Source: a virus
Lineage: Duplodnaviria > Caudoviricetes
Virus record (IMG/VR): IMGVR_UViG_3300008255_000098
DNA: 64,000 nucleotides
Strand: one strand, 5' to 3'
In this document: piece after piece, positions 1 through 64,000 of the stretch
Layout of the letters: every line of letters starts with the position of its first letter
Position numbering within the stretch: position 1 is the first letter of the stretch
Notes under the pieces: generated by a model
What the model was told of the DNA's origin: nothing
The model's input: only the letters and a program-made list of their open reading frames with translations
Database searches by the model: none
Program-made: the position numbers and the translations under genes

Positions 1-1
1 A

Positions 2-808
2 GCACACGGAATAAGTGATTTTCGACGTAACAAAAAAACTTTTGTGACGCTGTACCATATTGGCCCTCATCCTGCTAGGCCAAAACCATTTAGGCACACA
101 AACAGAAGTCTTTCACCCGCCGGAAAAAGGTCAGGGTGGAATAGACCATATTTGGATGAACCAGTTGTTGAAGGAGTGTTCTTGAGTGACAACTGGAAAC
201 CAGTATATGTCAACCATGGAGTACACGGCAATGTATATGCCTATAAGATACCATATAAAGCAATTGAAGCAGCTGGTGGAATACATGAATATGATTTTGC
301 CCGTGAGATAGTATTTTCAAAAGAAATCTGGGATAAATATAATTTATCGAGTGCTCTTGTTGGTAAAGTTTATAATAAGTCAGAAGCAGAAGAAGAAATA
401 TTGAGAAAGAAAGGAAAATTTGCTTTTATGGTCGGACATTCTACAGAATTCCCAACATCAGGCAGCGAATACGACAAAGAAAAACCAAAAGATGCCATGA
501 AACCAATATCTCTACCGACATTTATTAAACTTTTGAGGACGCCCGTCAGTAAGCAAATAGAAATTGCGAAATTGCTGTCTCCTACATCAGTAAAAAGAAT
601 ACGCTTTTCAATTGAAGAATATAAAATGAAGGCCGAAAACGCAAAGAAAGAGTGTCAAGAAAAGTTAAAACGAACATATAGTTCATTTGCTAATAAAACA
701 TCTTTTCTTAACTGGTCTGGGGTTTGTAAAAGAAGGTTAGAGGAAATTAAAAACGAAGTTGTTTTAGTTAATCAGCTGGAGCATTCATTAAAACAGACCG
801 AAAAATAA
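2..808 (+). CDS. 5'-truncated hypothetical protein with a possible ADP-ribosyltransferase-like (H-Y-E type) domain
   Basis: The frame is open from base 2 (AHGISDFRRNKKTFVTLYHIG...), so the gene starts outside the window. The motif order LYHIG...GVFLSD...VYAY...REIVF resembles the ART His / aromatic-Ser / Glu strands. The function call is weak. Confidence 0.45.
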   Translation, partial: AHGISDFRRNKKTFVTLYHIGPHPARPKPFRHTNRSLSPAGKRSGWNRPYLDEPVVEGVFLSDNWKPVYVNHGVHGNVYAYKIPYKAIEAAGGIHEYDFAREIVFSKEIWDKYNLSSALVGKVYNKSEAEEEILRKKGKFAFMVGHSTEFPTSGSEYDKEKPKDAMKPISLPTFIKLLRTPVSKQIEIAKLLSPTSVKRIRFSIEEYKMKAENAKKECQEKLKRTYSSFANKTSFLNWSGVCKRRLEEIKNEVVLVNQLEHSLKQTEK

Positions 809-850
809 TATTGCTTGTATATAACTGCTGACAATCTAGGACAGTTAGAT

Positions 851-1756
851 TTAATTTACCCACGTCGCCCTGACTCCAACAAGAACTCGAACTCTTGTTC
901 CAATAATTGGTAAATTTTCGTACCTTATAACTAGGGAAGGTCCTATTTGCCAGGCTTCTGTTTCATATAAATTCACGAACATGTTTTCTTCGATTAATAA
1001 TCCAGCAGTCTGCCAGGATATTATATTTACCCCCGAATAACTTCCTGGGTCTTCTTCCCCAGGAGGAACAATACAGTCGATTGTAGTGGGCTCTACAGAA
1101 CATGACAGCCTTGTTCCAGATAGGTCTACCCCTGCGTCTCCAAGTTTAACATTTTGATAACCAGAAATAAATAGCTCATTATGAATACGAAAATAATTTA
1201 CTAAAATTCTTGTGCCAATTTGAAATCCATACTGCGTTGTTGAAAGACCTGCGGGAGTTGAAATATCGAAATAAGACAATCCTAAATTTACGTCCACCCG
1301 CAAAACATCACGAACATGTTTTGTATAAGAAAACCCACCGAGCATTCTTGTTTCATGACCAACAAGATATTTTCTATATAAAAAATCTGAAATACCTACA
1401 GCTAATAAATGAAAATATCCAGAAGCATCTGTTATAAACAAACTATCCGCTGCCCCAAAAGATATTTCTTCGGATAGATTAAGTCTACTCATTGCCCAGC
1501 CTGTATCGAATGCAACGGAGGCAGAAAAGTTTGTGCCAGGAGATCTGTTTCTTAGTAGGAAATCTGCATCAAAATTTATACGAAAAAGCGGGAACGTTCT
1601 ATTTTCTTCCTCCTCAGGCTGTTCGACATTGTTTGTATTCGCTCTAGTAAAATCTTCAACATAGTCGGTATTGATATCTTGGGAGGTGTCTTGAGCATAC
1701 ACCAAGAACGGTCGAGAAAACAAAATTAAAAATACTAAAAAAGAAATTTTATTCAT
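851..1756 (-). CDS. Putative outer-membrane beta-barrel protein with signal peptide
   Basis: Sec signal MNKISFLVFLILFSRPFLVYA|Q, many alternating hydrophobic/polar strands, and a C-terminal strand RVRVLVGVRATWVN resembling a beta-signal. Confidence 0.6.
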   Translation of the reverse strand: MNKISFLVFLILFSRPFLVYAQDTSQDINTDYVEDFTRANTNNVEQPEEEENRTFPLFRINFDADFLLRNRSPGTNFSASVAFDTGWAMSRLNLSEEISFGAADSLFITDASGYFHLLAVGISDFLYRKYLVGHETRMLGGFSYTKHVRDVLRVDVNLGLSYFDISTPAGLSTTQYGFQIGTRILVNYFRIHNELFISGYQNVKLGDAGVDLSGTRLSCSVEPTTIDCIVPPGEEDPGSYSGVNIISWQTAGLLIEENMFVNLYETEAWQIGPSLVIRYENLPIIGTRVRVLVGVRATWVN

Positions 1757-1817
1757 CTATTTAGTCTTTATTTAATAATAAAAGTTGTATCTAAAAATTT
1801 AAAGACTATTTAAATAA

Positions 1818-2117
1818 ATGGAAACAGACATAAAAAATACTATAAGAGACCTTGTTAAAACCACTATTTCACGACTATTGGAAGAGAATAATATTGTTAG
1901 TCTTGACAGGTTTAAAAAAGAAAAAAGAGACAAAGAAGGCTATTACGGAGAAGTTCTTGTTTCAAAAGACGGAATGGTTACTTTAGACCCAAATGATTAT
2001 TACTTTATAAAACTAACTCACCGAGATCAAGCAGATGCAATAATAGATGGTAATATTGAATTGGCTGAGACCCTAGGAGCTATAAAAATTCCTTTGATAG
2101 GAAAAACTATAAAATAA
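1818..2117 (+). CDS. Hypothetical protein with Glu-motif leader
   Basis: 99-aa ORF; leader KNTIRDLVKTTISRLLEEN; CTATTTA motif at 1806-1812 just upstream. Confidence 0.75.
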   Translation: METDIKNTIRDLVKTTISRLLEENNIVSLDRFKKEKRDKEGYYGEVLVSKDGMVTLDPNDYYFIKLTHRDQADAIIDGNIELAETLGAIKIPLIGKTIK

Positions 2118-2223
2118 CTTAGTATTCCTGTAAGCCCGTTAGCATACATACCCCAAAATTGCTTCCATACTATCTTTTAAAAAGCTAACAACAAAACCAG
2201 CCGAAATATTAAAAGGAAATTAG

Positions 2224-2862
2224 ATGGAAAATGATAACTTTAACATGTTTACAGAAATAGAGAAAGATAATTTAGCAGACTCTATCAAAACTGATTTTTT
2301 TGACATCAGTAAAAAAGATAAACAGAACTTATTAAAATACAATATTGAAAAAAAAGAAATCATTTATCTAATTCCTAAAAAACCATTATTGTCTCCAGGG
2401 CAATTGCTTGGATGCAAAAATATTTTAGATAATGATGAAGAAAATTATTTTGCTAAAATAAATTCGGGAGAGTTGTCAGAAGGAGATTTAGAAATTAGTA
2501 CTCCTAATGTTGTATATGCTACAAACTTTTTTACAAGTAAAAAAGTTATGGAAACAACCCTAATGGTCGTTGGGGAGCGAATTGAAATATATAAAGTTTC
2601 TCGACATAAAATTGGAAAAACAGATTTTTCTGAACTAAAGAAAACTAGTGTAAACTACATAGTTTCACATTATATTGATGTAATTGACGGTGCTAGTAAA
2701 AAAGTTATTCAAACAAACATGTTTGAAAACACTTCTATGGTTTTTGGTACAAATTACACTACTGAAAAACTAGATATTGAATTTATAAAATATACATATT
2801 CAAACGCAAATATTGAAAAAATTATCAGTCCGTTACAAATACTTTCTACAGCTGTAAAATAA
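2224..2862 (+). CDS. Hypothetical protein
   Basis: 212-aa ORF with normal composition, co-oriented with neighbours; no motif recognised. Confidence 0.7.
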   Translation: MENDNFNMFTEIEKDNLADSIKTDFFDISKKDKQNLLKYNIEKKEIIYLIPKKPLLSPGQLLGCKNILDNDEENYFAKINSGELSEGDLEISTPNVVYATNFFTSKKVMETTLMVVGERIEIYKVSRHKIGKTDFSELKKTSVNYIVSHYIDVIDGASKKVIQTNMFENTSMVFGTNYTTEKLDIEFIKYTYSNANIEKIISPLQILSTAVK

Positions 2863-2908
2863 GTTTCAATTTACTAAGTCTTTTCCATATTTATTTGTTG
2901 GAGACTAT

Positions 2909-3718
2909 ATGAATATTAAAGATCGTTGGATGAAATTAGCTGGGATTACACCCAAAAGTCCTACAAAATCAAAACAAAATCTAAAAGAAGGTTTTGTTAA
3001 CCTTGGAATGGCTTCCCCAGGAATTATGGGTAACCCGTTTGGTCGTGGTGCAAAAAGCTTGGCAGAAGAACAAGAGCAAGATGAAGACCAAATCAAAACT
3101 AGAAAATACGGCGAAGATAAAGAGGAAGACATGGAAGTCAACGAATCACAACTCGCTGTAGACCCATTTGAAGGTCACCCGGAAAGAGGATATAACGGAC
3201 CCGATTATGACCCGAGCCAAAATCCAGAAATCCAAGCACTTCCGAGACAGATTGGTTCGCCGCTTGACGATGAGTTCTCGTTAGACAATTTTGATCCGGA
3301 AGAGGAAGGTTTATCTGAGCGACCTCCAAAATATTATAAAAAGTCAGACGATGAGGATTGGTACGGGTCAGACGATGAGGGTTGGTACGGACTAGAAGAC
3401 ATGTCTCCAGAAGAACGTGACGAACGTGAGAGAAGAGTATTTGGCGCAAGCAACAGTGCTGGTCGTAGAGGACACAGAGACGAAAGTCATAAGCCTGCTG
3501 GCAAAAAAAACCGACACCTAAAAGAAAGAGTTGAAAGTGCAGATGAGCTTCAACAAGAGTTGAAAAGATTAATTTATGAGGCAGACGACATATTTGGCCT
3601 TCTACTAGACGGAAAAACAAAGTACAATAGACAACTTTTAAAAGTAGGACGAGGATTTTTACGAAAATGCTCACGTGCTGTGTTAGACGCAACAAGTTCC
3701 TCGTTGAATAGGGAATAA
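2909..3718 (+). CDS. Acidic low-complexity protein, candidate head core/internal protein
   Basis: N-terminal RWMKLAGI, several L/V-x-E motifs (NLKEG, SLAEE, VNES, HLKER) and D/E-rich composition; ATATTTA at 2887-2893 upstream. Confidence 0.7.
   Translation: MNIKDRWMKLAGITPKSPTKSKQNLKEGFVNLGMASPGIMGNPFGRGAKSLAEEQEQDEDQIKTRKYGEDKEEDMEVNESQLAVDPFEGHPERGYNGPDYDPSQNPEIQALPRQIGSPLDDEFSLDNFDPEEEGLSERPPKYYKKSDDEDWYGSDDEGWYGLEDMSPEERDERERRVFGASNSAGRRGHRDESHKPAGKKNRHLKERVESADELQQELKRLIYEADDIFGLLLDGKTKYNRQLLKVGRGFLRKCSRAVLDATSSSLNRE
3343..3390 (+). repeat. 24-bp tandem duplication (2 copies, 1 mismatch) encoding SDDEDWYG/SDDEGWYG
   Basis: gtcagacgatgaggattggtacgg followed by gtcagacgatgagggttggtacgg. 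Confidence 0.9.
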
Positions 3719-3723
3719 TAGAA

Positions 3724-4308
3724 ATGAATTTTTCAAGCAATAGGTGGAAACAACTTGCTGGTGTCTTAAAGGAAGGTGGCAATAAGCGCATATCAGCTAT
3801 AGGGTCTGATGACAGTGTGGATGGTCCTTATACAGAAATTTCTCCTTTACAGCCTATGGAACAAGACACAAAGTGTCTGCAAGAAGGCGAAGGGGAATAC
3901 CCTGCTACTGCTAGTGAGTATGCTAAAAAATTAAATGCCGAGCATGATGGACTATCTAAATTAGTAAGCGACCAAGAACATTGGGAAAAAGTTGGCATAT
4001 ATTCCGGAGAAGACTTGGCTAGATATCTAGCTATTTCTTCTTACGTGGACACATACAAAGATTCTTATGGAATACGTCCAAGACACGTGAAGTTTAGTAA
4101 CTTATCAATTGGCCAAATTGTTGAACTAACAGACGATATTATGAAAGATGCGTTAGGGGAAGAAGAAGAAGTAGAAGAAGACGATTATGAAGATGAATAT
4201 CCTGTAGATTTCGACGATGCTGTTGGGGACAATGACCCGGCGCCTGGGGATGAATATTCTGCCCTAGAAAACGAAATGGATAGAAAACACCACGGTAGAT
4301 CTTTTTAA
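3724..4308 (+). CDS. Acidic protein with the same N-terminal RWxxLAG motif as the upstream gene
   Basis: N-terminus RWKQLAGVLKEGG, internal CLQEGE, acidic tail. Confidence 0.75.
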   Translation: MNFSSNRWKQLAGVLKEGGNKRISAIGSDDSVDGPYTEISPLQPMEQDTKCLQEGEGEYPATASEYAKKLNAEHDGLSKLVSDQEHWEKVGIYSGEDLARYLAISSYVDTYKDSYGIRPRHVKFSNLSIGQIVELTDDIMKDALGEEEEVEEDDYEDEYPVDFDDAVGDNDPAPGDEYSALENEMDRKHHGRSF

Positions 4309-4599
4309 AACCAGTCTGGCCCACTATGCTTTCCAACTAGCAATATGTGATTTATAATTTTGTAATATTTTTAATAGGTTGTAACAAAATCTTTTGATTT
4401 ACAACCATCCGGCGTTGCGGCTGCTGTGAAATTTTTAACTACAATTTCTTTTGGTAGATTGTTTCCTGTGCATTCAATAACGTCTTGACACTTATGCCTG
4501 CGACCATATCGTATGGTGTACCCCCTCGCATAGAGAAATTCCATGAGATACTAACCAAGAATAACCGGGTCAAGATCTACTACAAAAATATTAATTTTA

Positions 4600-4620
4600 C
4601 TTCTTCTTCTTCTTCTTCTT
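4600..4620. repeat. (CTT)7 microsatellite in intergenic DNA
   Basis: cttcttcttcttcttcttctt read directly from the sequence. Confidence 0.9.
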
Positions 4621-4712
4621 GTTTTTGTTATACCAAATGAGTATGAAAAAATAAAGAAATGAACTTTTATCCGAATTTTTTAAATCCGCTTGAACCAATA
4701 TCTATAGCGGGG

Positions 4713-4758
4713 TTTTGATAAGCCCTGGGGGGATTTTTAACCTCAGGGCTTATCAAAA
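4713..4758. terminator. Long inverted repeat, probable bidirectional intrinsic terminator
   Basis: TTTTGATAAGCCCTG...CAGGGCTTATCAAAA (15-bp perfect stem) lies between convergent genes and overlaps the stop codon of the actin-like gene. Confidence 0.6.
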
Positions 4759-5757
4759 AACTTGTGCAGCAATCAGGCAACCTTTGGCGACACTGTGTAG
4801 TGCATCAGCGGCATGACGCACTTCGCTTACCTCAAGCGGAAATTCATTTTCCGCTAATTTATCTTCAAACATTTTAACAAAGCCTTTTGCCTTTGAGGTA
4901 CCACCGGCAATTACTACTGGTAAAGGACTCACAAATTTAGGAAGATTTTTTCTTCCTTCTAAATGCACACAAAGCTGTTTAACCGTATAGTCAATTAACC
5001 TAGCATAATAAGAAGAAACTGCTGCCAAAACTGGATTTTCATTTGCTTCGCCAACAGTAAATTCTCCACCTTCTTTTTCTGCCTGGACAACAGAGTCTGG
5101 TTCCCCAGAAGCAACAGCTGACATTCTGTCAATCCAGTCACCAGATTTTGTCGTTGAAAATTTCAAAACTGGTTCACCGTTTAGCATCACGCACACATTC
5201 ACCATTCCGGCACCAAAAGAAAGAGTCACCCCCGTATAATCATCTTTTTCTAACTCGGCGTAACACAGTGCTTCGGCTTCATTTATTGCTCTAGCATCGT
5301 AACCTTGTTCAGATAATATTTTTGTTACTACGTCTTCGTGATATCCTATATCAAATTCTTCATCTTCTTGGTCAATTGGTTGTGCGGGTACACAAAAAAC
5401 AAGTTTTTCACCTGCTTTTTTCGCTTTTCCTACAACCTCTTTTAGGATATATGACAAAACTTTTCTAGCATCTTTCTCTTTTGCAGATACTACACCACGA
5501 TACATGGGACGTTTTGCGCTGTCATTTCTTTCAACTGCCTTCTCTAGTGCGTCACTTCCAAGAACTATAAATGAACCATTTTCTTCATCCTTAACAAAGA
5601 TTTTCCCCTTCAAACCCTTTTCAATCATTTTAGTTGCAATAGGGGTTGTTGGTTTTATTACATAAAATGCATCTCGGAAATCTTTATAAACAACATTTCC
5701 ATCTTTATTTTCACCAGCTAGCACTATAAACGATGTTCCGCAATCAAGACCTTTCAT
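4753..5757 (-). CDS. Actin-like ATPase (MreB/ParM/FtsA superfamily)
   Basis: Phosphate-1 GLDCGTS, connect-1 INEAEA, phosphate-2 variant SFGAGMVN, adenosine IAGGTS. Start re-set to ATG 5757, preceded by AGGAGG. Confidence 0.85.
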   Translation of the reverse strand: MKGLDCGTSFIVLAGENKDGNVVYKDFRDAFYVIKPTTPIATKMIEKGLKGKIFVKDEENGSFIVLGSDALEKAVERNDSAKRPMYRGVVSAKEKDARKVLSYILKEVVGKAKKAGEKLVFCVPAQPIDQEDEEFDIGYHEDVVTKILSEQGYDARAINEAEALCYAELEKDDYTGVTLSFGAGMVNVCVMLNGEPVLKFSTTKSGDWIDRMSAVASGEPDSVVQAEKEGGEFTVGEANENPVLAAVSSYYARLIDYTVKQLCVHLEGRKNLPKFVSPLPVVIAGGTSKAKGFVKMFEDKLAENEFPLEVSEVRHAADALHSVAKGCLIAAQVF

Positions 5758-5768
5758 ATATCCTCCTA

Positions 5769-5948
5769 GTGAACTGCTCACCTACGACAGCAAAAAAAGC
5801 CGATGGGCTGGGCTTCGGGGATCACAGGCTCATCTAAAATAAATGGTAAAAACGCCTCACCCCGTTTTGCTTTAAAAAAAACATAGGATTCAGTCCCAGA
5901 ATCCGACAATATATCTATACCTTGTTTTAAGAATATTTTTTGTTTCAT
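5769..5948 (-). mobile_element. IS200/IS605-family tnpB 3' remnant with right end / omegaRNA-like sequence
   Basis: Translates to ...LKQGIDILSDSGTES...KRGEAFLP...EPVIPEAQPIG (TnpB C-terminal tail type) and ends GAAGCCCAGCCCATCGGC...GTAGGTGAGCAGTTCAC. It abuts the RBS of the actin-like gene. Confidence 0.7.
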
Positions 5949-6072
5949 TTTACTTTTAGGTAATCTAAACTTTTAATGTTTCCATTCATTTTGAGAAATT
6001 TGCTTCGTTATGTCTAAAAAAATTACACACAAGGTTAGCGTTTGTCGCTTTTTACGCTCCTTTATAAATGTT

Positions 6073-6363
6073 TTATTTTCCTTGCTTTAGTTTCTTAAGT
6101 TTTGACACAGCGTCAGTGATGTCTGTTTCCGAAATAGTCTCTTCGCCAAGGCTGCCAAAATTTTTAGAAAAAGAAGTTGTTTTTATTTCAGTAACAAATT
6201 TACTTTCATCTATTTCAATATTTTTACGTTTATTTAATTTTTTGTATTTTTGTATATTGGTTTTGTCAAAATCTTGAAGAAAACTATTATAAACAAAGTT
6301 AGTTCTACCTAGGGTGTATCCTAATATAAAAAATACAAATCCTATTATTATTTCTATAAGCAT
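6073..6363 (-). CDS. Small N-terminally anchored membrane protein
   Basis: Hydrophobic segment IIIGFVFFILGYTLG followed by a charged soluble region. Confidence 0.65.
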   Translation of the reverse strand: MLIEIIIGFVFFILGYTLGRTNFVYNSFLQDFDKTNIQKYKKLNKRKNIEIDESKFVTEIKTTSFSKNFGSLGEETISETDITDAVSKLKKLKQGK

Positions 6364-6415
6364 ATTTTATTTTAACAAAAAACATAGTCTTTGGACAAAA
6401 GCACTATTTACTATC

Positions 6416-6850
6416 ATGCATCATAGTGATCCAATGAAATATACAATGGAACAACTTGTTAAAGCACTAACAGCTGAAGCTTTAGGGGAAGTTTCAAACA
6501 ACAATCTCATGTTGCAACAAGAATGCGCTTGTGAAGACAATGATGATAACGAAAATTTAGAAAACAATACTAAATGGGACCAAGTTGCACAGGCGTTGGT
6601 AGCAGAAATTAAAAATCAGTTTTCTGGCATAAGTGTTAGAGCAAACGGACCAGAAGCCGAAGAATGTATAGATAGTTTAGCTTCGCTTGTTAGTTTATAC
6701 TCTGAATATCCAATGGCATTTAAATTATTGTCCGCAGTTGAGAAAATAGCTTCCGACGAAACAGACTCACGAGTATTTGCTTCTTTAATAGTTCAGGCAA
6801 TGAATAGCGATGCGGCAGATGAGTGGAAAAGATATAACCAGCATAAGTAG
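6416..6850 (+). CDS. Hypothetical protein with Glu-motif leader
   Basis: Start re-set to ATG 6416 (or 6434), after CTATTTA at 6404-6410; leader MEQLVKALTAEALGEV. Confidence 0.65.
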   Translation: MHHSDPMKYTMEQLVKALTAEALGEVSNNNLMLQQECACEDNDDNENLENNTKWDQVAQALVAEIKNQFSGISVRANGPEAEECIDSLASLVSLYSEYPMAFKLLSAVEKIASDETDSRVFASLIVQAMNSDAADEWKRYNQHK

Positions 6851-6977
6851 AAGTCAGAATATGCAACGCAGGGCCAAGAGCCCACTATAGACGCCACAAT
6901 AAAATTAAGTCGAACTTTGGTACATTTCATTAGTGACAGGTCGCTAAAAATATTCTAAAATAACCACAGAGAAAAAT

Positions 6978-7808
6978 ATGGTCGATAGAGATAAACAACA
7001 AACAGACGAATTTAAAAAAGCAAACTCAAAAATTGTAACAGTTGGTGGAGAAAAAAAACTTCTATTAATGGACGATGATGAACCTAAAAATTCTGATGAG
7101 GAAATTGATTTACAGGAAATAATTGAAACTTTGGTCAGAGAAGCTTTGGAAGAAAACGAATTGTACAAGGATTATAATAAAAAAAAACTTTGTGAAGGAT
7201 ATATTGACGAAGCTGAATTCCCAAATGGTTTCAATATAGAAGAATTCAATAAAATTTCAAGTTTTAAAAATCGTGTCTCATATGCTAAAAAACATCTCCA
7301 GCGAGTTGCTGGTGGTTCTGGCAGAGTAGTCTTTGTAGTAGACCCAGAAACAGTTGTTAAAATTGCATTAAATAAAAAGGGCCAAGCTCAAAATAGTGCA
7401 GAATGGGACATTAGCAATATGGGGTATTCTGCTGTAACAAAGGTAAAAAATGCGGACACAGACAAATATTTGTATCTAGAAGTTGAACGAGCAAAAAAAC
7501 TCAACATGCGTGATTGGAAAAAAGTAACTGGTTGGAATTTTTATGACTGGATGGCTGTATTGAGAAATTACGTTGATGAACGTTTTAATAAAAAACGGGC
7601 TAGGAACATTGTTCCTGAAGACTTTGAAGAAATTGAAGAATCAGAACTTTTTTTAACCATTGTTCAAATGATTACAGATTTTAACATGCCAGCTGGTGAT
7701 ATACAGCGACCTTCCTCTTGGGGTATTGTTGAAAGAGACGGCGCAGAAACTCCTGTTTTAGTTGATTACGGATTGACTGGCGAAGTATATAAAAGCTACT
7801 ACAAATAG
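6978..7808 (+). CDS. Atypical protein-kinase-like fold protein
   Basis: Gly loop AGGSGRVVF, VVKIA Lys, QNSAE alphaC Glu, catalytic-loop variant GDIQRPSSWG, LVDYGL. Acidic leader containing LQEIIETLVREALEEN. Confidence 0.7.
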   Translation: MVDRDKQQTDEFKKANSKIVTVGGEKKLLLMDDDEPKNSDEEIDLQEIIETLVREALEENELYKDYNKKKLCEGYIDEAEFPNGFNIEEFNKISSFKNRVSYAKKHLQRVAGGSGRVVFVVDPETVVKIALNKKGQAQNSAEWDISNMGYSAVTKVKNADTDKYLYLEVERAKKLNMRDWKKVTGWNFYDWMAVLRNYVDERFNKKRARNIVPEDFEEIEESELFLTIVQMITDFNMPAGDIQRPSSWGIVERDGAETPVLVDYGLTGEVYKSYYK

Positions 7809-7809
7809 T

Positions 7810-9834
7810 TTAAGCAACTTCTTTTTTGTATGCGTGCAAAATATTTGGTATAAACTTTTTATATCTAAATTTTTTACTTAGCAACATGGACATAAGTTTT
7901 TCATAAGAGTTGATATCTTCCCAAGTTGTCCCTCTCCCAAAAAATATTTTTGCCATTTCATTTGGGTCTGTTGTAATCGGCTCATCTGATAGTTTTATTT
8001 TCTGCACATTTTTTTGTCGTCCAGTAGGTAGAACGGTTTTAATTTTTTGTTTTCGCATCCCATCTCTAAAATTCAAAACAAAACGAATATATTCATCTTC
8101 GTTTTCTGTTGGCAACTTAATTTCTCTAGCAATGTTACTCAACAACTTGTTTCTGTCCCTTGCTTTATAAGAACTATCTTTAGGAGCCCCTGAGTTAACA
8201 TCCGTCATCCACTGAAGATTTCCTACAAATATATCTACTTGAATAAATCCTGGTTCATCTCCACGAGACCCGTCAGATAAAAAGTTATTTATTTGTTTGT
8301 TTGAACTATCTACCAGCGGCGCTAAAATATGAAATTGACTTAACCCTTTGTTAATTGAATATTTCTCAGCGTCGCTTGTTTGTAACAGCCTATCAAGGCT
8401 ACTCCAAATATTTTTTTTGTCTTTTGAGGAAACTCCTAAAAATTTTGCTAAGTCTTTGCCGTCAATTGCAACGTCTATGTCGTTAAAAAATTCTTTTGTT
8501 TTATTACCAACAACATTGAATGGAATCCCGCCTAATCCACTATTTTTTAGTGCATTTGCTATAGCTGGCTCTAAAAGTGCTTTTGGAACTACAGAATTCA
8601 TTTCATCAAATACATTGCCTCCCTCTGTAAGGAAGTGCAAAGTTTTACTAAGTTTTTGTTCTGGTAGTAGTTCTCTTTTCATAAACATCTCAGCAACTTC
8701 CTTCGGGGGAATGCCTTGGGACAGTTTATTTTTAATTGCTTTTACAAATCCAAGATTTAATTTAATATCATTTTTTGTATCTTCAACCTTACGAGGGATT
8801 GTGATCCACTGTTGGCCTGTTTTTTTGAAATCTTCTTCGGCTCTATGTATTTCTTCTTCCCAAGCAGAAAGATATTTTTCTATATTTTCTGGGTCATTTT
8901 TAATATCTTTTTTGAATGTTCTAATTGCGCTTTCAAGCATTTTTAGAAACCTTCGATTTTCATCACCCTTTTTGAGAAATTTTTCTGTGTCAACAATTTT
9001 TAGCAATTCGCCCTCTGGGTTTTTGACAACTATACCCTCTACCTCATCACCAAATTTACTAGATACGTTTTTCTGTAATATTTGTTGTTTGGCTTCAAGT
9101 CCTAAATCTTGGATTGCTTTAAGAAGTTTTTGTTTCAATTCTTTTTCTGCTGGTTTACGAGCTGGTTTAGATAAGAAATTTCCGTGCTTTTCAATAATAT
9201 CTTCAAGCGAAACTATTATTGAAGAACTAAAATCTAGATCATGTAAATCAACATTTGGGACAGAGAAAAATTTTACTTTACTATATTTGTTAGCTTTGTT
9301 TGCAAAAGATTCCCAAATTTTTGGATTTGATAAAACGCCTGTGTTATCTTTGGAAACAGAAGTTTTCATATTAAATATTACAAGAATTCCGTTTCCAATT
9401 TTAGCCTCATCGTATATCACAATATTGTGATCATACGTTGGAACTGCCTCGCCAGCGACTTCAAGAGTATCAGTAAATTCAAAACCAAATTCTTCAGACA
9501 ACTCCTTACCTATTTCAGCCCACGGAATTTCAGATAATAACTCAAAATATTTCTTAAAACTAGTCATGAAATACAAATCTGGGATTTCCTCAGCTGAGTA
9601 CCAAATTTGTGTCTTTGAACGAAGATAAAATCTTCCGTTATCAATACCAGCCGCTCGATAACTACCGTCGATCTTTTCTGATACATGAAATTTAGCTTTA
9701 TCTAAATTCCATGCTTTTAAAAAGTTCAAAAGTTTCTGTGGAGACAATTTTTCAAGATGGACTACGCCTTCATTTAAATTTTTAAATGCTCGTGCTACTT
9801 CTTCGGTTATTAGCTTTTGTAAAAAAAATTTCAT
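7810..9834 (-). CDS. Fusion of an ATP-dependent ligase (RNA-ligase-like) nucleotidyltransferase domain and a Pol-beta-type nucleotidyltransferase domain
   Basis: Ligase motifs I EKIDGS, III GEAV, IV EGIVVK, V KIV. The second domain after LTEGGNVF has GN...NDIDVAID and QVDIF. Confidence 0.7.
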   Translation of the reverse strand: MKFFLQKLITEEVARAFKNLNEGVVHLEKLSPQKLLNFLKAWNLDKAKFHVSEKIDGSYRAAGIDNGRFYLRSKTQIWYSAEEIPDLYFMTSFKKYFELLSEIPWAEIGKELSEEFGFEFTDTLEVAGEAVPTYDHNIVIYDEAKIGNGILVIFNMKTSVSKDNTGVLSNPKIWESFANKANKYSKVKFFSVPNVDLHDLDFSSSIIVSLEDIIEKHGNFLSKPARKPAEKELKQKLLKAIQDLGLEAKQQILQKNVSSKFGDEVEGIVVKNPEGELLKIVDTEKFLKKGDENRRFLKMLESAIRTFKKDIKNDPENIEKYLSAWEEEIHRAEEDFKKTGQQWITIPRKVEDTKNDIKLNLGFVKAIKNKLSQGIPPKEVAEMFMKRELLPEQKLSKTLHFLTEGGNVFDEMNSVVPKALLEPAIANALKNSGLGGIPFNVVGNKTKEFFNDIDVAIDGKDLAKFLGVSSKDKKNIWSSLDRLLQTSDAEKYSINKGLSQFHILAPLVDSSNKQINNFLSDGSRGDEPGFIQVDIFVGNLQWMTDVNSGAPKDSSYKARDRNKLLSNIAREIKLPTENEDEYIRFVLNFRDGMRKQKIKTVLPTGRQKNVQKIKLSDEPITTDPNEMAKIFFGRGTTWEDINSYEKLMSMLLSKKFRYKKFIPNILHAYKKEVA

Positions 9835-9835
9835 T

Positions 9836-10351
9836 TCACTTTTTCATTTTTTGAATACGGTCATACATATCATCTTCATCTGCAACCCAATCCTCTTCTT
9901 TATCAGCAGCATCGTCTATCATCTCTGCTAACTTTATCAATTGGGCATTTGACTTTTCCATTCTTTCCATGTATTTTGATAGAATGGCACCGTGTATAGC
10001 ATGTTCGTTTGATTTGTTGTGGACATCTTTATATAAATCACCAAATAAGATATATGCATTTTTCCTGTCGCTCACAGCATTTTCATATATCTGCTTCCAC
10101 AATAGTTTTTTCTTATCCTCAAGAGAAGAAATTGTATCTAATAAAGCACTAAAATCTAGAAGTTGTTTTTCGGTATCTTTATCTAATTTTTTAATGTCTG
10201 TTGGAATAAATGTCATTTCTGGACGTTGGGCTGGAAAAGTCTGCGGAATATACTCATATCGTTTTTTATCTTTAGTCTGTTCATCATCATCGGCATCATC
10301 CAAAGCTTCACTTAATTCTTCTTCAAAAGTTTTGTTTAAATTATCTTGCAT
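9836..10351 (-). CDS. Hypothetical helical protein
   Basis: Start re-set to MQDNLNK (ATG 10351), 5 nt after ATAATTA; appears translationally coupled to the ligase gene. Confidence 0.7.
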   Translation of the reverse strand: MQDNLNKTFEEELSEALDDADDDEQTKDKKRYEYIPQTFPAQRPEMTFIPTDIKKLDKDTEKQLLDFSALLDTISSLEDKKKLLWKQIYENAVSDRKNAYILFGDLYKDVHNKSNEHAIHGAILSKYMERMEKSNAQLIKLAEMIDDAADKEEDWVADEDDMYDRIQKMKK

Positions 10352-10452
10352 GATAGTAATTATACTCAAGAACCAGAAAGACAATATTGGTACAAAATAT
10401 TTAAATTCATTTTGTCATTCATATAAAATTCTTCTAAGATATAACTAAAACT

Positions 10453-12201
10453 ATGGCAAGAAGAACCGGCGGATCAGTATCAAGAGAAATCATTGGGGGA
10501 AATACCTCAAATGATGTTGGAAGTAGTTTAGAAAGTATAAGAACATCCGCAAGCAGCCCGACACTACAGCGGGCAGTAGTAATTGATGTTGTTATCAACC
10601 CAAACCTATTAACAGATATACACATTGAGGGAATAGCAAGTACTGTTAACAATCCAAGACTTGCTAGTGTGATGCCTCCAAACTCTATAATAGCACATAT
10701 CATAAGCAATGAGGGTGGACACCTAGCAAGGGGAAACACAATTTTATTTCCATTTTTCTCTTCGCACTTTCAGCTACCAGTTCAAGCAGGAGAAATTGTC
10801 CAAGTAATTTATGATGATTTTAGTCATGGAGGACAAAAAATAGGATATTGGCTTACCAGAACTAGCACACAAAGAACAGTAGAAGATGCGAACTATACTC
10901 ATTTAGATAGGAGATTACAGCCTTTCAATATCCCGTTAGCATTTACAGCTGAGGAGCGGCGGGATAGGTCTACTACGCAGCCAGATTTAGGATTTCCAAA
11001 TGGAGGAAGCTCCCTATCATCTTTTACTCTGCCCCAAAGTAGTTCGACAGATAATATTTTTGATAGCATATTGCGAAATGCAACTTCACACCTAGGGGAA
11101 GGGCAAACTATACCTTTGCAAACATTTGAATCTGTACCACGATGGTCAAAGCGTCCACAAGAGTTTGTATTACAAGGAACTAATAACACATTAATAGTGT
11201 TAGGAGAAGATAGAAAAGGTGGACCACTTGGCGCACGAGCAGAAAATAACCCAGATGCCAAAGGCCAAGCTGGAACAATAGATATTGTTGTCGGAAGAGG
11301 AAGAATAAAACCTGAATTAAGATCTGACCCAAATGGACTTTTTTCTGGGAATACCGCTCCATGGACCACAAGAAATTCCAGAAACAATATTGAGACTGAT
11401 AAAACAAAATTTCTAACTGTTCCTGGAACCACACGCTTAGAAGATAATATAAATGAAGGCGATCCGGATTTTACAAGAGATGCTGCTAGGCTGTATGTTA
11501 CCATGCAGTCTGAGGTTGATGTAAATTTTGGTATTACTGAGATGAACCTCACCCAAAACACTGTTCCTGATGGAGACAACAAAAATAAAATCTTGCAACC
11601 AAATATCGGGGTAAGCGGGACAATAAACAAAAGCTATATTGTTGGAAAATCAGACCACATACGTCTTATTGCTAGAAAGCAAGGGGATACAGAAGTGGAG
11701 GGAACAATATTATTGCTCAGAGAAGGAGTTTCAGAACAAGATTTAAACTATATTTATATTTCTAAGGACGGGACACATGTCGAGGGTCCAAAAATAATTC
11801 TCGGAAGAGGACTTGCAGATTTAGCTGGTAAAGGCCAAGACCCAACCCCAGGAGGTGAACCATATATAAGATGGTCAAAATATCGAGATACTATAGACCA
11901 TCTCCAAAAAGAAATTGTCGATCTTAAAGACGCATTGGCAAAACAAGACCAAGCAACATCAACCCAATTTGCTGCCCTAACAACATTATTGCAGACTGCA
12001 TTTACCGCTGCAATTGCCATTCCATTTAGCCCAATTCCTTCATTGGTAGGCGCTGCGGCAGCGATTGCAAAAACTGGCGTTGATTTGGCAGGAGAACGTA
12101 TCACAAATAAATTAACAGCAGACAACGCAGTCTCTACTGGAAAAACCAATACCGATAAATCTGTGGCAGCCTCTAAAAGTGAGAAAATTTTCGGGGAATA
12201 A
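10453..12201 (+). CDS. Putative baseplate central spike/hub protein (gp5/VgrG-like N-terminal OB fold)
   Basis: N-terminal RAVVIDV...LPVQAGEIVQVIY...YWL pattern, beta-rich middle, C-terminal coiled coil; lies directly upstream of the gp25-like and gp6-like genes. Confidence 0.5.
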   Translation: MARRTGGSVSREIIGGNTSNDVGSSLESIRTSASSPTLQRAVVIDVVINPNLLTDIHIEGIASTVNNPRLASVMPPNSIIAHIISNEGGHLARGNTILFPFFSSHFQLPVQAGEIVQVIYDDFSHGGQKIGYWLTRTSTQRTVEDANYTHLDRRLQPFNIPLAFTAEERRDRSTTQPDLGFPNGGSSLSSFTLPQSSSTDNIFDSILRNATSHLGEGQTIPLQTFESVPRWSKRPQEFVLQGTNNTLIVLGEDRKGGPLGARAENNPDAKGQAGTIDIVVGRGRIKPELRSDPNGLFSGNTAPWTTRNSRNNIETDKTKFLTVPGTTRLEDNINEGDPDFTRDAARLYVTMQSEVDVNFGITEMNLTQNTVPDGDNKNKILQPNIGVSGTINKSYIVGKSDHIRLIARKQGDTEVEGTILLLREGVSEQDLNYIYISKDGTHVEGPKIILGRGLADLAGKGQDPTPGGEPYIRWSKYRDTIDHLQKEIVDLKDALAKQDQATSTQFAALTTLLQTAFTAAIAIPFSPIPSLVGAAAAIAKTGVDLAGERITNKLTADNAVSTGKTNTDKSVAASKSEKIFGE

Positions 12202-12217
12202 CTATAAAAGGGAAGAT

Positions 12218-12538
12218 ATGAGCGAAGATTCAAATAGAAGAAAATTAGTTTTTCAGGAAAAATATAAAAAAGCAATAGATGATATCATCGACGGTGCAAA
12301 ACAATTGTCAAAGGGAAATAAATTATTTTCACGTCACAAAAAAGAACCTTTAACTCCGGATGAAATTCTTGACGCTTCGGCCAAACTAGAGGCAGAAAAA
12401 AAAGCTGAACAAATAAGTGCTTTTTTGGAAGAAGAAGTGTTTGGGACAATCACACGACTTGAGGGCAGAGTTCAAGAGCTTGAAAACAAACTTTCTGCTT
12501 TAAGTGCAGCTAGTACTTCCAGCACACCAGGCGTATAA
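12218..12538 (+). CDS. Small coiled-coil hypothetical protein in the baseplate operon
   Basis: Start re-set to MSEDSN (12218); C-terminal heptads LEGRVQELENKLSAL. Confidence 0.65.
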   Translation: MSEDSNRRKLVFQEKYKKAIDDIIDGAKQLSKGNKLFSRHKKEPLTPDEILDASAKLEAEKKAEQISAFLEEEVFGTITRLEGRVQELENKLSALSAASTSSTPGV

Positions 12539-12564
12539 AATTTAGTTGATAATACTTACTTACA

Positions 12565-13038
12565 ATGGCACAATTAAGTTTTAAAAATGTTGGTGTTAGA
12601 GCGGATTCAATCCGAAACAACCCACTTGTTGTAAACCGTTCCACCCTTCCAATTGGGATTAAAACACCTTTGGAGCTAGTTGGAGGTTCAACTCTTTTTT
12701 TAACGCATACCAATATTGCTAACCAACTAGAAGATAACCTGAGAAACTTACTATTGACAAACTGGGGAGACAGGCTTGCAATTTATGATTTTGGGGCTAA
12801 CTTACAGCCATTAGTTACTGAATACAGCAACAAAGATGATTTTGATACTGAAGCTATGGTTCGAATAAACTCTACTATATCAAAATGGATGCCTTTTGTT
12901 TCTCCAATCGGCTTCGAAAGTTTTCCAGATTTAGAAGACAATCAATTCACAGGGAATATTCGAATTTTTTTGTCTTATGCTATCCCAAGATTAAATGTAA
13001 AAAACAAATTTCTAGAAATCAATTTGTTCATCATATGA
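12565..13038 (+). CDS. Baseplate wedge subunit, GPW/gp25-like
   Basis: NLRNLLLTNWGDRLAIYDFGANLQPLV matches the gp25 signature (LLxTxxGER...xFG). Confidence 0.85.
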   Translation: MAQLSFKNVGVRADSIRNNPLVVNRSTLPIGIKTPLELVGGSTLFLTHTNIANQLEDNLRNLLLTNWGDRLAIYDFGANLQPLVTEYSNKDDFDTEAMVRINSTISKWMPFVSPIGFESFPDLEDNQFTGNIRIFLSYAIPRLNVKNKFLEINLFII

Positions 13039-13045
13039 GTAAAAA

Positions 13046-14893
13046 ATGGTCATAAGTTCAAAAAATAAAATTCTTAAACAAATAAGAGAAAGAAAATATC
13101 TTAATAAAGATTTTGATAGTCTTAAGGCGGATCTATTAGATTACGCAAGAACAAACTTTCCAAATCAAATTAGAGATTTCTCCGAGGCGAGCTTGGGAGG
13201 CATGTTATTGGACTTTGCTGCTTATACTGGCGATGTTATGTCTTTTTATCTTGACCACCAGTTTCATGAATTAAACATTGATACTGCGGTTGAATCAGTT
13301 AACATCGAACGTATCATTAGAAAGGCTGGCGTGCCAATAGTGGGTGCATCTCCAGCTGTTTTAACTCCTTCAATAATTTTAGAAGTTCCTGCAACAGGTA
13401 ATCCTGCTGTTCCTGACCCCGAGGCATTGCCAATAATTCATGAGGGAACAATATCCAGAGCACAAAATGGAACAGAATTTGAAGTAACAGAAAATATAGA
13501 TTTCTCCGAGACAGATGGAAATGGAAATTTATTAGCAGAGATTTCCATAGGAAACCGAGATATTAATAATAACCCGACAACTTTTATTTTAACTCGTCCT
13601 AGTATTAGCATATCTGGATTTAGGCAGACAGATTCTTTTTCCGTTGGGAGCTTTCAAGCTTTCAAAAAATTTACTCTTTCAAAAGAAAATGTCACAGAAA
13701 TAATTCGAGTTACAGATAATCTTGGAAATGAATATCACGAAGTTGGATTTTTAACTCAGGACACGGTATTCAAAGCGATTAAAAATATTACTAATGATTC
13801 AGAGATGGTATCTGACAATCTTGTTCCTATTCCTGCCCCATACCGATTTATTTCAAATACTTCACTACTGTCTAGATTAACTACTTTAACTTTTGGTGGT
13901 GGTTCAGCAGTTACAATTGATGATGACATCATCCCGGACCCATCAGAGTTTGCAATTCCTCTTTATGGTAAAAAAACTTTTTCACGATTTACTTTAAATC
14001 CAGGAAAGCTATTACAAACTACTACTTTTGGTGTTTTAGCCCCAGGCAGTATTGTTACAATTGAATATAGATATGGGGGAGGGTTAAGTCATAATATTGG
14101 TATTAGACAAATTCGAGGGTTAACAAATCTTGTCATTAGTTTTCCAGGAAACCCACCAGCAGAGGTTTCCCAATTTGTTAGACAATCAATCGACGCACAA
14201 AATTTTGCACCGGCCGAGGGTGGCGAGGATGCTCCTACAGTAAATGAGTTAAAACAACGAGTGCCTGCGGTAAAGGCTTCTCAGGGTCGAATCGTCGGAA
14301 AAGAAGATTTGCTGGCTAGAATATATACCATGCCTTCAAACTTTGGAAGAGTTTTTAGAGCGTCTGTCCAACCAGACCCAAATAATCCTTTATCTGCTAG
14401 GTTGTTTATCATTTCTAGAGATAAAGATAAAAAATTAGTCACGTCCCCAGACAGCTTAAAAATGAACCTGAGGAAGTTTTTGAATTCCTACAGAATTATT
14501 TCTGACGCCATCGACATTCTTGATGTACAAGTTATTAACATCAAAGTTGAATTTTCTATTGTAGTTGATCCTGGATACAATTCAAATTTAGTATTACAAA
14601 CGGTTATTAATAGATTACGAGCGTTTTTCAATACAAAAAATTTCGAAATAAATCAACCCATCATAATAGCAGAAATACAAAATATCATTTTCAATAACCC
14701 CGGCGTTCTTGCAGTTAACAGTGTAAATATCAAAAATATAACAGGCACCGTCGGAACGACAAACCCACGTCTTTATTCGGATGTACAGTTTGACATTGAG
14801 GCTAACACCGACAGGGGAATTATTATTGGGCCTCCTGGCTCTATGTTTGAGGTAAGATATACTGGATTTGATATTTCAGGAGCTAGTATATAG
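13046..14893 (+). CDS. Baseplate wedge subunit, gp6/baseplate-J-like
   Basis: YLNKDFDSLKADL...DFSEASLGGMLLDFAAYTGDVMSFYLD, AEGGEDAPTVNELK, RIVGKEDL; follows the gp25-like gene. Confidence 0.85.
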   Translation: MVISSKNKILKQIRERKYLNKDFDSLKADLLDYARTNFPNQIRDFSEASLGGMLLDFAAYTGDVMSFYLDHQFHELNIDTAVESVNIERIIRKAGVPIVGASPAVLTPSIILEVPATGNPAVPDPEALPIIHEGTISRAQNGTEFEVTENIDFSETDGNGNLLAEISIGNRDINNNPTTFILTRPSISISGFRQTDSFSVGSFQAFKKFTLSKENVTEIIRVTDNLGNEYHEVGFLTQDTVFKAIKNITNDSEMVSDNLVPIPAPYRFISNTSLLSRLTTLTFGGGSAVTIDDDIIPDPSEFAIPLYGKKTFSRFTLNPGKLLQTTTFGVLAPGSIVTIEYRYGGGLSHNIGIRQIRGLTNLVISFPGNPPAEVSQFVRQSIDAQNFAPAEGGEDAPTVNELKQRVPAVKASQGRIVGKEDLLARIYTMPSNFGRVFRASVQPDPNNPLSARLFIISRDKDKKLVTSPDSLKMNLRKFLNSYRIISDAIDILDVQVINIKVEFSIVVDPGYNSNLVLQTVINRLRAFFNTKNFEINQPIIIAEIQNIIFNNPGVLAVNSVNIKNITGTVGTTNPRLYSDVQFDIEANTDRGIIIGPPGSMFEVRYTGFDISGASI

Positions 14894-14941
14894 TTGAGAC
14901 AAAATAGAGTCTCTGCCCTATTTAAAGAATGAAAATCAACC

Positions 14942-16513
14942 ATGTACAGAATATTAAAAGCCGACAAAGATACATACATTCAAAATAAGTACATTGCAGG
15001 ATCTCGTTCACTTGATTCTAATGTCGGGAATGCTGGTACTATTGATCTTTATAAATTATACAATGAAACAACTATTCCAGCAAGCACTAGTTCAATTGTC
15101 GAAATTTCAAGAGCGTTAATAAAATTTGATTATTCAAAACTTCAAGATCTAACTGGTAGTATTTTAGATTTTTCCACTGGTAGTTTTAGTGCAACAGTGA
15201 AATTATTTGATGTATACGGCGGACAAACAGTACCTTCAAATTTTACACTTGAACTTTTCCCACTTTCTAAATCTTTTGACGAAGGGAGGGGACAAGACGT
15301 TATTTCTTATAGAGACCTAGATGCTGCTAATTGGCTAACTGCTTCTCTGTCCCCAGAAGTTACTTGGTCGCAAGCTGGGGCGGGTGCGACAGGATCTTTA
15401 GGTGAAGATGTAGATGTTATTGTTAGCGGGAACCTTGGGTATGGACTTGTCCCCCTGGGCGTCACGCAAAACTTTAATAGAGGAGACGAAAATCTTTCTA
15501 TAGATGTTACTAGATTAGTTTCTGCAAGTTTAGCTGGTATTATTCCAAATAATGGTTTTAGAATTTCATTTTCCACTACAGAAGAAGAAAACGCTACAAC
15601 TTATTTCGTTAAAAGATTTGGAACTAGGCACTCTTTTAATAAAAATTTACATCCACAATTAGTTGTTACATATGATGATAGTATACCAGACCCAGGGTAC
15701 AAACCATTTTTTGACCTATCCTCTAGTTTATATGTGTATAATATTGCTCAAGGTCTACATAGAAATTTCTTTTCCGGGAGCACTGAGGTTGTTGGAGATA
15801 ACAGCTTATTGATGGAGTTGATATCTTCTAAAAGTGTTAAAATTATAACCTCCTCTTGGAGCCCTTCGCATAGTCAGAGCATCAATTATCTTACCAACAG
15901 TTTAGTGTATTTTTCGAGATCGTATAGTGGCAGTCAAGCTTCTTTCGGCTCTTTAGCACAAATAGGAATTTACAAATCCCCTTTTAACTTATCTTGCGTA
16001 GAAGACTCTGAGTTATTTTCTTTTGTAGGGGACCGAGAAGAAGTTCTTTTTGATGTATTTTGGAAGAGCCTTGATTCTACAGTACAATATGCCAAAAACA
16101 ATGTAGTTTTTCGTAAATTTCACGGTCATGCTAGTAACGTCATGGGGACTAACCTAGTTGCAAATATTACTAATTTAAAACACGAATATAACTCAAACGA
16201 AACTCAAAGATTAAGAGTATTTGCATCAGATTATAACCAAGAGGTTCCAGGGTTTAAGGTCCCAATTTCTCTGAAGTCTGTTATTATCCCTGATATGCGG
16301 TGGCAGCTTATCAAAGCCTGGACAAGAGAAATAATCATTCCGTGGGGTGCTGCAACAAAAATGTCTACAGACGTAGATGGAATGTATTTTGATTTCTACT
16401 TTTCAGATCTTGAGACAAATGAAGTTTATGAAATAGAACTTTTGTGCGGCGCTGGCCTTGGAAGAGATGTCACAATTACGAATCAGGGATTTCGATTTAA
16501 AATTTTGCCATAA
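14942..16513 (+). CDS. Virion structural protein (beta-sandwich, DNRLRE-like N-terminus)
   Basis: N-terminus MYRILKADKDTYI...SRALIKFD...IDVTRLV; Ser/Thr-rich; inside the baseplate operon. Confidence 0.5.
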   Translation: MYRILKADKDTYIQNKYIAGSRSLDSNVGNAGTIDLYKLYNETTIPASTSSIVEISRALIKFDYSKLQDLTGSILDFSTGSFSATVKLFDVYGGQTVPSNFTLELFPLSKSFDEGRGQDVISYRDLDAANWLTASLSPEVTWSQAGAGATGSLGEDVDVIVSGNLGYGLVPLGVTQNFNRGDENLSIDVTRLVSASLAGIIPNNGFRISFSTTEEENATTYFVKRFGTRHSFNKNLHPQLVVTYDDSIPDPGYKPFFDLSSSLYVYNIAQGLHRNFFSGSTEVVGDNSLLMELISSKSVKIITSSWSPSHSQSINYLTNSLVYFSRSYSGSQASFGSLAQIGIYKSPFNLSCVEDSELFSFVGDREEVLFDVFWKSLDSTVQYAKNNVVFRKFHGHASNVMGTNLVANITNLKHEYNSNETQRLRVFASDYNQEVPGFKVPISLKSVIIPDMRWQLIKAWTREIIIPWGAATKMSTDVDGMYFDFYFSDLETNEVYEIELLCGAGLGRDVTITNQGFRFKILP

Positions 16514-16558
16514 CTAATTTTCAAATTACTAATTCATTTCTAAAAATAAGTTAGTTTC

Positions 16559-16565
16559 CTATTTA
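16559..16565 (+). promoter_or_regulatory. Representative TAnTTA candidate late-promoter element (one of about 16; see findings)
   Basis: CTATTTA 12 nt upstream of ATG 16578; the same motif precedes many structural and Glu-leader genes. Confidence 0.4.
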
Positions 16566-16577
16566 TACTAAATCCAA

Positions 16578-19500
16578 ATGGCAGAAATTAGAAACAACAC
16601 TAAAAATTTAACTCTTAACAGACCTGGGTTATTTTCTTCTACTACTACTAGAGGGTTACGTGAGGGCGCTAGCCATCAAAGTGTTGCGTTTTCTACCCAG
16701 AACAACCAACTTGTCGATAGTAGTATTTTAAATACAGGAAGTTTTAAATATTCCGTAGACGGTGCTGGGCTACGTTCTACTCAACAAATAAATATAGACT
16801 GGACACAATTCGAAAATCATACTTTCTACAATAGCGCACAGGTTAAAACAAATGTAGCTTTTGAGAAAATTTTTAACGAATTTCCTTTTGACGGACAAAA
16901 ATCAGAATTTGAAGATTTTTTTGCGTCACTAACTGGTTTTGAAAAATATATTTATGATTTGTTCCCTAAAAATATTGGATATATGTTTTTTTCTGGTAGT
17001 ACGACTACACCAGGGGATTTAGGAACACATATAACAGTAAAAGATACTGCTGGCGCTGCCTACCCGGCGGTGTCCTCGAAAAACACTGGCGACACAATAA
17101 TAAATCCTGGCGAAAATTCTATGACAGTAGAATTTTGGGCATATATTCCGGAAGAACAAAATTTTGGCTCAATGATCCTTGATAAACATTATGATGACGG
17201 GACTATAACAACAAGACAAGGATTTTTTATAAATCTCAACCCTTCCGCCAGCACTACGTCTGCGTCAGTTTCTTTTAATGTTGTTTCTGGTGCAATAGAA
17301 GATGTTGTTAGTGTAAATTTAGATAAAGGAAAATGGAATCATGTTGCTTGGGTATGGGATAGAACTCCAGGCGTACAACAATCATTTTGTTATGTTAACC
17401 AAAACTTACTTGCTAGTTCTTCTCAGCCTATTGAGTTTAAGACAATCTCTACACAGACCTCTGATCTTTTAATCGGCTCTGGTAGTGCCGTAACCAGTTT
17501 ATTTACCCCTACCACTACTTTTTCTGGTGCGTTAGATGAATTAAGAATTTGGCACAAGGTACGTTCAGCAGATGAAAGAAATCTATATAAAGAAAAATCT
17601 ATATTTGCTGAAGACGGATTGCAGCTTTATTTTAAATTTAACGAACCTTCTGGAAGTAACTCCTCAATAATTTTAGATTATTCAACAAACTCTGTTCATG
17701 GAAAAATAAATACTCAAGGTGTTCTTTTAGACGTAATGAATATTCCTACAGGACAAATTGCTGGTGCAAGTCCAATGGTTTATGAAAAAATGAGCAACTC
17801 TCCAGTTTTGTTCCCGTCATACCCGGACCTGATTTCTACCAGAACAGAACTTTTACTTTCTGCTTCTAGATACGACCTCAAAAATCCAAATTTAATTACT
17901 AAACTTGTCCCTGTGCATTATTTTCTCGAAGGGCAGGAGCAAGACGGCCTTGCTACTGAAACAGGACAAATCACAGAAATTTTGGAAAGCGGGACAGACC
18001 CGAGGTCAACCAAACTAGGAGCCACACAAGTATTTCTTTTGTTGTTATACACGTGGGCTAAATTTTTTGATGAAACAAAACTTTATATCCAAACACTTAG
18101 TACTTTAGATACAGTAGATTATGATATAACAGATACAGTTCCAGACCAATTTTTACTACAATATGCAAGAAACGAAGGTATAGAATTACCTCCGTTGTTT
18201 GACGGCAGCACTATAGAACAATTTATTGAAGCTGAAAATATTCAAAGTGACATTGGAACAAATGATCTAACGCTACAAAGTGTTAGAAACCAAATTTGGA
18301 GAAGAATCTTAATAAATTTACAAGATGTATTGCAATCAAAAGGTACAATACACAGTGTAAAATCTTTTATTAGGTCTGTGGGAATTGAACCAGATAACAA
18401 TTTTAGAATTAGAGAATATGGCGGGCCTAATAAACTATCGTTATCATTTGCAAGAGATAATAGAAATGAAATTTCTACAATGCTTAATTTCATTTCTGGC
18501 GGTATTGTCACTAGTCCGTATTTAGTTTCTAGTCGTTCTGAGCCCGGCTTTCCATACCCAGGTCCTGATGCTACGAATAATTCTCTTTTAACTTCTGGAA
18601 GTTGGTCATTTGAAGGTTTGTATAAATTCCCAAATGCTAATCAATCTACAATCTCACAAAGCTTGGTAAGATTCAATGTTACAGGTTCAACGGTTAGAAA
18701 TGGAGTAACTGCAAATGTTGTTTCTGTAAAGGGCGGCTACACGACTCTTTTTGTTAGAAATTATTCAGTTCCGGGTTCTGGATATCCTGTGTTATCTCTT
18801 GCGATTACTGGTGCAGATTTATTTGATAATGATCAATGGTACGTATCTTTTGGAAGAAGAAGAAACGATGATGGTTTGTCCTCAGATGTTTCAAGTTCAT
18901 ACTTTCTACGCTTAGCAAAACAAAATTTTGGCGAGATTATTGAATCACACTCAACTTCATCATATTATAATGATTTATTTGCCGGAACTAATGGAAGCGT
19001 GTGGACATCAACTTCACCTGCGGCAGCATCTTCAGGGTCTTTTATAACCATTGGCTCACAATCTCTAGATTCAATTGCAGCAGCAATATATTTGAATGGA
19101 AATGACACCGGGGCAATAGAAAAAACTACTAATTTTACTGGAAAAGCTGGACACTTTAAATTTTATTCAAAGTTTATAACTGACGCAGAATGGCCTGAAC
19201 ACGTTAGAAACTACCGATCAGTCGGCGTTGTTGACCCAACAAAAAACTTTAATTTTTCTACTACACCTACAGGTTCATTTGAAAGACTTCGTTTCGATGT
19301 TTCAACTGACCAACCTGTAACAGAATCAAATTCTTCTGGAGAGATTATCCTAACTGATTTTTCTCAAAATTCATTTAGCTTATCAGGTTCTGGATTCATA
19401 GCAAGTTCTTCTATTATTGACCCAGAAAGATTTTTTTATAGTTATCTTTCTCCAAAGTTTGACCAGGCTTCTACTACAGAAAAAGTGCGTATCCGTTCGT

Positions 19501-20012
19501 TCCAAAACTTTGAAAACGTACAAGATACTCCCTGGTCTGAACTAGCACCAAGATATGATGTTGTTGGCTCAGAACAACCAACAGATAACACAAAATTTAC
19601 AATAGATTACTCAATTACTGATGCATTAGACCAAGATATTATAACCATATTTTCTAGCTTAGAAGCCTATGATAATATTCTTGGTAACCCGGAATTATTG
19701 TTTTCTCCTGATTATCCTGACCTAGAAGTGTTGAGAGACATTTATTTTAATAAACTGACTGATAAAATGTCTCTAAAAGTATTTTTTGAATTTTATAAGT
19801 GGTTTGATACAAACCTTGGAACGTTTATATCGCAATTATTACCGAACAAAACAAAATTCTTGGGCACAAATTTTGTTATAGAAAGTGCAATTTTAGAACG
19901 TCCAAAAGTACAATATTTTTCTGAAGATATATATCTTGGGGACAATCACAGACAAAGTTTAAGAGATACAATTTTACTAAGAATTATTGCGGGGTCGATA
20001 GGGAAGTATTAA
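16578..20012 (+). CDS. Large baseplate wedge/tail protein with LamG (concanavalin A-like) domain(s)
   Basis: LamG pattern MTVEFW...WNHVAWVWD...FSGALDELRIW...LYFKFNE and a P2 gpI/gp7-like segment QIWRRILINLQDVLQSKGTIHSVKSFIRSVGI. Confidence 0.7.
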   Translation: MAEIRNNTKNLTLNRPGLFSSTTTRGLREGASHQSVAFSTQNNQLVDSSILNTGSFKYSVDGAGLRSTQQINIDWTQFENHTFYNSAQVKTNVAFEKIFNEFPFDGQKSEFEDFFASLTGFEKYIYDLFPKNIGYMFFSGSTTTPGDLGTHITVKDTAGAAYPAVSSKNTGDTIINPGENSMTVEFWAYIPEEQNFGSMILDKHYDDGTITTRQGFFINLNPSASTTSASVSFNVVSGAIEDVVSVNLDKGKWNHVAWVWDRTPGVQQSFCYVNQNLLASSSQPIEFKTISTQTSDLLIGSGSAVTSLFTPTTTFSGALDELRIWHKVRSADERNLYKEKSIFAEDGLQLYFKFNEPSGSNSSIILDYSTNSVHGKINTQGVLLDVMNIPTGQIAGASPMVYEKMSNSPVLFPSYPDLISTRTELLLSASRYDLKNPNLITKLVPVHYFLEGQEQDGLATETGQITEILESGTDPRSTKLGATQVFLLLLYTWAKFFDETKLYIQTLSTLDTVDYDITDTVPDQFLLQYARNEGIELPPLFDGSTIEQFIEAENIQSDIGTNDLTLQSVRNQIWRRILINLQDVLQSKGTIHSVKSFIRSVGIEPDNNFRIREYGGPNKLSLSFARDNRNEISTMLNFISGGIVTSPYLVSSRSEPGFPYPGPDATNNSLLTSGSWSFEGLYKFPNANQSTISQSLVRFNVTGSTVRNGVTANVVSVKGGYTTLFVRNYSVPGSGYPVLSLAITGADLFDNDQWYVSFGRRRNDDGLSSDVSSSYFLRLAKQNFGEIIESHSTSSYYNDLFAGTNGSVWTSTSPAAASSGSFITIGSQSLDSIAAAIYLNGNDTGAIEKTTNFTGKAGHFKFYSKFITDAEWPEHVRNYRSVGVVDPTKNFNFSTTPTGSFERLRFDVSTDQPVTESNSSGEIILTDFSQNSFSLSGSGFIASSSIIDPERFFYSYLSPKFDQASTTEKVRIRSFQNFENVQDTPWSELAPRYDVVGSEQPTDNTKFTIDYSITDALDQDIITIFSSLEAYDNILGNPELLFSPDYPDLEVLRDIYFNKLTDKMSLKVFFEFYKWFDTNLGTFISQLLPNKTKFLGTNFVIESAILERPKVQYFSEDIYLGDNHRQSLRDTILLRIIAGSIGKY

Positions 20013-20058
20013 AATATCCTTATTGGATATAAACTTCTAAACTATACTAATTGATTAT

Positions 20059-20937
20059 ATGGCTATTACAATTGACGAAAATGAAGACTTTGCAGGAAAT
20101 GAGTTTACTCCTTTTTATGATGGCGCCGCTCGGCGTATTGAGCAAGCTAAAAATGTTTTCGCAAACTCATCTCAGGGATATGATACAACTCTTATTGATA
20201 AGTTTCGACAAGGAGTTTCAATTAGGTCTAGTAAAGATTTATATGGTTCTACGCAACCAAAAATCTGGGCAGGCAACCTTCACCACTATATAAAAGTCTC
20301 AACTATCGGGCAAGCACGAGACTCAGTAGAATTTGGAAATAGTGCAATATTCGAAGAATTACCAATATTTAATCCAGTTTGGTATGTAGATTCTGGTTCA
20401 AGTTATCCGTTTCCTATTGTTTTTAATAATGGTCCACAACAAGAAGAAGAAGCTTCAATTGAACCTTTTACTATTCCGTTTAGAAAGCCTAATCCATATG
20501 GAAATTATTTTCCAAGATCTCCAAAAGCTAGCTTAGAAGATGGAAATAATTTTGATAACCTTGATGGTGGGACTACAAGAGTAGAACAATTTATTGAATA
20601 TAATATCCCGACTTCACCTCGATTTTTCTTAGATGAGGGCGGTGAATATTATGGACCCCTCGAAAATGCAATAGTAATTGATGGATATGCGGCTTTCAAC
20701 CAAAGAGATGTTGTTCCGTTTAACGATACCCGAGATGAACAAATTGTTGAACAAATCAATACAACCGATGTAACTTTTATATCAGAACTTAAAAAAATGA
20801 AATTTGGTTTAGACGAAGATATTCGTGGAACTTATGATAGAAAATCTGCCACAGCAGGAAATATTGTTTATGGAAACGGAGCGGCTCGTTATGGAACCGA
20901 CAGTATTGCATTTGCGGGAATGATTAAAGGATCATGA
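20059..20937 (+). CDS. Hypothetical protein, probably structural
   Basis: 292-aa ORF in the baseplate operon; ATGA overlap with the next gene. Confidence 0.65.
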   Translation: MAITIDENEDFAGNEFTPFYDGAARRIEQAKNVFANSSQGYDTTLIDKFRQGVSIRSSKDLYGSTQPKIWAGNLHHYIKVSTIGQARDSVEFGNSAIFEELPIFNPVWYVDSGSSYPFPIVFNNGPQQEEEASIEPFTIPFRKPNPYGNYFPRSPKASLEDGNNFDNLDGGTTRVEQFIEYNIPTSPRFFLDEGGEYYGPLENAIVIDGYAAFNQRDVVPFNDTRDEQIVEQINTTDVTFISELKKMKFGLDEDIRGTYDRKSATAGNIVYGNGAARYGTDSIAFAGMIKGS

Positions 20938-22688
20938 CTAGAGTCAATAAAAAAACAAGAATTAAAGGTCTCCCGGCAAAGTTACAATTAAGTCAACAAG
21001 ATGCGATGACTGGCTCTTATCCAACTAAACTAAGAATTGCCAGTGATAATAGAACTGGAAAAACTCCTCTTAGGTTTGATGACACAGTAACACAAATGTT
21101 TTTACCCGAAAATGTTTTTTATCCATCATTACTGCCAGTTAACTCTGTTAATATAGACACAGAAACTACTAGCTCACTTTCCGTATCAGCTGTTCCCAGA
21201 AAAGGGGTAGAAGACCAGTATATAAAGTTTACGTTATCTGGTGCGCAAAATCTTCAACCGTTTGAAGACGATAACCACCCGGAAGTTGACGGAAAATCTT
21301 CTAATAACTTATTTTATACCACCGGAAGTAAAATATCTGATGCAGGCGAAGGATTCTCAAGCCCTCTTTGGTCAAAAACAAAAATAGAAATTGATATATC
21401 AGTTACTTCTGAAACTACCTACTCCCAATCTTTTGATGCATACCAAACTACTGACGGAAATTTCCAAATGTTTTACTATAGCCCGAATGCTAAAGAGTGG
21501 GAAGGGCTTGGAAGAGGCCAAACATACCCATTTTTAAATTCTGCTCCAGTTGAGTTGTTAGATGAATTATATATTGGTTTCGCTCCGTCACAAATGATTT
21601 CTACGGGGGCTGTTGCTACTTTAGCTAATGCCGGGATCCCAATTTCTACTTTTGGTTTTCCAGCCCATGTCAAATATCATGCGAAAAGCACGCAGACAAT
21701 CAATGTTTCTGATTATATTTCAGAGCCATTTTTAGTAGAAAAAGTTGTAATGGAAATTTCTTCAACCTATGAACATGGGGACGAAACACAATGGAATTCT
21801 GCTTATGCCGCCCAATATAACATTTCTGGCGCTATAAATACAGCATTTTTATTAAATCAGAGGAAGAATTTTCATGTCAGTACTTCAATTGATTTATTTA
21901 GTTCCCGTGATGAAATAGCTTTCGGGGAGAAATCAGGTACAATGCCAATTTTAATTCCGAGTAGGAGCGTAAGTACAATACGTGATTTAATTACTTGGCA
22001 TAATATTACAAGTTACAACTCAGACTTTATTACAGTTGTTAGTCACTCTGGTGGCGGCTCTGGCGAAACTTCATTTTACAATACAAAAGATTTATTTGAT
22101 AGAGATTCGGTCCTACAATCAGCAGAACCGAAGATGTCTGGAGTTGGATGGTCTGAATATCTTAAATTAGAAACAGCAGCGAGAGTACCAACAAAAAATC
22201 AAAAAGGGTTAGCTGTTGGGGCGATTGCTGAGGAGGCAAACCTATCTCTTATACGAACAGAGGTTAATCCTCTTGGCAGCAGTTTTTTTACGAGAAACAC
22301 TAGATCTGGTAGAAATTCGCTTGGTTTGCTACAGCAGACCGGAAGAGATTGGAGAACCCCTTTCGGAAGCGGTACTGTGTTTGTTAAAGATTTTGCAGGA
22401 TTCACTTCAGGATTAAGAATTCTAACGATCGACGGAATTAAAAATCACTATTTGAATAACCCATATATTATACAGCCAGGAGATCAATTAGTCCTTGGAT
22501 GGCAAATGCCTGTACCACAGTTCCCTAGTTTATTGTCTGGTAATGGTTCATGGGCTGGGAGAATTACCTTTCACCCAGGAAATTTTAAAATGACTATTTA
22601 TGGTTCGCAAATTGTCGCAGGAAAAGAACATCACGATACACTTAACCAAGAAACAACTTCGAATGTTGTCCATGAAATAATTGGATAA
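20934..22688 (+). CDS. Hypothetical protein, probably structural (baseplate/tail appendage)
   Basis: 584-aa, Ser/Thr-rich, beta-strand-like ORF coupled to its neighbours. Confidence 0.65.
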   Translation: MTRVNKKTRIKGLPAKLQLSQQDAMTGSYPTKLRIASDNRTGKTPLRFDDTVTQMFLPENVFYPSLLPVNSVNIDTETTSSLSVSAVPRKGVEDQYIKFTLSGAQNLQPFEDDNHPEVDGKSSNNLFYTTGSKISDAGEGFSSPLWSKTKIEIDISVTSETTYSQSFDAYQTTDGNFQMFYYSPNAKEWEGLGRGQTYPFLNSAPVELLDELYIGFAPSQMISTGAVATLANAGIPISTFGFPAHVKYHAKSTQTINVSDYISEPFLVEKVVMEISSTYEHGDETQWNSAYAAQYNISGAINTAFLLNQRKNFHVSTSIDLFSSRDEIAFGEKSGTMPILIPSRSVSTIRDLITWHNITSYNSDFITVVSHSGGGSGETSFYNTKDLFDRDSVLQSAEPKMSGVGWSEYLKLETAARVPTKNQKGLAVGAIAEEANLSLIRTEVNPLGSSFFTRNTRSGRNSLGLLQQTGRDWRTPFGSGTVFVKDFAGFTSGLRILTIDGIKNHYLNNPYIIQPGDQLVLGWQMPVPQFPSLLSGNGSWAGRITFHPGNFKMTIYGSQIVAGKEHHDTLNQETTSNVVHEIIG

Positions 22689-23811
22689 AGATATGATTAT
22701 ATTTGACCAAATTGAAACAGAACCAATAACAAGTTATAGCGGAAGTTACAGTGATAATATCATATTCGGCTCATTGTTTAAAAACAACATTGACTTTTTG
22801 TCAAGTACTATTGACAATTCTACAAGACAAATAGCAGCTTTAAAAACAACTGGTATTACTCAAAAATATCTTTCCAAAGTTTCTAAATGGAGACATAGTA
22901 GATATCATGATTTTATTAATTCTAGGCAAATCGCTGGTTCTGTATCTAACTTCACCGTCGTAGAAAATGATAAAACAATAGTAGATTCAGTGACACCTGA
23001 TATTGTGCAAATTGCAACTATAAATAATGAGTGGGTGTTCTCAGGTTCTTATACGTTTCTTTCTGACCCAGATTTGAATGCAATAGCTACTCCGGTTTCT
23101 TCCTCTGCTAACGTTATTATTAGAAAATACTCTCCTTGGTTAACAAATTTTCCTTTTCAAACTGAATACAAACAAGTGGATAAAAATTTTACCTTCGGAA
23201 GAAATTTACAAGTTATTACTGCGTCAATGACTACTCTTGTCAATATTACTTTTCAAGATCCAAGCGGAGATGTTTTTACTTTAGTAGATATAAGTTCGTC
23301 TAACCCAACAGTTGATTTTGCACCTGGCGTTGTAAATTTTGAGAGTTATTGGCCGACACAATTTCTAGAGCTTCCTTTTAACATACAAAATAAATTTTTT
23401 TACAGTATTGGTGATGGATTTTTGCCTAAAACTGGGATATCTACAAAACTTAAAAGAATGCCAGGATTTTTGATTAGGCAATTTCCAGATCCAGACTTTT
23501 TGGCTGGTATGGTAATCCGGGGATTTAGGTATGGACTTTATAATTCTTCACCAGTTCATGCACAAATAAAATTTAGGCGTTCTAGATATGGACACTTTAG
23601 AGACATGTTAGAACCAAGAATTTATACTGCTTTCACAGATATAAATGGTAATATAGAATTTCCAGTTCAAATAAATTTTATTAGCGGATCCGATATAAGC
23701 AATAAAGCAAAAATCTATGTCACCGCCTCTTCCCCTACAGATTTCAATAGACGAGATAGCGGAATGTTTGATGCAAAGTATCGGAGTGGTCAACCTTTCT
23801 TCGATGGTTGA
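22681..23811 (+). CDS. Hypothetical protein, probably structural
   Basis: 376-aa ORF overlapping the previous stop; C-terminal RSRYGHFRDMLEPR segment. Confidence 0.65.
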   Translation: MDKDMIIFDQIETEPITSYSGSYSDNIIFGSLFKNNIDFLSSTIDNSTRQIAALKTTGITQKYLSKVSKWRHSRYHDFINSRQIAGSVSNFTVVENDKTIVDSVTPDIVQIATINNEWVFSGSYTFLSDPDLNAIATPVSSSANVIIRKYSPWLTNFPFQTEYKQVDKNFTFGRNLQVITASMTTLVNITFQDPSGDVFTLVDISSSNPTVDFAPGVVNFESYWPTQFLELPFNIQNKFFYSIGDGFLPKTGISTKLKRMPGFLIRQFPDPDFLAGMVIRGFRYGLYNSSPVHAQIKFRRSRYGHFRDMLEPRIYTAFTDINGNIEFPVQINFISGSDISNKAKIYVTASSPTDFNRRDSGMFDAKYRSGQPFFDG

Positions 23812-23834
23812 TATTTAAGTAAAGAAATTATATT

Positions 23835-24788
23835 ATGTCTGGTATTTTAAATCCAAAAAATAGACTTTTTGACACTATCTTAACTGTTGAAGGTCGAAAA
23901 CAAATTGCCGCAGGTAAACTACAAGCTAAGTTTTATGCCTTCACAGATGCAGGAATGCATTATTCGCAAGAAACAATTGTTTCTGGCGGACTTGATGAAA
24001 CATATAGAATACAACTAGAAGCAACCAGCTTGCCACAAGATACAATTTCTATTGAAGCAGATGACAGCGGAATGTTGACGGGATTCCCAGTATCTGGCTC
24101 AACTAAATTTATATTTCGTGGCGGGCAAATATTGTCTTCAACAGCTGACGGACAAATAAATACGGTAATAACAGGGTCTATCTTCAATAGTCTTGGTGAG
24201 CATTTGTTAAAATCTTCCACAAATAATTTTTCTAATCAGTATATTTTAAGAAGTCCAGACCCTTTAGATGCGGAAAATTTAGAATTTATGGTAGGTCCGA
24301 CTGCTGTAACTCACAGTATTACAAATAAAAAACCTTTTAACAAAGATAACATTTCTACAATTGATGTTACCAAAGCAGATAGTTTTTTCCAAGATAGACG
24401 TTTGAGTCATATTCCAAACTATACTTTTTTACCGCCAGTAAATAGGCCAAGACTCGGTTCTACAGACGCTACGCCCTTGGGAGAATATGTAAGTCTAAAT
24501 CAAAAATCTATTTTTTCATTTGATGATTTGGAAACAGAGCTAAATAAACTTGAGCGTAATGGGTATATGAGCCTAATACACTTTACAGAAACCTCAAAAC
24601 AAAGTAATATTTTTGCGCAGTTTTTTGAAGTAGGACAAAATGAAATGTCCAAGCTTGACGTAATAGACTTTGGAACATTCCCTGTTAAAAATGGTAGGGA
24701 CCAACATGTATTTTTCGTTGGAAAAGTTTATAATGATGATAATGGTTCAGATACTTTTATAAATCTTTTTACTATAATTTTTACATAG
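23835..24788 (+). CDS. Putative tail-collar/fibre attachment-like protein
   Basis: N-terminal DTILTVEGRKQIAAG resembles the ILTxxGxxxLA start of phage tail-collar proteins; last gene of the + operon. Confidence 0.45.
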   Translation: MSGILNPKNRLFDTILTVEGRKQIAAGKLQAKFYAFTDAGMHYSQETIVSGGLDETYRIQLEATSLPQDTISIEADDSGMLTGFPVSGSTKFIFRGGQILSSTADGQINTVITGSIFNSLGEHLLKSSTNNFSNQYILRSPDPLDAENLEFMVGPTAVTHSITNKKPFNKDNISTIDVTKADSFFQDRRLSHIPNYTFLPPVNRPRLGSTDATPLGEYVSLNQKSIFSFDDLETELNKLERNGYMSLIHFTETSKQSNIFAQFFEVGQNEMSKLDVIDFGTFPVKNGRDQHVFFVGKVYNDDNGSDTFINLFTIIFT

Positions 24789-25062
24789 CTTACAGTGGAC
24801 TACGAGACCAAGTTTTTAGTACCGTGTAGCTTATTGTAGAGGCTGTAGTGGATTTCTATTTGTAAAACGTATCAGTGCCCACGGTAAATTACTCATCGAG
24901 TAGGGAATATCCTATAATGGTGTTGCTTGTTTTTCAAAAGTATTTTAAAACTTTTGCCACGGCTGCATCTGTATTCAGTGGTTTGTAAACATAATTGTTA
25001 CCTACATCTGTTGGTTGAATATAATGTAGATAAAAATTCCATAAACCAACTACTTTAATTTT

Positions 25063-25117
25063 ATACAGGAGCGTAAAAAATTCCACCCATCGGTTCTGCC
25101 GTGGGTGGATAGTTCAC
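25063..25117 (+). mobile_element. Miniature IS200/IS605-type right-end element (hairpin + TAGTTCAC)
   Basis: ATACAGGAGCGTAAAAAATTCCACCCATCGGTTCTGCCGTGGGTGGATAGTTCAC; stem TCCACCCA/TGGGTGGA; same terminus as the tnpB remnants. Confidence 0.6.
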
Positions 25118-25179
25118 TGTTGCTTATAGCTATAGAGTTAGCACAGATTAGAGGTAATGTTTTGTCTAAGAAATAATTT

Positions 25180-26025
25180 TTAGTATCCAAAACCCTCTAC
25201 TTTACGTAGTTCTTTATAATGTTTCTTTAAATTTGACAAAACTATACTCAATTGTTTTGAGTTAAGTGCCGTAATTTCTCTAATATAAAGAAGTACTGCT
25301 CTTTTTGACAACAAATCAATATCATCAAGATTTTCAATTATAATATTTATAGCTTCTAGAGTACGTTTTTCATTTTCTGTCTTGACACGATTTTCTAGTT
25401 CGGCAACAATGGATTCTAATAACTGTTTCATATCCTGTGTTGACATAATTTCATCATATCCGGGCACAAAATTATTTCGCTCAATTGCTTCTATGTCTAC
25501 CTGTGAAAGATTTTCTTGATAATCTAGACTTACATATTTTTTAATTTTCTTAGAATTCTGTTTTGATTTAATTGTGAGCCAATTTTTAGCAACAACGTTA
25601 AAATACGAGAACGCTTTTGAGCCTTTCGAGACGTCAAATTTATTAACTGCTGAATACAAGAATTCCAAACACTCAATTTTTAAATCTTGTTTTGTTTCAT
25701 GCATTACCTTGAACCCATAAACATTAATAAGATTTTCAATTAACGAATCAAAAGACGGAAGAATTTCTTTGACATAAATTATTTCACGTTCTTCGTCTGT
25801 TTTTGCTTCTTGATATTTTACAATTGCATCTTGTGTATGCATAGTAAAATACTGATTAGATTTTGTGCCAGGCTTTCTTCTGACTATTTTATCTTTTTTT
25901 GATGGCCTTCCAAACCTTTTTTTACTTGGTTTGATAGCGTTTCCGTCTTCATCTAATTTTACTCCGCTAACACCGGATGGTATTCTAGTAATTTTAGTAG
26001 TATTATTTGTTTTGGTGTCTAACAT
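25180..26025 (-). CDS. Phage RNA polymerase sigma factor (gp55/late-sigma-like)
   Basis: YFTMHTQDAIVKYQ...DLKIECLEFLYSAVNKFDVSKGSKAFSYFNVVAKNWL resembles sigma region 2 (KFDxxKG...AFxY). Confidence 0.75.
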   Translation of the reverse strand: MLDTKTNNTTKITRIPSGVSGVKLDEDGNAIKPSKKRFGRPSKKDKIVRRKPGTKSNQYFTMHTQDAIVKYQEAKTDEEREIIYVKEILPSFDSLIENLINVYGFKVMHETKQDLKIECLEFLYSAVNKFDVSKGSKAFSYFNVVAKNWLTIKSKQNSKKIKKYVSLDYQENLSQVDIEAIERNNFVPGYDEIMSTQDMKQLLESIVAELENRVKTENEKRTLEAINIIIENLDDIDLLSKRAVLLYIREITALNSKQLSIVLSNLKKHYKELRKVEGFGY

Positions 26026-26458
26026 CCAAAATCATCCCTTCACGGCGAAGCGTTTCCAGGGGATTTGGAGTTCCCGGAGGCTGGCCTGGTAATCTCGGCA
26101 AAAATTCTTCTTCCTGTTGTTGTTGTCCAGAAAAATATTCTGGGTTTTCCCAAACAGTAACATACTTTCGTTTACTTCTAGCTGTAAATTTATGAATTAT
26201 CTTATTAACCACGCCTTTACATAACTTGATTTCTTCTAAAGCACCTTGTACAGAATTTTTAGCCTCCGGACTATCAAAAAACATTTGCATATTTAAGATT
26301 TCACTCATAGAATTTTCTACATTGTTTAGTGACTCAAGTGTTTCGTCGATGTCATCTTCAAATATCATAATTATTTTTGCAAATTTCCATAAAAATATTG
26401 TTGCAAATACTAAACTAATAGTTAAAAATACTGTGAAAACACCTAATAAACTAAACAT
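26003..26458 (-). CDS. Membrane-anchored hypothetical protein
   Basis: N-terminal transmembrane segment LLGVFTVFLTISLVFATIFLW. Confidence 0.65.
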   Translation of the reverse strand: MFSLLGVFTVFLTISLVFATIFLWKFAKIIMIFEDDIDETLESLNNVENSMSEILNMQMFFDSPEAKNSVQGALEEIKLCKGVVNKIIHKFTARSKRKYVTVWENPEYFSGQQQQEEEFLPRLPGQPPGTPNPLETLRREGMILDVRHQNK

Positions 26459-27735
26459 TTATATTACTTCCTTAAACGTTTCTGTATATTGTTCGCTGAT
26501 AGCCGAAAAGCTGTAATTTTCTTGCAGCTTCTTCGCCAGTTCCTTTGCCCATTGTTGAGGCACGCCAGGACTGTGGTAAAATTTATTTAACTTTCTTTTG
26601 ACATCTTCTTCAATTGGATTTGCCCATTGCATTTCTGCAAGAAAAATTTTATTATCTACTCTTGTTTCATGAATTTTCACAAGATTATAATCTATTTTAA
26701 CAAACTTTCCTAAATTCAAAAATTCTGTATGAGCACTCCAATTTGTAGCTATTACTGGTAATCCGCAGGCAGCTGCTTCTAAAATCGGAAGCCCGAAACC
26801 TTCGCCTCTAGTTAAACTAACTAAAGCTTTGACCTTGGGGTGTCGGTACAAACTGGCAACTTCATTGTCGGTCATATCTCCATGTAGCAGATAAAACTTT
26901 GGGCCTAGACCTTTTTTTGTTTCAAGCAATACTTTAGAAAGTATATTCACCGTATTTGCTCTATCCATTTTTGAGTTTCGTCCAAAATTTGTCTTTATGA
27001 TAACTCCAACTTCTGGGCTGTCTTTAAACTCTTCTGATAACCACTTGATGGTATAAACTAAATTTTTCCTATCATTTTCTGGGTTATTGCCGCAGAATTG
27101 ACCAAATACTAAAAAATTAAAATCAGTAGTAATTTTTGATAGGTCTAAAACAGAATCTGTTGAAACAGTTGAATCTACAAGACTAACTAAGCAGTTATCT
27201 GTAAACGCTTCTGGTAAGACTACAATTTTAGTAGTACACTCGCCAGTATTTAAAAACACCCTTTTGACAAATTCTGACGGAACCACAACAAGGTCCATTT
27301 GGTTTACACAGCTACCCATTCCGGGGAACACCTATCTGTTTCAACCGCCGCTGTAATTCCTATATTATAGTCAGCTAGAAAGGGGTTCCATTCGTTTGGA
27401 AGTTGTAGTTGCATTGAAACATCATAACTATCTGATACAACTGCGTGTTGTATCAAGCGACCTACCAACCCATCGTAGGCGTCAGTATTAACTACCCAAG
27501 GTGTAACTCCCCAGCGTAATGGTTCTATAAAAAGTTCCAGATCATCTCTATTATCTATTTGTTCAAAAAGCCACCTAGCAACTTGTCTGGAATGAACTCC
27601 ATATCCTGACTGGGTAAGAACAGGGGCACGTAAAATTACTTTTTTCTTTTGCTTTTCTTTTTTAAGAAATAAATCTTCTGTATCGTTTTTTAAAAGATCG
27701 TCTATATTTCCAAGTTCTTGTATTTGTTTACTCAT
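26459..27735 (-). pseudogene. GT-B (GT4-like) glycosyltransferase split by a single frameshift near 27310
   Basis: The 5' ORF ends ...AVETDRCSPEWVAV* and the overlapping frame continues CVNQMDLVVVPSEF. The C-terminal half has the EGFGLPILEAAACG GT4 motif. One extra base would join them. Confidence 0.8.
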
Positions 27736-29258
27736 CGACTTCTCCTATTAGATGTCTTTCCTTTTGGACGACTCTTCTTTTTTACTTTAGTTTTACTGGT
27801 TTTTGGTAATGATGTTGTAGCTTTATTTTGTACTGATTGTATTGAAGAAATTCTTTTCTTTTCAACAGTTTTTGTAGAAGGTGTGGAGGTTTCTGGTGTG
27901 ACCTCAGGCCCCGAGGTCAATTCACGCCCTAAAGATGGTTCGAGCGACATCAATTCCCAGCGATTTTGTTGTCCGGTCTTTTGGAATCTATCAATACAAT
28001 CCGTTAATTTTTCGTCCCACTTTTTGATCATGTCTTCATACTTGAATTCTGACTCAACGTATGCTTTGCATTTTTCGCTAAGTACTTTTTTTTCTTCAGG
28101 AGTATAATCATGAACAGTCATGAATGCTTTTGCTAGATCTTCGGTGCTTGCATAATCTTCATAGATATATGGAACTAATTGAGACCCAACCAAACAACGC
28201 TTTGCAGGGTCTAACGCAACCCCGTGTGTAGAACCATCACGATAATCTACAACTTTACTTGTTTCGCCTCCTGTTTTAAGTGCGATTATAGGCTTTCCTA
28301 CTTGCATAGAAATGAGTGTAGACAATCCAAAACCTTCATTTTTTGATACGTTTACAGTAACATCTACAAGATTATAAAGTGTATTCATTTTATCAAATTG
28401 AAGTTTCTCTGTTGAAAACCATACATTATTTTGTAATTGAAGTCGCTCAGTTACTTGCAACAAGTCTGGACCTTCTGGGTCTTTTGGGTCCGTGTGCATT
28501 ATTAGAAGGGCATTTCTGTGCCCGTGTTTGGCCTCTAGGTTATCTAGAAATAACTTCCAAGAATCTAATACATCAGCTGGTAATTTTCTAGTTGCATTTC
28601 TATTGACCCACAACGCTTTAAACCAATCTGCTCTAGGTCCAAAGTTTTGCACCAAAAGGGTGTTTCTTTCCTCAACGGGAATCTCAAAATAAACATTTTT
28701 GGGAAAGGAGTGCGGAATGTATGTTGTAGTTTCTGGAAAATGCGGCTTAACAAGTTCATATGTCTTATATGACAAACAACTAATGAGGTCAGTAGATTCA
28801 TACCACACCCTATTATAATCTGGATAAGGATCATTGTCCCAAACATGCCAATAAGCAATTGGACACAATTGGTGAACCTCATCTTCGATTTCCCAGAGCC
28901 AAATAAACTGGCGTGGATCTGTGAAGATCAACAAAACATCTGGCTTTTCTGTTGCTAATATTTGTCTAATCATGTCATGAGTACCAAACCCGTCAACAGG
29001 CTTAATAATAAAATCATCATTGACTTTAATTGTTTGGTAGTCTTGATGTTTGATCGCCCCGCCCAAACAACGAAAAGAATATTTTCCTGTTTGAATCAAA
29101 CCGTCGATTAAAAATCTAGCTTGAATACCAACTCCACTAGGAGCTAACGGGTGGTCAGACAATAATAATACTTTTTTCTTTTTAGTCGGTTTGATAAAAA
29201 GATCGTCTAATAATTTATTATCAACGGTTAATAAATCTTCTGTCATTAATTTCTCCAT
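27732..29258 (-). CDS. GT-B (GT4-like) glycosyltransferase with basic C-terminal tail
   Basis: VLLLSDHPLAPSGVG..., NRNATRK, EGFGLSTLISMQVGKPII. Confidence 0.85.
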   Translation of the reverse strand: MEKLMTEDLLTVDNKLLDDLFIKPTKKKKVLLLSDHPLAPSGVGIQARFLIDGLIQTGKYSFRCLGGAIKHQDYQTIKVNDDFIIKPVDGFGTHDMIRQILATEKPDVLLIFTDPRQFIWLWEIEDEVHQLCPIAYWHVWDNDPYPDYNRVWYESTDLISCLSYKTYELVKPHFPETTTYIPHSFPKNVYFEIPVEERNTLLVQNFGPRADWFKALWVNRNATRKLPADVLDSWKLFLDNLEAKHGHRNALLIMHTDPKDPEGPDLLQVTERLQLQNNVWFSTEKLQFDKMNTLYNLVDVTVNVSKNEGFGLSTLISMQVGKPIIALKTGGETSKVVDYRDGSTHGVALDPAKRCLVGSQLVPYIYEDYASTEDLAKAFMTVHDYTPEEKKVLSEKCKAYVESEFKYEDMIKKWDEKLTDCIDRFQKTGQQNRWELMSLEPSLGRELTSGPEVTPETSTPSTKTVEKKRISSIQSVQNKATTSLPKTSKTKVKKKSRPKGKTSNRRSR

Positions 29259-29329
29259 TTGAGATAGCAGTTTGTTTCACTTAAACCATTCTTATGGATA
29301 ACAGGTATTTTGTATCATACTAGATGGCA

Positions 29330-30331
29330 TTATTTGTCATTTTTCATTTCATTGGCGAGGTCAGCTTCATACATTTCTTTAGCAAGTTCCGTAAATTTAA
29401 CTTTAGGCTCCCAACCTAAAATGTTTTTTGCTTTTGTCGCATCTCCGAGCAAATATGGAACCTCTTGCGGACGTAAAAGTCTTTTATTAAAACGTACATG
29501 TTTGTCCGTTGATAAGTTTGCAAGTCTAAATACTTCTTCTAAAAATTCTCGTACCGTATGTGCTTCCTCGGTCGCCAAAACATAGTCACTAGGGACATCT
29601 TGTTGAACCATCAAAAACATTCCTTCAACAAAATCTTTTGCGTGCCCCCAATCTCTTTTTGCATCTAAATTTCCAAGCTCTAGAACTTCTTGTTTCCCTA
29701 GCTTAATTCTTGCAGCTGCTTGTGTAATTTTTCTTGTTACGAAAGTTTCCCCTCGGCGTGGGCTTTCGTGGTTAAAAAGTATCCCGCAAGAAACATGGAG
29801 ACCATAACTTTCTCTGTAATTTCTGCATAGATGATGTGCATATAACTTAGCTGCCCCATACGGAGAGGCCGGTATCATCTGCGTTTCTTCATTTTGGGGG
29901 TGGACTAGATTGACACCGTAAAGTTCGCTAGTGGAGGCTTGATAAAAACGAGATGTTGGGCAAACTTCCTTAAAAGCATTTAGAAGTTTTAGCGTGCCCA
30001 TTCCATCTACTTCTAATGTTTCCTCTGGAACGTCAAAAGATGCTCTAACATCACTTTGTGCTGCTAGATTATATATCTCATCGGGTTTGTATTTGGACAT
30101 TACTCTCCAAAGAGAGTGTGTGTCTGTCATATTTCCGTATTCTAAATGAAAATTTGGGTGATTGAAAATATGGTCAACACGACTTGTGCTAATTGTAGAT
30201 GCTCTTCGTTTTATACCAACTACTTTATAACCTTTTTCCAGAAGAAGTTCAGCAAGATAACTTCCGTCTTGGCCCGTAATTCCGGTGCAAAGAGCAACCT
30301 TTTTATTTTTTGTCATTATTTTCTTCTCCAC
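29330..30331 (-). CDS. gmd: GDP-mannose 4,6-dehydratase
   Basis: GITGQDGSYLAELLL, YNLAAQSDV, FYQASTSELYG, SPYGAAK, GILFNHESPRRGETFVTRKIT, GNLDAKRDWGHA. Confidence 0.95.
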   Translation of the reverse strand: MEKKIMTKNKKVALCTGITGQDGSYLAELLLEKGYKVVGIKRRASTISTSRVDHIFNHPNFHLEYGNMTDTHSLWRVMSKYKPDEIYNLAAQSDVRASFDVPEETLEVDGMGTLKLLNAFKEVCPTSRFYQASTSELYGVNLVHPQNEETQMIPASPYGAAKLYAHHLCRNYRESYGLHVSCGILFNHESPRRGETFVTRKITQAAARIKLGKQEVLELGNLDAKRDWGHAKDFVEGMFLMVQQDVPSDYVLATEEAHTVREFLEEVFRLANLSTDKHVRFNKRLLRPQEVPYLLGDATKAKNILGWEPKVKFTELAKEMYEADLANEMKNDK

Positions 30332-30541
30332 TTATTTGTACACTCGCTATGTTTATATTCACCTATATGATCGTGAAATTATATTTTAGTCTACACTCAT
30401 CACCTGTGAATCAACAGTATACGACTTTTGGAGGAAAAATTATATCTTTAGACAGTATTTTTATACCATTTTTAATAAAAGTGTTTAAGTCCTCGATAAT
30501 GGTGACTTTTCATGTAAAAACATTTTTGTTTTTGTAATTTA

Positions 30542-31504
30542 TTAATTTTTGTTAATTCCCCTTACGTTTGGATAATTTTCGACAAACCATTTACACGTAA
30601 TTTTTAGTCCATCCTCTAGCGGCAAATATTTGTGTTTAAAATTAGTAGAATTGCTAGGTTTCCTAAACTGCCCTTCAGGTTTACTTCTATCCCACAAAAT
30701 TTCCCCATGATATTCAAGTATGTTTGCTACCATATACACAACTTTTTTAATTGATATTTCTTTATTCGTTCCAATATTATATGGCATTTCACTAGTATAG
30801 AATTTTTCTTCTATCTCACCACTTTCGCCAGACATTTTTAATAAACACTTAGCTATGTCATCTACAAAAGTAAATTCTCGTAATGGATTCCCCGAGCCCC
30901 AAAAAACAGGAGCGGTGTTACTAATCTTCGCTTCAAATATTTTTCTAATAATGGTTGGAAGCACGTGGCCATTCTCTAAATCAAAATTATCCTCTGGTCC
31001 AAAAATATTATTAGGAATTGCGGTTATATAGTTTCTATTATATTGTTTTCTAAAGGCTCTAGACTGTACCTCTACCATCCTTTTAGCATATGCATATCCA
31101 AAGTTTGATTCATGGGGCGGACCAAGGTGTAATTGTTGTTCTGTTAGCGGATATTCAACATAGTCTTTATCTGGATACACGCAAGTACTTAATAAAGAAA
31201 TGACATTCTGTACATTGTTTTTGTTGGCTTCCATAAGCACATTTGTGTTTATTAATATGTTTTCATTAAAAAAATCTGCTACTTGTTCGCTGTTTGCTTT
31301 TACGCCTCCAACTTTGGCAGCTAAATGTATAACCGCATCTGGTACGTATTTTTCATACATGTTTTGCGTTTGTTTTTGACTCCGTAGATCAAAATCTTTT
31401 GAACTAATTGGGATAGCTGACAGGGTACCAGGCAGATTTCGCATAATCGCTTTCCCTACCATTCCTGTACCACCTGTTATTAACAATATTTTATTTTTAA
31501 CCAT
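30542..31504 (-). CDS. fcl: GDP-L-fucose synthase (GDP-4-keto-6-deoxymannose epimerase/reductase)
   Basis: GGTGMVG, HLAAKVGGVKAN, LSTCVYP, PHESNFGYAYAKR, PNNIFGPEDNF, WGSGNPLREF. Confidence 0.9.
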   Translation of the reverse strand: MVKNKILLITGGTGMVGKAIMRNLPGTLSAIPISSKDFDLRSQKQTQNMYEKYVPDAVIHLAAKVGGVKANSEQVADFFNENILINTNVLMEANKNNVQNVISLLSTCVYPDKDYVEYPLTEQQLHLGPPHESNFGYAYAKRMVEVQSRAFRKQYNRNYITAIPNNIFGPEDNFDLENGHVLPTIIRKIFEAKISNTAPVFWGSGNPLREFTFVDDIAKCLLKMSGESGEIEEKFYTSEMPYNIGTNKEISIKKVVYMVANILEYHGEILWDRSKPEGQFRKPSNSTNFKHKYLPLEDGLKITCKWFVENYPNVRGINKN

Positions 31505-31530
31505 ATTTATTTTGATTTTTTAAACAAGTT

Positions 31531-31888
31531 TTACAAAAGCTCTGACCTATCTATGCCAATAACTGCATACATTGGTAAAACAACATAAACTGCATCATAG
31601 CTTTCCTTCAATTTCAACGACCCTTTATTAAGGAAAACCCTAATGTTGTTATCTGCTAATATTTTAGTTATATTTTGTGGTATTTGCACTAACGGTTCAC
31701 AAGAGTTACCTAACATACAAATACCTACCATGTATAGAAATAAATTTTCCTATACCAGACGAAAAGGTACTAAACCTATTTTCTTGTTCCGAGTCGGTAA
31801 TATTAGGTGGACAAAATGCACACCTAAGTTCTAATAAAAATGTATTTTCTAATTGAGTCACGTTATTTCCAATACGAATAAAGCCCAT
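31531..31888 (-). other. Two short overlapping ORFs (60 and 66 aa), possibly one frameshifted small gene
   Basis: Co-oriented, overlapping by 26 nt, filling the gap between the epimerase and fcl; no confident motif. Confidence 0.3.
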
Positions 31889-32873
31889 TGGTGATTTCAG
31901 GGTCGTGATTTTTGATTTTTCTATTTGGTTGTAAAACTGCCCATGAATACATTTTTCTAACCAACTCTTCTAGATCTGTTTTGTCAACAAATTCTAATTC
32001 TCTTTTTGCTTTACTATGGTCACAGAAGGCAAATTTAACTTCTTTCCTTGGCTCCAAATGTTCAATTGAAATATTATGTTCATATTCTCTTGCTATTTTT
32101 TGTACCAACAAAGCTAAATCAATAATTTTAGTTGGTTTGTCTGTCCCAATATTGTATGTCTCTTCTGAGCCTTGAAATAGCAATTTTTCTAAAGGGTCCA
32201 TGCAATATTTGATATCTGAAAATGCTCTTGTTTGATTACCATCACCAAAAATAGATAAATTTTCATCATTCAAGGTTTTTACAATAAAAATTCCTATAAC
32301 ATTCCTATAACGGTCCCAAATATTTTGATATATCCCATGGTAGTTGTGTGGTCGTATAATTGAATAGTCTAATCCATGAAACTTTTTTGCTGATTTTAAA
32401 TCTAACTCAATAGCACGTTTCGCTATTCCATACGGAGTTTCTGGAACGGCAGCTTTGGAACTTTCCTCGGTAAAGGGCGGCTCTAAATTTCCATATATTT
32501 CCATACTGCTAGTGAAAATTATTTTTTTAATATTTGTTGTGACACAAGCATTTATAAGTGTCGCAGGAGCCATAATATTATTTAGATAATTATGTTTTCT
32601 AACAAACGGACTAAAACCAGCAGCTGCAAAGGCAGCAAAATGGTACACAAACTTGACATTGTTATGTTTAATAATTCTAACAAGCTCACTCTCATCTAAT
32701 AAGCTAGTTTGAATAAATATGAAATGTTTATGTTCTGGAAGATGGTCAACACACCCGCCAGATAAATTATCTACACCAACAACATTATAGTTAGATTGTA
32801 ATAGATGCCTAGAAAAATTGGCGCCAAATAATCCAGCAGCGCCAGTGACTAAAATTGTTGTTCTGTCTTTCAT
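31863..32873 (-). CDS. NAD-dependent nucleotide-sugar epimerase/dehydratase (extended SDR)
   Basis: GAAGLFG Rossmann motif, FTSSMEIYG, YGIAK (YxxxK), GDGNQTRAFS. Confidence 0.9.
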   Translation of the reverse strand: MKDRTTILVTGAAGLFGANFSRHLLQSNYNVVGVDNLSGGCVDHLPEHKHFIFIQTSLLDESELVRIIKHNNVKFVYHFAAFAAAGFSPFVRKHNYLNNIMAPATLINACVTTNIKKIIFTSSMEIYGNLEPPFTEESSKAAVPETPYGIAKRAIELDLKSAKKFHGLDYSIIRPHNYHGIYQNIWDRYRNVIGIFIVKTLNDENLSIFGDGNQTRAFSDIKYCMDPLEKLLFQGSEETYNIGTDKPTKIIDLALLVQKIAREYEHNISIEHLEPRKEVKFAFCDHSKAKRELEFVDKTDLEELVRKMYSWAVLQPNRKIKNHDPEITNGLYSYWK

Positions 32874-33490
32874 TTTTTAATATATAGGGCATCACCCCAA
32901 GTTTGTTCTGGGGCCTCTGTTATAACTCTTTTAAAGCCAAATCCATCTAAATGTTTATCTATTTCTTCAACAAGACAACAATTTTTATACATTTCTACGA
33001 AATTAATTTCTGTATATACTGCACTAAAGTTTTCAAGCAGTCTGCCAAACCCACGTAATACTTTAAGTTCTGCGCCTTGAACATCTAAATTTAAAAAATC
33101 ATAATCAGAAATAACAATATCTTTAATACTGTCAAACCTTTTTGTTTTCATTGAAATGTGATCGGTATATTGTATGTGAGGATATTGTTGTGCGTGAACA
33201 CCCAACTCTAACATAGAACTAGATTGGCCATTATTTGCGATATTGAATGTTATTTCTTCATCGTCTACGTCTGATAAAGCGACATTTTTATAATAATTTT
33301 TAATAGGATAAAAGTTTGTTTTATCAAACAGGTGTTTCATTAATTTTTTGTTTGCTTCAAACCAAACAACATTTTTAATGTTTGCATTAACATAAGCTTC
33401 CGTCTCTTCACCTAAGTGTGCCCCTACATGGATCACTCCTTTAAATGGTGCTCCATTTACCATTACACATTTTTCCATTGGTATATACAT
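32870..33490 (-). CDS. FkbM-family SAM-dependent methyltransferase
   Basis: VIHVGAHLGEE, WFEAN, SSSML, LNLDVQGAELKVLRG, IYTEI-like tail, WGDALY. Confidence 0.9.
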   Translation of the reverse strand: MYIPMEKCVMVNGAPFKGVIHVGAHLGEETEAYVNANIKNVVWFEANKKLMKHLFDKTNFYPIKNYYKNVALSDVDDEEITFNIANNGQSSSMLELGVHAQQYPHIQYTDHISMKTKRFDSIKDIVISDYDFLNLDVQGAELKVLRGFGRLLENFSAVYTEINFVEMYKNCCLVEEIDKHLDGFGFKRVITEAPEQTWGDALYIKK

Positions 33491-33518
33491 TATATTTCCT
33501 TACCTTTGTTGTTTTCAC

Positions 33519-33780
33519 ATGAACTACCCACCCACGACAGCTTAGCTGTCGTGGGGTAGATTTCGGAGGTCATAGACTTGCCTAATAATGGTAACGCCTT
33601 ATTCTGTTTTTGTTTAACACCCGACTCAGTTCCTGAGTCGGACAGCATTTTTAAATCTTGGTTTTTAATATTTATGTTTGTATCAAAATCTCTGTCATGT
33701 ACAGTATTACAACTTTTCCAGGTCCACGATGCGTTTCGTTTGGTGTAATTTAATAAAATATATTCTTTGAAGTTGCTCAC
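33519..33780 (-). pseudogene. tnpB: Degenerate tnpB 3' fragment with IS200/IS605 right end
   Basis: WTWKSCNTVHDRDFDTNINIKN (zinc finger / RuvC-III HDRD remnant, first Cys lost) + LSDSGTES tail; perfect hairpin CCCACGACAGC-TAA-GCTGTCGTGGG followed by TGGGTAGTTCA. Confidence 0.85.
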
Positions 33781-33786
33781 ACATAA

Positions 33787-33815
33787 AGTTTAGAATAAAA
33801 AAACAAATTTGTAAA
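33787..33815 (-). promoter_or_regulatory. Sigma70-type promoter (GTTTACA-N17-TAAACT)
   Basis: -35 TTTACA (33815-33810), 17-nt spacer, -10 TAAACT (33792-33787), directly upstream of the tnpB remnant and the FkbM operon. Confidence 0.6.
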
Positions 33816-34002
33816 CACATATTAAAATTGATTTGATATGATGTAAGCCTTGCTGGTATTCGTTTAGGCCACAAACCTTTATAGGAAAAGGCTAGCAGCC
33901 TCTCAGTGCTCTTCTAAAAACATTCTTGGGGCTCTATGCATTTCATTATTACGTGGCGGGAGAATGTTTATATCATTTTTTTACTAATAGGTCGGGACCT
34001 AG

Positions 34003-37000
34003 TTAGCTACCGCCAGGATCATTTTGGTTATTACTATCGTTTTCTTCTTCTTGTCCAGCTTCAGCCAGAATTGTCAATGAACTTCCTATCGTACTAATCA
34101 ACGAACGATAGCTACCCCAGGCATCTATAGGAGTAAATTTAACACTAGTAGAAAAATCACCTTGAGTAAATTTATGCCCAACTCCAGTTATTGCGTACAT
34201 ATTATCAACCGTTGTTCCCGTTTGGAAATCTAGAAAATAACTTTGCATATAATTTAATAATGGATTTCCTACACATTCCATATTCATAACGGTAGGGATT
34301 ACATTCATTGGTAACCCACCAACATTTTCTCCGTTAGGAGTGGTACCTTCCTCACGACGGAAACTTCTAAGCAAATTTACTGTAGCTAAACTAGAATTTT
34401 GCATTGAATTCATTTGTGCGCTCTTTATAGTAGTTCCACCAGCACCAAATATAACATAAGGTGAATTGAGCATGATAAACTCTTTTAATTTTTTAGGTCC
34501 GCCTTTTATTCTATAAATTGTACTACTGCCCTCTGTTGCGACTCCTGTGCTTGCTAAATCTTCAGACACATTGGCTGACGGAATTTTTTCAATTAGTCCT
34601 ATACCCTCAGCTGACGCAATAGCTGAAGCGGCTATTTCTTCTCTGGCTCTAGTAACTGATGCATTTCCAGATTGAGCTGCTTGGTTAGTTGCAATTCCGC
34701 CTATAGATCTAACTTGGTCACGACGTGCTGCCAACAACATTCTTCCAATTGGTTCATAGGCTGTTGATGCTTTATCAAAAATGTGTAATCGCAAGATAGA
34801 CTGGGAACTAACACTGTCATCATCATCTGCTTCGTTTACACCAGTTTTTCCTGGTAAAGTTTCAATATAAATTCCTAATTGCGGCGGCCTGAAAGTTCCA
34901 TCTGGTGTATAATCACGTAATATTGCTTCCATTCTTTGTTGATATACAGCCGGGTCGTTTTTTGGCACGGTCGGGCCTCGAACACGACCTTCTGGGTCTG
35001 TATATTTAGTTCTAAACAACTCGCCAGACTCATCCCAAAGTCCGTAAGAGGAAGCAGCAGGGTCATCTAGCAATATATCTCCAATGAAATTCATGAATTG
35101 TTTTAGAGACATAACTGAGCTACGTGATATGTGTTCTAGCCTATAACGTGCTAGTTCATCAGCAAAGTATTGCATATCAACAACAAAATTTGCAATATTT
35201 AGTCTTGACGCCTTTCCGGCATACTCATTGAATGGATAAAAGAACATTTGTACTTCGTCATAATGTTTAGTATTTGCTAAAGGCTGACCAACAAACAATA
35301 ACAACAATCTTGCTAATGACGTAGGCCCGATATTTGCAACTGAACCCACAGAAAATGCGTGATTTCGAAATGCTTGTCGGGCTGTTTGTTCTTCTTGTCC
35401 TCTACTGTGGTCATCTATATGTCTATGCCCAGAATCAACAATATTATTTGGAAGAAAAGGGTCTATGTTGGTTTGCAACACTTCAATTTTACGTCTAATG
35501 CTTTCCTGAATTGACCGCCGCAAATTAGCAAAATTAGTTATTTGCCCATTGGAATCTGTTGTATTCCCCTGTCTTCTAGCTGCACTATTCGAAGATTCAT
35601 TACCAAATAAATCTGTTATTTTTCTAGCTAGTTCACGAGCACTTGGGTTAGAACTGGTACTGTATTGCCGCCTAAAATTTGCTAGTGCGGTTCTTAACTC
35701 AGATGTCAAAATTATATTATTTGTAGCATCTTGTGCTGCATTAAGAATTTGGTGCCCACGGACCTCTTGCATAGTTGTGGTAGAGGAGTTTGGAAAAACA
35801 CGCTGTCTAAGTTCAGCTATTTCTCTTTGTAGTTCTTCAATATCGTTTAGGCTTTGTGTAAAGCCAGCTCCCTCTGAAGACATGAGTTCTGTATCAAACT
35901 CTGTTACCCCTCTCATAGCAATCTCTAATTTAATATTAACTTCTCCAGATGGTTCAAAAGTAAATGAAGAGTTTGTAACCATGTATTTTTCTTTAACTCT
36001 CAACCCGTCAATTAAATCACCATATGGATTATCAGAATTATTTACAGCACCGTCGGGATGTGACCAGCCATATTCAATAGTAATTTCATTAGTTCCGTAA
36101 AGATCAGCTCTAATAAATTCTGATACTTCTGCTAATCTTGACCTATCATGCAGTTTGAAAGAAAGACTTCCATTTTTATAACTTAAGAAACCACGTGAGG
36201 GCTGAATGTTAATTTCTAAATCTTGTAATGTCAACAACGGTCTGAACTTATCAAGTACTTCATTTGATCTCGCTGATTCGGGCACATTTTCCATATTTAC
36301 TAAAGTTTGCGGACTAGTAAAAATTTCCATACCAGTTACCGAATATATTTCTGGTATTGGACTGTCTTCTGTTCCTGCTCTAGAAGAAATATTACTACCA
36401 GCAGTAGTATCAGCTTCAGCCATAAATTCAGTAACTGAGTGTTTCCCAGGTGATTCTGCGCCTAATAAAAATTTGTTGAGAGAAAGATTTTGAAGCTGAC
36501 GACCAATAGCAGAAACTGGCGGTCGAGGGAAAAATAATTCTACATTAACATATGGCACGGCTCGCATAAGCTCTACATTTGGAATGCCATTTAAAAATAT
36601 AGTAGAAGCTGCTGTATTCTGTGATTCTATGGTAACTCGTGGCGAGTTTGAAACGTATATAGATAACCCAGGAAACTCTTTTGTTGGCCTAGAAGGAATT
36701 TGATTTATTGAAAAATTTGTGTCAGCGCCTGGAGCACCATGCCCTAACATTTGTCTAACCCCAATATCTGTAATTGGGGTTTCGTCATCAGCGTTTCCAT
36801 ATTCAGCATTCAAAAAATCATTGACATTATATTGCCCTCTTTGATGAACTACAAAATTATTATCTTTTTCATAATGTAAATGCAATAACCTGCCAAAACT
36901 CGCCTTAGCAACTTCTAATTCTTGACTTGTTAAGTTTTCAAACACTGAAGAAAATCTTGTTAAAAACTCGTGAGTAGTGTATGCCCCATCAGCAGTGTCT

Positions 37001-37203
37001 ATCAACATATTGATCAATGTAGCTTCTGCTTCTGTTGGAGCAGATACCTCTATATTTTCATTTCTCCCACCGCTGCCGAGACTTGGATCTGTATTAATAT
37101 CTCTAAGCGCAGCCATTTCTGCTGATTCTTTAACGCTATGAATGCCAAAATATTTTGATAATATTCTAGTAGCTTGAACTAATTTTCTTTGTCTAACTGA
37201 CAT
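34003..37203 (-). CDS. Baseplate hub protein (gp27/gpD-like), putative
   Basis: ITIEYGWSH and a C-terminal MECVGNPLL...YAITGVGHKFTQGDFSTSVKF hub-type ending; downstream of the LysM-like and tube-like genes. Confidence 0.55.
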   Translation of the reverse strand: MSVRQRKLVQATRILSKYFGIHSVKESAEMAALRDINTDPSLGSGGRNENIEVSAPTEAEATLINMLIDTADGAYTTHEFLTRFSSVFENLTSQELEVAKASFGRLLHLHYEKDNNFVVHQRGQYNVNDFLNAEYGNADDETPITDIGVRQMLGHGAPGADTNFSINQIPSRPTKEFPGLSIYVSNSPRVTIESQNTAASTIFLNGIPNVELMRAVPYVNVELFFPRPPVSAIGRQLQNLSLNKFLLGAESPGKHSVTEFMAEADTTAGSNISSRAGTEDSPIPEIYSVTGMEIFTSPQTLVNMENVPESARSNEVLDKFRPLLTLQDLEINIQPSRGFLSYKNGSLSFKLHDRSRLAEVSEFIRADLYGTNEITIEYGWSHPDGAVNNSDNPYGDLIDGLRVKEKYMVTNSSFTFEPSGEVNIKLEIAMRGVTEFDTELMSSEGAGFTQSLNDIEELQREIAELRQRVFPNSSTTTMQEVRGHQILNAAQDATNNIILTSELRTALANFRRQYSTSSNPSARELARKITDLFGNESSNSAARRQGNTTDSNGQITNFANLRRSIQESIRRKIEVLQTNIDPFLPNNIVDSGHRHIDDHSRGQEEQTARQAFRNHAFSVGSVANIGPTSLARLLLLFVGQPLANTKHYDEVQMFFYPFNEYAGKASRLNIANFVVDMQYFADELARYRLEHISRSSVMSLKQFMNFIGDILLDDPAASSYGLWDESGELFRTKYTDPEGRVRGPTVPKNDPAVYQQRMEAILRDYTPDGTFRPPQLGIYIETLPGKTGVNEADDDDSVSSQSILRLHIFDKASTAYEPIGRMLLAARRDQVRSIGGIATNQAAQSGNASVTRAREEIAASAIASAEGIGLIEKIPSANVSEDLASTGVATEGSSTIYRIKGGPKKLKEFIMLNSPYVIFGAGGTTIKSAQMNSMQNSSLATVNLLRSFRREEGTTPNGENVGGLPMNVIPTVMNMECVGNPLLNYMQSYFLDFQTGTTVDNMYAITGVGHKFTQGDFSTSVKFTPIDAWGSYRSLISTIGSSLTILAEAGQEEENDSNNQNDPGGS

Positions 37204-37233
37204 ATTCTAAGGTAAATATTGTTATGCTTTATT

Positions 37234-37527
37234 TTAGCCGACAAATCGCAGAATGTCGTCAAGGTTGGGAATAAGAATTCTTGTTCCTGGAGGAACTTGC
37301 ATGGTCCAACCAATATTTGAGGCTCCGCTAATCACCCAAAATAAACGACCATCGCCATAAATTCTTCCAGCCAAAACGTCAATCCGCTCTCCTTCATCTA
37401 AAATCATTTCTTGGGTAGGAATATTACCGTTTTCAATATTTTGTCTTATTGCGGTTATAGCAAAAGATGTACCATATTGTTTTCCAAGTCTTAGCACTTT
37501 AGTTCTTGTGTATCTAGAAACTACCAT
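37234..37527 (-). CDS. LysM/gpX/gp53-like baseplate protein
   Basis: EGERIDVLAGRIYGDGRLFWVISGASNIG...VPPGTRILIP. Confidence 0.8.
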   Translation of the reverse strand: MVVSRYTRTKVLRLGKQYGTSFAITAIRQNIENGNIPTQEMILDEGERIDVLAGRIYGDGRLFWVISGASNIGWTMQVPPGTRILIPNLDDILRFVG

Positions 37528-37537
37528 TTTTTACCAT

Positions 37538-40500
37538 TCAAATATTTCCAGCTTGACTATTATTACTCGTAGTAGAAGCATTTTCGTTTGAAGATTCTTC
37601 TGCACGCCTAATTTTCATTTCTTGTAGTATAGCACCAACATTATAAATTGGGGAAATCATATTTCCATTTACGTCGATTCCAGGATTCAAATCATGAACA
37701 GGAGCAAACTCTAATTCTACCGTACACCACTTTGGAGCCTTTGAATTTTGATCTTCAGTTTCCCAAATAGCCCCCTCCCAGTTAAATCTAATTGATTTAA
37801 TAAATCCTGCCAAGCCTTGTCCTTTTGTGGATTCAAAAGATTTAAATATTGGGTTACCGCCGCCGTCGCCTTGTGCGGAACTTGTTCGTGTACTAGCTCC
37901 TCCAATATCGTCAGGAGAGAAAAACTGTGATATTTTTCTCCACGGCTCGTCATCTGGCGTTCCAGAAGATTGTGTCGTCGGACTTACATTTGCAGCCGCC
38001 GCAGCTTCAACAACTGGTTTGTTAATATCAAATCTAATACTTTGATAATTTTGTGTGTTTTGTTGTGGACGAAAATCAATTTCATATATAGTTCCAGCTG
38101 CTTCGCCAGCTAGTCCAGGAGTAAAAGTAATTCTATAAGCACTATCTGATATCTTTGAGGTTACTGTTGCAATAGAATTTACTTGGATTTGTGGTGGAGT
38201 TGGTAAGTTACCATGAGCATGATTTCGCCTTTGGGCACGTATGGCAGCTGTTTCGGCATGTTGACGTTGTGTGCGTTGTTGCCGTGTTTCTCCCGCATGA
38301 GGGTCTGTTGTTCTCCTAATCGCCTTATTCTCACCAACATTACCAATTGTTTGTATTGCTTCTGTTATTTTAAATTGTTCTCCAATATTAAAAGAAGGAA
38401 GATTATTTTCAGTAGAAATACCAAGTTGTCTATCTCTGATATTTTTGTATTCATTCAGGAAGGCATCTTGTGTTTGTCTATCTGACAATGCTACTCCATC
38501 AGTGACATCAAAATCTCTGCTTCCTAAACCAAATAACCTTGCTAGGTCAAATTCATTGAAATTCGATTTAATTAAATCTCCAACTCTAAGTCTGATCATT
38601 GGAGAAGACGAAGGGAGTTGTGAAAATGGTTGTATAAACTTCTTTCCATTATGAGAAAGTGCTCTACCGAGGGTATATTGTGGATATAACATCATCAAAA
38701 TTTTATTAAGTTTATACCACATAACATCAAATCCTGCTTGATTTGTAGCTACTGTTTTAAAACTTAGGCTTATGGCTCTATTAGTATTTTTATATGTGTA
38801 TATTTTACCAATTCTTCCATAACCTTCACTCTCATTGTAATCAGCAGAATGCGAGTCAGATATATTGTCTATAAATGCGTGAAATGAAATAATTTCATTT
38901 GTCCTAAGATCATGAAAATAGAAAGGCATATAATATGAGTCTAATCGTTCTTCAGTTTTTTTAACAAAATCAGCAGATAGTCTTTTGTTGTCTGTTTTGA
39001 CAAAATTTCTTCTACTGCTTAAAATATTATATTTATTAGTATTTCCAAAGCCTGACTCTGCGCTCATAATACTGCTGTTTATCATATAAAGAGCAGGTAA
39101 AGTATTCGCATTCCATGCCATAGTATTTTTATAATCTGCGGCAAGAATATCAGATAGTCTATTTTTTTTAATTAGAGCTGATGGATTCGGAACTATAGAA
39201 GTTTGGTTTGTTTCACTCCCCAGTTTGTTTTCTGATATAAAATCTACTGTGTTATCTATCGTGCTGTCATAAGAACTATTGTATTCTGTGGATAAAACTA
39301 AATCTCCTATATTGGCCATAACATTCATAAATTTTAAGAATCTTGATTCTTTAATAAGTCTAATTGACGCAGAAATTGTTGTTGGGTCACTTGCTGGTCC
39401 TGTAATCGGTTGGTAATCAGCAGGACCATTAGATAGAACGGTTCCAATATCCCCATGTATTCTTGGACCAATGCTTAAAATAGAGGACAGCGGATCCGCA
39501 ATTGAACGTACCAGAAGCCGTAAAATCCCATTATAATAACCAGGGGATTCTACAATTTTTGTTGGTGCTGAGCCAAGTTTGACTCCGCTGGTAATATTTG
39601 AGCCGAAAAATACCTCAAGACCAGCCCGCACTGCATCATCGTATTTATTTTGAGTTGCTACTAATAGATTTTCATTTAGACCGAGTAAAGCTAAACCAAA
39701 ATTTGGATCAGATTCATCTTCCTTTGGAAGGTTACTACCCAACCTTTTTCTTCTTACTTCTAAATCTGTTGGGCCATCTGGCCAAGGACTAATATTGTTT
39801 CCTCTTGGGCTAAATTTACTTAAACTTTTTGCTAAATTTAGAAATATAACAGAAAATGTTTTTACTAATAAAGTTCCAACTATTATACTTGATGTAGCAC
39901 TAGAGATAGCTGAAAAAGGAACAAAAGGGTTGTTTACGCTTCCAAAAGAAGCTTTAGCGCCTGATTTGAGTCCAAATCTCTCCCCAGGGTTTGAGAAATC
40001 ATTACTTTTATTTAACATTTCCTCAGCACTAAAACGGTTTGCATTAACTCGAAAGCCTAAGCGAGCGGTACCAGGAGCTGTTTGGGTTATTGCTCTAGTC
40101 GCTAACTCCTGTCTAACATTGTCTAGGTCTTCTGGAATATAGTGTTCACCAGAGGCTTCTAATAAAATTTGATACCCTATGTTACGAAGTTTTTTAATTG
40201 AAATAGTAGGGTCCTTCTCAGCTATTCCAAAAAGTCTTTTGGGGGAATGTCCGCCAAGGCGGGATTGCAAGACATGTTCCCTAGTTCCAGCTTCATCTTC
40301 AGTAAGTTGCCCGTCAACACCTGGGACATAAAGGTCATCTGGACTTTGTAGAGAATTTTCTTTGATTGTGTCAGAAATTTGCCCAGAAAACAATTCAGGA
40401 TTCTCGTTAAGTCCTGCTAGGAGATTTGAAGCTTGAATTTGCGTCTCAATATCTATATCCCCTGCGTTTCCAGGAATAACATCTTTTTGAAAATATCCAG

Positions 40501-40792
40501 CTACTCCAACTTTTTCAAAACTTGCTTGTATTTCAGTGGTTTGTTTTTGTAAATGAGCATTACTACTAGGGTCGTTATTTACGAACACACCAAGGTTAGG
40601 ACCATCCTGTATGGCAGCGACGCTGCTATTGGTTTTATCAGGAATCATTTGTTGAAAATATTCACCAATTTTTACCTTGGTTCCAGTAGAAAAATCGTCT
40701 TCTCTAACATGAACAAGCGGGTCGTCACCACGACGTGCCCTGTCCCCGTTTTCTAGAATTATTTTCTCTGGTATGTCGTCTCTGTCGGTCAT
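37538..40792 (-). CDS. Large tail-tube initiator/baseplate protein (gp48/gp54-like tube domain)
   Basis: MPFYFHDLRTNEIISFHAFIDNISDSHSADYNESEGYGRIGKIYTYKNTNRAISLSFK and C-terminal GFIKSIRFNWEGAIWE...PKWCTVELEFAPVHD. Confidence 0.65.
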   Translation of the reverse strand: MTDRDDIPEKIILENGDRARRGDDPLVHVREDDFSTGTKVKIGEYFQQMIPDKTNSSVAAIQDGPNLGVFVNNDPSSNAHLQKQTTEIQASFEKVGVAGYFQKDVIPGNAGDIDIETQIQASNLLAGLNENPELFSGQISDTIKENSLQSPDDLYVPGVDGQLTEDEAGTREHVLQSRLGGHSPKRLFGIAEKDPTISIKKLRNIGYQILLEASGEHYIPEDLDNVRQELATRAITQTAPGTARLGFRVNANRFSAEEMLNKSNDFSNPGERFGLKSGAKASFGSVNNPFVPFSAISSATSSIIVGTLLVKTFSVIFLNLAKSLSKFSPRGNNISPWPDGPTDLEVRRKRLGSNLPKEDESDPNFGLALLGLNENLLVATQNKYDDAVRAGLEVFFGSNITSGVKLGSAPTKIVESPGYYNGILRLLVRSIADPLSSILSIGPRIHGDIGTVLSNGPADYQPITGPASDPTTISASIRLIKESRFLKFMNVMANIGDLVLSTEYNSSYDSTIDNTVDFISENKLGSETNQTSIVPNPSALIKKNRLSDILAADYKNTMAWNANTLPALYMINSSIMSAESGFGNTNKYNILSSRRNFVKTDNKRLSADFVKKTEERLDSYYMPFYFHDLRTNEIISFHAFIDNISDSHSADYNESEGYGRIGKIYTYKNTNRAISLSFKTVATNQAGFDVMWYKLNKILMMLYPQYTLGRALSHNGKKFIQPFSQLPSSSPMIRLRVGDLIKSNFNEFDLARLFGLGSRDFDVTDGVALSDRQTQDAFLNEYKNIRDRQLGISTENNLPSFNIGEQFKITEAIQTIGNVGENKAIRRTTDPHAGETRQQRTQRQHAETAAIRAQRRNHAHGNLPTPPQIQVNSIATVTSKISDSAYRITFTPGLAGEAAGTIYEIDFRPQQNTQNYQSIRFDINKPVVEAAAAANVSPTTQSSGTPDDEPWRKISQFFSPDDIGGASTRTSSAQGDGGGNPIFKSFESTKGQGLAGFIKSIRFNWEGAIWETEDQNSKAPKWCTVELEFAPVHDLNPGIDVNGNMISPIYNVGAILQEMKIRRAEESSNENASTTSNNSQAGNI

Positions 40793-40803
40793 ATTATATC
40801 TAA

Positions 40804-40968
40804 TTATTCACTTGACAATTTTTGTATTGGCTCTAATAGATTCTTTTCAAATCGCTCAGTTATTTCCTGTAGTGCTTTTAAAATTACAACTCGTTCGTCT
40901 TCAGGAAGTTTTTCCAAAAGTTCTTTGTAATAAGGATCGTTAATACACTGCTCAAATATTTTTTCCAT
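40804..40968 (-). CDS. 54-aa helical protein missing from the ORF track
   Basis: Translated by hand: MEKIFEQCINDPYYKELLEKLPEDERVVILKALQEITERFEKNLLEPIQKLSSE. It exactly fills the TMP-tube gene gap, with ATAGTTA 12 nt upstream. Confidence 0.7.
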   Translation of the reverse strand: MEKIFEQCINDPYYKELLEKLPEDERVVILKALQEITERFEKNLLEPIQKLSSE

Positions 40969-40983
40969 CGTCTTTCAACCTAA

Positions 40984-43900
40984 CTATGGGGTATGTTTAG
41001 TTGCTATGTTGTTGCCATCTCTATTGATCAGCACATCTTCAAGCTCTTTAGCGTCAATATTTATTGTAAAGTTTACATTCAAGTTAACTGGTTCTTGTGC
41101 AATGTGTAGGTTTCCAGTAGAAGTTAAACCAAGTTTGTGATTTAGCTCGGTAAGTTTTGTAACAATATTAAATCCAGAGGCGCTAGAAAGAACTCTACTA
41201 ATTCCAGCCATTCTTTCTGTTAGAGCAGTAACGCCAGTAGAGACACGTTCAATCATAGCACTATCAAGATTACCAGCCGCAGATTGAATGTGCCCTCCTA
41301 TTTCTTCAGTAGCAGCCAATATATCTTTCAGTCTATTAGCGTTTGATAGTGCCCTAGGAGGAACTGCTGTCCTTCCTAGCTCGTCTATTGCATTTAACCA
41401 GTGAATCCCTTTTCCGGCACCAGAATTCCAGTTCCTCATAAACAAATGTGCAAAAAACGTATTAACGCCTTTCATGTCGTTTCCACCACCAGATAACCTA
41501 TTAATAATACCACTTTTCAATAGTTCTCCTAGAGAACCAACAGCCTCTAATACGCCCTTTATTCTTGTTGCATTTGTGGAAGCCTGTCTTGGAATTACTA
41601 CTGTACCCAAAGATTTAATTGAAGATATTATTGTGGCTCCACCAGAATCTGAAAATAATGCTTGTAATATAGCCTGGACGCCATCAAGACGGGCTTCAAA
41701 CAACTCTTTACCGCCGGATATATCAGAACCACCTGCGCCAAGGGTGTTTACAGCGTCGGTAAGAATGTTGATCAACCCAAAAGTATCTGAAACAACTGGT
41801 ATAATCGTCTTAAGCCTACTTATTTCTCCAGGTCTTAACCCTTTTGCCATGGCTAAAATACTGTTAATAACTCTAGGTATTTCTGTTTTTAGAGAAGAGA
41901 AAATTCCCAAAGAATAATTCTTAAGCATATCCCCAACGGCAGAAATAGCCGCAGGACCTGCTTTAGACATGTCTTTAATATTGTCAAATGACATAGACGA
42001 AGATAAACTTTTTACAACTTCTACGATTTGTTCGAAAAGAGAACTTGTTAGTTTGATTTGTTCTATTTTGTCTGTTGGAATACTATTTGCTATTCCTGCA
42101 AAACTAGACATAAACTCACTCATAACAGGCATAAAATCTTTAATTATGTTCAAAGTGCTAGTCATATATTGGCGTAAAAAGTTTAAAAAGTCAGCTGCCG
42201 GGTCATTTGCAACTTCATAATTTCGCCCGCCGCCGAACAACTCAGACATGTTATTTGCTCCATTTGCGAGTGCTTTTGAAAAAGATGAAGCACCAAGTGC
42301 AATGCCAGCCACACCGGCATTTGCCCCACTTGGGACTAAGGCTTGTAGCAAAGACCCAATCCCTGTTAAAAATGAGGAGAATGCTTGAACTTTTCCGGTA
42401 TCCACGTTTGGCATTCCTTCTAATAGTTTTAAGAACCCTAAAGTTTGTGGAACTAGGTAAGTTAAAGCGCCGGTCGTCAATTTTAAATAATTTCCTGCTG
42501 CCATAAGGATTTCTGGCGTAAGTCCAATTGTAGCTGCCATGTTATCAAATAATTCTGGCGGGGGAACCAAAGCTTTGGCTAAACCACCGATGGCGGCCAA
42601 TATCGCTGCTACTTTATCTGCTTTACTTAAATCCTCTACACTTACATCTTTGATTGCAGTAACCATTGTTTCTATCAATTGTCTTGATTGCCCTCCAATT
42701 GCTTCTACTAATCTAACTACCATTCCAATTGTTTTTGAAGTTTCTCCTTCTGGGTCTCTTCCGAAAGGATTCATTAGTAATCCCAAGAAAGACGGGGTAG
42801 ACATTTCAATTATGCTGCTTATGTTTCCGGCAAAGTCTCCAATTGCTTTAATGAGATTAACAAACACAGTAGATTTTTGTTCAAATCCTGCGTCAACATG
42901 TACATTATTAATAACTCTCATAATAGAAGTCGCATGGAGGGCAGCGGCTGTAGCAACCAACGCTATCATTCCCATGCCAGCAATCATAGCAAGGGCACCG
43001 AGCCCGGAGAAGGAAGATGCTAAAAGTCCAACTGCCGCAGCTACCAAGGTAAGCGCAGATGAGGCAAGATAGACAACTAGCATGGTTCCCATGCCGGTCT
43101 TAACGGTCTCTGCCATGCTAGGAGTAATACCTCCCATTATTTTAGAAATTAAAACAAGGTTTCCAGCCATTAAAAGGGTTAGAGCAGAAATTAGTGCTAC
43201 TCCTATTAAAGCTTTCCCAAAAACGCCTGGGCTGACACCGCTAAGCACTTTAGCTGCTAACGACACTCCAACCATGCCGACTATTGTTGCGGCGATTATT
43301 GTCAAAGGAAGAAGAGCATCTTGGATTTTGGTTATTCCACTACTAGTTAAAATTTTACTAATAGCAACAATAGAAAAAGCTACCGCAATACCACCTAGGG
43401 CTATTGCCCCAGCGATAGCTAATAGTTTTAATCCAAGTTTTACCGCAGCAGCAGCGCCAAAGCCCCTTGTCTCCGTTTCAACTGCTCTAGTTGCGCCCGC
43501 TGTAGCACCAACTTCCGCCATTGCCCCTGCGCCTGCTCCAGGTCTACTAACCCTTGAAAGATTATTACCAGCTTGCATGGTAGAGTTTACACCATGTTCT
43601 AATACCTTGGCGCCTTTACCTAGAATGCCAGATTTTACAAAACCAACCATGCCTTTTAGAAAGGCTACTCCGAGAGTCATTATAAGTGTTCTAGTAATCG
43701 CTCCAATAATTGCGGGCCCAAACAATATTCCAGCAATATAAGGTGCGGCTGCCCACAAGGCAGGTTTAATTTTTTCCCAAGCGATGGCAAACAAATCTAA
43801 TAAAGCATCTCTAAGTGCTGGCCAAGTATCTTTAATAGCCCTCCAAGCTGGCTCTATAAGTTCTACTATAAATGATAATAATCCACTACCTGCGGAGTTT

Positions 43901-45801
43901 GCAGCAGACATAACTGCTGATGGATCGCCTATAAAACCTATAATTCCACGTATCGCATCAGCAGCACCAGTCATTCCTACTCTAACCAGTTGTGCAAAAA
44001 CATTCATTATTGCTTTTGAAAATGTTTTAAAGCCTTCAATCGTTTTTTTCCCCGAGGGAGTTGTTGTGTTGAACCAATCGAAGAAAGTAGATTTAAGTTT
44101 TTTGAACAAACTTGACAACGCAATACTAGGGTTTGAAGTTAAATCTTTGAAAAAATCTTTGAAAGTGGTAACAACACCATGTAACATTTTTCTCCATCTT
44201 GCTCTGTCAAATAAATCTCCCATGCCTTTTAACATGTCTTTGACGCCAGGAAAATATTTTACAAACATTTGTCCTACACGACGGCCAGCCCTGTATGTCA
44301 TTCTCATAGCATATCGTAGCTTTATCATTAGGCCCCAAAATTCTTTTGTCCACTTAATACCCCGAAAAAACCCTTGAAGGAAAATATCAAAAAATCCGCC
44401 TTTGAGTTCTGGACCTTGTTTAACAAGCCTTTGGATGGAGTTAGAAAGTCGTTCCATAGCTTCAACCTGAGAAAGTTGTTGTTTCTCAGCATTTGCTCCT
44501 TGTTTTTGTATTTCTCCGTAAGATAACCCTGCGTTTTTTTGTGAGAACACTAGTGAAGCAGTTTTTTGATCAAGTCCAGTAGTTTGAGCCAACAACGCAC
44601 GCTCTTGTCGAGTCATGGTTTCAACAGTTCTTCCAGTCGCAAAAAATGCTTTTCTTAATCTATCTATATTAGCAGCAGGATCTTGTTCTTGAACCATTTG
44701 TAAAGTATCGAGTTGAACACCAAACGCCTGAGATAGTTGTGACACATTTTCAGCAGCTTTATCAAAATCAGCAAATGCATCTAGAGAACTAGTTAATTTA
44801 TCTATTTCAATTCCTAGTTTTCTAGCATATACAGAAACCTGTGATAATTGTTTAACGCCTAAATTACCAAAATGTTCGAAATCATTCATCATCGTACCGA
44901 CATCTTGGGAAATAATGGCTCCGTTCATTCTAAATGCATCACCGAGAGCAAATGCGGTAGAAGTTATATGCCTCCCGACTTCTTGAAATGATGTTCCTGC
45001 CCTTGAGGCTTGTTCCGTAACAGCCCGCAGTCCCTCATCTGTAAGATGTAAACCTTTTTGATATGCAAATACTCTTTCACCATTGTCATTCAATTCTCTA
45101 CTAAAATTATGAAATAACGGGCCCATTTTTTCTGCTATTTCACGCAACGCAGCCATCGTCTCGGCCATGTTTCCCATAGTGCGCCAAATTGAAAGACCAG
45201 TTTCAGCGAGTTGACCACCAAAGTGGTCAATCTTTCTCCAAGATTGAATTAAATCTCTACCCTCGTTTTGGGTTAGATCGCCAAAAGTACCTCTAATTTT
45301 TTCAAATTCTTCTCTTAGTGCTGTTCCTCCAACGCCAACATTATTCATTAATCCATATAATATCTTAAATGGTAAAGATATTATTGACGCACCAACATTT
45401 AAAAACGTACTAGCAAGTCCACCAGCAACACTTGCAAGAGAAGAAATAGCATTTGCAGTTAATTTAAACCCTCCGGCGGAGCCTTCAATTGCAGCAATAA
45501 TCGGAGCTGCCTTAAGCGCCTTTTTACCAAAACGCTCAATATTTTGACTCATTTTGTCTATATCTTTAGCACTTTGTTTTGCTGCTTTGTTCATTTCTTC
45601 AAGGGTTTGTTGTCCAGAATTGAAACTGTTCATATTTTCAGCTGAATTTTTAATAGCAGAATTTATTTTACTAAATCCATTTGACATTGCGCTGAAATCA
45701 ATTTGTTGAGCAGCTTTAGCAAGATCTCGCATAACATTGAGTTGTGCGCTAAGTCTAGCAGTCTGTTGAGCAATTAAGTCATTTTGTTCTTTTGATGCCA
45801 T
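40984..45801 (-). CDS. Tail tape measure protein
   Basis: 1605 aa, Ala/Gly/Leu-rich helical, with long hydrophobic segments in the middle; upstream of the tube/LysM/hub genes. Confidence 0.85.
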   Translation of the reverse strand: MASKEQNDLIAQQTARLSAQLNVMRDLAKAAQQIDFSAMSNGFSKINSAIKNSAENMNSFNSGQQTLEEMNKAAKQSAKDIDKMSQNIERFGKKALKAAPIIAAIEGSAGGFKLTANAISSLASVAGGLASTFLNVGASIISLPFKILYGLMNNVGVGGTALREEFEKIRGTFGDLTQNEGRDLIQSWRKIDHFGGQLAETGLSIWRTMGNMAETMAALREIAEKMGPLFHNFSRELNDNGERVFAYQKGLHLTDEGLRAVTEQASRAGTSFQEVGRHITSTAFALGDAFRMNGAIISQDVGTMMNDFEHFGNLGVKQLSQVSVYARKLGIEIDKLTSSLDAFADFDKAAENVSQLSQAFGVQLDTLQMVQEQDPAANIDRLRKAFFATGRTVETMTRQERALLAQTTGLDQKTASLVFSQKNAGLSYGEIQKQGANAEKQQLSQVEAMERLSNSIQRLVKQGPELKGGFFDIFLQGFFRGIKWTKEFWGLMIKLRYAMRMTYRAGRRVGQMFVKYFPGVKDMLKGMGDLFDRARWRKMLHGVVTTFKDFFKDLTSNPSIALSSLFKKLKSTFFDWFNTTTPSGKKTIEGFKTFSKAIMNVFAQLVRVGMTGAADAIRGIIGFIGDPSAVMSAANSAGSGLLSFIVELIEPAWRAIKDTWPALRDALLDLFAIAWEKIKPALWAAAPYIAGILFGPAIIGAITRTLIMTLGVAFLKGMVGFVKSGILGKGAKVLEHGVNSTMQAGNNLSRVSRPGAGAGAMAEVGATAGATRAVETETRGFGAAAAVKLGLKLLAIAGAIALGGIAVAFSIVAISKILTSSGITKIQDALLPLTIIAATIVGMVGVSLAAKVLSGVSPGVFGKALIGVALISALTLLMAGNLVLISKIMGGITPSMAETVKTGMGTMLVVYLASSALTLVAAAVGLLASSFSGLGALAMIAGMGMIALVATAAALHATSIMRVINNVHVDAGFEQKSTVFVNLIKAIGDFAGNISSIIEMSTPSFLGLLMNPFGRDPEGETSKTIGMVVRLVEAIGGQSRQLIETMVTAIKDVSVEDLSKADKVAAILAAIGGLAKALVPPPELFDNMAATIGLTPEILMAAGNYLKLTTGALTYLVPQTLGFLKLLEGMPNVDTGKVQAFSSFLTGIGSLLQALVPSGANAGVAGIALGASSFSKALANGANNMSELFGGGRNYEVANDPAADFLNFLRQYMTSTLNIIKDFMPVMSEFMSSFAGIANSIPTDKIEQIKLTSSLFEQIVEVVKSLSSSMSFDNIKDMSKAGPAAISAVGDMLKNYSLGIFSSLKTEIPRVINSILAMAKGLRPGEISRLKTIIPVVSDTFGLINILTDAVNTLGAGGSDISGGKELFEARLDGVQAILQALFSDSGGATIISSIKSLGTVVIPRQASTNATRIKGVLEAVGSLGELLKSGIINRLSGGGNDMKGVNTFFAHLFMRNWNSGAGKGIHWLNAIDELGRTAVPPRALSNANRLKDILAATEEIGGHIQSAAGNLDSAMIERVSTGVTALTERMAGISRVLSSASGFNIVTKLTELNHKLGLTSTGNLHIAQEPVNLNVNFTINIDAKELEDVLINRDGNNIATKHTP

Positions 45802-45962
45802 TGTGTGCTAGAATAATTACTAAGGTGGGAAATTTTCGCCGAATATTTTTATAACTATTAACAAATAGTATATGCGCTAATACGGATTATGTAAATTATT
45901 GTTAAAAATAACTATAACAAATCTATTTAATCCTACAGAAATAATATTAAGGACCTTTTAAA

Positions 45963-46322
45963 ATGTCAACAAACGATAATGATCTCTCTGAGAGGCTAAT
46001 AATGGAGGCCCCTATTAGAGTTTCTGGCGAAGAACAACTCAATGAAATTAAGTTATCTTGGGCTGGAAAGATATTTTTTGCAGGAGCAGCTGCTTATATA
46101 GCAGGTAAAGGGTTGCAACAAAAAATAAAACTTCCAGTTAAGGTCAGGGGCACGCCTAAACAAATGAAAGCGGTTATTGACGCTATTATGGGTTCAAAAG
46201 AGTTTCAACAAGAAATAGGTCGTCCGGGAGCAACTATTGACCAAGTAATTGAAAAACTTCAACTTAGAAATTTGACAAAAGCTCGTTTTAGACAGCTAAC
46301 TGGCCTGCCATTTCCATTATAA
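45963..46322 (+). CDS. Hypothetical protein with Glu-motif leader
   Basis: LSERLIMEA and QLNEIK in the N-terminus; CTATTTA at 45923-45929 upstream. Confidence 0.7.
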   Translation: MSTNDNDLSERLIMEAPIRVSGEEQLNEIKLSWAGKIFFAGAAAYIAGKGLQQKIKLPVKVRGTPKQMKAVIDAIMGSKEFQQEIGRPGATIDQVIEKLQLRNLTKARFRQLTGLPFPL

Positions 46323-46943
46323 GCCTAGTTCTTGTAATTCTTTAATTGTGGTAGCCGCATCAACATGTTCAATAGCCATGCCGCCGAAATTTCTCCACGG
46401 AACTATATATTTTGGCATATCGTCTATTAAAAGAGGAATGTTTCCTCTTTTAAGGACATTTCTGATTTCTTCATGTTTTGTGTGGGTGATAATAATCTTA
46501 TTTTTTCCTAGATTCAGTTCACGTTTACACCAGTCTATTTTTCCAAGTTTTGAATTTGGTCCCATCGGTCCAGTACATGCAACTGGATTTTTTGGTTGAA
46601 TATATTCCCACAAATCTTTACCATCTGGTAACCATTCCAATTCGGACCACCAGCGGCGGTTGTTTGACACCAAACTATACATCAAATTACGCACGTGCTT
46701 CTTCTCAGTACCCCAGCAAACGTCCTCAAAAATAAATTTAGAGCCTAGATTGCTGGATAAAAGTTCACCCCCCTGTTGCGTTATAGCTTTTTTGGCGGCA
46801 GCATAAAGTTTTGGATATTTTGTTTTATAAAAATTTTTATTTTTATCAACTTTTTCGACGAATTCATTCATGGTCTGCAATGCGCCACCCATGTAGTCGC
46901 AAAGTGTTCCATCAAGATCACAAAATATTTCGTATTTTTCCAT
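46317..46943 (-). CDS. HAD-superfamily 5'(3')-nucleotidase-like phosphatase
   Basis: IFCDLDGTLCDY (DxDG) and LLIDD. Confidence 0.8.
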   Translation of the reverse strand: MEKYEIFCDLDGTLCDYMGGALQTMNEFVEKVDKNKNFYKTKYPKLYAAAKKAITQQGGELLSSNLGSKFIFEDVCWGTEKKHVRNLMYSLVSNNRRWWSELEWLPDGKDLWEYIQPKNPVACTGPMGPNSKLGKIDWCKRELNLGKNKIIITHTKHEEIRNVLKRGNIPLLIDDMPKYIVPWRNFGGMAIEHVDAATTIKELQELGL

Positions 46944-46982
46944 GTGTATAACATAACACAGATTTTTGGAAAATGAACTTGT

Positions 46983-47654
46983 TTATTTTGTGAGAGTTTG
47001 TACCAACTCGGTCCACTTTACTGTTGCTTCGCCCTCGATGGAAGTTTTCCCGCCAGGTCCGAGCCATAAATTTGGGTCTGTATGATCGCTGCTATAATCT
47101 CCAGTGGCAGCTTTATTTAGTACGTGTATGAGTTCGTGTACTGCTGGTTGCCCTTTTTCCGCAATAGTTGATAAATAATCTGTGCGGATGACTACCATAT
47201 CTACTCTTTTAGTTCCAAAAATACCAGAAAGCTCAACAGAATATGCGGCGACATGTTTTAGATTGTCATCCGACCACATCCCGACATCACCGCCAGCCTC
47301 GAAATTTTTGTTTGTTTTAAACAAAAAAATAACATGGGGTCTGCTCGCTTTTGTAATTTTTCTATTATGGAAAATTGTTTCAGTTGCTATCATCGCAACA
47401 GCACATTTTTCAGCCACGTCTTTTGCTTGCATTATTTTTCCGTCAACGATCCAAGCTTCTGTTTCGTTGGAAATTTTATTTTTGATTGAAGGTAAATCTT
47501 TATCGACTATTATGGTTGCAGTTTTTCCCCCAACAACCGCACTAAATTTATAGCCTTTTGGGAAATCAGGTCCACGCAAAATCTTAACTAAGGCCCATGC
47601 GCCAATTCCTAAGAATGTTACTACAGTTACTATTAAAATTATAATTCCAATCAT
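46983..47654 (-). CDS. Membrane-anchored protein with HExxH zinc-peptidase motif
   Basis: N-terminal TM IIILIVTVVTFLGIGAWALV; VHELIHVL followed by a further His. Confidence 0.6.
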   Translation of the reverse strand: MIGIIILIVTVVTFLGIGAWALVKILRGPDFPKGYKFSAVVGGKTATIIVDKDLPSIKNKISNETEAWIVDGKIMQAKDVAEKCAVAMIATETIFHNRKITKASRPHVIFLFKTNKNFEAGGDVGMWSDDNLKHVAAYSVELSGIFGTKRVDMVVIRTDYLSTIAEKGQPAVHELIHVLNKAATGDYSSDHTDPNLWLGPGGKTSIEGEATVKWTELVQTLTK

Positions 47655-47697
47655 TTCTTACCTCATGCGTGTTTGAAGTAAGTATTATTTCAGAATA

Positions 47698-48009
47698 TTA
47701 CTCGTCTAGTTTTTTATTTGGATTGTTTTTAATATCCATTTCAAGACCTAAAAGTCCATACCCAGCAATATCTGCAAAAGGACTTTCTCCTAAAGCATCT
47801 TTGTCAGTTGCAATCCGTTTAAGTTTATCAAAAATTCTTATTACACAAAGCATATCTTGATATTTCTCAGGAGGTATTCCGTCTGGATATAGCATCTTAA
47901 GAAACTCTCCTGCATCATTAAATGAGTTTCCGTAAGCCTTGTTTTTAATATCCACTATTTTTCCGATTTGCGTACCAAGTTTTTCGTATTTTGAATTTTC
48001 GTCTTGCAT
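47698..48009 (-). CDS. Nucleotide-modification-associated domain 1 (DUF1599-like) protein
   Basis: KNKAYGNSF...RIFDKLKRI...ESPFADIAGYGLLG. Confidence 0.75.
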   Translation of the reverse strand: MQDENSKYEKLGTQIGKIVDIKNKAYGNSFNDAGEFLKMLYPDGIPPEKYQDMLCVIRIFDKLKRIATDKDALGESPFADIAGYGLLGLEMDIKNNPNKKLDE

Positions 48010-48031
48010 GTTTTCTTTCGGGTGTTAAATC

Positions 48032-48061
48032 AGTATAGCAAGCTAACAAAAAGATTTGAAA
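48032..48061 (-). promoter_or_regulatory. Sigma70-type promoter with extended -10
   Basis: TTTCAA-N18-TATACT with TGn immediately before the -10, upstream of ATG 48009. Confidence 0.5.
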
Positions 48062-48092
48062 TACTTTTTTAAACTTCTATTTACCAAGATAC

Positions 48093-48635
48093 ATGGTAAA
48101 ACAATACGAAAAGCTTGGGGAGAAAAAAATTATTCTAAAAGATAAAATGTCGGGGTACGATAAAAAACTTCTTTTAAAGACTTATAGATTACCAAATGGC
48201 GTAATAGAAAATTTTTTCATTGACGACGATAAAGATAGTGTCCAAATATTTCCGGTTACAACTGACAACATGGTGCTAACAGTTAGTCAATTCCGCCCTG
48301 GTATAGAAAAAACTATTATTGAGCTTCCAGGCGGCGGCCTAGAGAAGGGCGAAGACCCAAAAGAAGCCGCAAGCCGAGAGCTAAAAGAAGAGACAGGTTA
48401 TACTGGAACCTTGGTGTTTTTAGGAAAATTAAATTACAGCCCATATTCTTCTGGTTGTAAATACCTTTTTGCTGCTAAAGATTGTAAAAAAATTAGCGGA
48501 CTAGAACTAGACGAAAATGAATTTCTATCTGTTGTGAAATGGCCAATGAGTAAATTTAGAAAAACAATTTCCGGCGGAAAAATTAGAGGAACTGATTGCA
48601 TTTATATGGGATTAGATGCTTTGGACCTTTTATAA
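48093..48635 (+). CDS. NUDIX hydrolase (ADP-ribose pyrophosphatase-like)
   Basis: Nudix box PGGGLEKGEDPKEAASRELKEETGY; upstream QFRPG...IELP typical of the NudF type. Confidence 0.9.
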   Translation: MVKQYEKLGEKKIILKDKMSGYDKKLLLKTYRLPNGVIENFFIDDDKDSVQIFPVTTDNMVLTVSQFRPGIEKTIIELPGGGLEKGEDPKEAASRELKEETGYTGTLVFLGKLNYSPYSSGCKYLFAAKDCKKISGLELDENEFLSVVKWPMSKFRKTISGGKIRGTDCIYMGLDALDLL

Positions 48636-48636
48636 A

Positions 48637-48846
48637 CTATTCTTTTTCTTTCTTATTTTTATCTGTTCCATACGTGTAATCCAAATAAAATAATAAACCA
48701 GCAGGTTTTGACATAGGTTGCACGACAATTAGGTCCCTCACTAATTGCGAAGGGAAAATTCGTCTTTTCCGACCTGAACACATATAAAATATTGTTTTCC
48801 TTCGGCGATATATTTGAATTGAATCTCTAATGTTTTTAATATTCAT
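48637..48846 (-). CDS. 69-aa protein resembling an isolated segment of a T4 gp23-type major capsid protein
   Basis: RRIFPSQLVRDLIVVQPMSKPAGLLFYLDYTYG; strong SD AAGGAG 6 nt before the ATG. Confidence 0.6.
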   Translation of the reverse strand: MNIKNIRDSIQIYRRRKTIFYMCSGRKRRIFPSQLVRDLIVVQPMSKPAGLLFYLDYTYGTDKNKKEKE

Positions 48847-49033
48847 ATTTCTCCTTTATTTATCCTTTTTGGTTAGTTTTAACAAATATTTGTGTCGTTG
48901 GTAACAAAACTAAACTCAAAAAAAATTGGATATGCAGTAGTGTTTAACAAAGTTTTTTGACCCTAGAAAGAAACAACATAACTCTTCTAGATTTTTGTAT
49001 CTATCAGACCGTTTATATTTTTAATTGATATTA

Positions 49034-50080
49034 CTAAAACCTTCTTAATTTCGAGGGCACATGTGCTCTTGCCTTGCCAGCGATAGCCCTAGCTTCTGGT
49101 AAATTATGGTGGGCTCCTTTACTTGGAATATTTGATGCTCCTTCAGCATTTGCCTCTGATGCTTTTTTGATTTCTTTACCAACTCTTTCAATTAACCATT
49201 TTCTGTAACTCAATGGCATATTGTAATATGTTTTATAATCCATTCCAAAATAATATCCAAGTAAAAAAAATGGCTCTAAAAAAACCATTTCTCTATAATC
49301 AGAACTCAAAGAGAAAAATGAATGGTTTGTTGGAATGCTAACTGTCTCTGTGTGAGGACAACCTGCACAAGAAAAATCAGTTTTCATATCTAGTCCCGGT
49401 TTGTGTGTTTCAATGTATTTACGTAAAACATTACTATCTGTTGCTCTCATATTTAAAACAAATTTTCTAATTTGTTCTCTATCAGTAACGCCGTTTATTT
49501 TAACAATAGAGTTAAGCAAAACTGATGTAACAACTGTATATTCACCCTCATCAGAATTTTCTAATAATTGATTTATTATCTTTTCTTCTTTCACAGATAA
49601 GAATTTAAATAAGATTTCATGTCCAGACTTTGGCAAAACAAACTTAAATAAATTTTCTCCTGGTATCTCTGGAGTTAAATCAAGAAATTTAATTGGAACA
49701 CTTGCTAAATCAAAATGTAATGTATTTTGTGTCTCGCACTCTGGACATGTTAAAATCGGCTCAAATAGCCTTCCATACCCAGAGATACGAATAGCAACCA
49801 TTAAAGCATCTTTGTCCCCGATCAGCATATCAGATATATCAATTTCTGGCGCTAACAAACAAGAAGAAATCATTTTCTCAACGGAAATATTTTTCTTCTT
49901 GTAGGCAGAATTTAAAAGTATATCTTCCTGTCGTGGTGTCATTGCTTTATATTCAACAGTTTTTTTATTGAAAAAGAAACTATCTTTATTGTAAATTTTT
50001 CCACGAGAGGGCAATGGAACATAATCTACTGGTAAATCATTTCCAGTACTACTTGAGGTATGTTTCTTACCTTTCCTCAT
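49034..50080 (-). CDS. gp26-like baseplate-hub/tail assembly chaperone with fused C-terminal extension
   Basis: VPLPSRGKIY, MTPRQEDIL, GDKDALMVAIRISGYG, two CxxC pairs, then FF...YNMPLSYRKWLI extension. Confidence 0.7.
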   Translation of the reverse strand: MRKGKKHTSSSTGNDLPVDYVPLPSRGKIYNKDSFFFNKKTVEYKAMTPRQEDILLNSAYKKKNISVEKMISSCLLAPEIDISDMLIGDKDALMVAIRISGYGRLFEPILTCPECETQNTLHFDLASVPIKFLDLTPEIPGENLFKFVLPKSGHEILFKFLSVKEEKIINQLLENSDEGEYTVVTSVLLNSIVKINGVTDREQIRKFVLNMRATDSNVLRKYIETHKPGLDMKTDFSCAGCPHTETVSIPTNHSFFSLSSDYREMVFLEPFFLLGYYFGMDYKTYYNMPLSYRKWLIERVGKEIKKASEANAEGASNIPSKGAHHNLPEARAIAGKARAHVPSKLRRF

Positions 50081-50088
50081 ATTAAATA

Positions 50089-50982
50089 TTATTTAAGAGT
50101 GTCTGGCCAGAAAAACTCAGGTCCCATTGGTAATGATATTTCTGCAACGTGGTCACAGCTGTAACACGAAAAATCCACCATCATATCCACACCGGGCTCA
50201 TGTTTATCTATGTAAGATCTGAGCGACAGACTATCTCTTGCTGGCATAAATTGCACAAATCTATTAATTTGTGAACGATCTTTTACTCCGTCTATTTCTA
50301 CAATAGAAGATAATAATCTAGTCGTAACAATGTTGTTGTTTTGAATACCCTTTTTGTTTTTAACTTCTAAAGTTTTGAGAATTTTTTCTTCCTCTTCACC
50401 AGTCAAAAATCTAAATCCGATATTTCTTTTAGAAACTGGAAGAGAGAAATAAAACAAATTTTCATAAGGGTTTGCAGGTTCTATATTTAAGGTTTTAATA
50501 CCTAAAGAACGTAAATCAATTTCGAGCTTACTTTGTACGCCGCAAGCTGGACATGTAAAACTTGGAAGATATTCACTTCCATATCCGGAGTCTCGGATTG
50601 CAATCATTAGTGCATTTCTGTCTCCGGAAATCATTTGGTTAACATCAACGCTTTTATCAGTCAGGCAGGACTTGATCAACTCTGTGATGACAGTTCCTTT
50701 TTTGATATATGCCTTGCTCATCAAAATATCTTCTTCACGTGCGGTCATTGACCTGAACTCAACCCTGTCTTTATTGTGCAAAGCGTGACCAGATGGGTAA
50801 ATTTTTCCAGCAGATGGCAAAGGAACAGCCTGAATAGGAATATCAAGCCCAAGTTCCTGTTTAGCATATTCTTGAGTGCTAATGGGCATTACTTCGCCAT
50901 TTTCAGCTGCTTGTTTTGCTGCAAATACAGAATTTCTATATTCTCTTTGCTCTTCTTCAGTCATTTGATTTTGTTCACTCAT
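50089..50982 (-). CDS. gp26-like baseplate-hub/tail assembly chaperone
   Basis: VPLPSAGKIY, MTAREEDIL, GDRNALMIAIRDSGYG, CPAC/CYSC, ends FFWPDTLK. Confidence 0.8.
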   Translation of the reverse strand: MSEQNQMTEEEQREYRNSVFAAKQAAENGEVMPISTQEYAKQELGLDIPIQAVPLPSAGKIYPSGHALHNKDRVEFRSMTAREEDILMSKAYIKKGTVITELIKSCLTDKSVDVNQMISGDRNALMIAIRDSGYGSEYLPSFTCPACGVQSKLEIDLRSLGIKTLNIEPANPYENLFYFSLPVSKRNIGFRFLTGEEEEKILKTLEVKNKKGIQNNNIVTTRLLSSIVEIDGVKDRSQINRFVQFMPARDSLSLRSYIDKHEPGVDMMVDFSCYSCDHVAEISLPMGPEFFWPDTLK

Positions 50983-51047
50983 ATTTTACCTTTGCTGTAT
51001 CTTGTATGTAAAAAATATATATGTCTTACTAAAAATTTTAAACCACT

Positions 51048-51581
51048 TTATTTGCGCACATACAGAGATTCACCTTCAGGTCCTCCGTTGTCTATGGTAA
51101 GTTTTCTTTCGAATCCAACACTTGACAAAAAATTATCTAGGTCTTCAAGAGTATTGGGATGTTGTTGTGTCTTAAATCTGACATTTGTATAAATTGCTTT
51201 AAAAGGAAATCTTCCAAGTAGCGGCCCAAATCCTTCTAATACAGATTTTTCTTCGCCATGTAAATCTAAAACGATTAAATCATAAAAATCTAAATTAATA
51301 TCAACAATATTCTCACGAACGAGTTGATCAAAAGTTATATTATTTTGGGTAGTAACATTTGATAAATTTGCACAAAAATATTTTGAAAATACTGTTGTTT
51401 CTCTTGTATTTTTGTATAAATTAGCAATATTTTCTTGCTTTTGTTCTATCCACAAAGCGTGTGAAAAATTGTTTTTTTCATAAGCTTTGGCATATTTTTC
51501 TCCGTTGGTACCAATGTGAATTACTCCAACAAAATTTTCTGTCGAACAAGTCTCAGCGCAATCTTTAAATGGTATAAACAT
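51048..51581 (-). CDS. Divergent FkbM-like methyltransferase paralogue
   Basis: GVIHIGTN, LWIE, LIVLDLHGEEKSVLEGFG, AIYTNV align by eye with the 32870-33490 protein. Confidence 0.65.
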   Translation of the reverse strand: MFIPFKDCAETCSTENFVGVIHIGTNGEKYAKAYEKNNFSHALWIEQKQENIANLYKNTRETTVFSKYFCANLSNVTTQNNITFDQLVRENIVDINLDFYDLIVLDLHGEEKSVLEGFGPLLGRFPFKAIYTNVRFKTQQHPNTLEDLDNFLSSVGFERKLTIDNGGPEGESLYVRK

Positions 51582-52423
51582 TACTTTTCCTCAATAAATT
51601 TAAGTTCCACTGGAACATGAACGGAGGTTGCTTGTATTCCAGAATAGCTTTTATAATCTATTGTTTGTCCAGAAAGATATTTTGTATTTATTTGTTCTGT
51701 TGAAAGTTCCCCCGTAAATCTATTATTGTATTGTGTTTGAACAATATTAACAGGAATATTAATTAATCTTGGACCTTCGGTATAACAACACAAATATTGA
51801 GGAAAACCATTTTGCTTACTTACAGCGTCTAACATGGATTCAAAAGTATTTGGATTTTTATATCTAATCACAGAAGCAATATTTTTCATAATGTCTGTTT
51901 TATATACGTTCCCGTCAACTGACATTGGGTATCCCCAATCACCTTCTTTTCCCGCCCATGCCCAAACTATATTTTTAACAAAATTTGGTACGGAGCTATT
52001 TTTGTTGGTGGCATAACAATGTGTTACCCCCTTGTGTAGTCGAAGACTTACAGCAATCATTGACTGATTTTTGTCAAGGAATTCAAATTGTTTATCATCT
52101 ATGGAAACAGTATTAACGAAAATATCGTCATCAACTAAAAACATAATAAAATTTGCTGTGCTATTTTGTATCGTGTTTGTTAGTTGAGAATAAAAATCTT
52201 CTTCTTCCTGCCAAATAAGATTCTTTTTTCCTAAAAAGATTTTTTGTGTTTTTAGGTATCCCTTTTTAAATTCATCGGTAGTTGCCTTCCATAATACTGT
52301 TACTTTTGGATCAAGACAAATAAATTTATCATAAAACGAGGCAAGGCACGTATGTGCTTGTGAGGCTCTATTGCAAGAAAACAATATTACTTCTATTTGT
52401 TTTTCATTGGTAATAATATCCAT
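51581..52423 (-). CDS. GT-A (GT2-like) glycosyltransferase
   Basis: ILFSCNRASQ..., FLVDDDIF (DxD-type), YPMSVDGNVY. Confidence 0.7.
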   Translation of the reverse strand: MDIITNEKQIEVILFSCNRASQAHTCLASFYDKFICLDPKVTVLWKATTDEFKKGYLKTQKIFLGKKNLIWQEEEDFYSQLTNTIQNSTANFIMFLVDDDIFVNTVSIDDKQFEFLDKNQSMIAVSLRLHKGVTHCYATNKNSSVPNFVKNIVWAWAGKEGDWGYPMSVDGNVYKTDIMKNIASVIRYKNPNTFESMLDAVSKQNGFPQYLCCYTEGPRLINIPVNIVQTQYNNRFTGELSTEQINTKYLSGQTIDYKSYSGIQATSVHVPVELKFIEEK

Positions 52424-52671
52424 ATATTTTCCTGTAAGAATTTCAACAACTTGATTTGTTTTTTATTTATTAATATTTTTTTTTCTAAAGTAGTTATAAT
52501 TCTTTTTTCTAAAACTGATTTTGTTGCTAACTTATACTTTTGTATGGCAGCTATGTAATATTCTGTGTCTTTTATAAGAAGTCTGCATTCTGCTTCTAAT
52601 AACGCCGCTATTGTTTTGGTTTTTCCAGTACGTATTATATTCAAGTAGATGGTTTTCTTAAAAGAGTTCAC
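52393..52671 (-). CDS. Hypothetical protein
   Basis: 92-aa Lys/Ile-rich ORF co-oriented in the operon. Confidence 0.5.
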   Translation of the reverse strand: MNSFKKTIYLNIIRTGKTKTIAALLEAECRLLIKDTEYYIAAIQKYKLATKSVLEKRIITTLEKKILINKKQIKLLKFLQENIWILLPMKNK

Positions 52672-52704
52672 GAAGATAACTATCTCAAGATTGTTTTATA
52701 TGAC

Positions 52705-52750
52705 AAGGCGTAAAACCCATCCATCGTTTTTACGTGGGCGGCCAGCTCAC
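52705..52750 (+). mobile_element. Miniature IS200/IS605-type right-end element, degenerate
   Basis: AAGGCGTAAAACCCATCCATCGTTTTTACGTGGGCGGCCAGCTCAC; similar to the 25063-25117 copy; ends 3 nt from the thyX stop. Confidence 0.5.
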
Positions 52751-52753
52751 CTC

Positions 52754-53470
52754 TTAAACAAATGGTTCAATCAAGCTCCCGTTGTCACCCACAAATCCAA
52801 ATGCACGTAACGTTAAATCAAATTCTTTAGTATTTTGTACTGCTTTTAGCATTAATTTAGCAAGCTCACAAACTTCTCGCTGTGCGTGTGTGCTATACCG
52901 CAGGCCAATAAAGTGTGAAAAACTTCTAAAATTAAACTGCATGTCACATAAAATTTGATTGCCATATGGCAAATAAAATCTTGAACTTTCTTTAGCCCTC
53001 TTTCGAGCTTCAGACTTTTTCATACCTTTTACTCTAATATAATGTTCGGTAAGCCTTATAAGTGAATTATGATATTTTTCATATGTTTTTTCCATATGTT
53101 CTAAATAAATCTGTATTTCATCATCTGGCCAATCATCTGGGATGAATAGCTTATCTTCTTTTAGTTCTTTGTATCTAGCTGATTCAGCATTAATTGAAAC
53201 GCCAATTCTGTGTTTTAGAAGATGTATATGTGTTGCTATATCGCTCTTAACTAAGAAATGTAATGCGCTCTTTTCGAATGGAGTGTGATGATTATTTTCA
53301 GCCAACATTTTTAAAAGAGCAGGAATTCGTGCTTCCTTCTCTGGTGTTAGCTCTCGTGAGGTACTGGTCCAAGCAGAACAAGCGTGCTCTCTATCTCCAC
53401 CATAAAAACCAATAAGTTCAACTGTATTTTGATGTTCTGATTCATCGTTAAATATTCTTTGAGTGTCCAT
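52754..53470 (-). CDS. thyX: Flavin-dependent thymidylate synthase
   Basis: HHTPFE, KHRIGVSINAESARY (RHRxxSxxxxSxR variant), NFRSF, HAQRE. Confidence 0.9.
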   Translation of the reverse strand: MDTQRIFNDESEHQNTVELIGFYGGDREHACSAWTSTSRELTPEKEARIPALLKMLAENNHHTPFEKSALHFLVKSDIATHIHLLKHRIGVSINAESARYKELKEDKLFIPDDWPDDEIQIYLEHMEKTYEKYHNSLIRLTEHYIRVKGMKKSEARKRAKESSRFYLPYGNQILCDMQFNFRSFSHFIGLRYSTHAQREVCELAKLMLKAVQNTKEFDLTLRAFGFVGDNGSLIEPFV

Positions 53471-53600
53471 GTGAACTATGGTAGCACTACAAAAATAAAA
53501 TGTGTATCAGTATTATTCGTCAAAATGTGGGCCTTTTCATAAGTTTCTAGGTCGCATACACCTAGGCTTTTCGAAAAAAGTTTATCTTTAGTGTTATCAG

Positions 53601-53640
53601 TGACGCCCCAACAGGTTTGTTCTGTGGGTGAGCAGTTCAC
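53601..53640 (+). mobile_element. Miniature IS200/IS605-type right-end element
   Basis: TGACGCCCCAACAGGTTTGTTCTGTGGGTGAGCAGTTCAC; the last 14 nt (GGTGAGCAGTTCAC) are identical to the 5769 copy; contains the TGA stop of the convergent gene. Confidence 0.6.
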
Positions 53641-53981
53641 TCATCTAATTTCTTAATTCTGTTTATTTCATCTTCTAAAAATGTAATTTTTCTTTGTATT
53701 CCTGGCATATCTGGGCTACTGTAGGTTGAAATTTCGACTAACATTATTTTTAAATTTGGGTCTTTCCAAATTCTAGTAACACTTCCTTTAATCTTTCGCA
53801 CAGAAGCTTCTTTTGGGTTGAGTCTTGATACAGATAAACCATATTCTGCTGCAATTCCAATCTCCTCTGGCGTTTTAAAATCAATTGATACTAAACTGCC
53901 AACAGAAATTTCTGTAAGACATTCTTTAATAGATCTTTCCTGTACTTGGTGCCAGGGAAAAAACTTACTCCAAAATGCCAT
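53637..53981 (-). CDS. Hypothetical protein (small beta-barrel-like)
   Basis: 114-aa ORF; TATACT -10-like box upstream at 53989-53994. Confidence 0.65.
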   Translation of the reverse strand: MAFWSKFFPWHQVQERSIKECLTEISVGSLVSIDFKTPEEIGIAAEYGLSVSRLNPKEASVRKIKGSVTRIWKDPNLKIMLVEISTYSSPDMPGIQRKITFLEDEINRIKKLDE

Positions 53982-54020
53982 TTCACCTAGTATAATACCA
54001 ACAAAATTAATTTGATAACA

Positions 54021-55697
54021 TCAAATTTCTTGACTCTCATCTATAACTTTAAGCATAGGAGCTGTTAGTAATGAAGCATTGTCATTTTTTTCAATCCAAT
54101 TAATGTCTCCGATTGGTTCTACCCGATATACCCTAACGCTTTCTACTGATTCACTATTATTTCTAGCTGTATTGCTATTCATAGCAATTATAAGTTGTTT
54201 GCCAGAGTTGGATTTGATATAATCTCCAGAGCCGTATTCTTCAGCAGTAGCGTAATAAAATGGTTGGTTGATGGCTTCTAAATCTACCTCTACCCCTTTC
54301 GAATAATCTTTACGATATCTATTCACACCCATTATTGGACCCTCATAAAAAATATCTGATAATCGTGTATTGCGGAAAATTATATTTTCTCTTTCAAAAT
54401 TTTCTTTAACTAAGCTCGGGTCTATATGTAGTTTATTGAGTTTTTGTAACATTGAAAAGTTATTTTTAGCAGTTGCATAATAAACAAAGTTTAACCATGG
54501 GCGTTTAACTTCTTCTTCTTCGCCATCTCCGCTAGACATAAAACTTATAGACCCCCCTGCACGGGAAGAATCAAAGCTACAATCATCATCTTTTGTTTGT
54601 GTTTTTGGATTTTCTATATCGTCTAATGGTTTTTTAGAAATATCACTTCTATTTTTGTAATAATATTCCCAAACATTTGAAGCATCTGGAGAAACAGAAT
54701 CTCTATCTGCTGTCACTCCGTGATTTCCAGCTACTTCAATAGCAACGTCATATAATAATGGTCCATAACCTTTTGTAGCCTCAGATTGAAAAATAATATA
54801 TGCGCCAAGACACCCAGTCTTTGCTAGTTTCATTTCCACATAACCTTCAACTCCAGAAGAGTTTTCTGTATATTTTACAACAACATTACCCATATACGGT
54901 TCTATGGAAACACCAACATCTTCTGGAAGAGAACTTGGATTTCTAGCTGCTTCTACAAAAAACATTTCTCTTAAAGAATGTTTTTTCTTCCTGCGTTTCT
55001 TATGTTTTTTAATAAATCCTGGGACTCCGGGATCTCTAGTTGGCTTTCCTTTGGAATCTCTATTGTATAAATTGTCTGGTAGAGAACCGCCTAATTGAAA
55101 ATATGAAAGTCCACCATTTGAACCAATATATTCTTCTTCAAGCTCTTTACCTTCGGATAGATTACAAGGTAGAAATACAGCAATGTTGTTTTTGACATTT
55201 GTTATTGCCTTTATTCTATTAGAATCAACTCCTCGTTTCTCAAGGTGTTTTATAATATCTTTTGGTGTTTCTGTTTCTTCAAAAAATAATTTTTCCAAAG
55301 AATGTTTTTTACTTTCAAAGTTATATTCGTAGTCATCTGGTTTGTCAATTACATAAGCTTTAGCATATTTTTTACCAGAAATTTTCTGTTGTGAAAGTCT
55401 GTGGTGTCCATCTTGTATATACATGTTCCCGTTTGCAGTTCTAACAATAATCGGGAATTTTGTTTTCGGGACCCATTCACCGCTGTTGTGCTTTTTGATT
55501 GTACCTGTAGAAACAAATTTTTGTGTTGCTAATAGTTTTGGGTCATTTAGATTTATAGTTATAACTTTACCAGTTTTGTATAATGGGTCCATTTTTGTTA
55601 CGGAAACTCCCCACATATCTTCATCCTCAGGCGGGGGATTATAAATATTAAATGGAACTTCTATTTCGTCTTTAGTTTTTTTAGTTCTATAACCCAT
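54021..55697 (-). CDS. Multi-module protein: ParB/Srx-like + GNAT-like + Arr-like ART-fold modules separated by repeated Glu linkers
   Basis: YIQDGHHRL; TKGYGPLLYDVA...SVSPDASNVW; FYYAT..YGSGDYI...VYRVEPIGD. Linkers KKHSLEKLFFEE, KKHSLREMFFVE, RLSDIFYEG. Confidence 0.6.
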   Translation of the reverse strand: MGYRTKKTKDEIEVPFNIYNPPPEDEDMWGVSVTKMDPLYKTGKVITINLNDPKLLATQKFVSTGTIKKHNSGEWVPKTKFPIIVRTANGNMYIQDGHHRLSQQKISGKKYAKAYVIDKPDDYEYNFESKKHSLEKLFFEETETPKDIIKHLEKRGVDSNRIKAITNVKNNIAVFLPCNLSEGKELEEEYIGSNGGLSYFQLGGSLPDNLYNRDSKGKPTRDPGVPGFIKKHKKRRKKKHSLREMFFVEAARNPSSLPEDVGVSIEPYMGNVVVKYTENSSGVEGYVEMKLAKTGCLGAYIIFQSEATKGYGPLLYDVAIEVAGNHGVTADRDSVSPDASNVWEYYYKNRSDISKKPLDDIENPKTQTKDDDCSFDSSRAGGSISFMSSGDGEEEEVKRPWLNFVYYATAKNNFSMLQKLNKLHIDPSLVKENFERENIIFRNTRLSDIFYEGPIMGVNRYRKDYSKGVEVDLEAINQPFYYATAEEYGSGDYIKSNSGKQLIIAMNSNTARNNSESVESVRVYRVEPIGDINWIEKNDNASLLTAPMLKVIDESQEI

Positions 55698-55714
55698 TTA
55701 TTCCTACCAGATGT

Positions 55715-56527
55715 TTATTTTTCTTCGTCATTGCCTGACCATAAAATATCATATTGACCAGACATATCTCCACCAAGAGGGTTACCTCCCGTGCCAGAAA
55801 TTTTGCCAGAAGACTGCACCGCCCCTGTACCTACACCAATAGCACTAATTTCGTTTATCTTACTAAAATCAGAAATTATTTCTTCCAACTCTTTAATAGA
55901 TTTTTCTGGCGATGTATGTAAAATAGTTGTACCCCCATTTGCAATAAATTTATTCACAAATTTTAGTCTATCATCAATTAGAATATCATACCTGCTATTA
56001 GCAAATTTCTCTTTGTTTTGCGTGCAATAAAAGTTATTGTACATCCCTTTAAAGTTTTTATCAGCCCACTCATGTTTTTCCTTTTCGCAGGTTGGATTAG
56101 AGTCTATTGGGGCAGTTAAAATATTAGGTAGCTTTCCAGTAAAATTTTTAGCAGCATTGAGCATATTTTTAGCTCCTGGTAAAACCTCTAACCCTATAAA
56201 AAATCCTGGCTGCGAAGCAAAAGAATAAGTAAGCCCTCTGTATTTATTCCAAGCTTTTTTAAGCTTTGCCATTACTGGATCTTTTTGTTGACCTCTAAAT
56301 TTTTCTCTTAGTTCATCTGTCGGCAAACCCTGTAAATCAGGAACTTGTGAAAACAATTCATCAAGTTCTTTTTTAGAATTTTCTACTATCTTATTATGTA
56401 CAAGTCCACCATGAAAATCTGCTAATACTCCATCCATATCAAAATAAACTGTTATTTCTGGTTTTTCTAAAGAACTAAGTTCGTTTTCTACTAATAGTTT
56501 AATTAAGTTTTTAATTTTGTGTGTCAT
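55715..56527 (-). CDS. HAD 5'(3')-nucleotidase-like phosphatase with Glu-motif leader
   Basis: IKNLIKLLVENEL leader, VYFDMDGVLADF, ILTAP, ILIDD; acidic/Gly tail after INEIS. Confidence 0.8.
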   Translation of the reverse strand: MTHKIKNLIKLLVENELSSLEKPEITVYFDMDGVLADFHGGLVHNKIVENSKKELDELFSQVPDLQGLPTDELREKFRGQQKDPVMAKLKKAWNKYRGLTYSFASQPGFFIGLEVLPGAKNMLNAAKNFTGKLPNILTAPIDSNPTCEKEKHEWADKNFKGMYNNFYCTQNKEKFANSRYDILIDDRLKFVNKFIANGGTTILHTSPEKSIKELEEIISDFSKINEISAIGVGTGAVQSSGKISGTGGNPLGGDMSGQYDILWSGNDEEK

Positions 56528-57507
56528 CCGTACTCGTGCTTTGTTTGAAGTTTTATTTGTATTTCTTTAAACTTATTTATATCTATGAACCTAATATCGT
56601 ATCGGCTATCTAATTTATAATCAAATACTGATTTAATTATTGGTATAGAGGAATGCATTCCAGCGGTAAGTAAGTTTGTAGGAATTTCTTTTCCAGTTTT
56701 TGGTGTGCCGCCGTTTTTAAGTATTATTTGTGCTTCCCTGGGAAAACTTTCAAGTGGCGTCTCTACGGCCACTAGAAGCCTAGATTTAGTAGGAATTACT
56801 AAACGGGAGGAACTTATAACCCACTCACCTTCAGACTTATAAGTATGTATTCCTTTTAGAACCGAGTATTTTATCAAATTTTGAAATGTTCTTGGATTAA
56901 TAGAGGAGATGTCTTCTGCCGTTGTGTTTTTTAAAATTTCTTCCCAAAAATACTTCGTTAAATCTTCTAGAGAGTTTATTTCGACTTCTCCATTTTCATA
57001 TCTTTTATTTATATCATAAGATGACACATAACCATCACGCATAAGTGACCCAAGATGTCTAACGCCATCATCATTTGAAGTAAGAGCACTCCTATATATT
57101 TCTCTAAAAATATTGTCTATTATTTTTCTATTTCCTTTGACGCCTTGGTCAGCGTTGAAAATTCTACGCAGCATAGCCATATTTTTATTAGTTAGCTGCT
57201 CGATATTATCATATTCAACACGTCTAAGATTTCCTTCATTCACCGATAAAGTATTTTTAGCGTTCATTACTACAACTGCGTTTCTAAATCCAATACCGAG
57301 CCAGTGCATCAAAATTCTATTATTATCTGAGATACCAGATATCCCTTCAAGCACACCTGCGGACAAATCTTTAAGATTCTTATCTGCGGTTGGGGAAACA
57401 GAGGTAATCAGCCAAAATACATTAGGATTTCCAGAAGTAGAACGTACCTCGTGTAAAACATCTTTTGTATAAATGTCAATTATAAATTTTAATTGTCTGG
57501 AAATCAT
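56524..57507 (-). CDS. Hypothetical protein, paralogue of 57504-58496
   Basis: Shared VFWxxTS, WLGI.RNAV, YDN...NM..L.R.F and YKSEGEW; leader LKFIIDIYTKDVLHEV. Confidence 0.75.
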   Translation of the reverse strand: MISRQLKFIIDIYTKDVLHEVRSTSGNPNVFWLITSVSPTADKNLKDLSAGVLEGISGISDNNRILMHWLGIGFRNAVVVMNAKNTLSVNEGNLRRVEYDNIEQLTNKNMAMLRRIFNADQGVKGNRKIIDNIFREIYRSALTSNDDGVRHLGSLMRDGYVSSYDINKRYENGEVEINSLEDLTKYFWEEILKNTTAEDISSINPRTFQNLIKYSVLKGIHTYKSEGEWVISSSRLVIPTKSRLLVAVETPLESFPREAQIILKNGGTPKTGKEIPTNLLTAGMHSSIPIIKSVFDYKLDSRYDIRFIDINKFKEIQIKLQTKHEYG

Positions 57508-58496
57508 AAAAGTTTTTCATGATACTTTTCACGATACTTTTCAAATTTTTCCATTGAGATAAAGTTAACTTGATATCGACTGGATAAATTATACTTATTA
57601 GTAAGCTCTATTAGCCTGAGCGCACGTTTTTCGGTTTGTAATTTTGGTGGATCTGGCCAGGCACCTTGTTTAGGAACTTGTGTGTATTCTTGTCGTGCTT
57701 GGTTAGAAATGGACTTTGGGTCAACGTCAAGAGCGATAAATATAGTACTTCCATTTGGGATTTCCATAGTATCCCCCTTTATCATCCACTCACCTTCAGA
57801 TTTATAAATTTCTCCTATGCGCTTTAGTGCCATGACAATTAAGTTTTCCCACACACTAGTTGGGAAATCCTTAGCTTCTTCTACAAGCCATTTTCCTTTA
57901 TTCTCGGCAATTTTAATAGTTGTTTTTTGTACCCAAGCTGCTAATTCTTTTATAGAATTTATATTTGGTTTTTCGTCTTTGTAGGCAGACCCGTATAAAG
58001 TGGCTGCCAACGTTCCATACTCAATATAATACAAAATAGTGGCAACAGATTTACTAGGTGGTTTTGATTGTTTGCCAGCCCACTGGACATAACCCATTAC
58101 AGTTTGCATTAAACCAAACCAATCATAATCTCGTTCTGGCGAGCGATCAAACAATCTAAAAAGTGTTGTCATGTTTTTTGAAACAAGATAATGTGGGTTA
58201 TCGTACATTATTCTGCTAACATTATTCAGTTTTAAGAATTTCTTAGCCGGGATGACTATAACAGCATTTCTAGCGATACCTAGCCACTGAGTTACAATTT
58301 CTTTCGTTCCAGATATACCTTTAACTCCTTTTAGTTTTCCAGTAGAGATCTGTTCTAAGAATTTTTCTGAGTGTTCATCTATAGAAGTCACCATCCAAAA
58401 AACAGTTGGAATGTCTTTTTGTGTGTAGGATACCTCAATTAGAACTTTTTCTAATTCAGAATTTATTAATTTTTGTAAAACTTTCATTTTACTCAA
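57504..58496 (-). CDS. Hypothetical protein, paralogue of 56524-57507
   Basis: Same shared motifs; leader LQKLINSELEKVLIEV. Confidence 0.75.
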   Translation of the reverse strand: MSKMKVLQKLINSELEKVLIEVSYTQKDIPTVFWMVTSIDEHSEKFLEQISTGKLKGVKGISGTKEIVTQWLGIARNAVIVIPAKKFLKLNNVSRIMYDNPHYLVSKNMTTLFRLFDRSPERDYDWFGLMQTVMGYVQWAGKQSKPPSKSVATILYYIEYGTLAATLYGSAYKDEKPNINSIKELAAWVQKTTIKIAENKGKWLVEEAKDFPTSVWENLIVMALKRIGEIYKSEGEWMIKGDTMEIPNGSTIFIALDVDPKSISNQARQEYTQVPKQGAWPDPPKLQTEKRALRLIELTNKYNLSSRYQVNFISMEKFEKYREKYHEKLL

Positions 58497-58514
58497 TCAT
58501 TGTCCATTTGTTGT

Positions 58515-59174
58515 TTAAAAATATCCATAATCTACCAATACTACATTTCCGTTTGAGGTTATTCCCCAGTGGTCGAGCCTGTCAATGTCGGCGACACCTA
58601 ATTTTGTTAAGTCGTATATCCCTTTTAAAAGTTGCATGTCAAACTTATTTAAATCTTCAACTTCTATTTTTTTATTCGTTCCAACATAAATCTCATCTTC
58701 GAACCATAAATTCCTATGGTTGATTGTTTCTTTGATGGCATCGCTAAGATTATTAGTATGTTCTATTTTAGGAATAAAATCATCTATAATTTGTGTGTCG
58801 ATAGTTAGTTTTGAATATGCTTGTTTGTTGTCTATAAACACCTGAACCGCCTCAGAAATTATCCAAAAGTAATTGTCTGCAAAATCATATATTTTTGCTA
58901 AATATTTCTTGGGAATAGTGCTGTTTGTATATACAGATACTTCTTGTTTATTTTGTAACCAACGACTCGGAATCTGCACTTTCAGTACTTTACCTGAACC
59001 GAGAGCGAAGACTCTTCTTGTACTGCCAGAGCCTAATTCAATTAAATGTTTTTCAGCGTATTCATTTATCTCTTTTATAGTTTTAAGACTTTTCAGAACT
59101 TTAAAACTAAAGCCTCTATAACTCTCTAAAAGTATATTGTTGACCTCTTCATTTATTATATCAAGTATATTCAT
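58515..59174 (-). CDS. Atypical protein-kinase-like fold protein, paralogue of 6978-7808
   Basis: LGSGSTRRVF, VLKV, QNKQE, ADIDRLDHWG, LVDYGY. Start re-set to MNILDIINEEV (59174). Confidence 0.7.
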   Translation of the reverse strand: MNILDIINEEVNNILLESYRGFSFKVLKSLKTIKEINEYAEKHLIELGSGSTRRVFALGSGKVLKVQIPSRWLQNKQEVSVYTNSTIPKKYLAKIYDFADNYFWIISEAVQVFIDNKQAYSKLTIDTQIIDDFIPKIEHTNNLSDAIKETINHRNLWFEDEIYVGTNKKIEVEDLNKFDMQLLKGIYDLTKLGVADIDRLDHWGITSNGNVVLVDYGYF

Positions 59175-59175
59175 T

Positions 59176-59399
59176 TTATAAATCCCAATAATCTCCACTT
59201 GATTCAAAATCATTTATTTCGTAGACTGCCAATATAGTCCTATCAGAAGAGGTAAACTCATTATGACCATATCTTAAAAGATCACCAAAACCAGCTTTTG
59301 TTGTTTCAAGTACTTTGGTAAATAATTCTAAATCAAGAGACGTAAATTCATTAGTTTTGATATAATCTCTTTTTTTTCCTTTTGTTTAAGAAGTTTCAT
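59176..59399 (-). pseudogene. About 75-aa gene needing a -1 shift at an A8 run
   Basis: The ATG 59399 frame stops after 23 aa. The -1 frame reads RDYIKTNEF...SSGDYWDL* and its TAA lies 1 nt before the kinase ATG. Confidence 0.4.
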
Positions 59400-59485
59400 A
59401 CTAAACCCTAAAACTTTCGGACAGATTTTTTAACTATATTTTCAATATATGTTATTAGCGAATAATTCACGCTTATAACTATTCT

Positions 59486-60319
59486 TTACGAACGTAATAA
59501 ACACTGGTTTGTAGTACAAATCTTATGTGTTGGATTTCTGTATTTGTGTAACAACCCCAATAAATCTACACTGGACGCAGCATACCCAATATAAGTGGCA
59601 TTCTGTATAAACGACGTGGTAACGCCAACGATTTCCCCACGGTCATTGAATAATGGTCCTCCAGATGCACCATGAGTTACGTTTGCTTGGTGAACCACCT
59701 CAGAGTGTCCGTTTGCAAGTCTTCTAATTGAGGAAACTATTCCTTGTGTAAATAACCAGAGTTCTCCTGCTGGCATCCCAATCTCATATACACGAGAACC
59801 AACTGTCGGTAGCGTGTCTGAAACTCTAAAAAAATGTTCTGAAGAACGTTCAGTACTAATAAGTTCAATTAGAGCAATATCTCTACCTGTGTCAAACTGA
59901 ACAACTTTTGTTTGGTGAATTGTAACTGCCAGAGTTTCAGCGCCACTTTCTATAGAATCATTATATTCCTGATGATTTACAATAAGAATTTCTCTTCCTA
60001 ATTCTGAAACACTTTCTACTGGCACGCTTTCTGCTGGCATTTCTATGCTTATGCCTGGAGCAACTTGCACTATATGTGTAGTAGGCGGAACTACACAATG
60101 ATTTGCAGTAGCTAAAATTCTCGGACTAATATAAAATGCAGTGCAAATCGGACTAAATAAACCAGAAGGCCCTTGCATTACAATTGCAGCAGTTGAATTT
60201 AGTGTGTCATTAATCATTACTGAAGAGTCAGTAAGGTGTCCACTATAAGCTGGACCTTGTACTTGACAACCAAACAAAGCAAAAACAACAAGTGCTATAA
60301 TTTTATTGTTGCTGCGCAT
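59486..60319 (-). CDS. Trypsin-like serine protease, predicted lipoprotein
   Basis: Lipobox LFGC; triad TANHC / DIAL / GASGGP. Confidence 0.85.
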   Translation of the reverse strand: MRSNNKIIALVVFALFGCQVQGPAYSGHLTDSSVMINDTLNSTAAIVMQGPSGLFSPICTAFYISPRILATANHCVVPPTTHIVQVAPGISIEMPAESVPVESVSELGREILIVNHQEYNDSIESGAETLAVTIHQTKVVQFDTGRDIALIELISTERSSEHFFRVSDTLPTVGSRVYEIGMPAGELWLFTQGIVSSIRRLANGHSEVVHQANVTHGASGGPLFNDRGEIVGVTTSFIQNATYIGYAASSVDLLGLLHKYRNPTHKICTTNQCLLRS

Positions 60320-60322
60320 TTG

Positions 60323-61162
60323 CTATCCCAGAGTTCCAATTTGTGCTAAGTTATCTAAACTTCTACTAGTTTCTAGTATCCTTATCAGAGTTTGAATATA
60401 ACTAATCGGCTTCGCTTCACCCACTACTGTTCCAGATCTATTGCTACTCCACCCAGCAGAATGAATTCCAACAATACGTCCTCTAAAATCCATAATAGGT
60501 GAACCAGAAGACCCTGGGCCAGTTCTCACCTGGTGTAAAATATCTATACTGTTGTTTCCTCTAATTTGAATTCTTGAGATAATACCATTTGTCAAAACCC
60601 AAATTTGTCCCACAGGCATTCCTATTGAATATGCTTCTTCGCCTGGCCTAAGAGGTTCTCTCTCAAGATTCCTCATGACCAGCCAATTCGGAGAAGGAGT
60701 TTGTCTATCTTTCAACTCTAATAAAGCAACATCGTGGTTATTTTCAGTATCTATTTCTACGACTGTAGCTGTCATATATTCAGGGTTGTTATGCTCTGTT
60801 GCGTTTGCAACCCTAGACCAATCATCATATTGATGGAAAGTCACAAATTGAATTTCATCCCCAACCGGGGAAGTTGTTCCAGGGAGACTAAGAGAAACCC
60901 CAGGTGCAACCTCAACAGTTTCTTCATGTACAACACAATGTGCGGCTGTGACTAATAGTTTTGGGCTAACAAAAGAAGCGGTACAATACGGTCCACGCAT
61001 TCCACCATTACCCACCTCAACCATGGCCACTACTGAATTATAGATGTCATCTAAGTGATCCGTGTTGCCTGGGATGTGCAGAGGTGGCATCGCCCCTCCG
61101 CAACTTACTATCAACGACGCAGTTATAGCAATTACAAATATCCAAATATTTTTAAAATTCAT
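60323..61162 (-). CDS. Trypsin-like serine protease, predicted lipoprotein
   Basis: Start re-set to MNFKNIW; lipobox IVSC; triad TAAHC / DVAL / GSSGSP. Confidence 0.85.
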   Translation of the reverse strand: MNFKNIWIFVIAITASLIVSCGGAMPPLHIPGNTDHLDDIYNSVVAMVEVGNGGMRGPYCTASFVSPKLLVTAAHCVVHEETVEVAPGVSLSLPGTTSPVGDEIQFVTFHQYDDWSRVANATEHNNPEYMTATVVEIDTENNHDVALLELKDRQTPSPNWLVMRNLEREPLRPGEEAYSIGMPVGQIWVLTNGIISRIQIRGNNSIDILHQVRTGPGSSGSPIMDFRGRIVGIHSAGWSSNRSGTVVGEAKPISYIQTLIRILETSRSLDNLAQIGTLG

Positions 61163-61283
61163 CCCAAATAACCTTCTATTTTCAATATGCGCACAAGTCG
61201 TACACATATTTTAACTATAGAGGCAATTTGTTAAAAGAGTATAAAATTTTATACAATTGATAAAATAAATTATTTTGTCTTAT

Positions 61284-63848
61284 TTATCCACATTTACTAT
61301 ATCCGCAGGACAGGCAAGTCGTACAACCTTCTTGATACACTAAAGACGTTTGTCCACATTCAGAACATATTTTTTTATTTATTTTTGTTCCATCTTTGAT
61401 ATAGCGTTTCAAAACTCTTTGTAGCCCTTTAGACAATGAAAACATGTCATTGTCTTTGCTCGCACCTTTTTCTAATTGTTCACAAACGTATTGCACCGGA
61501 ACACCGTGACGCAAAGCCAAAGAAATAGTTCTAGTAAAGGCGCTTTCAGTTGTGTTCTCAAAAACAGTTGCAAGATCTTTAATCACCAACTCATTTTCTC
61601 CGGTTCCAGTATATAGGTTGTAGGTTCCATTTTTTTTGATTATACCAGTTTTTCTATTTTTAGGCAAGGAAACATGCTCTGAACGTCCTGCGAAAACTTC
61701 ATATGGTCGGTCATCCAACAATCCAATGAAAAACTCCCATTTTTCGCCCTTTACTTGCATATGAAATATTTCACAATCAAGAATTTCTGGCCTCTTTATT
61801 GCATTATTATCGGTGAAAACATTTTCTTTTTTGGTAGAATCTGATTTTGTTTCCAACACTGCCGTTCTTGTTCCTTCACGATATGTTGTAATTCCTTTAA
61901 TGTTGTTTTTCCAAGCAGTGAGATATATGTCTTTAAACTCTTCATAAGGGTAATCATTTGGAACATTTACCGTTTTACTCACAGACATATTTGTATATTC
62001 TGCTGCGATTTTTAAAACATTTATATGTTCTTCAACTGATAAATTTTGTGCAGTTGCATATACTTCTTGATTTTCAAGTTCTTGTTCTGTCTTTCCTAGA
62101 ACATTTTTCAAAAACTTAAAACCGTAGTCTTCTAAAAATGTTTCTACAACCAATCCTCTATTTTTGTCAATCTCATAGTTTTTATCTTTATATGTTCCTT
62201 TAAGGATTTGTTCTTGTCCACGAGATGAAAAGCTCATATGTTCTGTTTCAAACCATTCGGACTTTGAAATATCTGGAAATTTGAATCCGCCTTCAATTAA
62301 ATCTCTTCTTCTGCCTTCGGGTACAATAGACCATCGAAAAAATCCTTTTCCGAAAACGGGCTCAATCCCACCAGAAACATTCCTAGCAAAAATTCCTGTG
62401 TTTCCTGTTGGGGCATTCATAGATTGATGAGAATTTCTCATTTCCCCTATAGCTTCGATTTCTTTTTTAATATTTTCAGAAATATCAAGATTTTCCCACC
62501 AATATGACGAAAAATATTTCTCTTTATCAAATAACTTATATGAGCCTTTTTCTTTTCCTAATAGTGCCGAGGCCATAAGTTCCGTTTCGGCTTTTAATTT
62601 GAAAATTTCACGTGTAAGCTCCATAGATTTTTTAGAACCATATTTGGTTCCCAACATGATATGAATGGAACCAAGCCCCATTACACCAACGCCAATTCGT
62701 CTCTTTTCAAGAACAGCTTTTTTATATTCAGGTAGTGGCATTTCAGAAATATCATTTATATTATCTAAAAATCTAATAGCCGTAGCTACAGTTTCAGAAA
62801 AATCTGCAAAATCAAAATATGGGACATTTTTCTCATCAAGTTTGATAAACATTGCTAGATTAACTGAACCAAGATTACATGCTCCAGTAGACATGACGAC
62901 TTCACCACAAGGGTTTGTCGTCATAATTTTTTCATACCAATATCCAGGATTGAGTTTGTTTGCTAAGTCTAAAAATAGTACCCCAGGCTCAGCCCTCTCA
63001 TAGGTAGACTTCATTATCAAATCCCAGATTGATCTGGCTTTTACTGTATCATAAACTATTACTGGATTCCCTTTTTGTTCCCAGTCATAGATATCTCCAA
63101 ACCACTCAGTGTTATATTCTGGGACCTCAGTATTAGGATATTTCAATTCCCAATTTTTGTCTTCTATAACAGCAGACATAAACCCTTCGGTAATTCCAAC
63201 CGACATATTAAATTTTTCGAGTCTGCCTTCAGTATGTTTTGCAACTATAAAATCTAAAATTTCTGGATGCCAAACATTTAGAACGAGCATTTGGGCGCCC
63301 TTCCTAATTTTGTTTTTTTCGTCTGGCCTTCTGCTTCCCAGAATTTTTGTTGAGCCCTGTGTTATTACCTCAGAGGATTTGTCCCACAACTCCATGAATT
63401 TAAGTACCCCTGGGGTACGTGAGCCAATCCCTTTTACATATGAACCAGCGGGTCTAATCCAAGATGCATTTATACCATACCCACCTTCAGATTTGAGGGT
63501 TTTGGCTTGTGCCTTAAGCATGTCATAAATGCCGTCAATACTGTCGCAATCTTTCAAATTAATATCAGCAGGGTTATGGACAAAACAATTAAACAAGGTG
63601 GTTGCGTTTCTAGAGTCTATTCCTAAGTTGGCTAATATTCTTCCAGCGGGAACAAACCTATCGTTATAAACCGCTTTTTTAAATTCTGTTTTTATTACAT
63701 CTCTAATTCCTTCTTTTTCAATCTCCGCACAGTTTTGTGCTATCCTGTCCCAAGTATCTTTTCTTATAAGGTCTTTTGGACCTTTGTAATTGTCCTCCCA
63801 AACTTCTATTGAAAGTGCGTCATATTCAAAATTATTTATTATTTCCAT
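61284..63848 (-). CDS. nrdJ: Class II (adenosylcobalamin-dependent) ribonucleotide reductase
   Basis: PAGRIL, TLFNCFV, GGYG, GAQM, FNMSV, EPGVLF, TNPCGE, CNLGSVN, APTG, VSKTVNVP, KGITTYR, then a C-terminal PYEVF...LRHG domain and CxxC...CxxCGYSKC zinc ribbon. No adjacent beta subunit. Confidence 0.85.
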   Translation of the reverse strand: MEIINNFEYDALSIEVWEDNYKGPKDLIRKDTWDRIAQNCAEIEKEGIRDVIKTEFKKAVYNDRFVPAGRILANLGIDSRNATTLFNCFVHNPADINLKDCDSIDGIYDMLKAQAKTLKSEGGYGINASWIRPAGSYVKGIGSRTPGVLKFMELWDKSSEVITQGSTKILGSRRPDEKNKIRKGAQMLVLNVWHPEILDFIVAKHTEGRLEKFNMSVGITEGFMSAVIEDKNWELKYPNTEVPEYNTEWFGDIYDWEQKGNPVIVYDTVKARSIWDLIMKSTYERAEPGVLFLDLANKLNPGYWYEKIMTTNPCGEVVMSTGACNLGSVNLAMFIKLDEKNVPYFDFADFSETVATAIRFLDNINDISEMPLPEYKKAVLEKRRIGVGVMGLGSIHIMLGTKYGSKKSMELTREIFKLKAETELMASALLGKEKGSYKLFDKEKYFSSYWWENLDISENIKKEIEAIGEMRNSHQSMNAPTGNTGIFARNVSGGIEPVFGKGFFRWSIVPEGRRRDLIEGGFKFPDISKSEWFETEHMSFSSRGQEQILKGTYKDKNYEIDKNRGLVVETFLEDYGFKFLKNVLGKTEQELENQEVYATAQNLSVEEHINVLKIAAEYTNMSVSKTVNVPNDYPYEEFKDIYLTAWKNNIKGITTYREGTRTAVLETKSDSTKKENVFTDNNAIKRPEILDCEIFHMQVKGEKWEFFIGLLDDRPYEVFAGRSEHVSLPKNRKTGIIKKNGTYNLYTGTGENELVIKDLATVFENTTESAFTRTISLALRHGVPVQYVCEQLEKGASKDNDMFSLSKGLQRVLKRYIKDGTKINKKICSECGQTSLVYQEGCTTCLSCGYSKCG

Positions 63849-63874
63849 GTCTTTTCCCAAGTATTTTTCAAAAT

Positions 63875-64000
63875 TTATATGTTATTCTGCATTTCTCGCA
63901 ATTTCTTTCTAACAAAAGAATGTTCATCTTCGCTTATAGTACTTGTGTACTCACTTACTTCTTGGTCAGTAAGAATCCTAAGTTTAGATTTTGCAGTATC
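63875..64000 (-). CDS. 3' end of a gene that starts outside the window (possibly a DnaB-like helicase)
   Basis: Open frame DTAKSKLRILTDQEVSEY...EMQNNI*; the identity is a guess from the C-terminal pattern and position. Confidence 0.45.
   Translation of the reverse strand, partial: DTAKSKLRILTDQEVSEYTSTISEDEHSFVRKKLREMQNNI

What the first reader, a model, noticed from the sequence alone, without database searches (positions are those of the whole stretch)
1818..59174. Candidate capsid-packaged effector system: about 12 unrelated proteins share an amphipathic leader ending in hydrophobic-x-Glu
Seen: the leaders TIRDLVKTTISRLLEE (1818), KQNLKEG (2909), LAGVLKEG (3724), EQLVKALTAEALGE (6416), LQEIIETLVREALEE (6978), LQKLITEEVARAFKNLNEG (9834), LSERLIME/QLNE (45963), IKNLIKLLVENE (56527), LKFIIDIYTKDVLHE (57507), LQKLINSELEKVLIE (58496) and ILDIINEEVNNILLES (59174). 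The enzyme cores behind them are unrelated: kinase, ligase/NTase, HAD and unknown folds. The genes fall in two clusters (1.8-9.8 kb and 54-59 kb), and several follow the candidate late motif. Established: T4 prohead protease gp21 cleaves after Glu at (I/L)-x-E, and T4 internal proteins carry cleavable capsid-targeting leaders. Inference: this leader is a modular packaging tag that loads a toolbox of host-takeover enzymes into the head for injection with the DNA.
Basis: partly seen in the sequence, partly recalled or inferred. Interest (0 to 1): 0.85.

Follow-up and report, generated by a model that had tools for sequence, protein, structure and literature searches.

The report
Shared head-targeting leader peptides in a jumbo phage
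About one gene in five in this part of a large uncultured T4-type phage starts with one of two short leader peptides ending in hydrophobic-x-Glu, one of which copies the scaffold protein's tail; these are most likely removable tags that load proteins into the phage head, a wider version of what phage T4 does.

Summary
A strict class I pattern (hydrophobic at -14, -11, -10, -6 and -2 from a Glu) ends within the first 75 residues of 16 genes in 112.5 kb of this phage, against 1.05 expected from shuffles and 4 internal hits. In the window alone it is 6 against 0.54.

Class II is (R/K)(F/W/L)xKLAG(I/V) followed by L-x-E. It starts five genes, two of them in the window. Its only other occurrence is the last residues of the scaffold protein, encoded just before a T4 gp23-type capsid gene 9-10 kb upstream of the window.

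Both motifs recur in hundreds of related uncultured phages and in cultured Flavobacterium phage immuto. There the scaffold tail motif sits beside a gp21-type protease, and a hydrophobic-x-Glu site always lies between the motif and the protein body.

Best reading (0.6): these are T4-like capsid-targeting propeptides cut off by a Glu-specific prohead protease. Packaging, cleavage and injection are not shown. No protease was found in the 129.5 kb of the 201-kb contig that I could read.

This is a new variant of a known kind. Overlapping-window notes on this genome describe the same system.

The parts
2..808 (+). Body of a 287-aa gene. Its 19-residue strict class I leader (MIKKLEQLIETIVKSVVTE) ends at window base 1.
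1818..1886 (+). Strict class I leader (23 aa, ends LLEE) of the 99-aa ORF 1818-2117. A promoter-like CTATTTA lies 12 nt upstream.
2909..2989 (+). Class II leader (RWMKLAGI, then a spacer to NLKE|G) of the 269-aa ORF 2909-3718.
3724..3774 (+). Class II leader (RWKQLAGVLKE|G) of the 194-aa ORF 3724-4308.
6434..6490 (+). Weak class I-like N-terminus (MKYTMEQLVKALTAEALGE) of the ORF ending at 6850. It is not separable from noise.
6978..7154 (+). 59-residue N-terminal segment of the 276-aa ORF 6978-7808, with the strict class I motif at residues 45-59. The core is weakly similar to the kinase-like family.
9769..9834 (-). Looser class I-like leader (22 aa, ends NLNE|G) of the 674-aa ORF 7810-9834. 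The RNA-ligase match is weak.
56480..56527 (-). Short class I-like leader of the 270-aa 5'(3')-deoxyribonucleotidase-like ORF 55715-56527. The enzyme domain starts at about residue 24.
57448..57507 (-). Class I leader (20 aa, ends VLHE|V) of the 327-aa ORF 56524-57507. L6 and E20 are invariant in 11 family members.
58434..58487 (-). Strict class I leader (18 aa, ends VLIE|V) of the paralogue 57504-58487.
59124..59174 (-). Strict class I leader (17 aa, ends ILLE|S) of the kinase-like ORF 58515-59174.
45963..46007 (+). Claimed leader LSERLIME. Neither a pattern nor a model supports it.

Best explanation
The window belongs to a large uncultured myovirus with a T4-type head: a gp23-family capsid protein preceded by a long acidic gp22-like scaffold. 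Two kinds of short N-terminal peptide act as head-targeting propeptides.

Class I is an amphipathic helix of about 17-23 residues ending in L/I/V-x-Glu. It is the leader of the conserved small head-core protein encoded next to the protease and scaffold in relatives. In this phage it has spread to many unrelated proteins. By analogy with the T4 capsid targeting sequence, it should bind the scaffolding core while the prohead assembles.

Class II, (R/K)(F/W/L)xKLAG(I/V), is the same peptide that ends the scaffold protein. It should therefore occupy the scaffold tail's docking site in the prohead. The capsid protein is my guess for that site.

In both classes a hydrophobic-x-Glu site lies between the tag and the protein body. 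A gp21-type Glu-specific prohead protease would cut there, free the mature protein inside the head and let the tag escape.

Shown: the motifs, their enrichment and N-terminal position, their conservation, and their link to the head module.

Inferred: binding, cleavage, packaging and, least certain, injection with the DNA.
For: 1. Enrichment and position. 16 genes have the strict motif near the N-terminus against about 1 expected, with 4 internal hits. In 80 independently chosen loci with related capsid genes, the motif ends in residues 1-50 at 1.3 per 1000 aa, against 0.05-0.2 elsewhere.

2. Head link. Four consecutive small genes with near-identical 22-residue leaders lie directly upstream of the scaffold and the Pfam Gp23 capsid gene. 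In relatives the order is portal, a ~290-aa protein, S77 protease, a class I protein, a ~165-aa protein, scaffold, capsid protein. T4 gp67, a core protein cut by gp21, also has a 22-residue amphipathic start ending FAE.

3. Class II. It occurs at five N-termini and at the scaffold's extreme C-terminus, and nowhere else. In the 80 related loci it is found 56 times at scaffold C-termini, 2 times at N-termini and never internally, and the reversed-sequence control gives 0. For in-frame MQKLAGI in IMG/VR, 89 hits are at C-termini of scaffold-like proteins, 25 are at N-termini and 9 are elsewhere. 57 of 62 C-terminal cases have [LIVM]xE within 20 aa before the motif, and 25 of 25 N-terminal cases have a hydrophobic-x-E within 6 aa after it. 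Scaffold alignment A2 shows a nearly invariant Glu (LNE) and nearly invariant R, W, L, G and an invariant A of RWxxLAG.

4. Selection acts on the peptide, not on recent DNA copies. The leaders average 30% amino-acid and 48% nucleotide identity. The terminal Glu is at least 90% conserved in 60 members of the kinase-like family and invariant in the 56524 family.

5. The leader is an add-on to the fold. Solved deoxyribonucleotidases align from query residue ~24. Kinase structures align from model residue ~21-24. The leader helix of the 56524 model has pLDDT 36-50.

6. Co-regulation. [ACT]TATTTA lies within 60 nt upstream of 9 of 23 leader genes and 15 of 93 other genes, most of them structural, against 0.033 expected per gene.

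7. Protease. Pfam PF03420 is above its cut-off in all 7 related contigs of 87 kb or more that I searched.

8. Precedent. T4 gp21 cuts after L/I-x-E, and 10-19-residue CTS propeptides load diverse internal proteins (PMC9026906, PMC3012670).
Against: - There is no protein-level evidence of any kind.
- No gp21-type protease or portal gene was found in record bases 1 to about 129,500. The remaining 72 kb could not be read, and the contig may be only about half a genome.
- In the kinase-like and 56524 families nearly every member has the leader. It could therefore be an integral part of those proteins rather than a detachable tag.
- An HMM trained only on relatives' leaders scores several window leaders within the decoy range.
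- The strict pattern was chosen after seeing five examples.
- Some candidate cargo, such as a dNMP nucleotidase and a SOD-like protein, has no obvious early role in infection.
Confidence: 0.6

Rival explanations
1. The leader is an integral N-terminal helix with another role, such as oligomerisation, docking to a common phage or host partner, or regulation. It is neither cleaved nor used for packaging.
For: Nearly all members of the kinase-like family and the 56524 family keep it. Tandem fusions keep it before each unit (P0007). The kinase-like model gives the helix pLDDT 80-87.
Against: This does not explain several things: why the same helix heads the small core proteins beside the scaffold and protease, why a Glu with L/I/V two residues before it is the conserved end point in unrelated families, why class II equals the scaffold's C-terminal peptide, or why the helix lies outside the structurally aligned cores.
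Confidence: 0.2
2. The tags do bring proteins into the prohead, but these proteins serve assembly (extra core or scaffold components, head-size control). They are degraded or expelled, not injected as effectors.
For: In T4 gp67, gp68 and gp22 are cut into fragments and leave the head (PMC9026906). The four small tagged proteins next to the scaffold look like core proteins rather than enzymes.
Against: Several tagged proteins have enzyme folds (nucleotidase, kinase-like) with no plausible scaffold role. T4 Alt and the internal proteins show that tagged enzymes can be kept and injected.
Confidence: 0.12
3. The similarity is chance or a by-product of the composition of AT-rich N-termini.
For: L/I/V-x-E is a very short motif. 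Two listed leaders (6416, 45963) do not rise above noise.
Against: 0 of 2000 shuffles reach the observed count. The motif is 10- to 20-fold enriched at N-termini in 80 other loci. The reversed-sequence control for class II gives zero.
Confidence: 0.02
4. The leaders are export or membrane-targeting signals.
For: They are N-terminal and partly hydrophobic. The window also encodes true lipoprotein-type signals (59486-61207).
Against: The leaders are charged amphipathic helices with no uninterrupted hydrophobic core and no signal-peptidase site (sequence). The true signal peptides in the window look quite different.
Confidence: 0.03

Closest known systems
T4 capsid targeting sequence (CTS) of internal proteins IPI-III and Alt, removed by prohead protease gp21
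   Same: A short N-terminal propeptide (10-19 aa in T4, 16-23 aa here) ending in L/I-x-Glu. It is shared by otherwise unrelated proteins in a phage with a gp23-type capsid and a gp22-like scaffold. The cargo includes enzymes, as with T4 Alt.
   Different: The sequence is different and longer. About 23 tagged genes were seen in 112.5 kb, against a handful in T4. There is a second tag class that T4 lacks. Function is untested, and the protease was not located in this contig.
T4 prohead core proteins gp67 and gp68
   Same: Small proteins encoded between the portal, protease and scaffold genes. T4 gp67 starts with a 22-residue amphipathic segment ending FAE. The class I small proteins lie in the same neighbourhood.
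   Different: No detectable sequence homology. The hydrophobic register differs by two positions. Here the family has expanded to four or five copies next to the scaffold.
Propeptides of phiKZ, 201phi2-1 and SPN3US head and ejection proteins
   Same: Jumbo phages in which many head proteins are cut after Glu by a gp21 homologue (PMC9026906, PMC5694885).
   Different: Those sites are S/A-x-E and the propeptides are often over 100 residues, with no common leader. Here the residue two before the Glu is L/I/V and the leader itself is shared.
Scaffold C-terminal coat-binding peptides (P22 scaffold, herpesvirus scaffold tail) and encapsulin cargo-loading peptides (from my own knowledge)
   Same: A short conserved peptide at the end of a scaffold or cargo protein docks on the inside of an HK97-fold shell. 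In herpesviruses the maturation protease cuts it off. Class II has the same placement and a flanking cleavage-type site.
   Different: No sequence relation. Binding of RWxKLAGI to the capsid protein is only a guess. I did not find reuse of a scaffold tail as an N-terminal cargo tag described anywhere.

Membership tests
T4-type CTS / gp21-processed head proteins | The phage has a gp23-family major capsid protein and a gp22-like scaffold core. | tested here: met
   Pfam Gp23 and PHROG major head protein (E 2.6e-71) match the 640-aa gene. A 766-aa acidic protein lies just upstream, and its N-terminus resembles the scaffolds of relatives.
T4-type CTS / gp21-processed head proteins | A gp21-type (Peptidase_S77) prohead protease is encoded by the phage. 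| tested here: inconclusive
   Not found in record bases 1 to about 129,500 by tblastn or by three profiles. 72 kb could not be read, and the contig may be about half a genome. It is present in 7 of 7 related contigs of 87 kb or more.
T4-type CTS / gp21-processed head proteins | A short N-terminal leader ending in L/I-x-Glu. | tested here: met
   All class I and class II leaders have L, I or V two residues before a Glu at residue 14-27; in gene 6978 it is at residue 59.
T4-type CTS / gp21-processed head proteins | The leader is shared by proteins that are otherwise unrelated. | tested here: met
   All-against-all blastp of the cores gives only one paralogue pair and two weak matches among 23 proteins.
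T4-type CTS / gp21-processed head proteins | The leader is sufficient for packaging and is removed in the virion. | not testable with these tools
   This needs virion proteomics or fusion experiments.
phiKZ-type propeptide processing | The cleavage motif is S/A-x-Glu. | tested here: not met
   The residue two before the Glu is L, I or V in every leader, which is the T4 rule, not the phiKZ rule (PMC9026906).
Scaffold-tail or cargo-loading peptide that docks on the capsid protein | A conserved peptide at the extreme C-terminus of the scaffold, separated from the body by a protease site. | tested here: met
   56 of 56 motif hits on the gene upstream of the capsid gene are C-terminal. The alignment shows LNE followed by RWxxLAG. 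57 of 62 have the site in the other clade.
Scaffold-tail or cargo-loading peptide that docks on the capsid protein | The peptide binds the inner face of the capsid protein. | not testable with these tools
   This needs prohead cryo-EM or binding assays.
Sec or lipoprotein signal peptides | An uncharged hydrophobic core of 10 or more residues followed by a peptidase site. | tested here: not met
   The leaders have a charged residue every 2-4 positions.

The most novel reading that the evidence does not exclude
Class II tags are copies of the scaffold protein's own C-terminal docking peptide, moved to the N-terminus of cargo proteins. The phage would then load cargo by imitating its scaffold, much like encapsulin cargo-loading peptides. 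Together with class I, this would give a sequence rule that predicts the packaged, and perhaps injected, proteome of a large clade of uncultured jumbo phages. It would also give a short portable tag for loading foreign proteins into such heads.
Probability: 0.35. Interest if true: 0.8.

Novelty: new variant of a known kind. Interest (0 to 1): 0.62.

Why it matters
If the tags work as proposed, one could read from sequence alone which proteins a whole clade of uncultured T4-type jumbo phages carries inside its heads. That clade spans hundreds of IMG/VR contigs and includes cultured Flavobacterium and Microcystis phages. Here the tagged set would be more than 20 proteins, including kinase-like, nucleotidase, ligase-like and possibly ADP-ribosyltransferase-like enzymes.

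The proposal also points to a specific peptide, RWxKLAGI, as the scaffold's contact in the prohead. It shows how a scaffold tail could be reused as a cargo address. The idea can be tested directly in a cultured phage.

Tried and rejected
- Megablast of structural genes against cultured phages found no match. An exact-pattern search for this contig in IMG/VR found none. No whole genome is held for the window.
- Protease hunt. I walked the 201-kb ENA contig and a 91-kb Logan contig with all 12 look-ups and reached record bases 1 to about 129,500. tblastn and profiles built from 2 relatives, from relatives plus IMG/VR, and from the four closest relatives found nothing. Two look-ups were lost on variant or terminal contigs. 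One metagenome scan with the closest relative's protease returned no contig from this phage's samples.
- The two trypsin-like proteases at 59486-61207 were considered as the processing enzyme. I rejected them because both carry lipoprotein-type signals and so should be exported.
- An HMM of five near-identical head-module leaders did not pick up the window leaders. An HMM trained on relatives' leaders, dominated by one orthologous family, scored the window leaders within the decoy range. A hydrophobic-register pattern was the better descriptor.
- A complex prediction of the capsid protein with the scaffold's last 60 residues gave no verdict. It counts neither for nor against binding.
- PDB sequence searches for the ligase-like and kinase-like proteins found nothing useful. 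Fold search of the 56524-family model found no match.
- The word-indexed homologue search gave few hits for the kinase-like protein.
- Literature searches for the peptide strings and for CTS in metagenomes returned nothing relevant.
Full report
**What the window is.** The 64-kb window (35% G+C) lies in a 201,145-bp ENA metagenome contig; window base x is record base 31,990 + x. It encodes:
- a baseplate wedge protein, a tape-measure-like 1605-aa protein and large fibre-like proteins;
- sugar-nucleotide and glycosyltransferase genes, and a ribonucleotide reductase;
- an actin-like protein and two secreted trypsin-like proteases.

By walking along identical contigs I read record bases 1 to about 129,500. 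Nine to ten kb upstream of the window lies a 640-aa capsid gene that matches Pfam Gp23 and the PHROG major head protein. It is preceded by a 766-aa very acidic scaffold-like protein. Before that come a 159-aa protein, four small genes and two tail-sheath paralogues. The nearest cultured relatives are distant: Flavobacterium phage immuto and Microcystis phage Mel-JY01, with capsid identity of 32-44%. IMG/VR holds hundreds of closer relatives at 50-88%. CheckV rates related contigs of about 190 kb as about 50% complete, so this contig may be only part of the genome.

**Checking the observation.** All the quoted peptides are present. The four small genes upstream of the scaffold, and a fifth nearby, start with nearly the same 22 residues, of the form MK(L/V/I)(T/S)KxQLxxLVxxAVRKxLxE.

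From these I took a strict register: hydrophobic at -14, -11, -10, -6 and -2 from a Glu. Results on 116 ORFs (34,577 aa) of record bases 1-112,522:
- The motif ends in the first 75 residues of 16 genes, and internally 4 times in three times as many residues.
- Shuffled N-termini give 1.05 +/- 1.02, and none of 2000 shuffles reach 16.
- For window genes alone it is 6 against 0.54, again 0 of 2000.

Status of the listed leaders:
- Strict window members are 1818, 6978, 58487 and 59174, plus the gene 2..808, whose leader ends at window base 1.
- 57507 is the paralogue of 58487 (E 2.7e-32), and its orthologues carry the strict motif.
- 56527 scores above the decoys with a leader HMM, and 9834 is marginal.
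- 6416 and 45963 are not separable from noise.

**A second motif.** Genes 2909 and 3724 belong to a different class, (R/K)(F/W/L)xKLAG(I/V) followed by L-x-E. This 8-residue pattern occurs at five N-termini, at the last residues of the scaffold (NRWQLLAGIKK) and nowhere else. An earlier first-stage note on the overlapping window pointed to the scaffold tail; I tested it here.

**The link to the head is general.**
- In 80 IMG/VR loci chosen only by capsid similarity, the strict class I motif ends in residues 1-50 at 1.3 per 1000 aa, against 0.05-0.2 elsewhere.
- The usual gene order there is portal, a ~290-aa protein, S77 protease, a class I protein, a ~165-aa protein, scaffold, capsid.
- In this phage and its closest relative (86% capsid identity), the portal-protease block is replaced by tail sheath genes, and the class I small genes are multiplied.
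- The scaffold of 41 distinct relatives ends in ...LNE-G-x-E-x-x-RW-x-x-LAG-I-x-K, with the Glu and most of RW..LAG conserved in 90% or more of the sequences (A invariant).
- The class II pattern hits 56 scaffold C-termini, 2 N-termini (both in the closest relatives) and no internal site. Reversed sequences give none.

In a second, immuto-like clade, I examined 123 in-frame MQKLAGI occurrences:
- 89 end scaffold-like proteins. Of 62 complete ORFs of this kind, 45 have a called gene downstream, and for 26 of those it is the capsid gene. 39 of the 62 loci hold a gp21-like protease.
- 25 start small, diverse proteins.
- 9 lie elsewhere.

A hydrophobic-x-Glu lies within 20 residues before the motif in 57 of 62 scaffolds, and within 6 residues after it in 25 of 25 N-terminal cases. 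The tag is therefore always on the far side of a cleavage-type site. The cultured phage immuto has all three elements.

**Is the leader a module?**
- The cores are unrelated by blastp, apart from one paralogue pair and two weak matches.
- The leaders are only 30% identical in protein and 48% in DNA, so they are not recent copies.
- Solved deoxyribonucleotidases align with the nucleotidase-like protein (ORF 55715-56527) from residue ~24.
- The kinase-like protein (58515) gave a confident model (pLDDT 92.5). Its matches to protein kinases (Z up to 9.2) begin at residue 21-24, just after the leader helix.
- That family has 918 metagenomic relatives at E <= 0.001, and most keep a leader. The terminal Glu is at least 90% conserved.
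- In the 56524 family, L6 and E20 are invariant, and the leader helix is modelled with low confidence.
- One relative carries two tandem leaders with a remnant of the kinase-like family's N-terminus between them. Another is a tandem fusion with a leader before each unit. Both suggest shuffling at leader boundaries.

**Expression.** A promoter-like [ACT]TATTTA lies within 60 nt upstream of 9 of 23 leader genes and of 15 other genes. Most of those others are structural: neck, baseplate, fibres. The expectation is 0.033 per gene.

**Mechanism.** T4 gp21 cuts after L/I-x-Glu. Propeptides of 10-19 residues (CTS) bind the scaffolding core and load unrelated internal proteins and the ADP-ribosyltransferase Alt. 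The T-even internal proteins share only the CTS (PMC9026906, PMC3012670, PMC5694885). T4 gp67 itself begins with a 22-residue amphipathic stretch ending FAE.

The system here fits this scheme, with two additions: the scale, about 23 tagged genes in 112.5 kb, and a second tag identical to the scaffold tail. I propose that class I binds the core and class II binds the site used by the scaffold tail, perhaps on the capsid protein. A Glu-specific prohead protease would then remove both. Binding, cleavage, packaging and injection are all inferred.

**Main weaknesses.**
- There are no protein data.
- No S77 protease or portal gene lies in the 129.5 kb I could read, although all seven related contigs of 87 kb or more have one.
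- The near-universal presence of the leader within two families also fits an integral helix.
- I chose the pattern after seeing examples, though I then tested it on independent loci.

**Verdict.** This is a real, conserved pair of N-terminal tags tied to the T4-type head module. It is most likely a broader variant of the T4 capsid-targeting system, and it can be tested in a cultured relative.

Noticed in passing
window 4753-5781 (-): A 342-aa actin-like protein matches Pfam Volactin (E 8e-63). It lies among the tagged genes. An actin homologue in a T4-type jumbo phage is unusual.
   Followed up: no
window 59486-61207 (-): Two tandem trypsin-like (Trypsin_2) proteases with lipoprotein-type signal peptides (LFGC, IVSC) lie right next to the 55.7-59.2 kb cluster of tagged genes.
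   Followed up: partly
upstream of window genes 1818, 2909, 6314, 10453, 14942, 16578, 23835, 34003, 45963, 48093, 49034 and others: A promoter-like [ACT]TATTTA lies 9-56 nt before 24 genes against about 4 expected. It is shared by structural genes and tagged genes, so it is a candidate late promoter.
   Followed up: partly
L003 14205-15023 (-), 2.8-3.6 kb before the window: A DUF7178 protein carries the strict class I motif at its extreme C-terminus (...AAIIQETIRAILQEV). This may be a C-terminal version of the tag.
   Followed up: no
L160 and L163 (IMG/VR relatives): The tblastn match to the capsid protein spans 2.6-2.75 kb instead of 1.9 kb in the table of related loci, which hints at an inserted element. 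My own ORF calls gave ordinary 637-aa genes, so this is unresolved.
   Followed up: no
L013 5230-7071 (-), a JGI variant of the region before the contig start: A 613-aa protein has an internal HicA-toxin domain (Pfam E 5.7e-11), flanked by low-complexity acidic and basic stretches.
   Followed up: no
P0007 and P0160 (metagenomic relatives): There are fusion proteins with repeated leader-like linkers. P0007 is a tandem kinase-like fusion. P0160 is a 56524-family protein with two leaders and a remnant of the kinase-like N-terminus between them.
   Followed up: partly
window 46317-46943 (-): A second HAD-type protein (208 aa) starts directly with the DxDGT motif and has no leader. It is a natural untagged comparison for the tagged nucleotidase at 55715-56527.
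   Followed up: no
window 27304-33490 (-): A block of sugar genes (GDP-mannose 4,6-dehydratase, two epimerase/reductase-like genes, glycosyltransferases) lies between the tail genes.
   Followed up: no
record about 106-129 kb (L145, L146): Beyond the window lie DnaB with an intein, DNA polymerase III alpha, a SOD-like protein with a class I-like start, a CCA-adding enzyme and the large terminase, which sits far from the capsid gene.
   Followed up: partly

Follow-up and report, generated by a model that had tools for sequence, protein, structure and literature searches.

What are five short, related repeats doing at gene boundaries in the DNA of a large phage? The stretch we analysed—the 64,000-nt window of IMG/VR record IMGVR_UViG_3300008255_000098—carries five such repeats, and the initial annotation saw in them right-end elements of IS200/IS605 TnpB transposons: miniature elements mobilised in trans, perhaps, or domesticated terminators and leaders, or else a dispersed set of guides for a TnpB encoded elsewhere. 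Our answer is plainer. The repeats are probably the remnants of five separate IS605-group insertions, most likely neutral, immobile scars rather than a working guide-RNA system.

All five copies (E1 to E5) are present where they had been placed, each a hairpin ending in GTRGGYGRNYAGYTCAY. In a pattern search of the window, exact matches fall at 5769-5785(-), 25101-25117(+), 33519-33535(-), 52734-52750(+) and 53624-53640(+), and at zero mismatches there is no further site beyond the five copies. Because the pattern was taken from the copies themselves, an independent test was run with a covariance model, R2, trained solely on IMG/VR homologues with the window copies excluded. This check, which had been proposed from the start, picks out three of the five: E3 (33519-33651(-), 95.5 bits, E 2e-20), E1 (5769-5915(-), 68.5 bits, E 3e-14) and E2 (25018-25117(+), 32.5 bits, E 9e-6). 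E4, which ends at 52750, scores marginally (13.7 bits, E 0.21), and E5, the copy ending at 53640, has no R2 match at E<=1 (model R1 gives it 11.2 bits, E 1.2). E5 is supported instead by a 17-mer that agrees with that of E1 at 16 of 17 positions, by a hairpin, and by TTTAT at the expected distance. Rfam, at gathering thresholds, has no family match in the window, and megablast and blastn searches of GenBank phages return nothing that matches the window or the element. The 3' ends first assigned are right; the 5' boundaries are not, the true ones lying further out. With the extents corrected, the features are these:

5769..6063, minus strand (6063->5769): E1, an internally deleted IS605-group insertion of 295 nt.
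6064..6068, minus strand: TTTAT target/TAM of E1, abutting its left end, 4 nt past the stop (6075-6073) of ORF 6073-6363.
5874..5904, minus strand: terminator-like feature within E1, consisting of omegaRNA stem 1 (6 pairs) and then the T-run TATGTTTTTT.
25065..25117, plus strand: E2, a 53-nt solo LE/RE fusion, with TTTAT at 25060-25064.
33519..33782, minus strand (33782->33519): E3, a 264-nt relic with RE terminus TTCAT, and TTTAT at 33787-33783.
52700..52750, plus strand: E4, a 51-nt solo LE/RE fusion, with TTTAT at 52695-52699.
53586..53640, plus strand: E5, a 55-nt solo, with TTTAT at 53581-53585.

The parent family can be seen in other IMG/VR phage contigs, where two full-length relatives, L093 and L100, are IS605-group elements of about 1.8 kb. 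These consist, in order, of a TTTAT target, the left end (LE), a divergent Y1 tnpA, a 400-aa tnpB, and an omegaRNA/right end (RE) that terminates in TTCAC. Their transposase matches Y1_Tnp (E 7e-35), and their TnpB carries HTH_OrfB_IS605, OrfB_IS605 and Cas12f1-like TNB domains (Pfam E-values of 9e-31, 4e-21 and 7e-17 in L093). The ends of both align with the window copies, and TTTAT precedes the LE in both, and in every IMG/VR solo that was scored. By this homology the five copies are derivatives of the IS605 group of the IS200/IS605 family, and the descent originally proposed, with the 3' parts corresponding to the RE/omegaRNA scaffold, is upheld by the likeness to L093 and by R2. The full-length relatives resemble IS605, IS608, ISDra2 and ISGst2-type elements in their Y1 HUH transposase, 400-aa TnpB and subterminal hairpins at both ends; in inserting on the 3' side of an invariant AT-rich pentamer, with no duplication of the target; and in having a structured RNA that overlaps the 3' end of tnpB and stops at the element boundary. 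The differences are the TTTAT target/TAM, the TTCAC end motif, the carriers, which are large AT-rich environmental phages, and the gutted condition of the window copies. One end type is common to several different TnpB/omegaRNA lineages, much as a single TnpA serves several ISGst families. Among cellular organisms, two genomes of Chitinophagaceae supply the closest cousins found, and these differ in their terminal hairpins. A pattern scan of genome contigs allowed a gap of 55-85, too wide for the main family (true gap 48); it gave chance matches only and carries no information on bacterial hosts. Chance matches were likewise all that came from searching metagenomes for long copies that have the tail of E1 and E5. 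As possible parents, we considered and set aside the pair of intact TnpB genes on the contig of L002, another IMG/VR locus, since they belong to another subfamily with different 3' ends.

Set against these relatives, the anatomy of each copy becomes legible. E1 begins with an LE tip (6063-6049) and LE interior (about 6048-6030), from which the LE hairpin is precisely absent. It continues with the first 4 codons of tnpA on the + strand (6010-6021), a piece of the spacer between tnpA and tnpB (5998-5977), the tnpB ATG (5948-5946) joined in frame to the final ~54 codons, and a full omegaRNA scaffold (5915-5769) with RE terminus TTCAC. This order was also read from a block alignment, and blastn against L093 gives 22/22 at 5998-5977 and 68% over 5928-5769 (E 6e-11). 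One metagenome contig skips 5929-6003 within E1. E3 runs from TTTAT through ~8 nt that fit the LE tip to tnpB from about codon 318 to its end, which overlaps a full omegaRNA scaffold (33651-33519); it, too, is without an LE hairpin, and it matches L093 at 79% over 207 nt (E 4e-45). From both copies, then, tnpA, the LE hairpin and the greater part of tnpB are gone. A tblastn search with an intact relative bears out the pair of tnpB C-terminal remnants reported earlier: 5927-5799 in E1 corresponds to aa 358-395 (E 2.5e-4), and 33762-33553 in E3 to aa 325-393 (60% identity, E 2e-20). Across the window that search recovers only these C-terminal 40-70 aa of TnpB, and of TnpA only the 4 codons are present; as had been claimed, the window holds no intact tnpA or tnpB.

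The other three copies are solos. In E2 an LE tip leads into a single hairpin, whose loop is of RE type, and then into an RE tail; this copy matches L093 at RE positions 1765-1796 (94%, E 1e-7) and aligns with true LEs. E4 combines an LE-type hairpin loop with an RE tail ending in CTCAC, and matches L093 at LE positions 4-50 (85%, E 8e-9). E5 has a diverged LE side of 20 nt, a bulged hairpin and an RE tail, and is similar in length to the solos of other phages. For E4 and E5, only the tail motif and the hairpin suggest right-end homology.

To call these copies right-end elements is therefore wrong: each keeps its left junction, TTTAT plus LE tip, as well. All five have TTTAT immediately on their 5' side, and no duplication of the flanks is seen in the sequence. 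The LE tip is found in E1, E2 and E4; in E3 and E5 the likeness to it is weak, and with TTTAT it places their 5' boundaries tentatively. The 'second motif' of the initial annotation, ATAMAGGAGCGTAAAAA, does occur exactly twice, at 6049-6065(-) and 25063-25079(+), and it is the 5' tip of the LE. We read each copy as a whole insertion minus its interior, with TTTAT still in front.

At one of the five sites the uninterrupted state can be seen as well. About 75 relatives of the actin-like gene downstream of E1 (71-88% aa identity) have no element at this position, and deleting 6063-5769 restores a junction of stop, short spacer, TAGGAGG and ATG similar to that of those relatives. The polymorphism among related phages for which the annotation had asked is thus present at the E1 site. 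At E2 to E5, the relatives sampled are not syntenic (thyX, at <=64% aa; the 1066-aa and 317-aa proteins), and no relative was found of the 558-aa neighbour protein. A metagenome scan gave 0 matches to the predicted empty-site allele of E1. The sequencing runs that contain this DNA are aquifer and groundwater metagenomes, with no RNA run listed among them; their contigs break at E1 and E2, with loose ends that stem from other copies.

How might whole elements have come to this? We propose that IS605-group elements circulate in AT-rich large phages and insert just 3' of TTTAT, and that every copy then lost its interior while keeping both junctions. E2, E4 and E5 would have collapsed to 51-55 nt by recombination or replication slippage between blocks common to the LE and RE hairpins—two of them, ~10-13 nt each—with one hybrid hairpin as the product; E1 and E3 would have undergone other internal deletions that left a nearly complete omegaRNA scaffold. 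The RE-type loop of E2, the LE-type loop of E4 and the hybrids found elsewhere are what crossovers at different points in the hairpin would be expected to produce. Solo LTRs offer an analogy, and only that: there, too, the interior is lost between direct terminal repeats and a hybrid unit stays behind at the original site, but the repeats are hundreds of bases long rather than ~10-13 nt, and the mechanism here is one that we infer. The copies are 55-71% alike in pairs and have at least two tail types, which argues for separate, old insertions. Such scars would have been tolerated because the elements first landed at TTTAT in short spacers between genes, without destroying a neighbouring gene.

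Could the copies still move? In IS608, transposition employs a pair of hairpins, and each one has a separate DNA guide, specific to its cleavage site (PMC10055086). No such pair exists in any of the window copies: E2, E4 and E5 have one hybrid hairpin each, and E1 and E3 lack that of the LE. Under the known mechanism of TnpA, excision or transposition is therefore not to be expected of them. Nor, at 55-71% likeness, do they form a recently amplified miniature family. PATEs, gene-less IS200/IS605 derivatives that often include an omegaRNA (PMC10055086; PMC3119063), resemble them in having no protein genes, in their preserved termini and, for E1 and E3, in the omegaRNA, but PATEs keep both LE and RE hairpins and can be moved in trans. 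Mobilisation in trans, as first suggested, is shown not for the window copies but for their gene-less relatives in other phage contigs, which are ~205-218 nt long with both hairpins; near-identical copies at several sites are found among relatives in other phages, too, and not among the copies of the window. At one site elsewhere, a comparison of L108 with L099 displays a decay series.

A bolder possibility is that E2, E4 and E5, the ~50-nt copies with a single hairpin, are ultra-small mobile elements in their own right, moved by a TnpA that acts in trans and cuts after TTTAT to the left of the hairpin and after TTCAC to its right. Solos are certainly common: a strict pattern finds 21 loci at ~14 sites in IMG/VR, uniformly with TTTAT and TTCAC termini. 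The same, near-identical core recurs at at least four different sites, including two identical 51-nt copies 1.8 kb apart on one contig (L298), as though solos could move, and some of their short loops are absent from the full-length ends sampled. The loops in other phages are nonetheless a mixture of LE-type, RE-type and hybrid, which is easier to reconcile with independent collapses than with the spread of a single lineage; likeness among the three solos of the window is only 68-71%; and the IS608 mechanism uses a second hairpin. No metagenome contig joins TTTAT to the flank as an excision joint would, but contigs drop rare variants and so are neutral on excision. On balance we consider mobility at this size improbable. 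(That the identical pair stand 1.8 kb apart is a coincidence, the DNA between them carrying ordinary small phage genes.) REP/REPIN sequences likewise have a single short hairpin, conserved flanking bases, kinship with IS200/IS605 ends and intergenic dispersal; the window copies differ from them in having no known RAYT, low copy number, ordinary IS termini, and each a TTTAT.

If the copies do not move, might they still guide? The RE/omegaRNA structure of the family is real enough: 15 of 37 pairs have changes on both sides, and 97% of cells are paired against 31-43% when the partners are slid, a level reached in 0 of 500 shuffles. E1 and E3 retain all 125 model positions, with 31 of 35 scaffold pairs intact, and in E2, E4 and E5 the final hairpin alone remains. 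A dispersed guide set is hence conceivable only in part, a scaffold fit to carry a guide being confined to E1 and E3. These two could be working omegaRNA genes, loaded by a TnpB made elsewhere in the phage, in the host or in a co-infecting phage; the guides would be the adjacent flanks, and genomes with TTTAT directly before that flank would be cut. Recombination would follow and copy the relic in, which is homing without transposition, or else rival phages would be damaged. E1 even retains the start codon of tnpB (ATG) with some of the sequence upstream of it, so its omegaRNA could still be made. Gene-less relatives with a promoter-like TTGACT-17-TATATT, the omegaRNA and both ends occupy at least five sites in other phage contigs, which argues that in this family modules reduced to the omegaRNA endure and spread, and PATEs that require TnpB in trans provide the precedent (PMC10055086). 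Weighed against this, there is no tnpB in the window to serve E1 and E3; each scaffold has 4 broken pairs, where copies beside an intact tnpB have 0-1, a suggestion of relaxed constraint; the terminator-like hairpin and T-run sits inside the E1 scaffold, the T-run being a 6-nt T insertion missing from all other family members in alignment A2; no TTTAT-flanked match to any copy's guide lies elsewhere in the window; and the empty sites of the relatives sampled are unlike the E1 guide. TnpB and TnpA may be encoded elsewhere in this phage, whose genome probably exceeds 200 kb and of which 64 kb were searched, or in the host or a co-infecting phage, and a residual trans role for the E1 and E3 omegaRNAs may exist, but as an account of the two copies we think it unlikely. 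The nuclease-dead TnpB proteins called TldR are a parallel in that they reuse TnpB-type guide RNAs outside transposition, as the initial annotation had in mind; here no TldR or TnpB gene is nearby or in the window, and no TAM-flanked guide match is present there.

Most likely, then, the copies are decayed insertion relics of an already known kind, and the apparent dispersed set of guide RNAs resolves into transposon scars, which can be annotated with exact boundaries. They define a phage-borne IS605-group family—TAM TTTAT, end motif TTCAC, and a covariance model—in which phage genomes preserve the full series of decay, from autonomous element to gene-less PATE with a promoter-like site to 50-nt solo, the last a form that we did not find in the literature searched. 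Among 136 ends in viral contigs, a pooled and biased sample, 62 are without tnpB and 40 have an intact ORF, figures relevant to how long a TnpB element lasts in a virus, and to the reading of 'orphan omegaRNAs' in metagenomes. We doubt, but find worth stating, that the relics are anything other than inert. A relic parts TTTAT from the flank that a guide would match, and so would resist TnpB-driven homing at its site. Such cleavage-resistant alleles, which presuppose a phage population with full-length copies and TnpB in circulation, would account for the excess of ends without TnpB over intact ones in phage contigs. E1 and E3, unable to transpose, could spread by homing with omegaRNAs loaded by TnpB in trans and, more boldly still, the ~50-nt units would be the smallest mobile DNA known.

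Have the relics, finally, been put to use by their neighbours? The gene-boundary geometry is as first described: all five sit at such boundaries, two upstream of same-strand genes and three convergently. The RE end lies 11 nt from the ATG of the actin-like gene behind E1 and 28 nt from that of FkbM behind E3, where the end of the remnant ORF overlaps the FkbM start as TAATG. E4 ends 3 nt from the thyX stop, and the TTCAC of E5 forms the TGA stop of ORF 53637-53981(-). (The 'sigma' label of ORF 25180-26025 finds no confirmation in Pfam or PHROGs.) From this one could imagine E2, E4 and E5 co-opted as terminators or stabilisers for the convergent genes, and E1 and E3 as leaders or promoters for actin-like and FkbM. 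Most of the evidence points the other way. On the neighbouring genes' (minus) strand there is no hairpin with T-run at E2, E4 or E5, and the terminator role finds no support, the one terminator-like site being that inside E1; promoter-like sites are at least as frequent in shuffles as in relics; and the ~75 relatives have their actin-like gene behind a short spacer with no element. Siting at gene boundaries is expected from an AT-rich target, TTTAT, once insertions into genes are also selected against. Before E5 arrived, ORF 53637 would have stopped at a TAA from the TTTAT target, so nothing was gained by the stop that E5 supplies. Co-option we regard as very improbable, and return to scars. 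Nor do E4 and E5 bound a composite element with thyX as its cargo: both are complete solos, and each has a TTTAT and a TTCAC-type end to itself. That two of five relics should fall within 900 nt is not unusual (rough chance ~0.3).

The stretch, with a G+C content of 35.5%, comes from a large tailed phage. Among its products are a baseplate wedge, a tape-measure protein, ribonucleotide reductase, ThyX, an FkbM methyltransferase and a Volactin-like actin. We found no close match among GenBank phages; the DNA is present in aquifer and groundwater metagenome runs. The five short repeats in this stretch, E1–E5, are what decay has left of insertions of an already known element type, and their anatomy is clean. 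The initial annotation assigned them, correctly, to the IS200/IS605 family, and read them as right ends only. That is not the best account: all five are whole insertions from which the interior has been removed.

The query that led to the parent elements was a conserved block of the two long copies, AAACAAAAAC and TAAGGCGTT with four free bases between them. It retrieved some 30 homologues from viral contigs in IMG/VR, of which eight have an open frame of 400–458 codons that reaches into the repeat. Two loci, L093 and L100, are complete elements of 1.79–1.80 kb, and belong to the IS605 group.

Layout of the complete elements, left to right
TTTAT, the target and TAM
Left end (LE): some variable bases at the start, followed by GGAGCGTAAAA and a hairpin
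Divergent 136-aa gene: tnpA, the Y1 transposase (Pfam Y1_Tnp, E 7e-35)
Spacer of 117 nt
400-aa gene: tnpB (Pfam HTH_OrfB_IS605, OrfB_IS605 and Cas12f1-like TNB domains)
Right end (RE): terminus GTGGGTGGGTAGTTCAC

Anatomy of the copies in the window
E1, 6063 to 5769, (−) strand: LE tip, with the LE hairpin exactly missing; LE interior, about 20 nt; first four tnpA codons, on the opposite strand; 22-nt perfect match to the tnpA–tnpB spacer; tnpB ATG joined, in frame, to the final ~54 codons of the gene; whole scaffold
E2, 25065–25117, (+) strand: LE tip, one hairpin and RE tail
E3, 33782 to 33519, (−) strand: TTTAT, about 8 nt fitting the LE tip, and tnpB from about codon 318 onward
E4, 52700–52750, (+) strand: LE tip, one hairpin and RE tail
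E5, 53586–53640, (+) strand: length and layout as E2 and E4; TTTAT 20 nt 5' of the hairpin; LE side diverged

The pattern GTRGGYGRNYAGYTCAY matches exactly five times, at the ends first reported, and translation bears out a TnpB-like tail in both long copies. A ‘second motif’ does occur exactly twice, as claimed; aligned with true LEs, it proves to be the 5' tip of the LE, with TTTAT before it. Because both patterns were derived from the window copies themselves, outside evidence was sought. A covariance model built from IMG/VR homologues only, with the window copies left out, gives scores of 95.5 bits for E3, 68.5 for E1, 32.5 for E2 and 13.7 (E 0.21) for E4; E5 has no match at E≤1, and the model finds no further copies in the window beyond E1–E4.

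The last 125 nt of 22 non-window copies align well, and fold into a consensus of five helices in which 15 of 37 pairs show changes on both sides. Paired cells amount to 97.4% in this fold versus 31–43% when the partners are slid, and none of 500 shuffles reached the observed values. That both 5' helices and the long-range helix covary is consistent with an RNA, namely the omegaRNA scaffold; the last scaffold hairpin doubles as the DNA hairpin recognized by TnpA. E1 and E3 each keep 31 of 35 scaffold pairs; copies that adjoin an intact tnpB keep 34–35.

None of E1–E5 has two hairpins. The loop of E2 matches the RE (94% to RE positions 1765–1796), and that of E4 the LE (85% to LE positions 4–50). 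The LE and RE hairpins have two blocks of ~10–13 nt in common, which flank the loop left and right; an RE-type loop would remain after a crossover or slippage at the left block, and an LE-type loop after one at the right block, and it is in this way, we infer, that the short copies arose. Both loop types occur in the window, and both, along with hybrids, among the solos (~50-nt LE/RE fusions with one hairpin) of other phages. A strict solo pattern finds 21 loci in IMG/VR, at ~14 sites, every one preceded by TTTAT. One phage contig (L384) carries a solo and a longer relic head to tail, their RE tails 116 nt apart, as expected if the TTTAT before a relic is hit again. Decay in place is seen elsewhere, too: L108 and L099 occupy one site and differ in their internal deletions. 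Within E1 itself, a single groundwater-run contig skips 75 nt (window 5929–6003), and two runs contain SNP variants; this points to variant strains in which more of E1 has been deleted, or else to assemblies routed through other copies.

Were these copies miniatures mobilized in trans, as had been proposed? Gene-less derivatives with both hairpins—PATEs, as defined in PMC10055086—do occur in other phage contigs. One form, of ~205 nt, is found at two sites (L090, L099); another, of ~215 nt, occupies at least five different TTTAT sites (L356, L372, L375, L389, L395) and comprises an LE hairpin, a promoter-like TTGACT-17-TATATT before the omegaRNA scaffold, and an RE. The latter look, from sequence, like PATEs with their own promoter-like site. 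The window copies, unlike PATEs, have at most one hairpin each. They are only 55–71% alike, with at least two tail types, which points to separate, old insertions rather than a burst within the phage genome.

A search for empty sites, too, had been suggested, and at E1 they exist. The adjacent actin-like gene (4753–5757, (−) strand; Pfam Volactin, E 8e-63) has 149 relatives in IMG/VR, on contigs as long as 460 kb, the best 80 of them with 71–88% aa identity, and is therefore a conserved gene of a widespread large-phage group. In the ~75 relatives inspected (71–88% aa identity) the element is absent: the upstream gene is followed by 0–75 nt, then a ribosome-binding site before the actin-like gene. 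Excising E1 exactly at its boundaries leaves stop, 10 nt, TAGGAGG, ATG, a junction of the sort seen in these relatives. Three related contigs of 187–211 kb contain neither a model hit nor a TnpB domain. Phage contigs with an intact copy mostly carry one only; one such contig also has a solo.

On the strand opposite E5, ORF 53637–53981 today takes its TGA stop from the element's end, TTCAC (53637–53642). Before insertion its stop would have lain one codon position later, a TAA from the TTTAT target (53581–53585), and the protein's predicted length is unchanged; read on the opposite strand, the end of the element and its target resemble one another. The solos E4 and E5, in the same orientation, flank thyX; from the TTTAT of E4 to the end of E5 the region spans 52695–53640. 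We found no evidence that these elements carried it; thyX relatives (≤64% aa) lie in unrelated neighborhoods in other phages, which suggests a variable region.

A role as terminators is not the best account of the copies. E2, E4 and E5 lack terminator-like sites on the relevant strand; the E1 scaffold does hold a terminator-like hairpin and T-run, which arose through a 6-nt T insertion that no other copy has. Promoter-like sites do not exceed shuffles. Nor is a dispersed guide set the best account. The guides, which are the 3' flanks, have no TTTAT-flanked match elsewhere in the window. A TnpB may act on the relics in trans, the tnpB search having covered the window only, and there is a small chance of residual omegaRNA activity.

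More than 120 IMG/VR stretches contain the exact RE 17-mer, with scaffolds and TnpB lineages of several different kinds attached to it. Across loci L353–L451, one RE hairpin and tail goes with no fewer than four clearly distinct omegaRNA scaffolds that have 390–430-aa ORFs; many phage TnpB lineages would therefore seem to rely on a single type of transposase. Three scans, two of them aimed at particular forms and the sample therefore biased, together yielded 136 distinct ends: an intact ORF accompanies 40, an ORF is lacking in 42, 20 are solos and 34 are undecidable. Cousins with the same 5' scaffold and other terminal hairpins turned up in two of ~300 Bacteroidota genomes searched, both Chitinophagaceae. 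One of these (G197, L321–L330) has ten cousin omegaRNA copies, five with TnpB frames of 386–403 aa; they end in GCTGAGCAGTAC, not the phage tail. At L104 (5018–5793, (+) strand), on one IMG/VR contig, tnpB is replaced by a GIY-YIG/NUMOD3 homing-endonuclease ORF (Pfam E 3e-10, 2e-8) that runs in frame into an omegaRNA/RE remnant. The 98.6-kb phage contig of L002 has two intact TnpB genes of another subfamily (L006 and L007; 420 and 416 aa), and also a single long relic, without genes, that belongs to the family seen in the window.

What the first reader, a model, noticed from the sequence alone, without database searches (positions are those of the whole stretch)
7810..9834. RNA-ligase-like domain fused to a Pol-beta nucleotidyltransferase, each preceded by its own Glu motif
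Seen: ligase motifs EKIDGS/GEAV/EGIVVK/KIV lie in aa 53-281 after leader ...NLNE|G. A second enzyme begins after QKLSKTLHFLTE|GG (aa 393-406) with GN...DIDVAID and QVD, the Pol-beta three-carboxylate pattern. Established: phage RNA ligases repair tRNA cut by anticodon nucleases, and Pol-beta NTases include CCA-adding, tailing and cyclic-nucleotide synthases. Inference: this is a virion-delivered two-enzyme RNA repair/tailing (anti-defence) unit that may be split during head maturation.
Basis: partly seen in the sequence, partly recalled or inferred. Interest (0 to 1): 0.7.

Follow-up and report, generated by a model that had tools for sequence, protein, structure and literature searches.

The report
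Leader-tagged phage ligase–polymerase-X repair fusion
An uncultured giant T4-like phage makes one protein joining a nick-sealing RNA-ligase-type enzyme to a stripped-down polymerase-beta/X-type enzyme, each preceded by a conserved protease-style cut site; it is probably a fill-and-seal nucleic-acid repair kit, and probably loaded into the virion, but neither has been tested.

Summary

- **N-terminal part (aa 23-385):** an ATP-dependent ligase nucleotidyltransferase domain plus a helical bundle. Its closest solved folds are the nick-sealing RNA ligases NgrRnl, TbREL1 and T4 Rnl2.
- **C-terminal part (aa 405-674):** it has no Pfam match, but folds as a minimal family-X polymerase (palm and thumb, like ASFV Pol X). 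It does not look like a CCA-adding, tailing, cyclic-nucleotide or RlaP enzyme.
- **Coupling of the two modules:** it is robust. They are fused in many metagenomic phage proteins. They are adjacent, overlapping, leaderless genes in cultured Agrobacterium phage Atu_ph07. A different ligase-like family (DUF6267) is fused to the same polymerase-like module.
- **Cut sites:** both module boundaries carry invariant hydrophobic-x-Glu|Gly sites (LNE22|G, LTE404|GG). These coincide with the first residues of leaderless homologues and match T4 gp21 sites such as those in Alt. Related phages encode gp21-type proteases; I did not find one in the 89 kb of this genome that I could reach.

My reading is a leader-tagged, probably capsid-loaded gap-fill-and-seal module. 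I slightly favour ribonucleotide-patch repair of incoming DNA over tRNA repair. Packaging, cleavage and substrate are all inferred. The scan had already noted the leader system elsewhere in this genome.

The parts
7810..9834 (-). Whole 674-aa ORF (77 kDa precursor): leader, ligase module, linker with cut site, Pol X-like module
   Evidence: 17 close homologues and 181 cluster representatives
9769..9834 (-). 22-aa N-terminal leader ending LNE22, followed by G23; candidate capsid-targeting propeptide and protease site
   Evidence: L20/E22/G23 are invariant in orthologues. Leaderless homologues start exactly at the G23-equivalent residue. Other proteins in the window have similar amphipathic hxE-ending leaders, and the protein at 57504-58496 shares the start MK.LQKLI. 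Four core-protein leaders beside the scaffold gene are also 22 aa long and end hxE. A profile built from those four does not retrieve this leader.
8980..9768 (-). Ligase nucleotidyltransferase domain, aa 23-285: motif I EKIDGS (K54, nt 9673-9675), III GEAV (E129), IV EGIVVK (E266), V KIV (K279)
   Evidence: Pfam PF09414 E 3.9e-5, 24.3 bits against a cut-off of 27; 36 of 48 homologues hit PF09414. AF2 pLDDT 95.7. VIA Z 12.0 NgrRnl, 11.5 TbREL1, 11.0 T4 Rnl2.
8680..8979 (-). All-helical bundle following the ligase core, aa 286-385, in place of the OB domain of DNA ligases
   Evidence: Model helices 261-363; matches only generic helical bundles
8623..8679 (-). Variable inter-domain linker ending in the invariant site LTE404, followed by G405-G406
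   Evidence: The linker varies in length and sequence while E404, G405 and G406 are invariant. [LIVMF]xE directly precedes the domain in 64 of 76 homologues, including stand-alone ones with 6-35 aa leaders. The tail of the N-domain model drops to pLDDT 54.
7813..8622 (-). Minimal Pol X-like nucleotidyltransferase, aa 405-674 (30 kDa, pI 9.3): G443-N444, K447, D452/D454 (nt 8473-8481), Q532, D534 (nt 8233-8235)
   Evidence: No Pfam hit in any of 93 members. AF2 pLDDT 97.4. Foldseek top hits are Pol beta, lambda and mu. The VIA top 10 are all family-X polymerases, Z 9.3-6.8, covering palm plus thumb. Atlas and BFVD relatives are almost all phage proteins.
9836..10351 (-). Conserved 171-aa acidic helical protein directly upstream; its stop is 1 nt from the start of the fusion gene; function unknown
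   Evidence: Sequence. It has the same position and orientation in L001-L004 and L006 and in L024. It belongs to a viral-only hypothetical cluster.

Best explanation
The gene encodes a precursor of two cooperating nucleic-acid repair enzymes. Module 1 is an ATP-dependent ligase of the nick-sealing RNA-ligase type; K54 would be adenylylated and the AMP passed to a 5'-phosphate at a nick. Module 2 is a minimal family-X-like polymerase; D452, D454 and D534 would hold two metals and add nucleotides to a 3'-OH. Together they would fill a short gap or extend an end in duplex nucleic acid and then seal the resulting nick.

I favour a 'ribo-patch' route on DNA. The polymerase would add ribonucleotides, giving the 3'-ribonucleotide nick that Rnl2/Rnl5-type ligases need. 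Repair of broken structured RNA is the close alternative.

The 22-residue leader and the two invariant hydrophobic-x-Glu|Gly sites suggest three further steps. The precursor is loaded into the prohead. A T4 gp21-type protease trims it at E22 and probably cuts it at E404, giving 44-kDa and 30-kDa enzymes. Both are then ejected with the DNA and can act before any phage gene is expressed.

Shown: the folds, the catalytic motifs, the recurrent coupling of the two modules, and the conservation and placement of the sites. Inferred: activity, substrate, packaging and cleavage.
For: Domain identities:
- Ligase: Pfam RNA_ligase in this protein and in 36 of 48 homologues. Model pLDDT 95.7. Best folds are NgrRnl Z 12.0, TbREL1 11.5, T4 Rnl2 11.0 (Foldseek). 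Motif I, III, IV and V residues are conserved.
- Polymerase-like: model pLDDT 97.4. The ten best VIA matches are all family-X polymerases and cover palm plus thumb (Foldseek). The three Asp residues are invariant in 93 sequences. Some related viral clusters carry the Pol beta palm and thumb Pfam families.

Functional coupling:
- The fusion is conserved in many representatives.
- In cultured phage Atu_ph07 the two homologues are adjacent, overlapping genes in the same order.
- DUF6267 proteins, which carry KxDG/EG/K ligase-like motifs, are fused to the same C-domain.

Precedents from the literature:
- A ribo-patch model for the nick-sealing ligase DraRnl, with PolX named as a candidate partner (PMC5397189).
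- A functional PolX-ligase fusion in a giant virus (PMC5537341).
- RlaP acting with RNA ligases (PMC12776372, PMC7824862).

Packaging and processing:
- The sites are invariant and lie at the domain boundaries.
- Leaderless homologues begin exactly at the residue after the Glu.
- T4 Alt, a packaged enzyme, is cut by gp21 at ITE-6 and LTE-619 (PMC5694885).
- gp21-type proteases occur in 3 of 4 related records, 3-13 kb from the homologue in two of them.
- In the lineage of the 51%-identical homologue, the protease and the homologue occur in the same sample and on contigs of identical length.
- This genome has a T4-type capsid protein, a scaffold, and small core proteins with 22-aa hxE-ending leaders about 17-22 kb from the gene.
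- Several unrelated window proteins carry similar leaders.
Against: - No enzymatic, proteomic or expression data exist.
- No gp21-type protease was found in the 89 kb of the 201-kb contig that I could read.
- A profile of four head-core leaders does not retrieve this leader, so leader kinship rests on shared length, amphipathic character and ending.
- [LIVMF]xE occurs 13 times in the protein. The internal site could be a fossil of a former leader, or part of the fold.
- The gene sits beside baseplate genes rather than head genes. The Atu_ph07 pair lies near a primase/helicase gene and has no leaders, so packaging is not intrinsic to the enzyme pair.
- The G-N-x7-D spacing departs from the classical G[GS]x9-13D pattern.
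- Fold similarity to Pol X is moderate (Z about 9, TM 0.3-0.4) and no Pol X sequence profile matches.
- Nothing here separates DNA from RNA substrates.
Confidence: 0.5

Rival explanations
1. RNA repair against ribotoxins. The polymerase-like module would act like RlaP and restore one or two nucleotides lost from a cleaved tRNA. The ligase would then reseal the anticodon loop and rescue translation from host anticodon nucleases or other RNases.
For: - The ligase belongs to the RNA-ligase side of the superfamily.
- RNA ligases in jumbo phages are regularly accompanied by a Pol-beta-type NTase, RlaP (PMC7824862).
- RlaP adds 1-2 NMP to the 3'-OH of damaged RNA and is needed to restore heavily damaged tRNA (PMC12776372).
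- An Rnl2-family ligase works with a Pol-beta-type enzyme in templated gap filling during kinetoplastid RNA editing (as summarised in PMC5397189).
Against: - None of 93 C-domain sequences matches RlaP (PF10127).
- The fold matches the palm plus thumb of templated family-X polymerases far better than RNA-tailing enzymes.
- The nearest ligases are nick sealers, not Rnl1.
- Neither this protein nor the fusions I scanned contain a kinase, phosphatase or 2H end-healing module. Most anticodon nucleases leave ends that need such healing.
- Some relatives of the C-domain are fused to a PD-(D/E)xK nuclease, which points towards DNA.
Confidence: 0.3
2. An ordinary cytoplasmic phage enzyme that is never packaged or cut.
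For: - The Atu_ph07 homologues have no leader and lie near replication genes.
- No prohead protease was found in the part of this genome that I read.
- The leader profile test was negative.
- hxE is a frequent tripeptide.
Against: - A structural cap would not be missing from leaderless homologues that begin at exactly the next residue.
- The same hxE|GG junction precedes the C-domain whether it follows a short leader, this ligase, DUF6267 or other modules.
- Unrelated neighbouring proteins and the head-core proteins carry similar hxE-ending leaders.
- Close relatives encode gp21-type proteases.
Confidence: 0.25
3. The C-domain is not a polynucleotide polymerase. It would instead be a signalling or modifying nucleotidyltransferase: a cyclic-oligonucleotide synthase, a protein AMPylase, or a small-molecule nucleotidyltransferase acting as an ejected effector.
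For: - The Pol-beta superfamily includes such enzymes, and polyvalent phage proteins carry Pol-beta NTases predicted to modify proteins (PMC5512222).
- Relatives are often fused to NMN-adenylyltransferase-like domains.
Against: - CD-NTases, alarmone synthetases and MenT-type toxins align only over the roughly 90-residue core, at Z 4.5-5.8. Pol X enzymes reach Z 9.3 over about 178 residues including the thumb.
- The domain is persistently coupled to polynucleotide ligases.
Confidence: 0.05

Closest known systems
Nick-sealing RNA ligases: T4 Rnl2, T. brucei REL1 (Rnl2 family), NgrRnl/DraRnl (Rnl5 family)
   Same: The same nucleotidyltransferase fold is the best structural match (Z 11-12). KxDG, motif III Glu, motif IV EG and motif V Lys are conserved. 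There is no OB domain after the core. The Pfam RNA_ligase family matches.
   Different: Only 13-15% identity. It lacks the N-terminal OB-like domain of Rnl5. Its helical C-terminal bundle is not demonstrably the Rnl2 C-domain. A long helical insert with conserved Lys/Arg lies between motifs IIIa and IV. The second Lys of the Rnl2 motif V (KxK) is Val here. It is fused to a polymerase-like module and carries a leader.
Minimal family-X polymerases (ASFV Pol X) and Pol beta/lambda/mu/TdT palm-thumb
   Same: Palm plus thumb architecture without the 8-kDa and fingers domains, as in ASFV Pol X (Z 8.4, 158 of 176 residues aligned). Three carboxylates on equivalent strands.
   Different: No sequence-profile match to the Pol beta palm or thumb families. 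The motif is G-N-x7-D instead of G-S-x9-13-D. There are about 30 extra C-terminal helical residues. Polymerase activity is untested.
Phaeocystis globosa virus PolX-ligase 'Swiss army knife' (PMC5537341); bacterial LigD
   Same: A repair polymerase and a ligase in one viral polypeptide, acting in concert on gapped or nicked substrates.
   Different: PgV has a full Pol beta core at the N-terminus and an NAD-dependent DNA ligase at the C-terminus. Here the order is reversed, the ligase is of the ATP/RNA-ligase type, and the polymerase is minimal. LigD uses an archaeo-eukaryotic primase-type polymerase. Neither has leaders or cut sites.
RlaP (PF10127) with phage or bacterial RNA ligases (PMC12776372, PMC7824862)
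   Same: A Pol-beta-superfamily NTase genetically coupled to an RNA ligase, with a 'restore nucleotides, then ligate' logic.
   Different: No PF10127 match in 93 sequences. The fold is nearest to Pol X including the thumb. The coupling is a fusion rather than an operon.
T4 internal proteins and Alt with capsid-targeting sequence, cut by gp21 (PMC3012670, PMC5694885); polyvalent phage proteins (PMC5512222)
   Same: A short N-terminal leader ending in hydrophobic-x-Glu. Alt is an enzyme cut at ITE-6 and LTE-619. The design is a multi-enzyme polypeptide presumed to travel with the DNA.
   Different: No sequence similarity to the T4 leader was shown. Here an internal site would separate two enzymes. 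Packaging is unproven. Ligase-polymerase cargo has not been described.

Membership tests
Covalent nucleotidyltransferases (ATP-dependent polynucleotide ligases) | Motif I KxDG with the catalytic lysine | tested here: met
   EKIDGS at aa 53-58. K54, D56 and G57 are invariant in 14 orthologues and at least 90% conserved in 48 homologues.
Covalent nucleotidyltransferases (ATP-dependent polynucleotide ligases) | Motifs III, IV and V (Glu; EG; Lys) on the conserved fold | tested here: met
   E129, E266-G267 and K279 are conserved. The fold matches at Z 9-12 to RNA and DNA ligases.
Covalent nucleotidyltransferases (ATP-dependent polynucleotide ligases) | Formation of a lysyl-AMP intermediate and nick sealing | not testable with these tools
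   Needs a biochemical assay.
Rnl2-type RNA ligase (Pfam PF09414) | Profile match above the curated threshold | tested here: inconclusive
   This protein scores 24.3 bits against a cut-off of 27 (E 3.9e-5). 36 of 48 homologues match at E 0.01 or better, best 3.1e-8.
Rnl5 (NgrRnl/DraRnl) | N-terminal OB-like domain preceding the nucleotidyltransferase domain | tested here: not met
   The core starts at residue 23, directly after the leader. The VIA alignment begins at NgrRnl residue 146.
ATP-dependent DNA ligases | OB-fold domain after the nucleotidyltransferase domain | tested here: not met
   Residues 286-385 are modelled as an all-helical bundle. DNA ligases align only to model residues 1-271.
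Pol-beta superfamily nucleotidyltransferases | hG[GS]x9-13Dh[DE]h plus a third carboxylate | tested here: met
   The form is a variant: VGN-x7-DID, with QVD534. D452, D454 and D534 are invariant in 93 sequences and G443 is at least 90% conserved. The Atu_ph07 homologue has the canonical GSGG...GDID.
Family X DNA polymerases | Palm plus thumb subdomains | tested here: met
   The VIA top 10 are all Pol X enzymes, Z 9.3-6.8, with 153-182 residues aligned across model residues 5-250. Foldseek top hits are Pol beta, lambda and mu.
Family X DNA polymerases | 8-kDa and fingers (helix-hairpin-helix) domains | tested here: not met
   The domain begins at the palm; Pol beta aligns from residue 141 onward. 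ASFV Pol X lacks these domains too.
Family X DNA polymerases | Match to the Pol beta palm/thumb sequence profiles (PF14792, PF14791) | tested here: not met
   None of 93 members matches at E 0.01 or better. Only a minority of members of more distant viral clusters carry these families.
RlaP (PF10127) | Profile match to PF10127 | tested here: not met
   No hit in any of 93 members, nor in the whole protein at E 1 or better.
T4-type capsid-targeted, gp21-processed head proteins | Hydrophobic-x-Glu site after a short N-terminal leader | tested here: met
   LNE22|G and LTE404|GG are invariant. They match the T4 Alt sites ITE-6 and LTE-619 (PMC5694885).
T4-type capsid-targeted, gp21-processed head proteins | A gp21-type (Peptidase_S77) protease in the same genome | tested here: inconclusive
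   None was found in contig positions 6.6-96 kb of 201 kb. Proteases are present in 3 of 4 related records and in the lineage of the 51%-identical homologue.
T4-type capsid-targeted, gp21-processed head proteins | Presence in virions with processed ends | not testable with these tools
   The phage is uncultured. The Atu_ph07 virion table could not be retrieved.

The most novel reading that the evidence does not exclude
The phage injects a ready-made 'ribo-patch' DNA repair kit with its genome. The Pol X-like enzyme would use the host's abundant rNTPs to fill gaps or extend ends in the incoming DNA. The Rnl2/Rnl5-like ligase would seal the resulting 3'-ribonucleotide nicks. Damage from virion nicks or host nucleases would thus be repaired before any phage gene is expressed. 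This would be the first case of capsid-delivered DNA-repair enzymes made as a protease-cut polyprotein. It would also be natural genetic evidence for the long-debated physiological role of nick-sealing RNA ligases.
Probability: 0.2. Interest if true: 0.85.

Novelty: new variant of a known kind. Interest (0 to 1): 0.62.

Why it matters
The physiological role of nick-sealing RNA ligases (T4 Rnl2, Rnl5) is still open. PMC5397189 states that it is not known whether they repair DNA, RNA or both, and proposes a partnership with a ribonucleotide-adding repair polymerase such as PolX. A widespread natural fusion of exactly these two enzyme types makes that proposal directly testable, and so does the adjacent gene pair in a culturable phage (Atu_ph07).

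If the leader and cut sites work as in T4, the protein would also extend phage 'ejected cargo' from inhibitors and protein modifiers to nucleic-acid repair enzymes. It would show a polyprotein strategy for loading several enzymes with one address tag. Finally, it defines a large, unannotated, almost purely viral family of minimal Pol X-like enzymes.

Tried and rejected
- **Solved structures by sequence:** the whole protein and the A1, A2 and A3 profiles gave nothing meaningful.
- **PHROGs:** no family for the protein.
- **GenBank phages:** tblastn with the whole protein found no match. With the C-domain alone there were only non-significant hits (E 0.05 or worse) to a Grimontviridae virion-associated protein, which I did not pursue.
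- **Leader profile:** a profile from the four head-core leaders does not retrieve the target leader, or any window leader convincingly.
- **T4 late promoter:** the consensus TATAAATA is not enriched in the window, with 8 found against 8.4 expected.
- **Prohead protease in this genome:** not found in the window, L014 or L017. No whole genome is held. Two protease homologue searches listed no cluster from the 201,145-bp contig. The genome is probably larger than this contig, so this is not evidence of absence.
- **Atu_ph07 virion proteomics:** I could not match the homologues to the supplement that is held.
- **DUF6267 against the ligase profile:** hhalign gave only 70% probability, over motifs IV-V. 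The ligase-like reading of DUF6267 rests on motifs seen by eye.
- **No complex prediction was run**, because I make no claim that the two modules bind each other.
Full report
**Observation.** Window 7810-9834 (minus strand) is a single 674-aa ORF.

The protein has 17 close homologues of 40-56% identity over its full length. They come from metagenomic contigs of up to 343 kb. An exhaustive search found 181 cluster representatives. In 14 orthologues the putative catalytic residues and both Glu-Gly junctions are invariant. The linker before residue 402 is variable in sequence and length.

**Domain 1 (aa 23-385).**
- Pfam RNA_ligase (PF09414) matches just below its threshold (E 3.9e-5) and matches 36 of 48 homologues.
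- A 48-sequence alignment gives an AlphaFold model with pLDDT 95.7.
- Foldseek ranks T4 Rnl2, archaeal Rnl3, T4 Rnl1, NgrRnl and Trl1 first.
- The exhaustive structural comparison ranks the nick-sealing enzymes first: NgrRnl Z 12.0, TbREL1 11.5, T4 Rnl2 11.0. Trl1 follows at 10.0 and DNA ligases at 9-9.9.
- After the nucleotidyltransferase core comes a helical bundle rather than an OB fold, which is a trait of RNA ligases.
- The protein lacks the N-terminal domain that defines Rnl5, and its C-terminal bundle cannot be equated with that of Rnl2.

I therefore call it an Rnl2/Rnl5-like nick-sealing-type ligase, not a member of either family.

**Domain 2 (aa 405-674).**
- No Pfam family matches any of 93 homologues, including RlaP, NTP_transf_2 and the Pol beta palm and thumb families.
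- The model is very confident (pLDDT 97.4).
- Foldseek's best solved matches are Pol beta, lambda and mu.
- In the exhaustive comparison the ten best chains are all family-X polymerases: a TdT chimera and Pol beta at Z 9.3, lambda 9.0, Thermus PolX 8.6, ASFV Pol X 8.4. They align 153-182 residues spanning palm and thumb.
- Tailing enzymes, CD-NTases, poly(A) polymerases and alarmone synthetases reach at most Z 6.3, over the roughly 95-residue core only.
- D452, D454 and D534 are invariant in 93 sequences.
- AlphaFold-DB, BFVD and ESM-Atlas neighbours are almost all uncharacterised phage proteins. A few more distant viral clusters carry the Pol beta palm or thumb families.

The domain is best described as a minimal Pol X-like enzyme, as ASFV Pol X is. 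The similarity is moderate and polymerase activity is untested.

**The two modules belong together.**
- Both occur alone and in many fusions of up to 1,818 aa.
- In the cultured jumbo phage Atu_ph07, the ligase profile hits AUZ94878 (E 2e-8). The polymerase-like profile hits the next, overlapping gene AUZ94877 (E 1.5e-10), in the same order as in the fusion.
- Proteins of Pfam DUF6267 show KxDG, EG and Lys ligase-like motifs. They are fused to a second Pol-beta-type module and to the same C-domain.
- Many relatives add NMN-adenylyltransferase-like modules.

**The Glu sites.**
- [LIVMF]-x-E immediately precedes the C-domain in 64 of 76 homologues. This holds whether the domain follows a 6-35-residue leader, this ligase, or other modules.
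- Leaderless homologues begin exactly one residue after the Glu position. Several metagenomic proteins start M|GG... or M|GI.H, and both Atu_ph07 proteins do the same.
- The upstream residues are therefore dispensable for the fold, and the junction is a true module boundary.
- The pattern equals the sites at which T4 gp21 trims the packaged enzyme Alt, ITE-6 and LTE-619 (PMC5694885). T4 internal proteins are loaded through a short N-terminal targeting sequence that the protease then removes (PMC3012670, PMC5694885).
- gp21-type proteases (Peptidase_S77, E about 1e-26) are present in 3 of 4 related viral records, 3 and 13 kb from the homologue in two of them.
- In the lineage of the 51%-identical homologue, a protease lies next to a T4-type portal gene.

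**Context in this genome.** The window is positions 31,991-95,990 of a 201-kb contig.
- A T4-type major capsid protein, a 766-aa scaffold-like protein and four small proteins lie 17-22 kb upstream. The four small proteins have 22-residue leaders that start MK and end hxE.
- Several unrelated window proteins carry comparable leaders.
- The target leader is also 22 residues long, starts MK and ends LNE.

**Limits of the packaging argument.**
- I found no gp21-type protease in the 89 kb of this genome that I could read. Relatives reach 340-510 kb, so the contig is probably incomplete.
- A profile of the four core leaders does not retrieve the target leader.
- The bare tripeptide is frequent.
- The gene and its conserved, translationally coupled 171-aa upstream partner travel with baseplate genes rather than head genes.
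- The Atu_ph07 pair is leaderless and lies near a primase/helicase gene.

Packaging and cleavage are therefore plausible, at roughly 60%, but unproven.

**Mechanism.** The shared logic of the closest systems is 'add nucleotides to a 3'-OH, then seal'. A Pol X-type thumb and a nick-sealing-type ligase both point to duplex substrates. Three precedents apply:
- the ribo-patch model for DraRnl, in which a repair polymerase (PolX being a named candidate) adds ribonucleotides and the RNA ligase seals the 3'-ribo nick in DNA (PMC5397189);
- the PgV PolX-ligase fusion that repairs gapped DNA (PMC5537341);
- RlaP with RNA ligases in tRNA repair (PMC12776372, PMC7824862).

I slightly favour DNA, for four reasons: the Pol X fold with its thumb, the absence of any end-healing module, the PD-(D/E)xK fusions among relatives, and the replication-gene neighbourhood in Atu_ph07. 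Nothing here excludes RNA repair.

The finding is a new variant of known kinds, namely ligase-polymerase repair fusions and leader-tagged T4-type head cargo. It has real value as a testable link between nick-sealing RNA ligases and Pol X-type polymerases.

Earlier notes of this scan had already flagged the leader system on this genome. I re-derived the parts I use.

Noticed in passing
window 4753-5781 (-): A phage-encoded actin-fold protein matches Pfam Volactin strongly (E 8e-63). It is conserved in relatives: 77-85% identity in L006 and L002, and in L002 it is part of a 706-aa protein.
   Followed up: partly
window 9836-10351 (-): A 171-aa acidic helical protein lies directly upstream of the fusion gene; its stop codon is 1 nt from the fusion gene's start. 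It holds this position in every syntenic relative. It belongs to a viral-only hypothetical cluster and could be a partner, chaperone or inhibitor.
   Followed up: partly
window 2909-3718 (+) and 3724-4308 (+); L016 4907-7207: Two small proteins start with RW.KLAG followed by L-K-E|G. The 766-aa scaffold-like protein upstream of the capsid gene ends in RWQLLAGIKK. This looks like a second leader class that copies the scaffold tail.
   Followed up: partly
window 1818-2117, 6416-6850, 6978-7808, 55715-56527, 56524-57507, 57504-58496 (the last three on the minus strand): Unrelated proteins carry amphipathic leaders ending in hydrophobic-x-Glu. In 6978-7808 (phrog_4301) the leader-like segment is internal, at about aa 45-59.
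   Followed up: partly
P0013, P0026, P0053, P0074, P0083, P0088 (relatives, not in the window): In relatives, the ligase and/or Pol X-like modules are fused to one or two HIGH-motif adenylyltransferase domains. These are weakly most similar to NMN adenylyltransferases and are separated by the same hxE|G junctions.
   Followed up: partly
P0017, P0075 (relatives): Pfam DUF6267 shows KxDG, EG and Lys motifs typical of ligases and capping enzymes. In both proteins it is fused upstream of the Pol X-like domain; P0017 also carries a second GS...DID nucleotidyltransferase in between. DUF6267 may be an unrecognised ligase family.
   Followed up: partly
Atu_ph07 MF403008.1, 43318-53137: A run of about twelve same-strand, often overlapping genes for 250-360-aa hypothetical proteins. 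It contains the split ligase / Pol X-like pair and lies next to a primase/helicase gene.
   Followed up: no
L017 3531-9743 (about 16-22 kb upstream of the window): Two tandem genes of about 1,000 aa each, both weakly matching tail-sheath domains, lie directly upstream of the head-core, scaffold and capsid genes. Portal and protease genes are not in this block.
   Followed up: no
window 27732-30331 (-): GDP-mannose 4,6-dehydratase (E 2e-125) sits next to a group-1 glycosyltransferase, a sugar-modification module in a phage.
   Followed up: no
window 61284-63860 (-): A class II-like ribonucleotide reductase large subunit with a C-terminal TSCPD domain.
   Followed up: no
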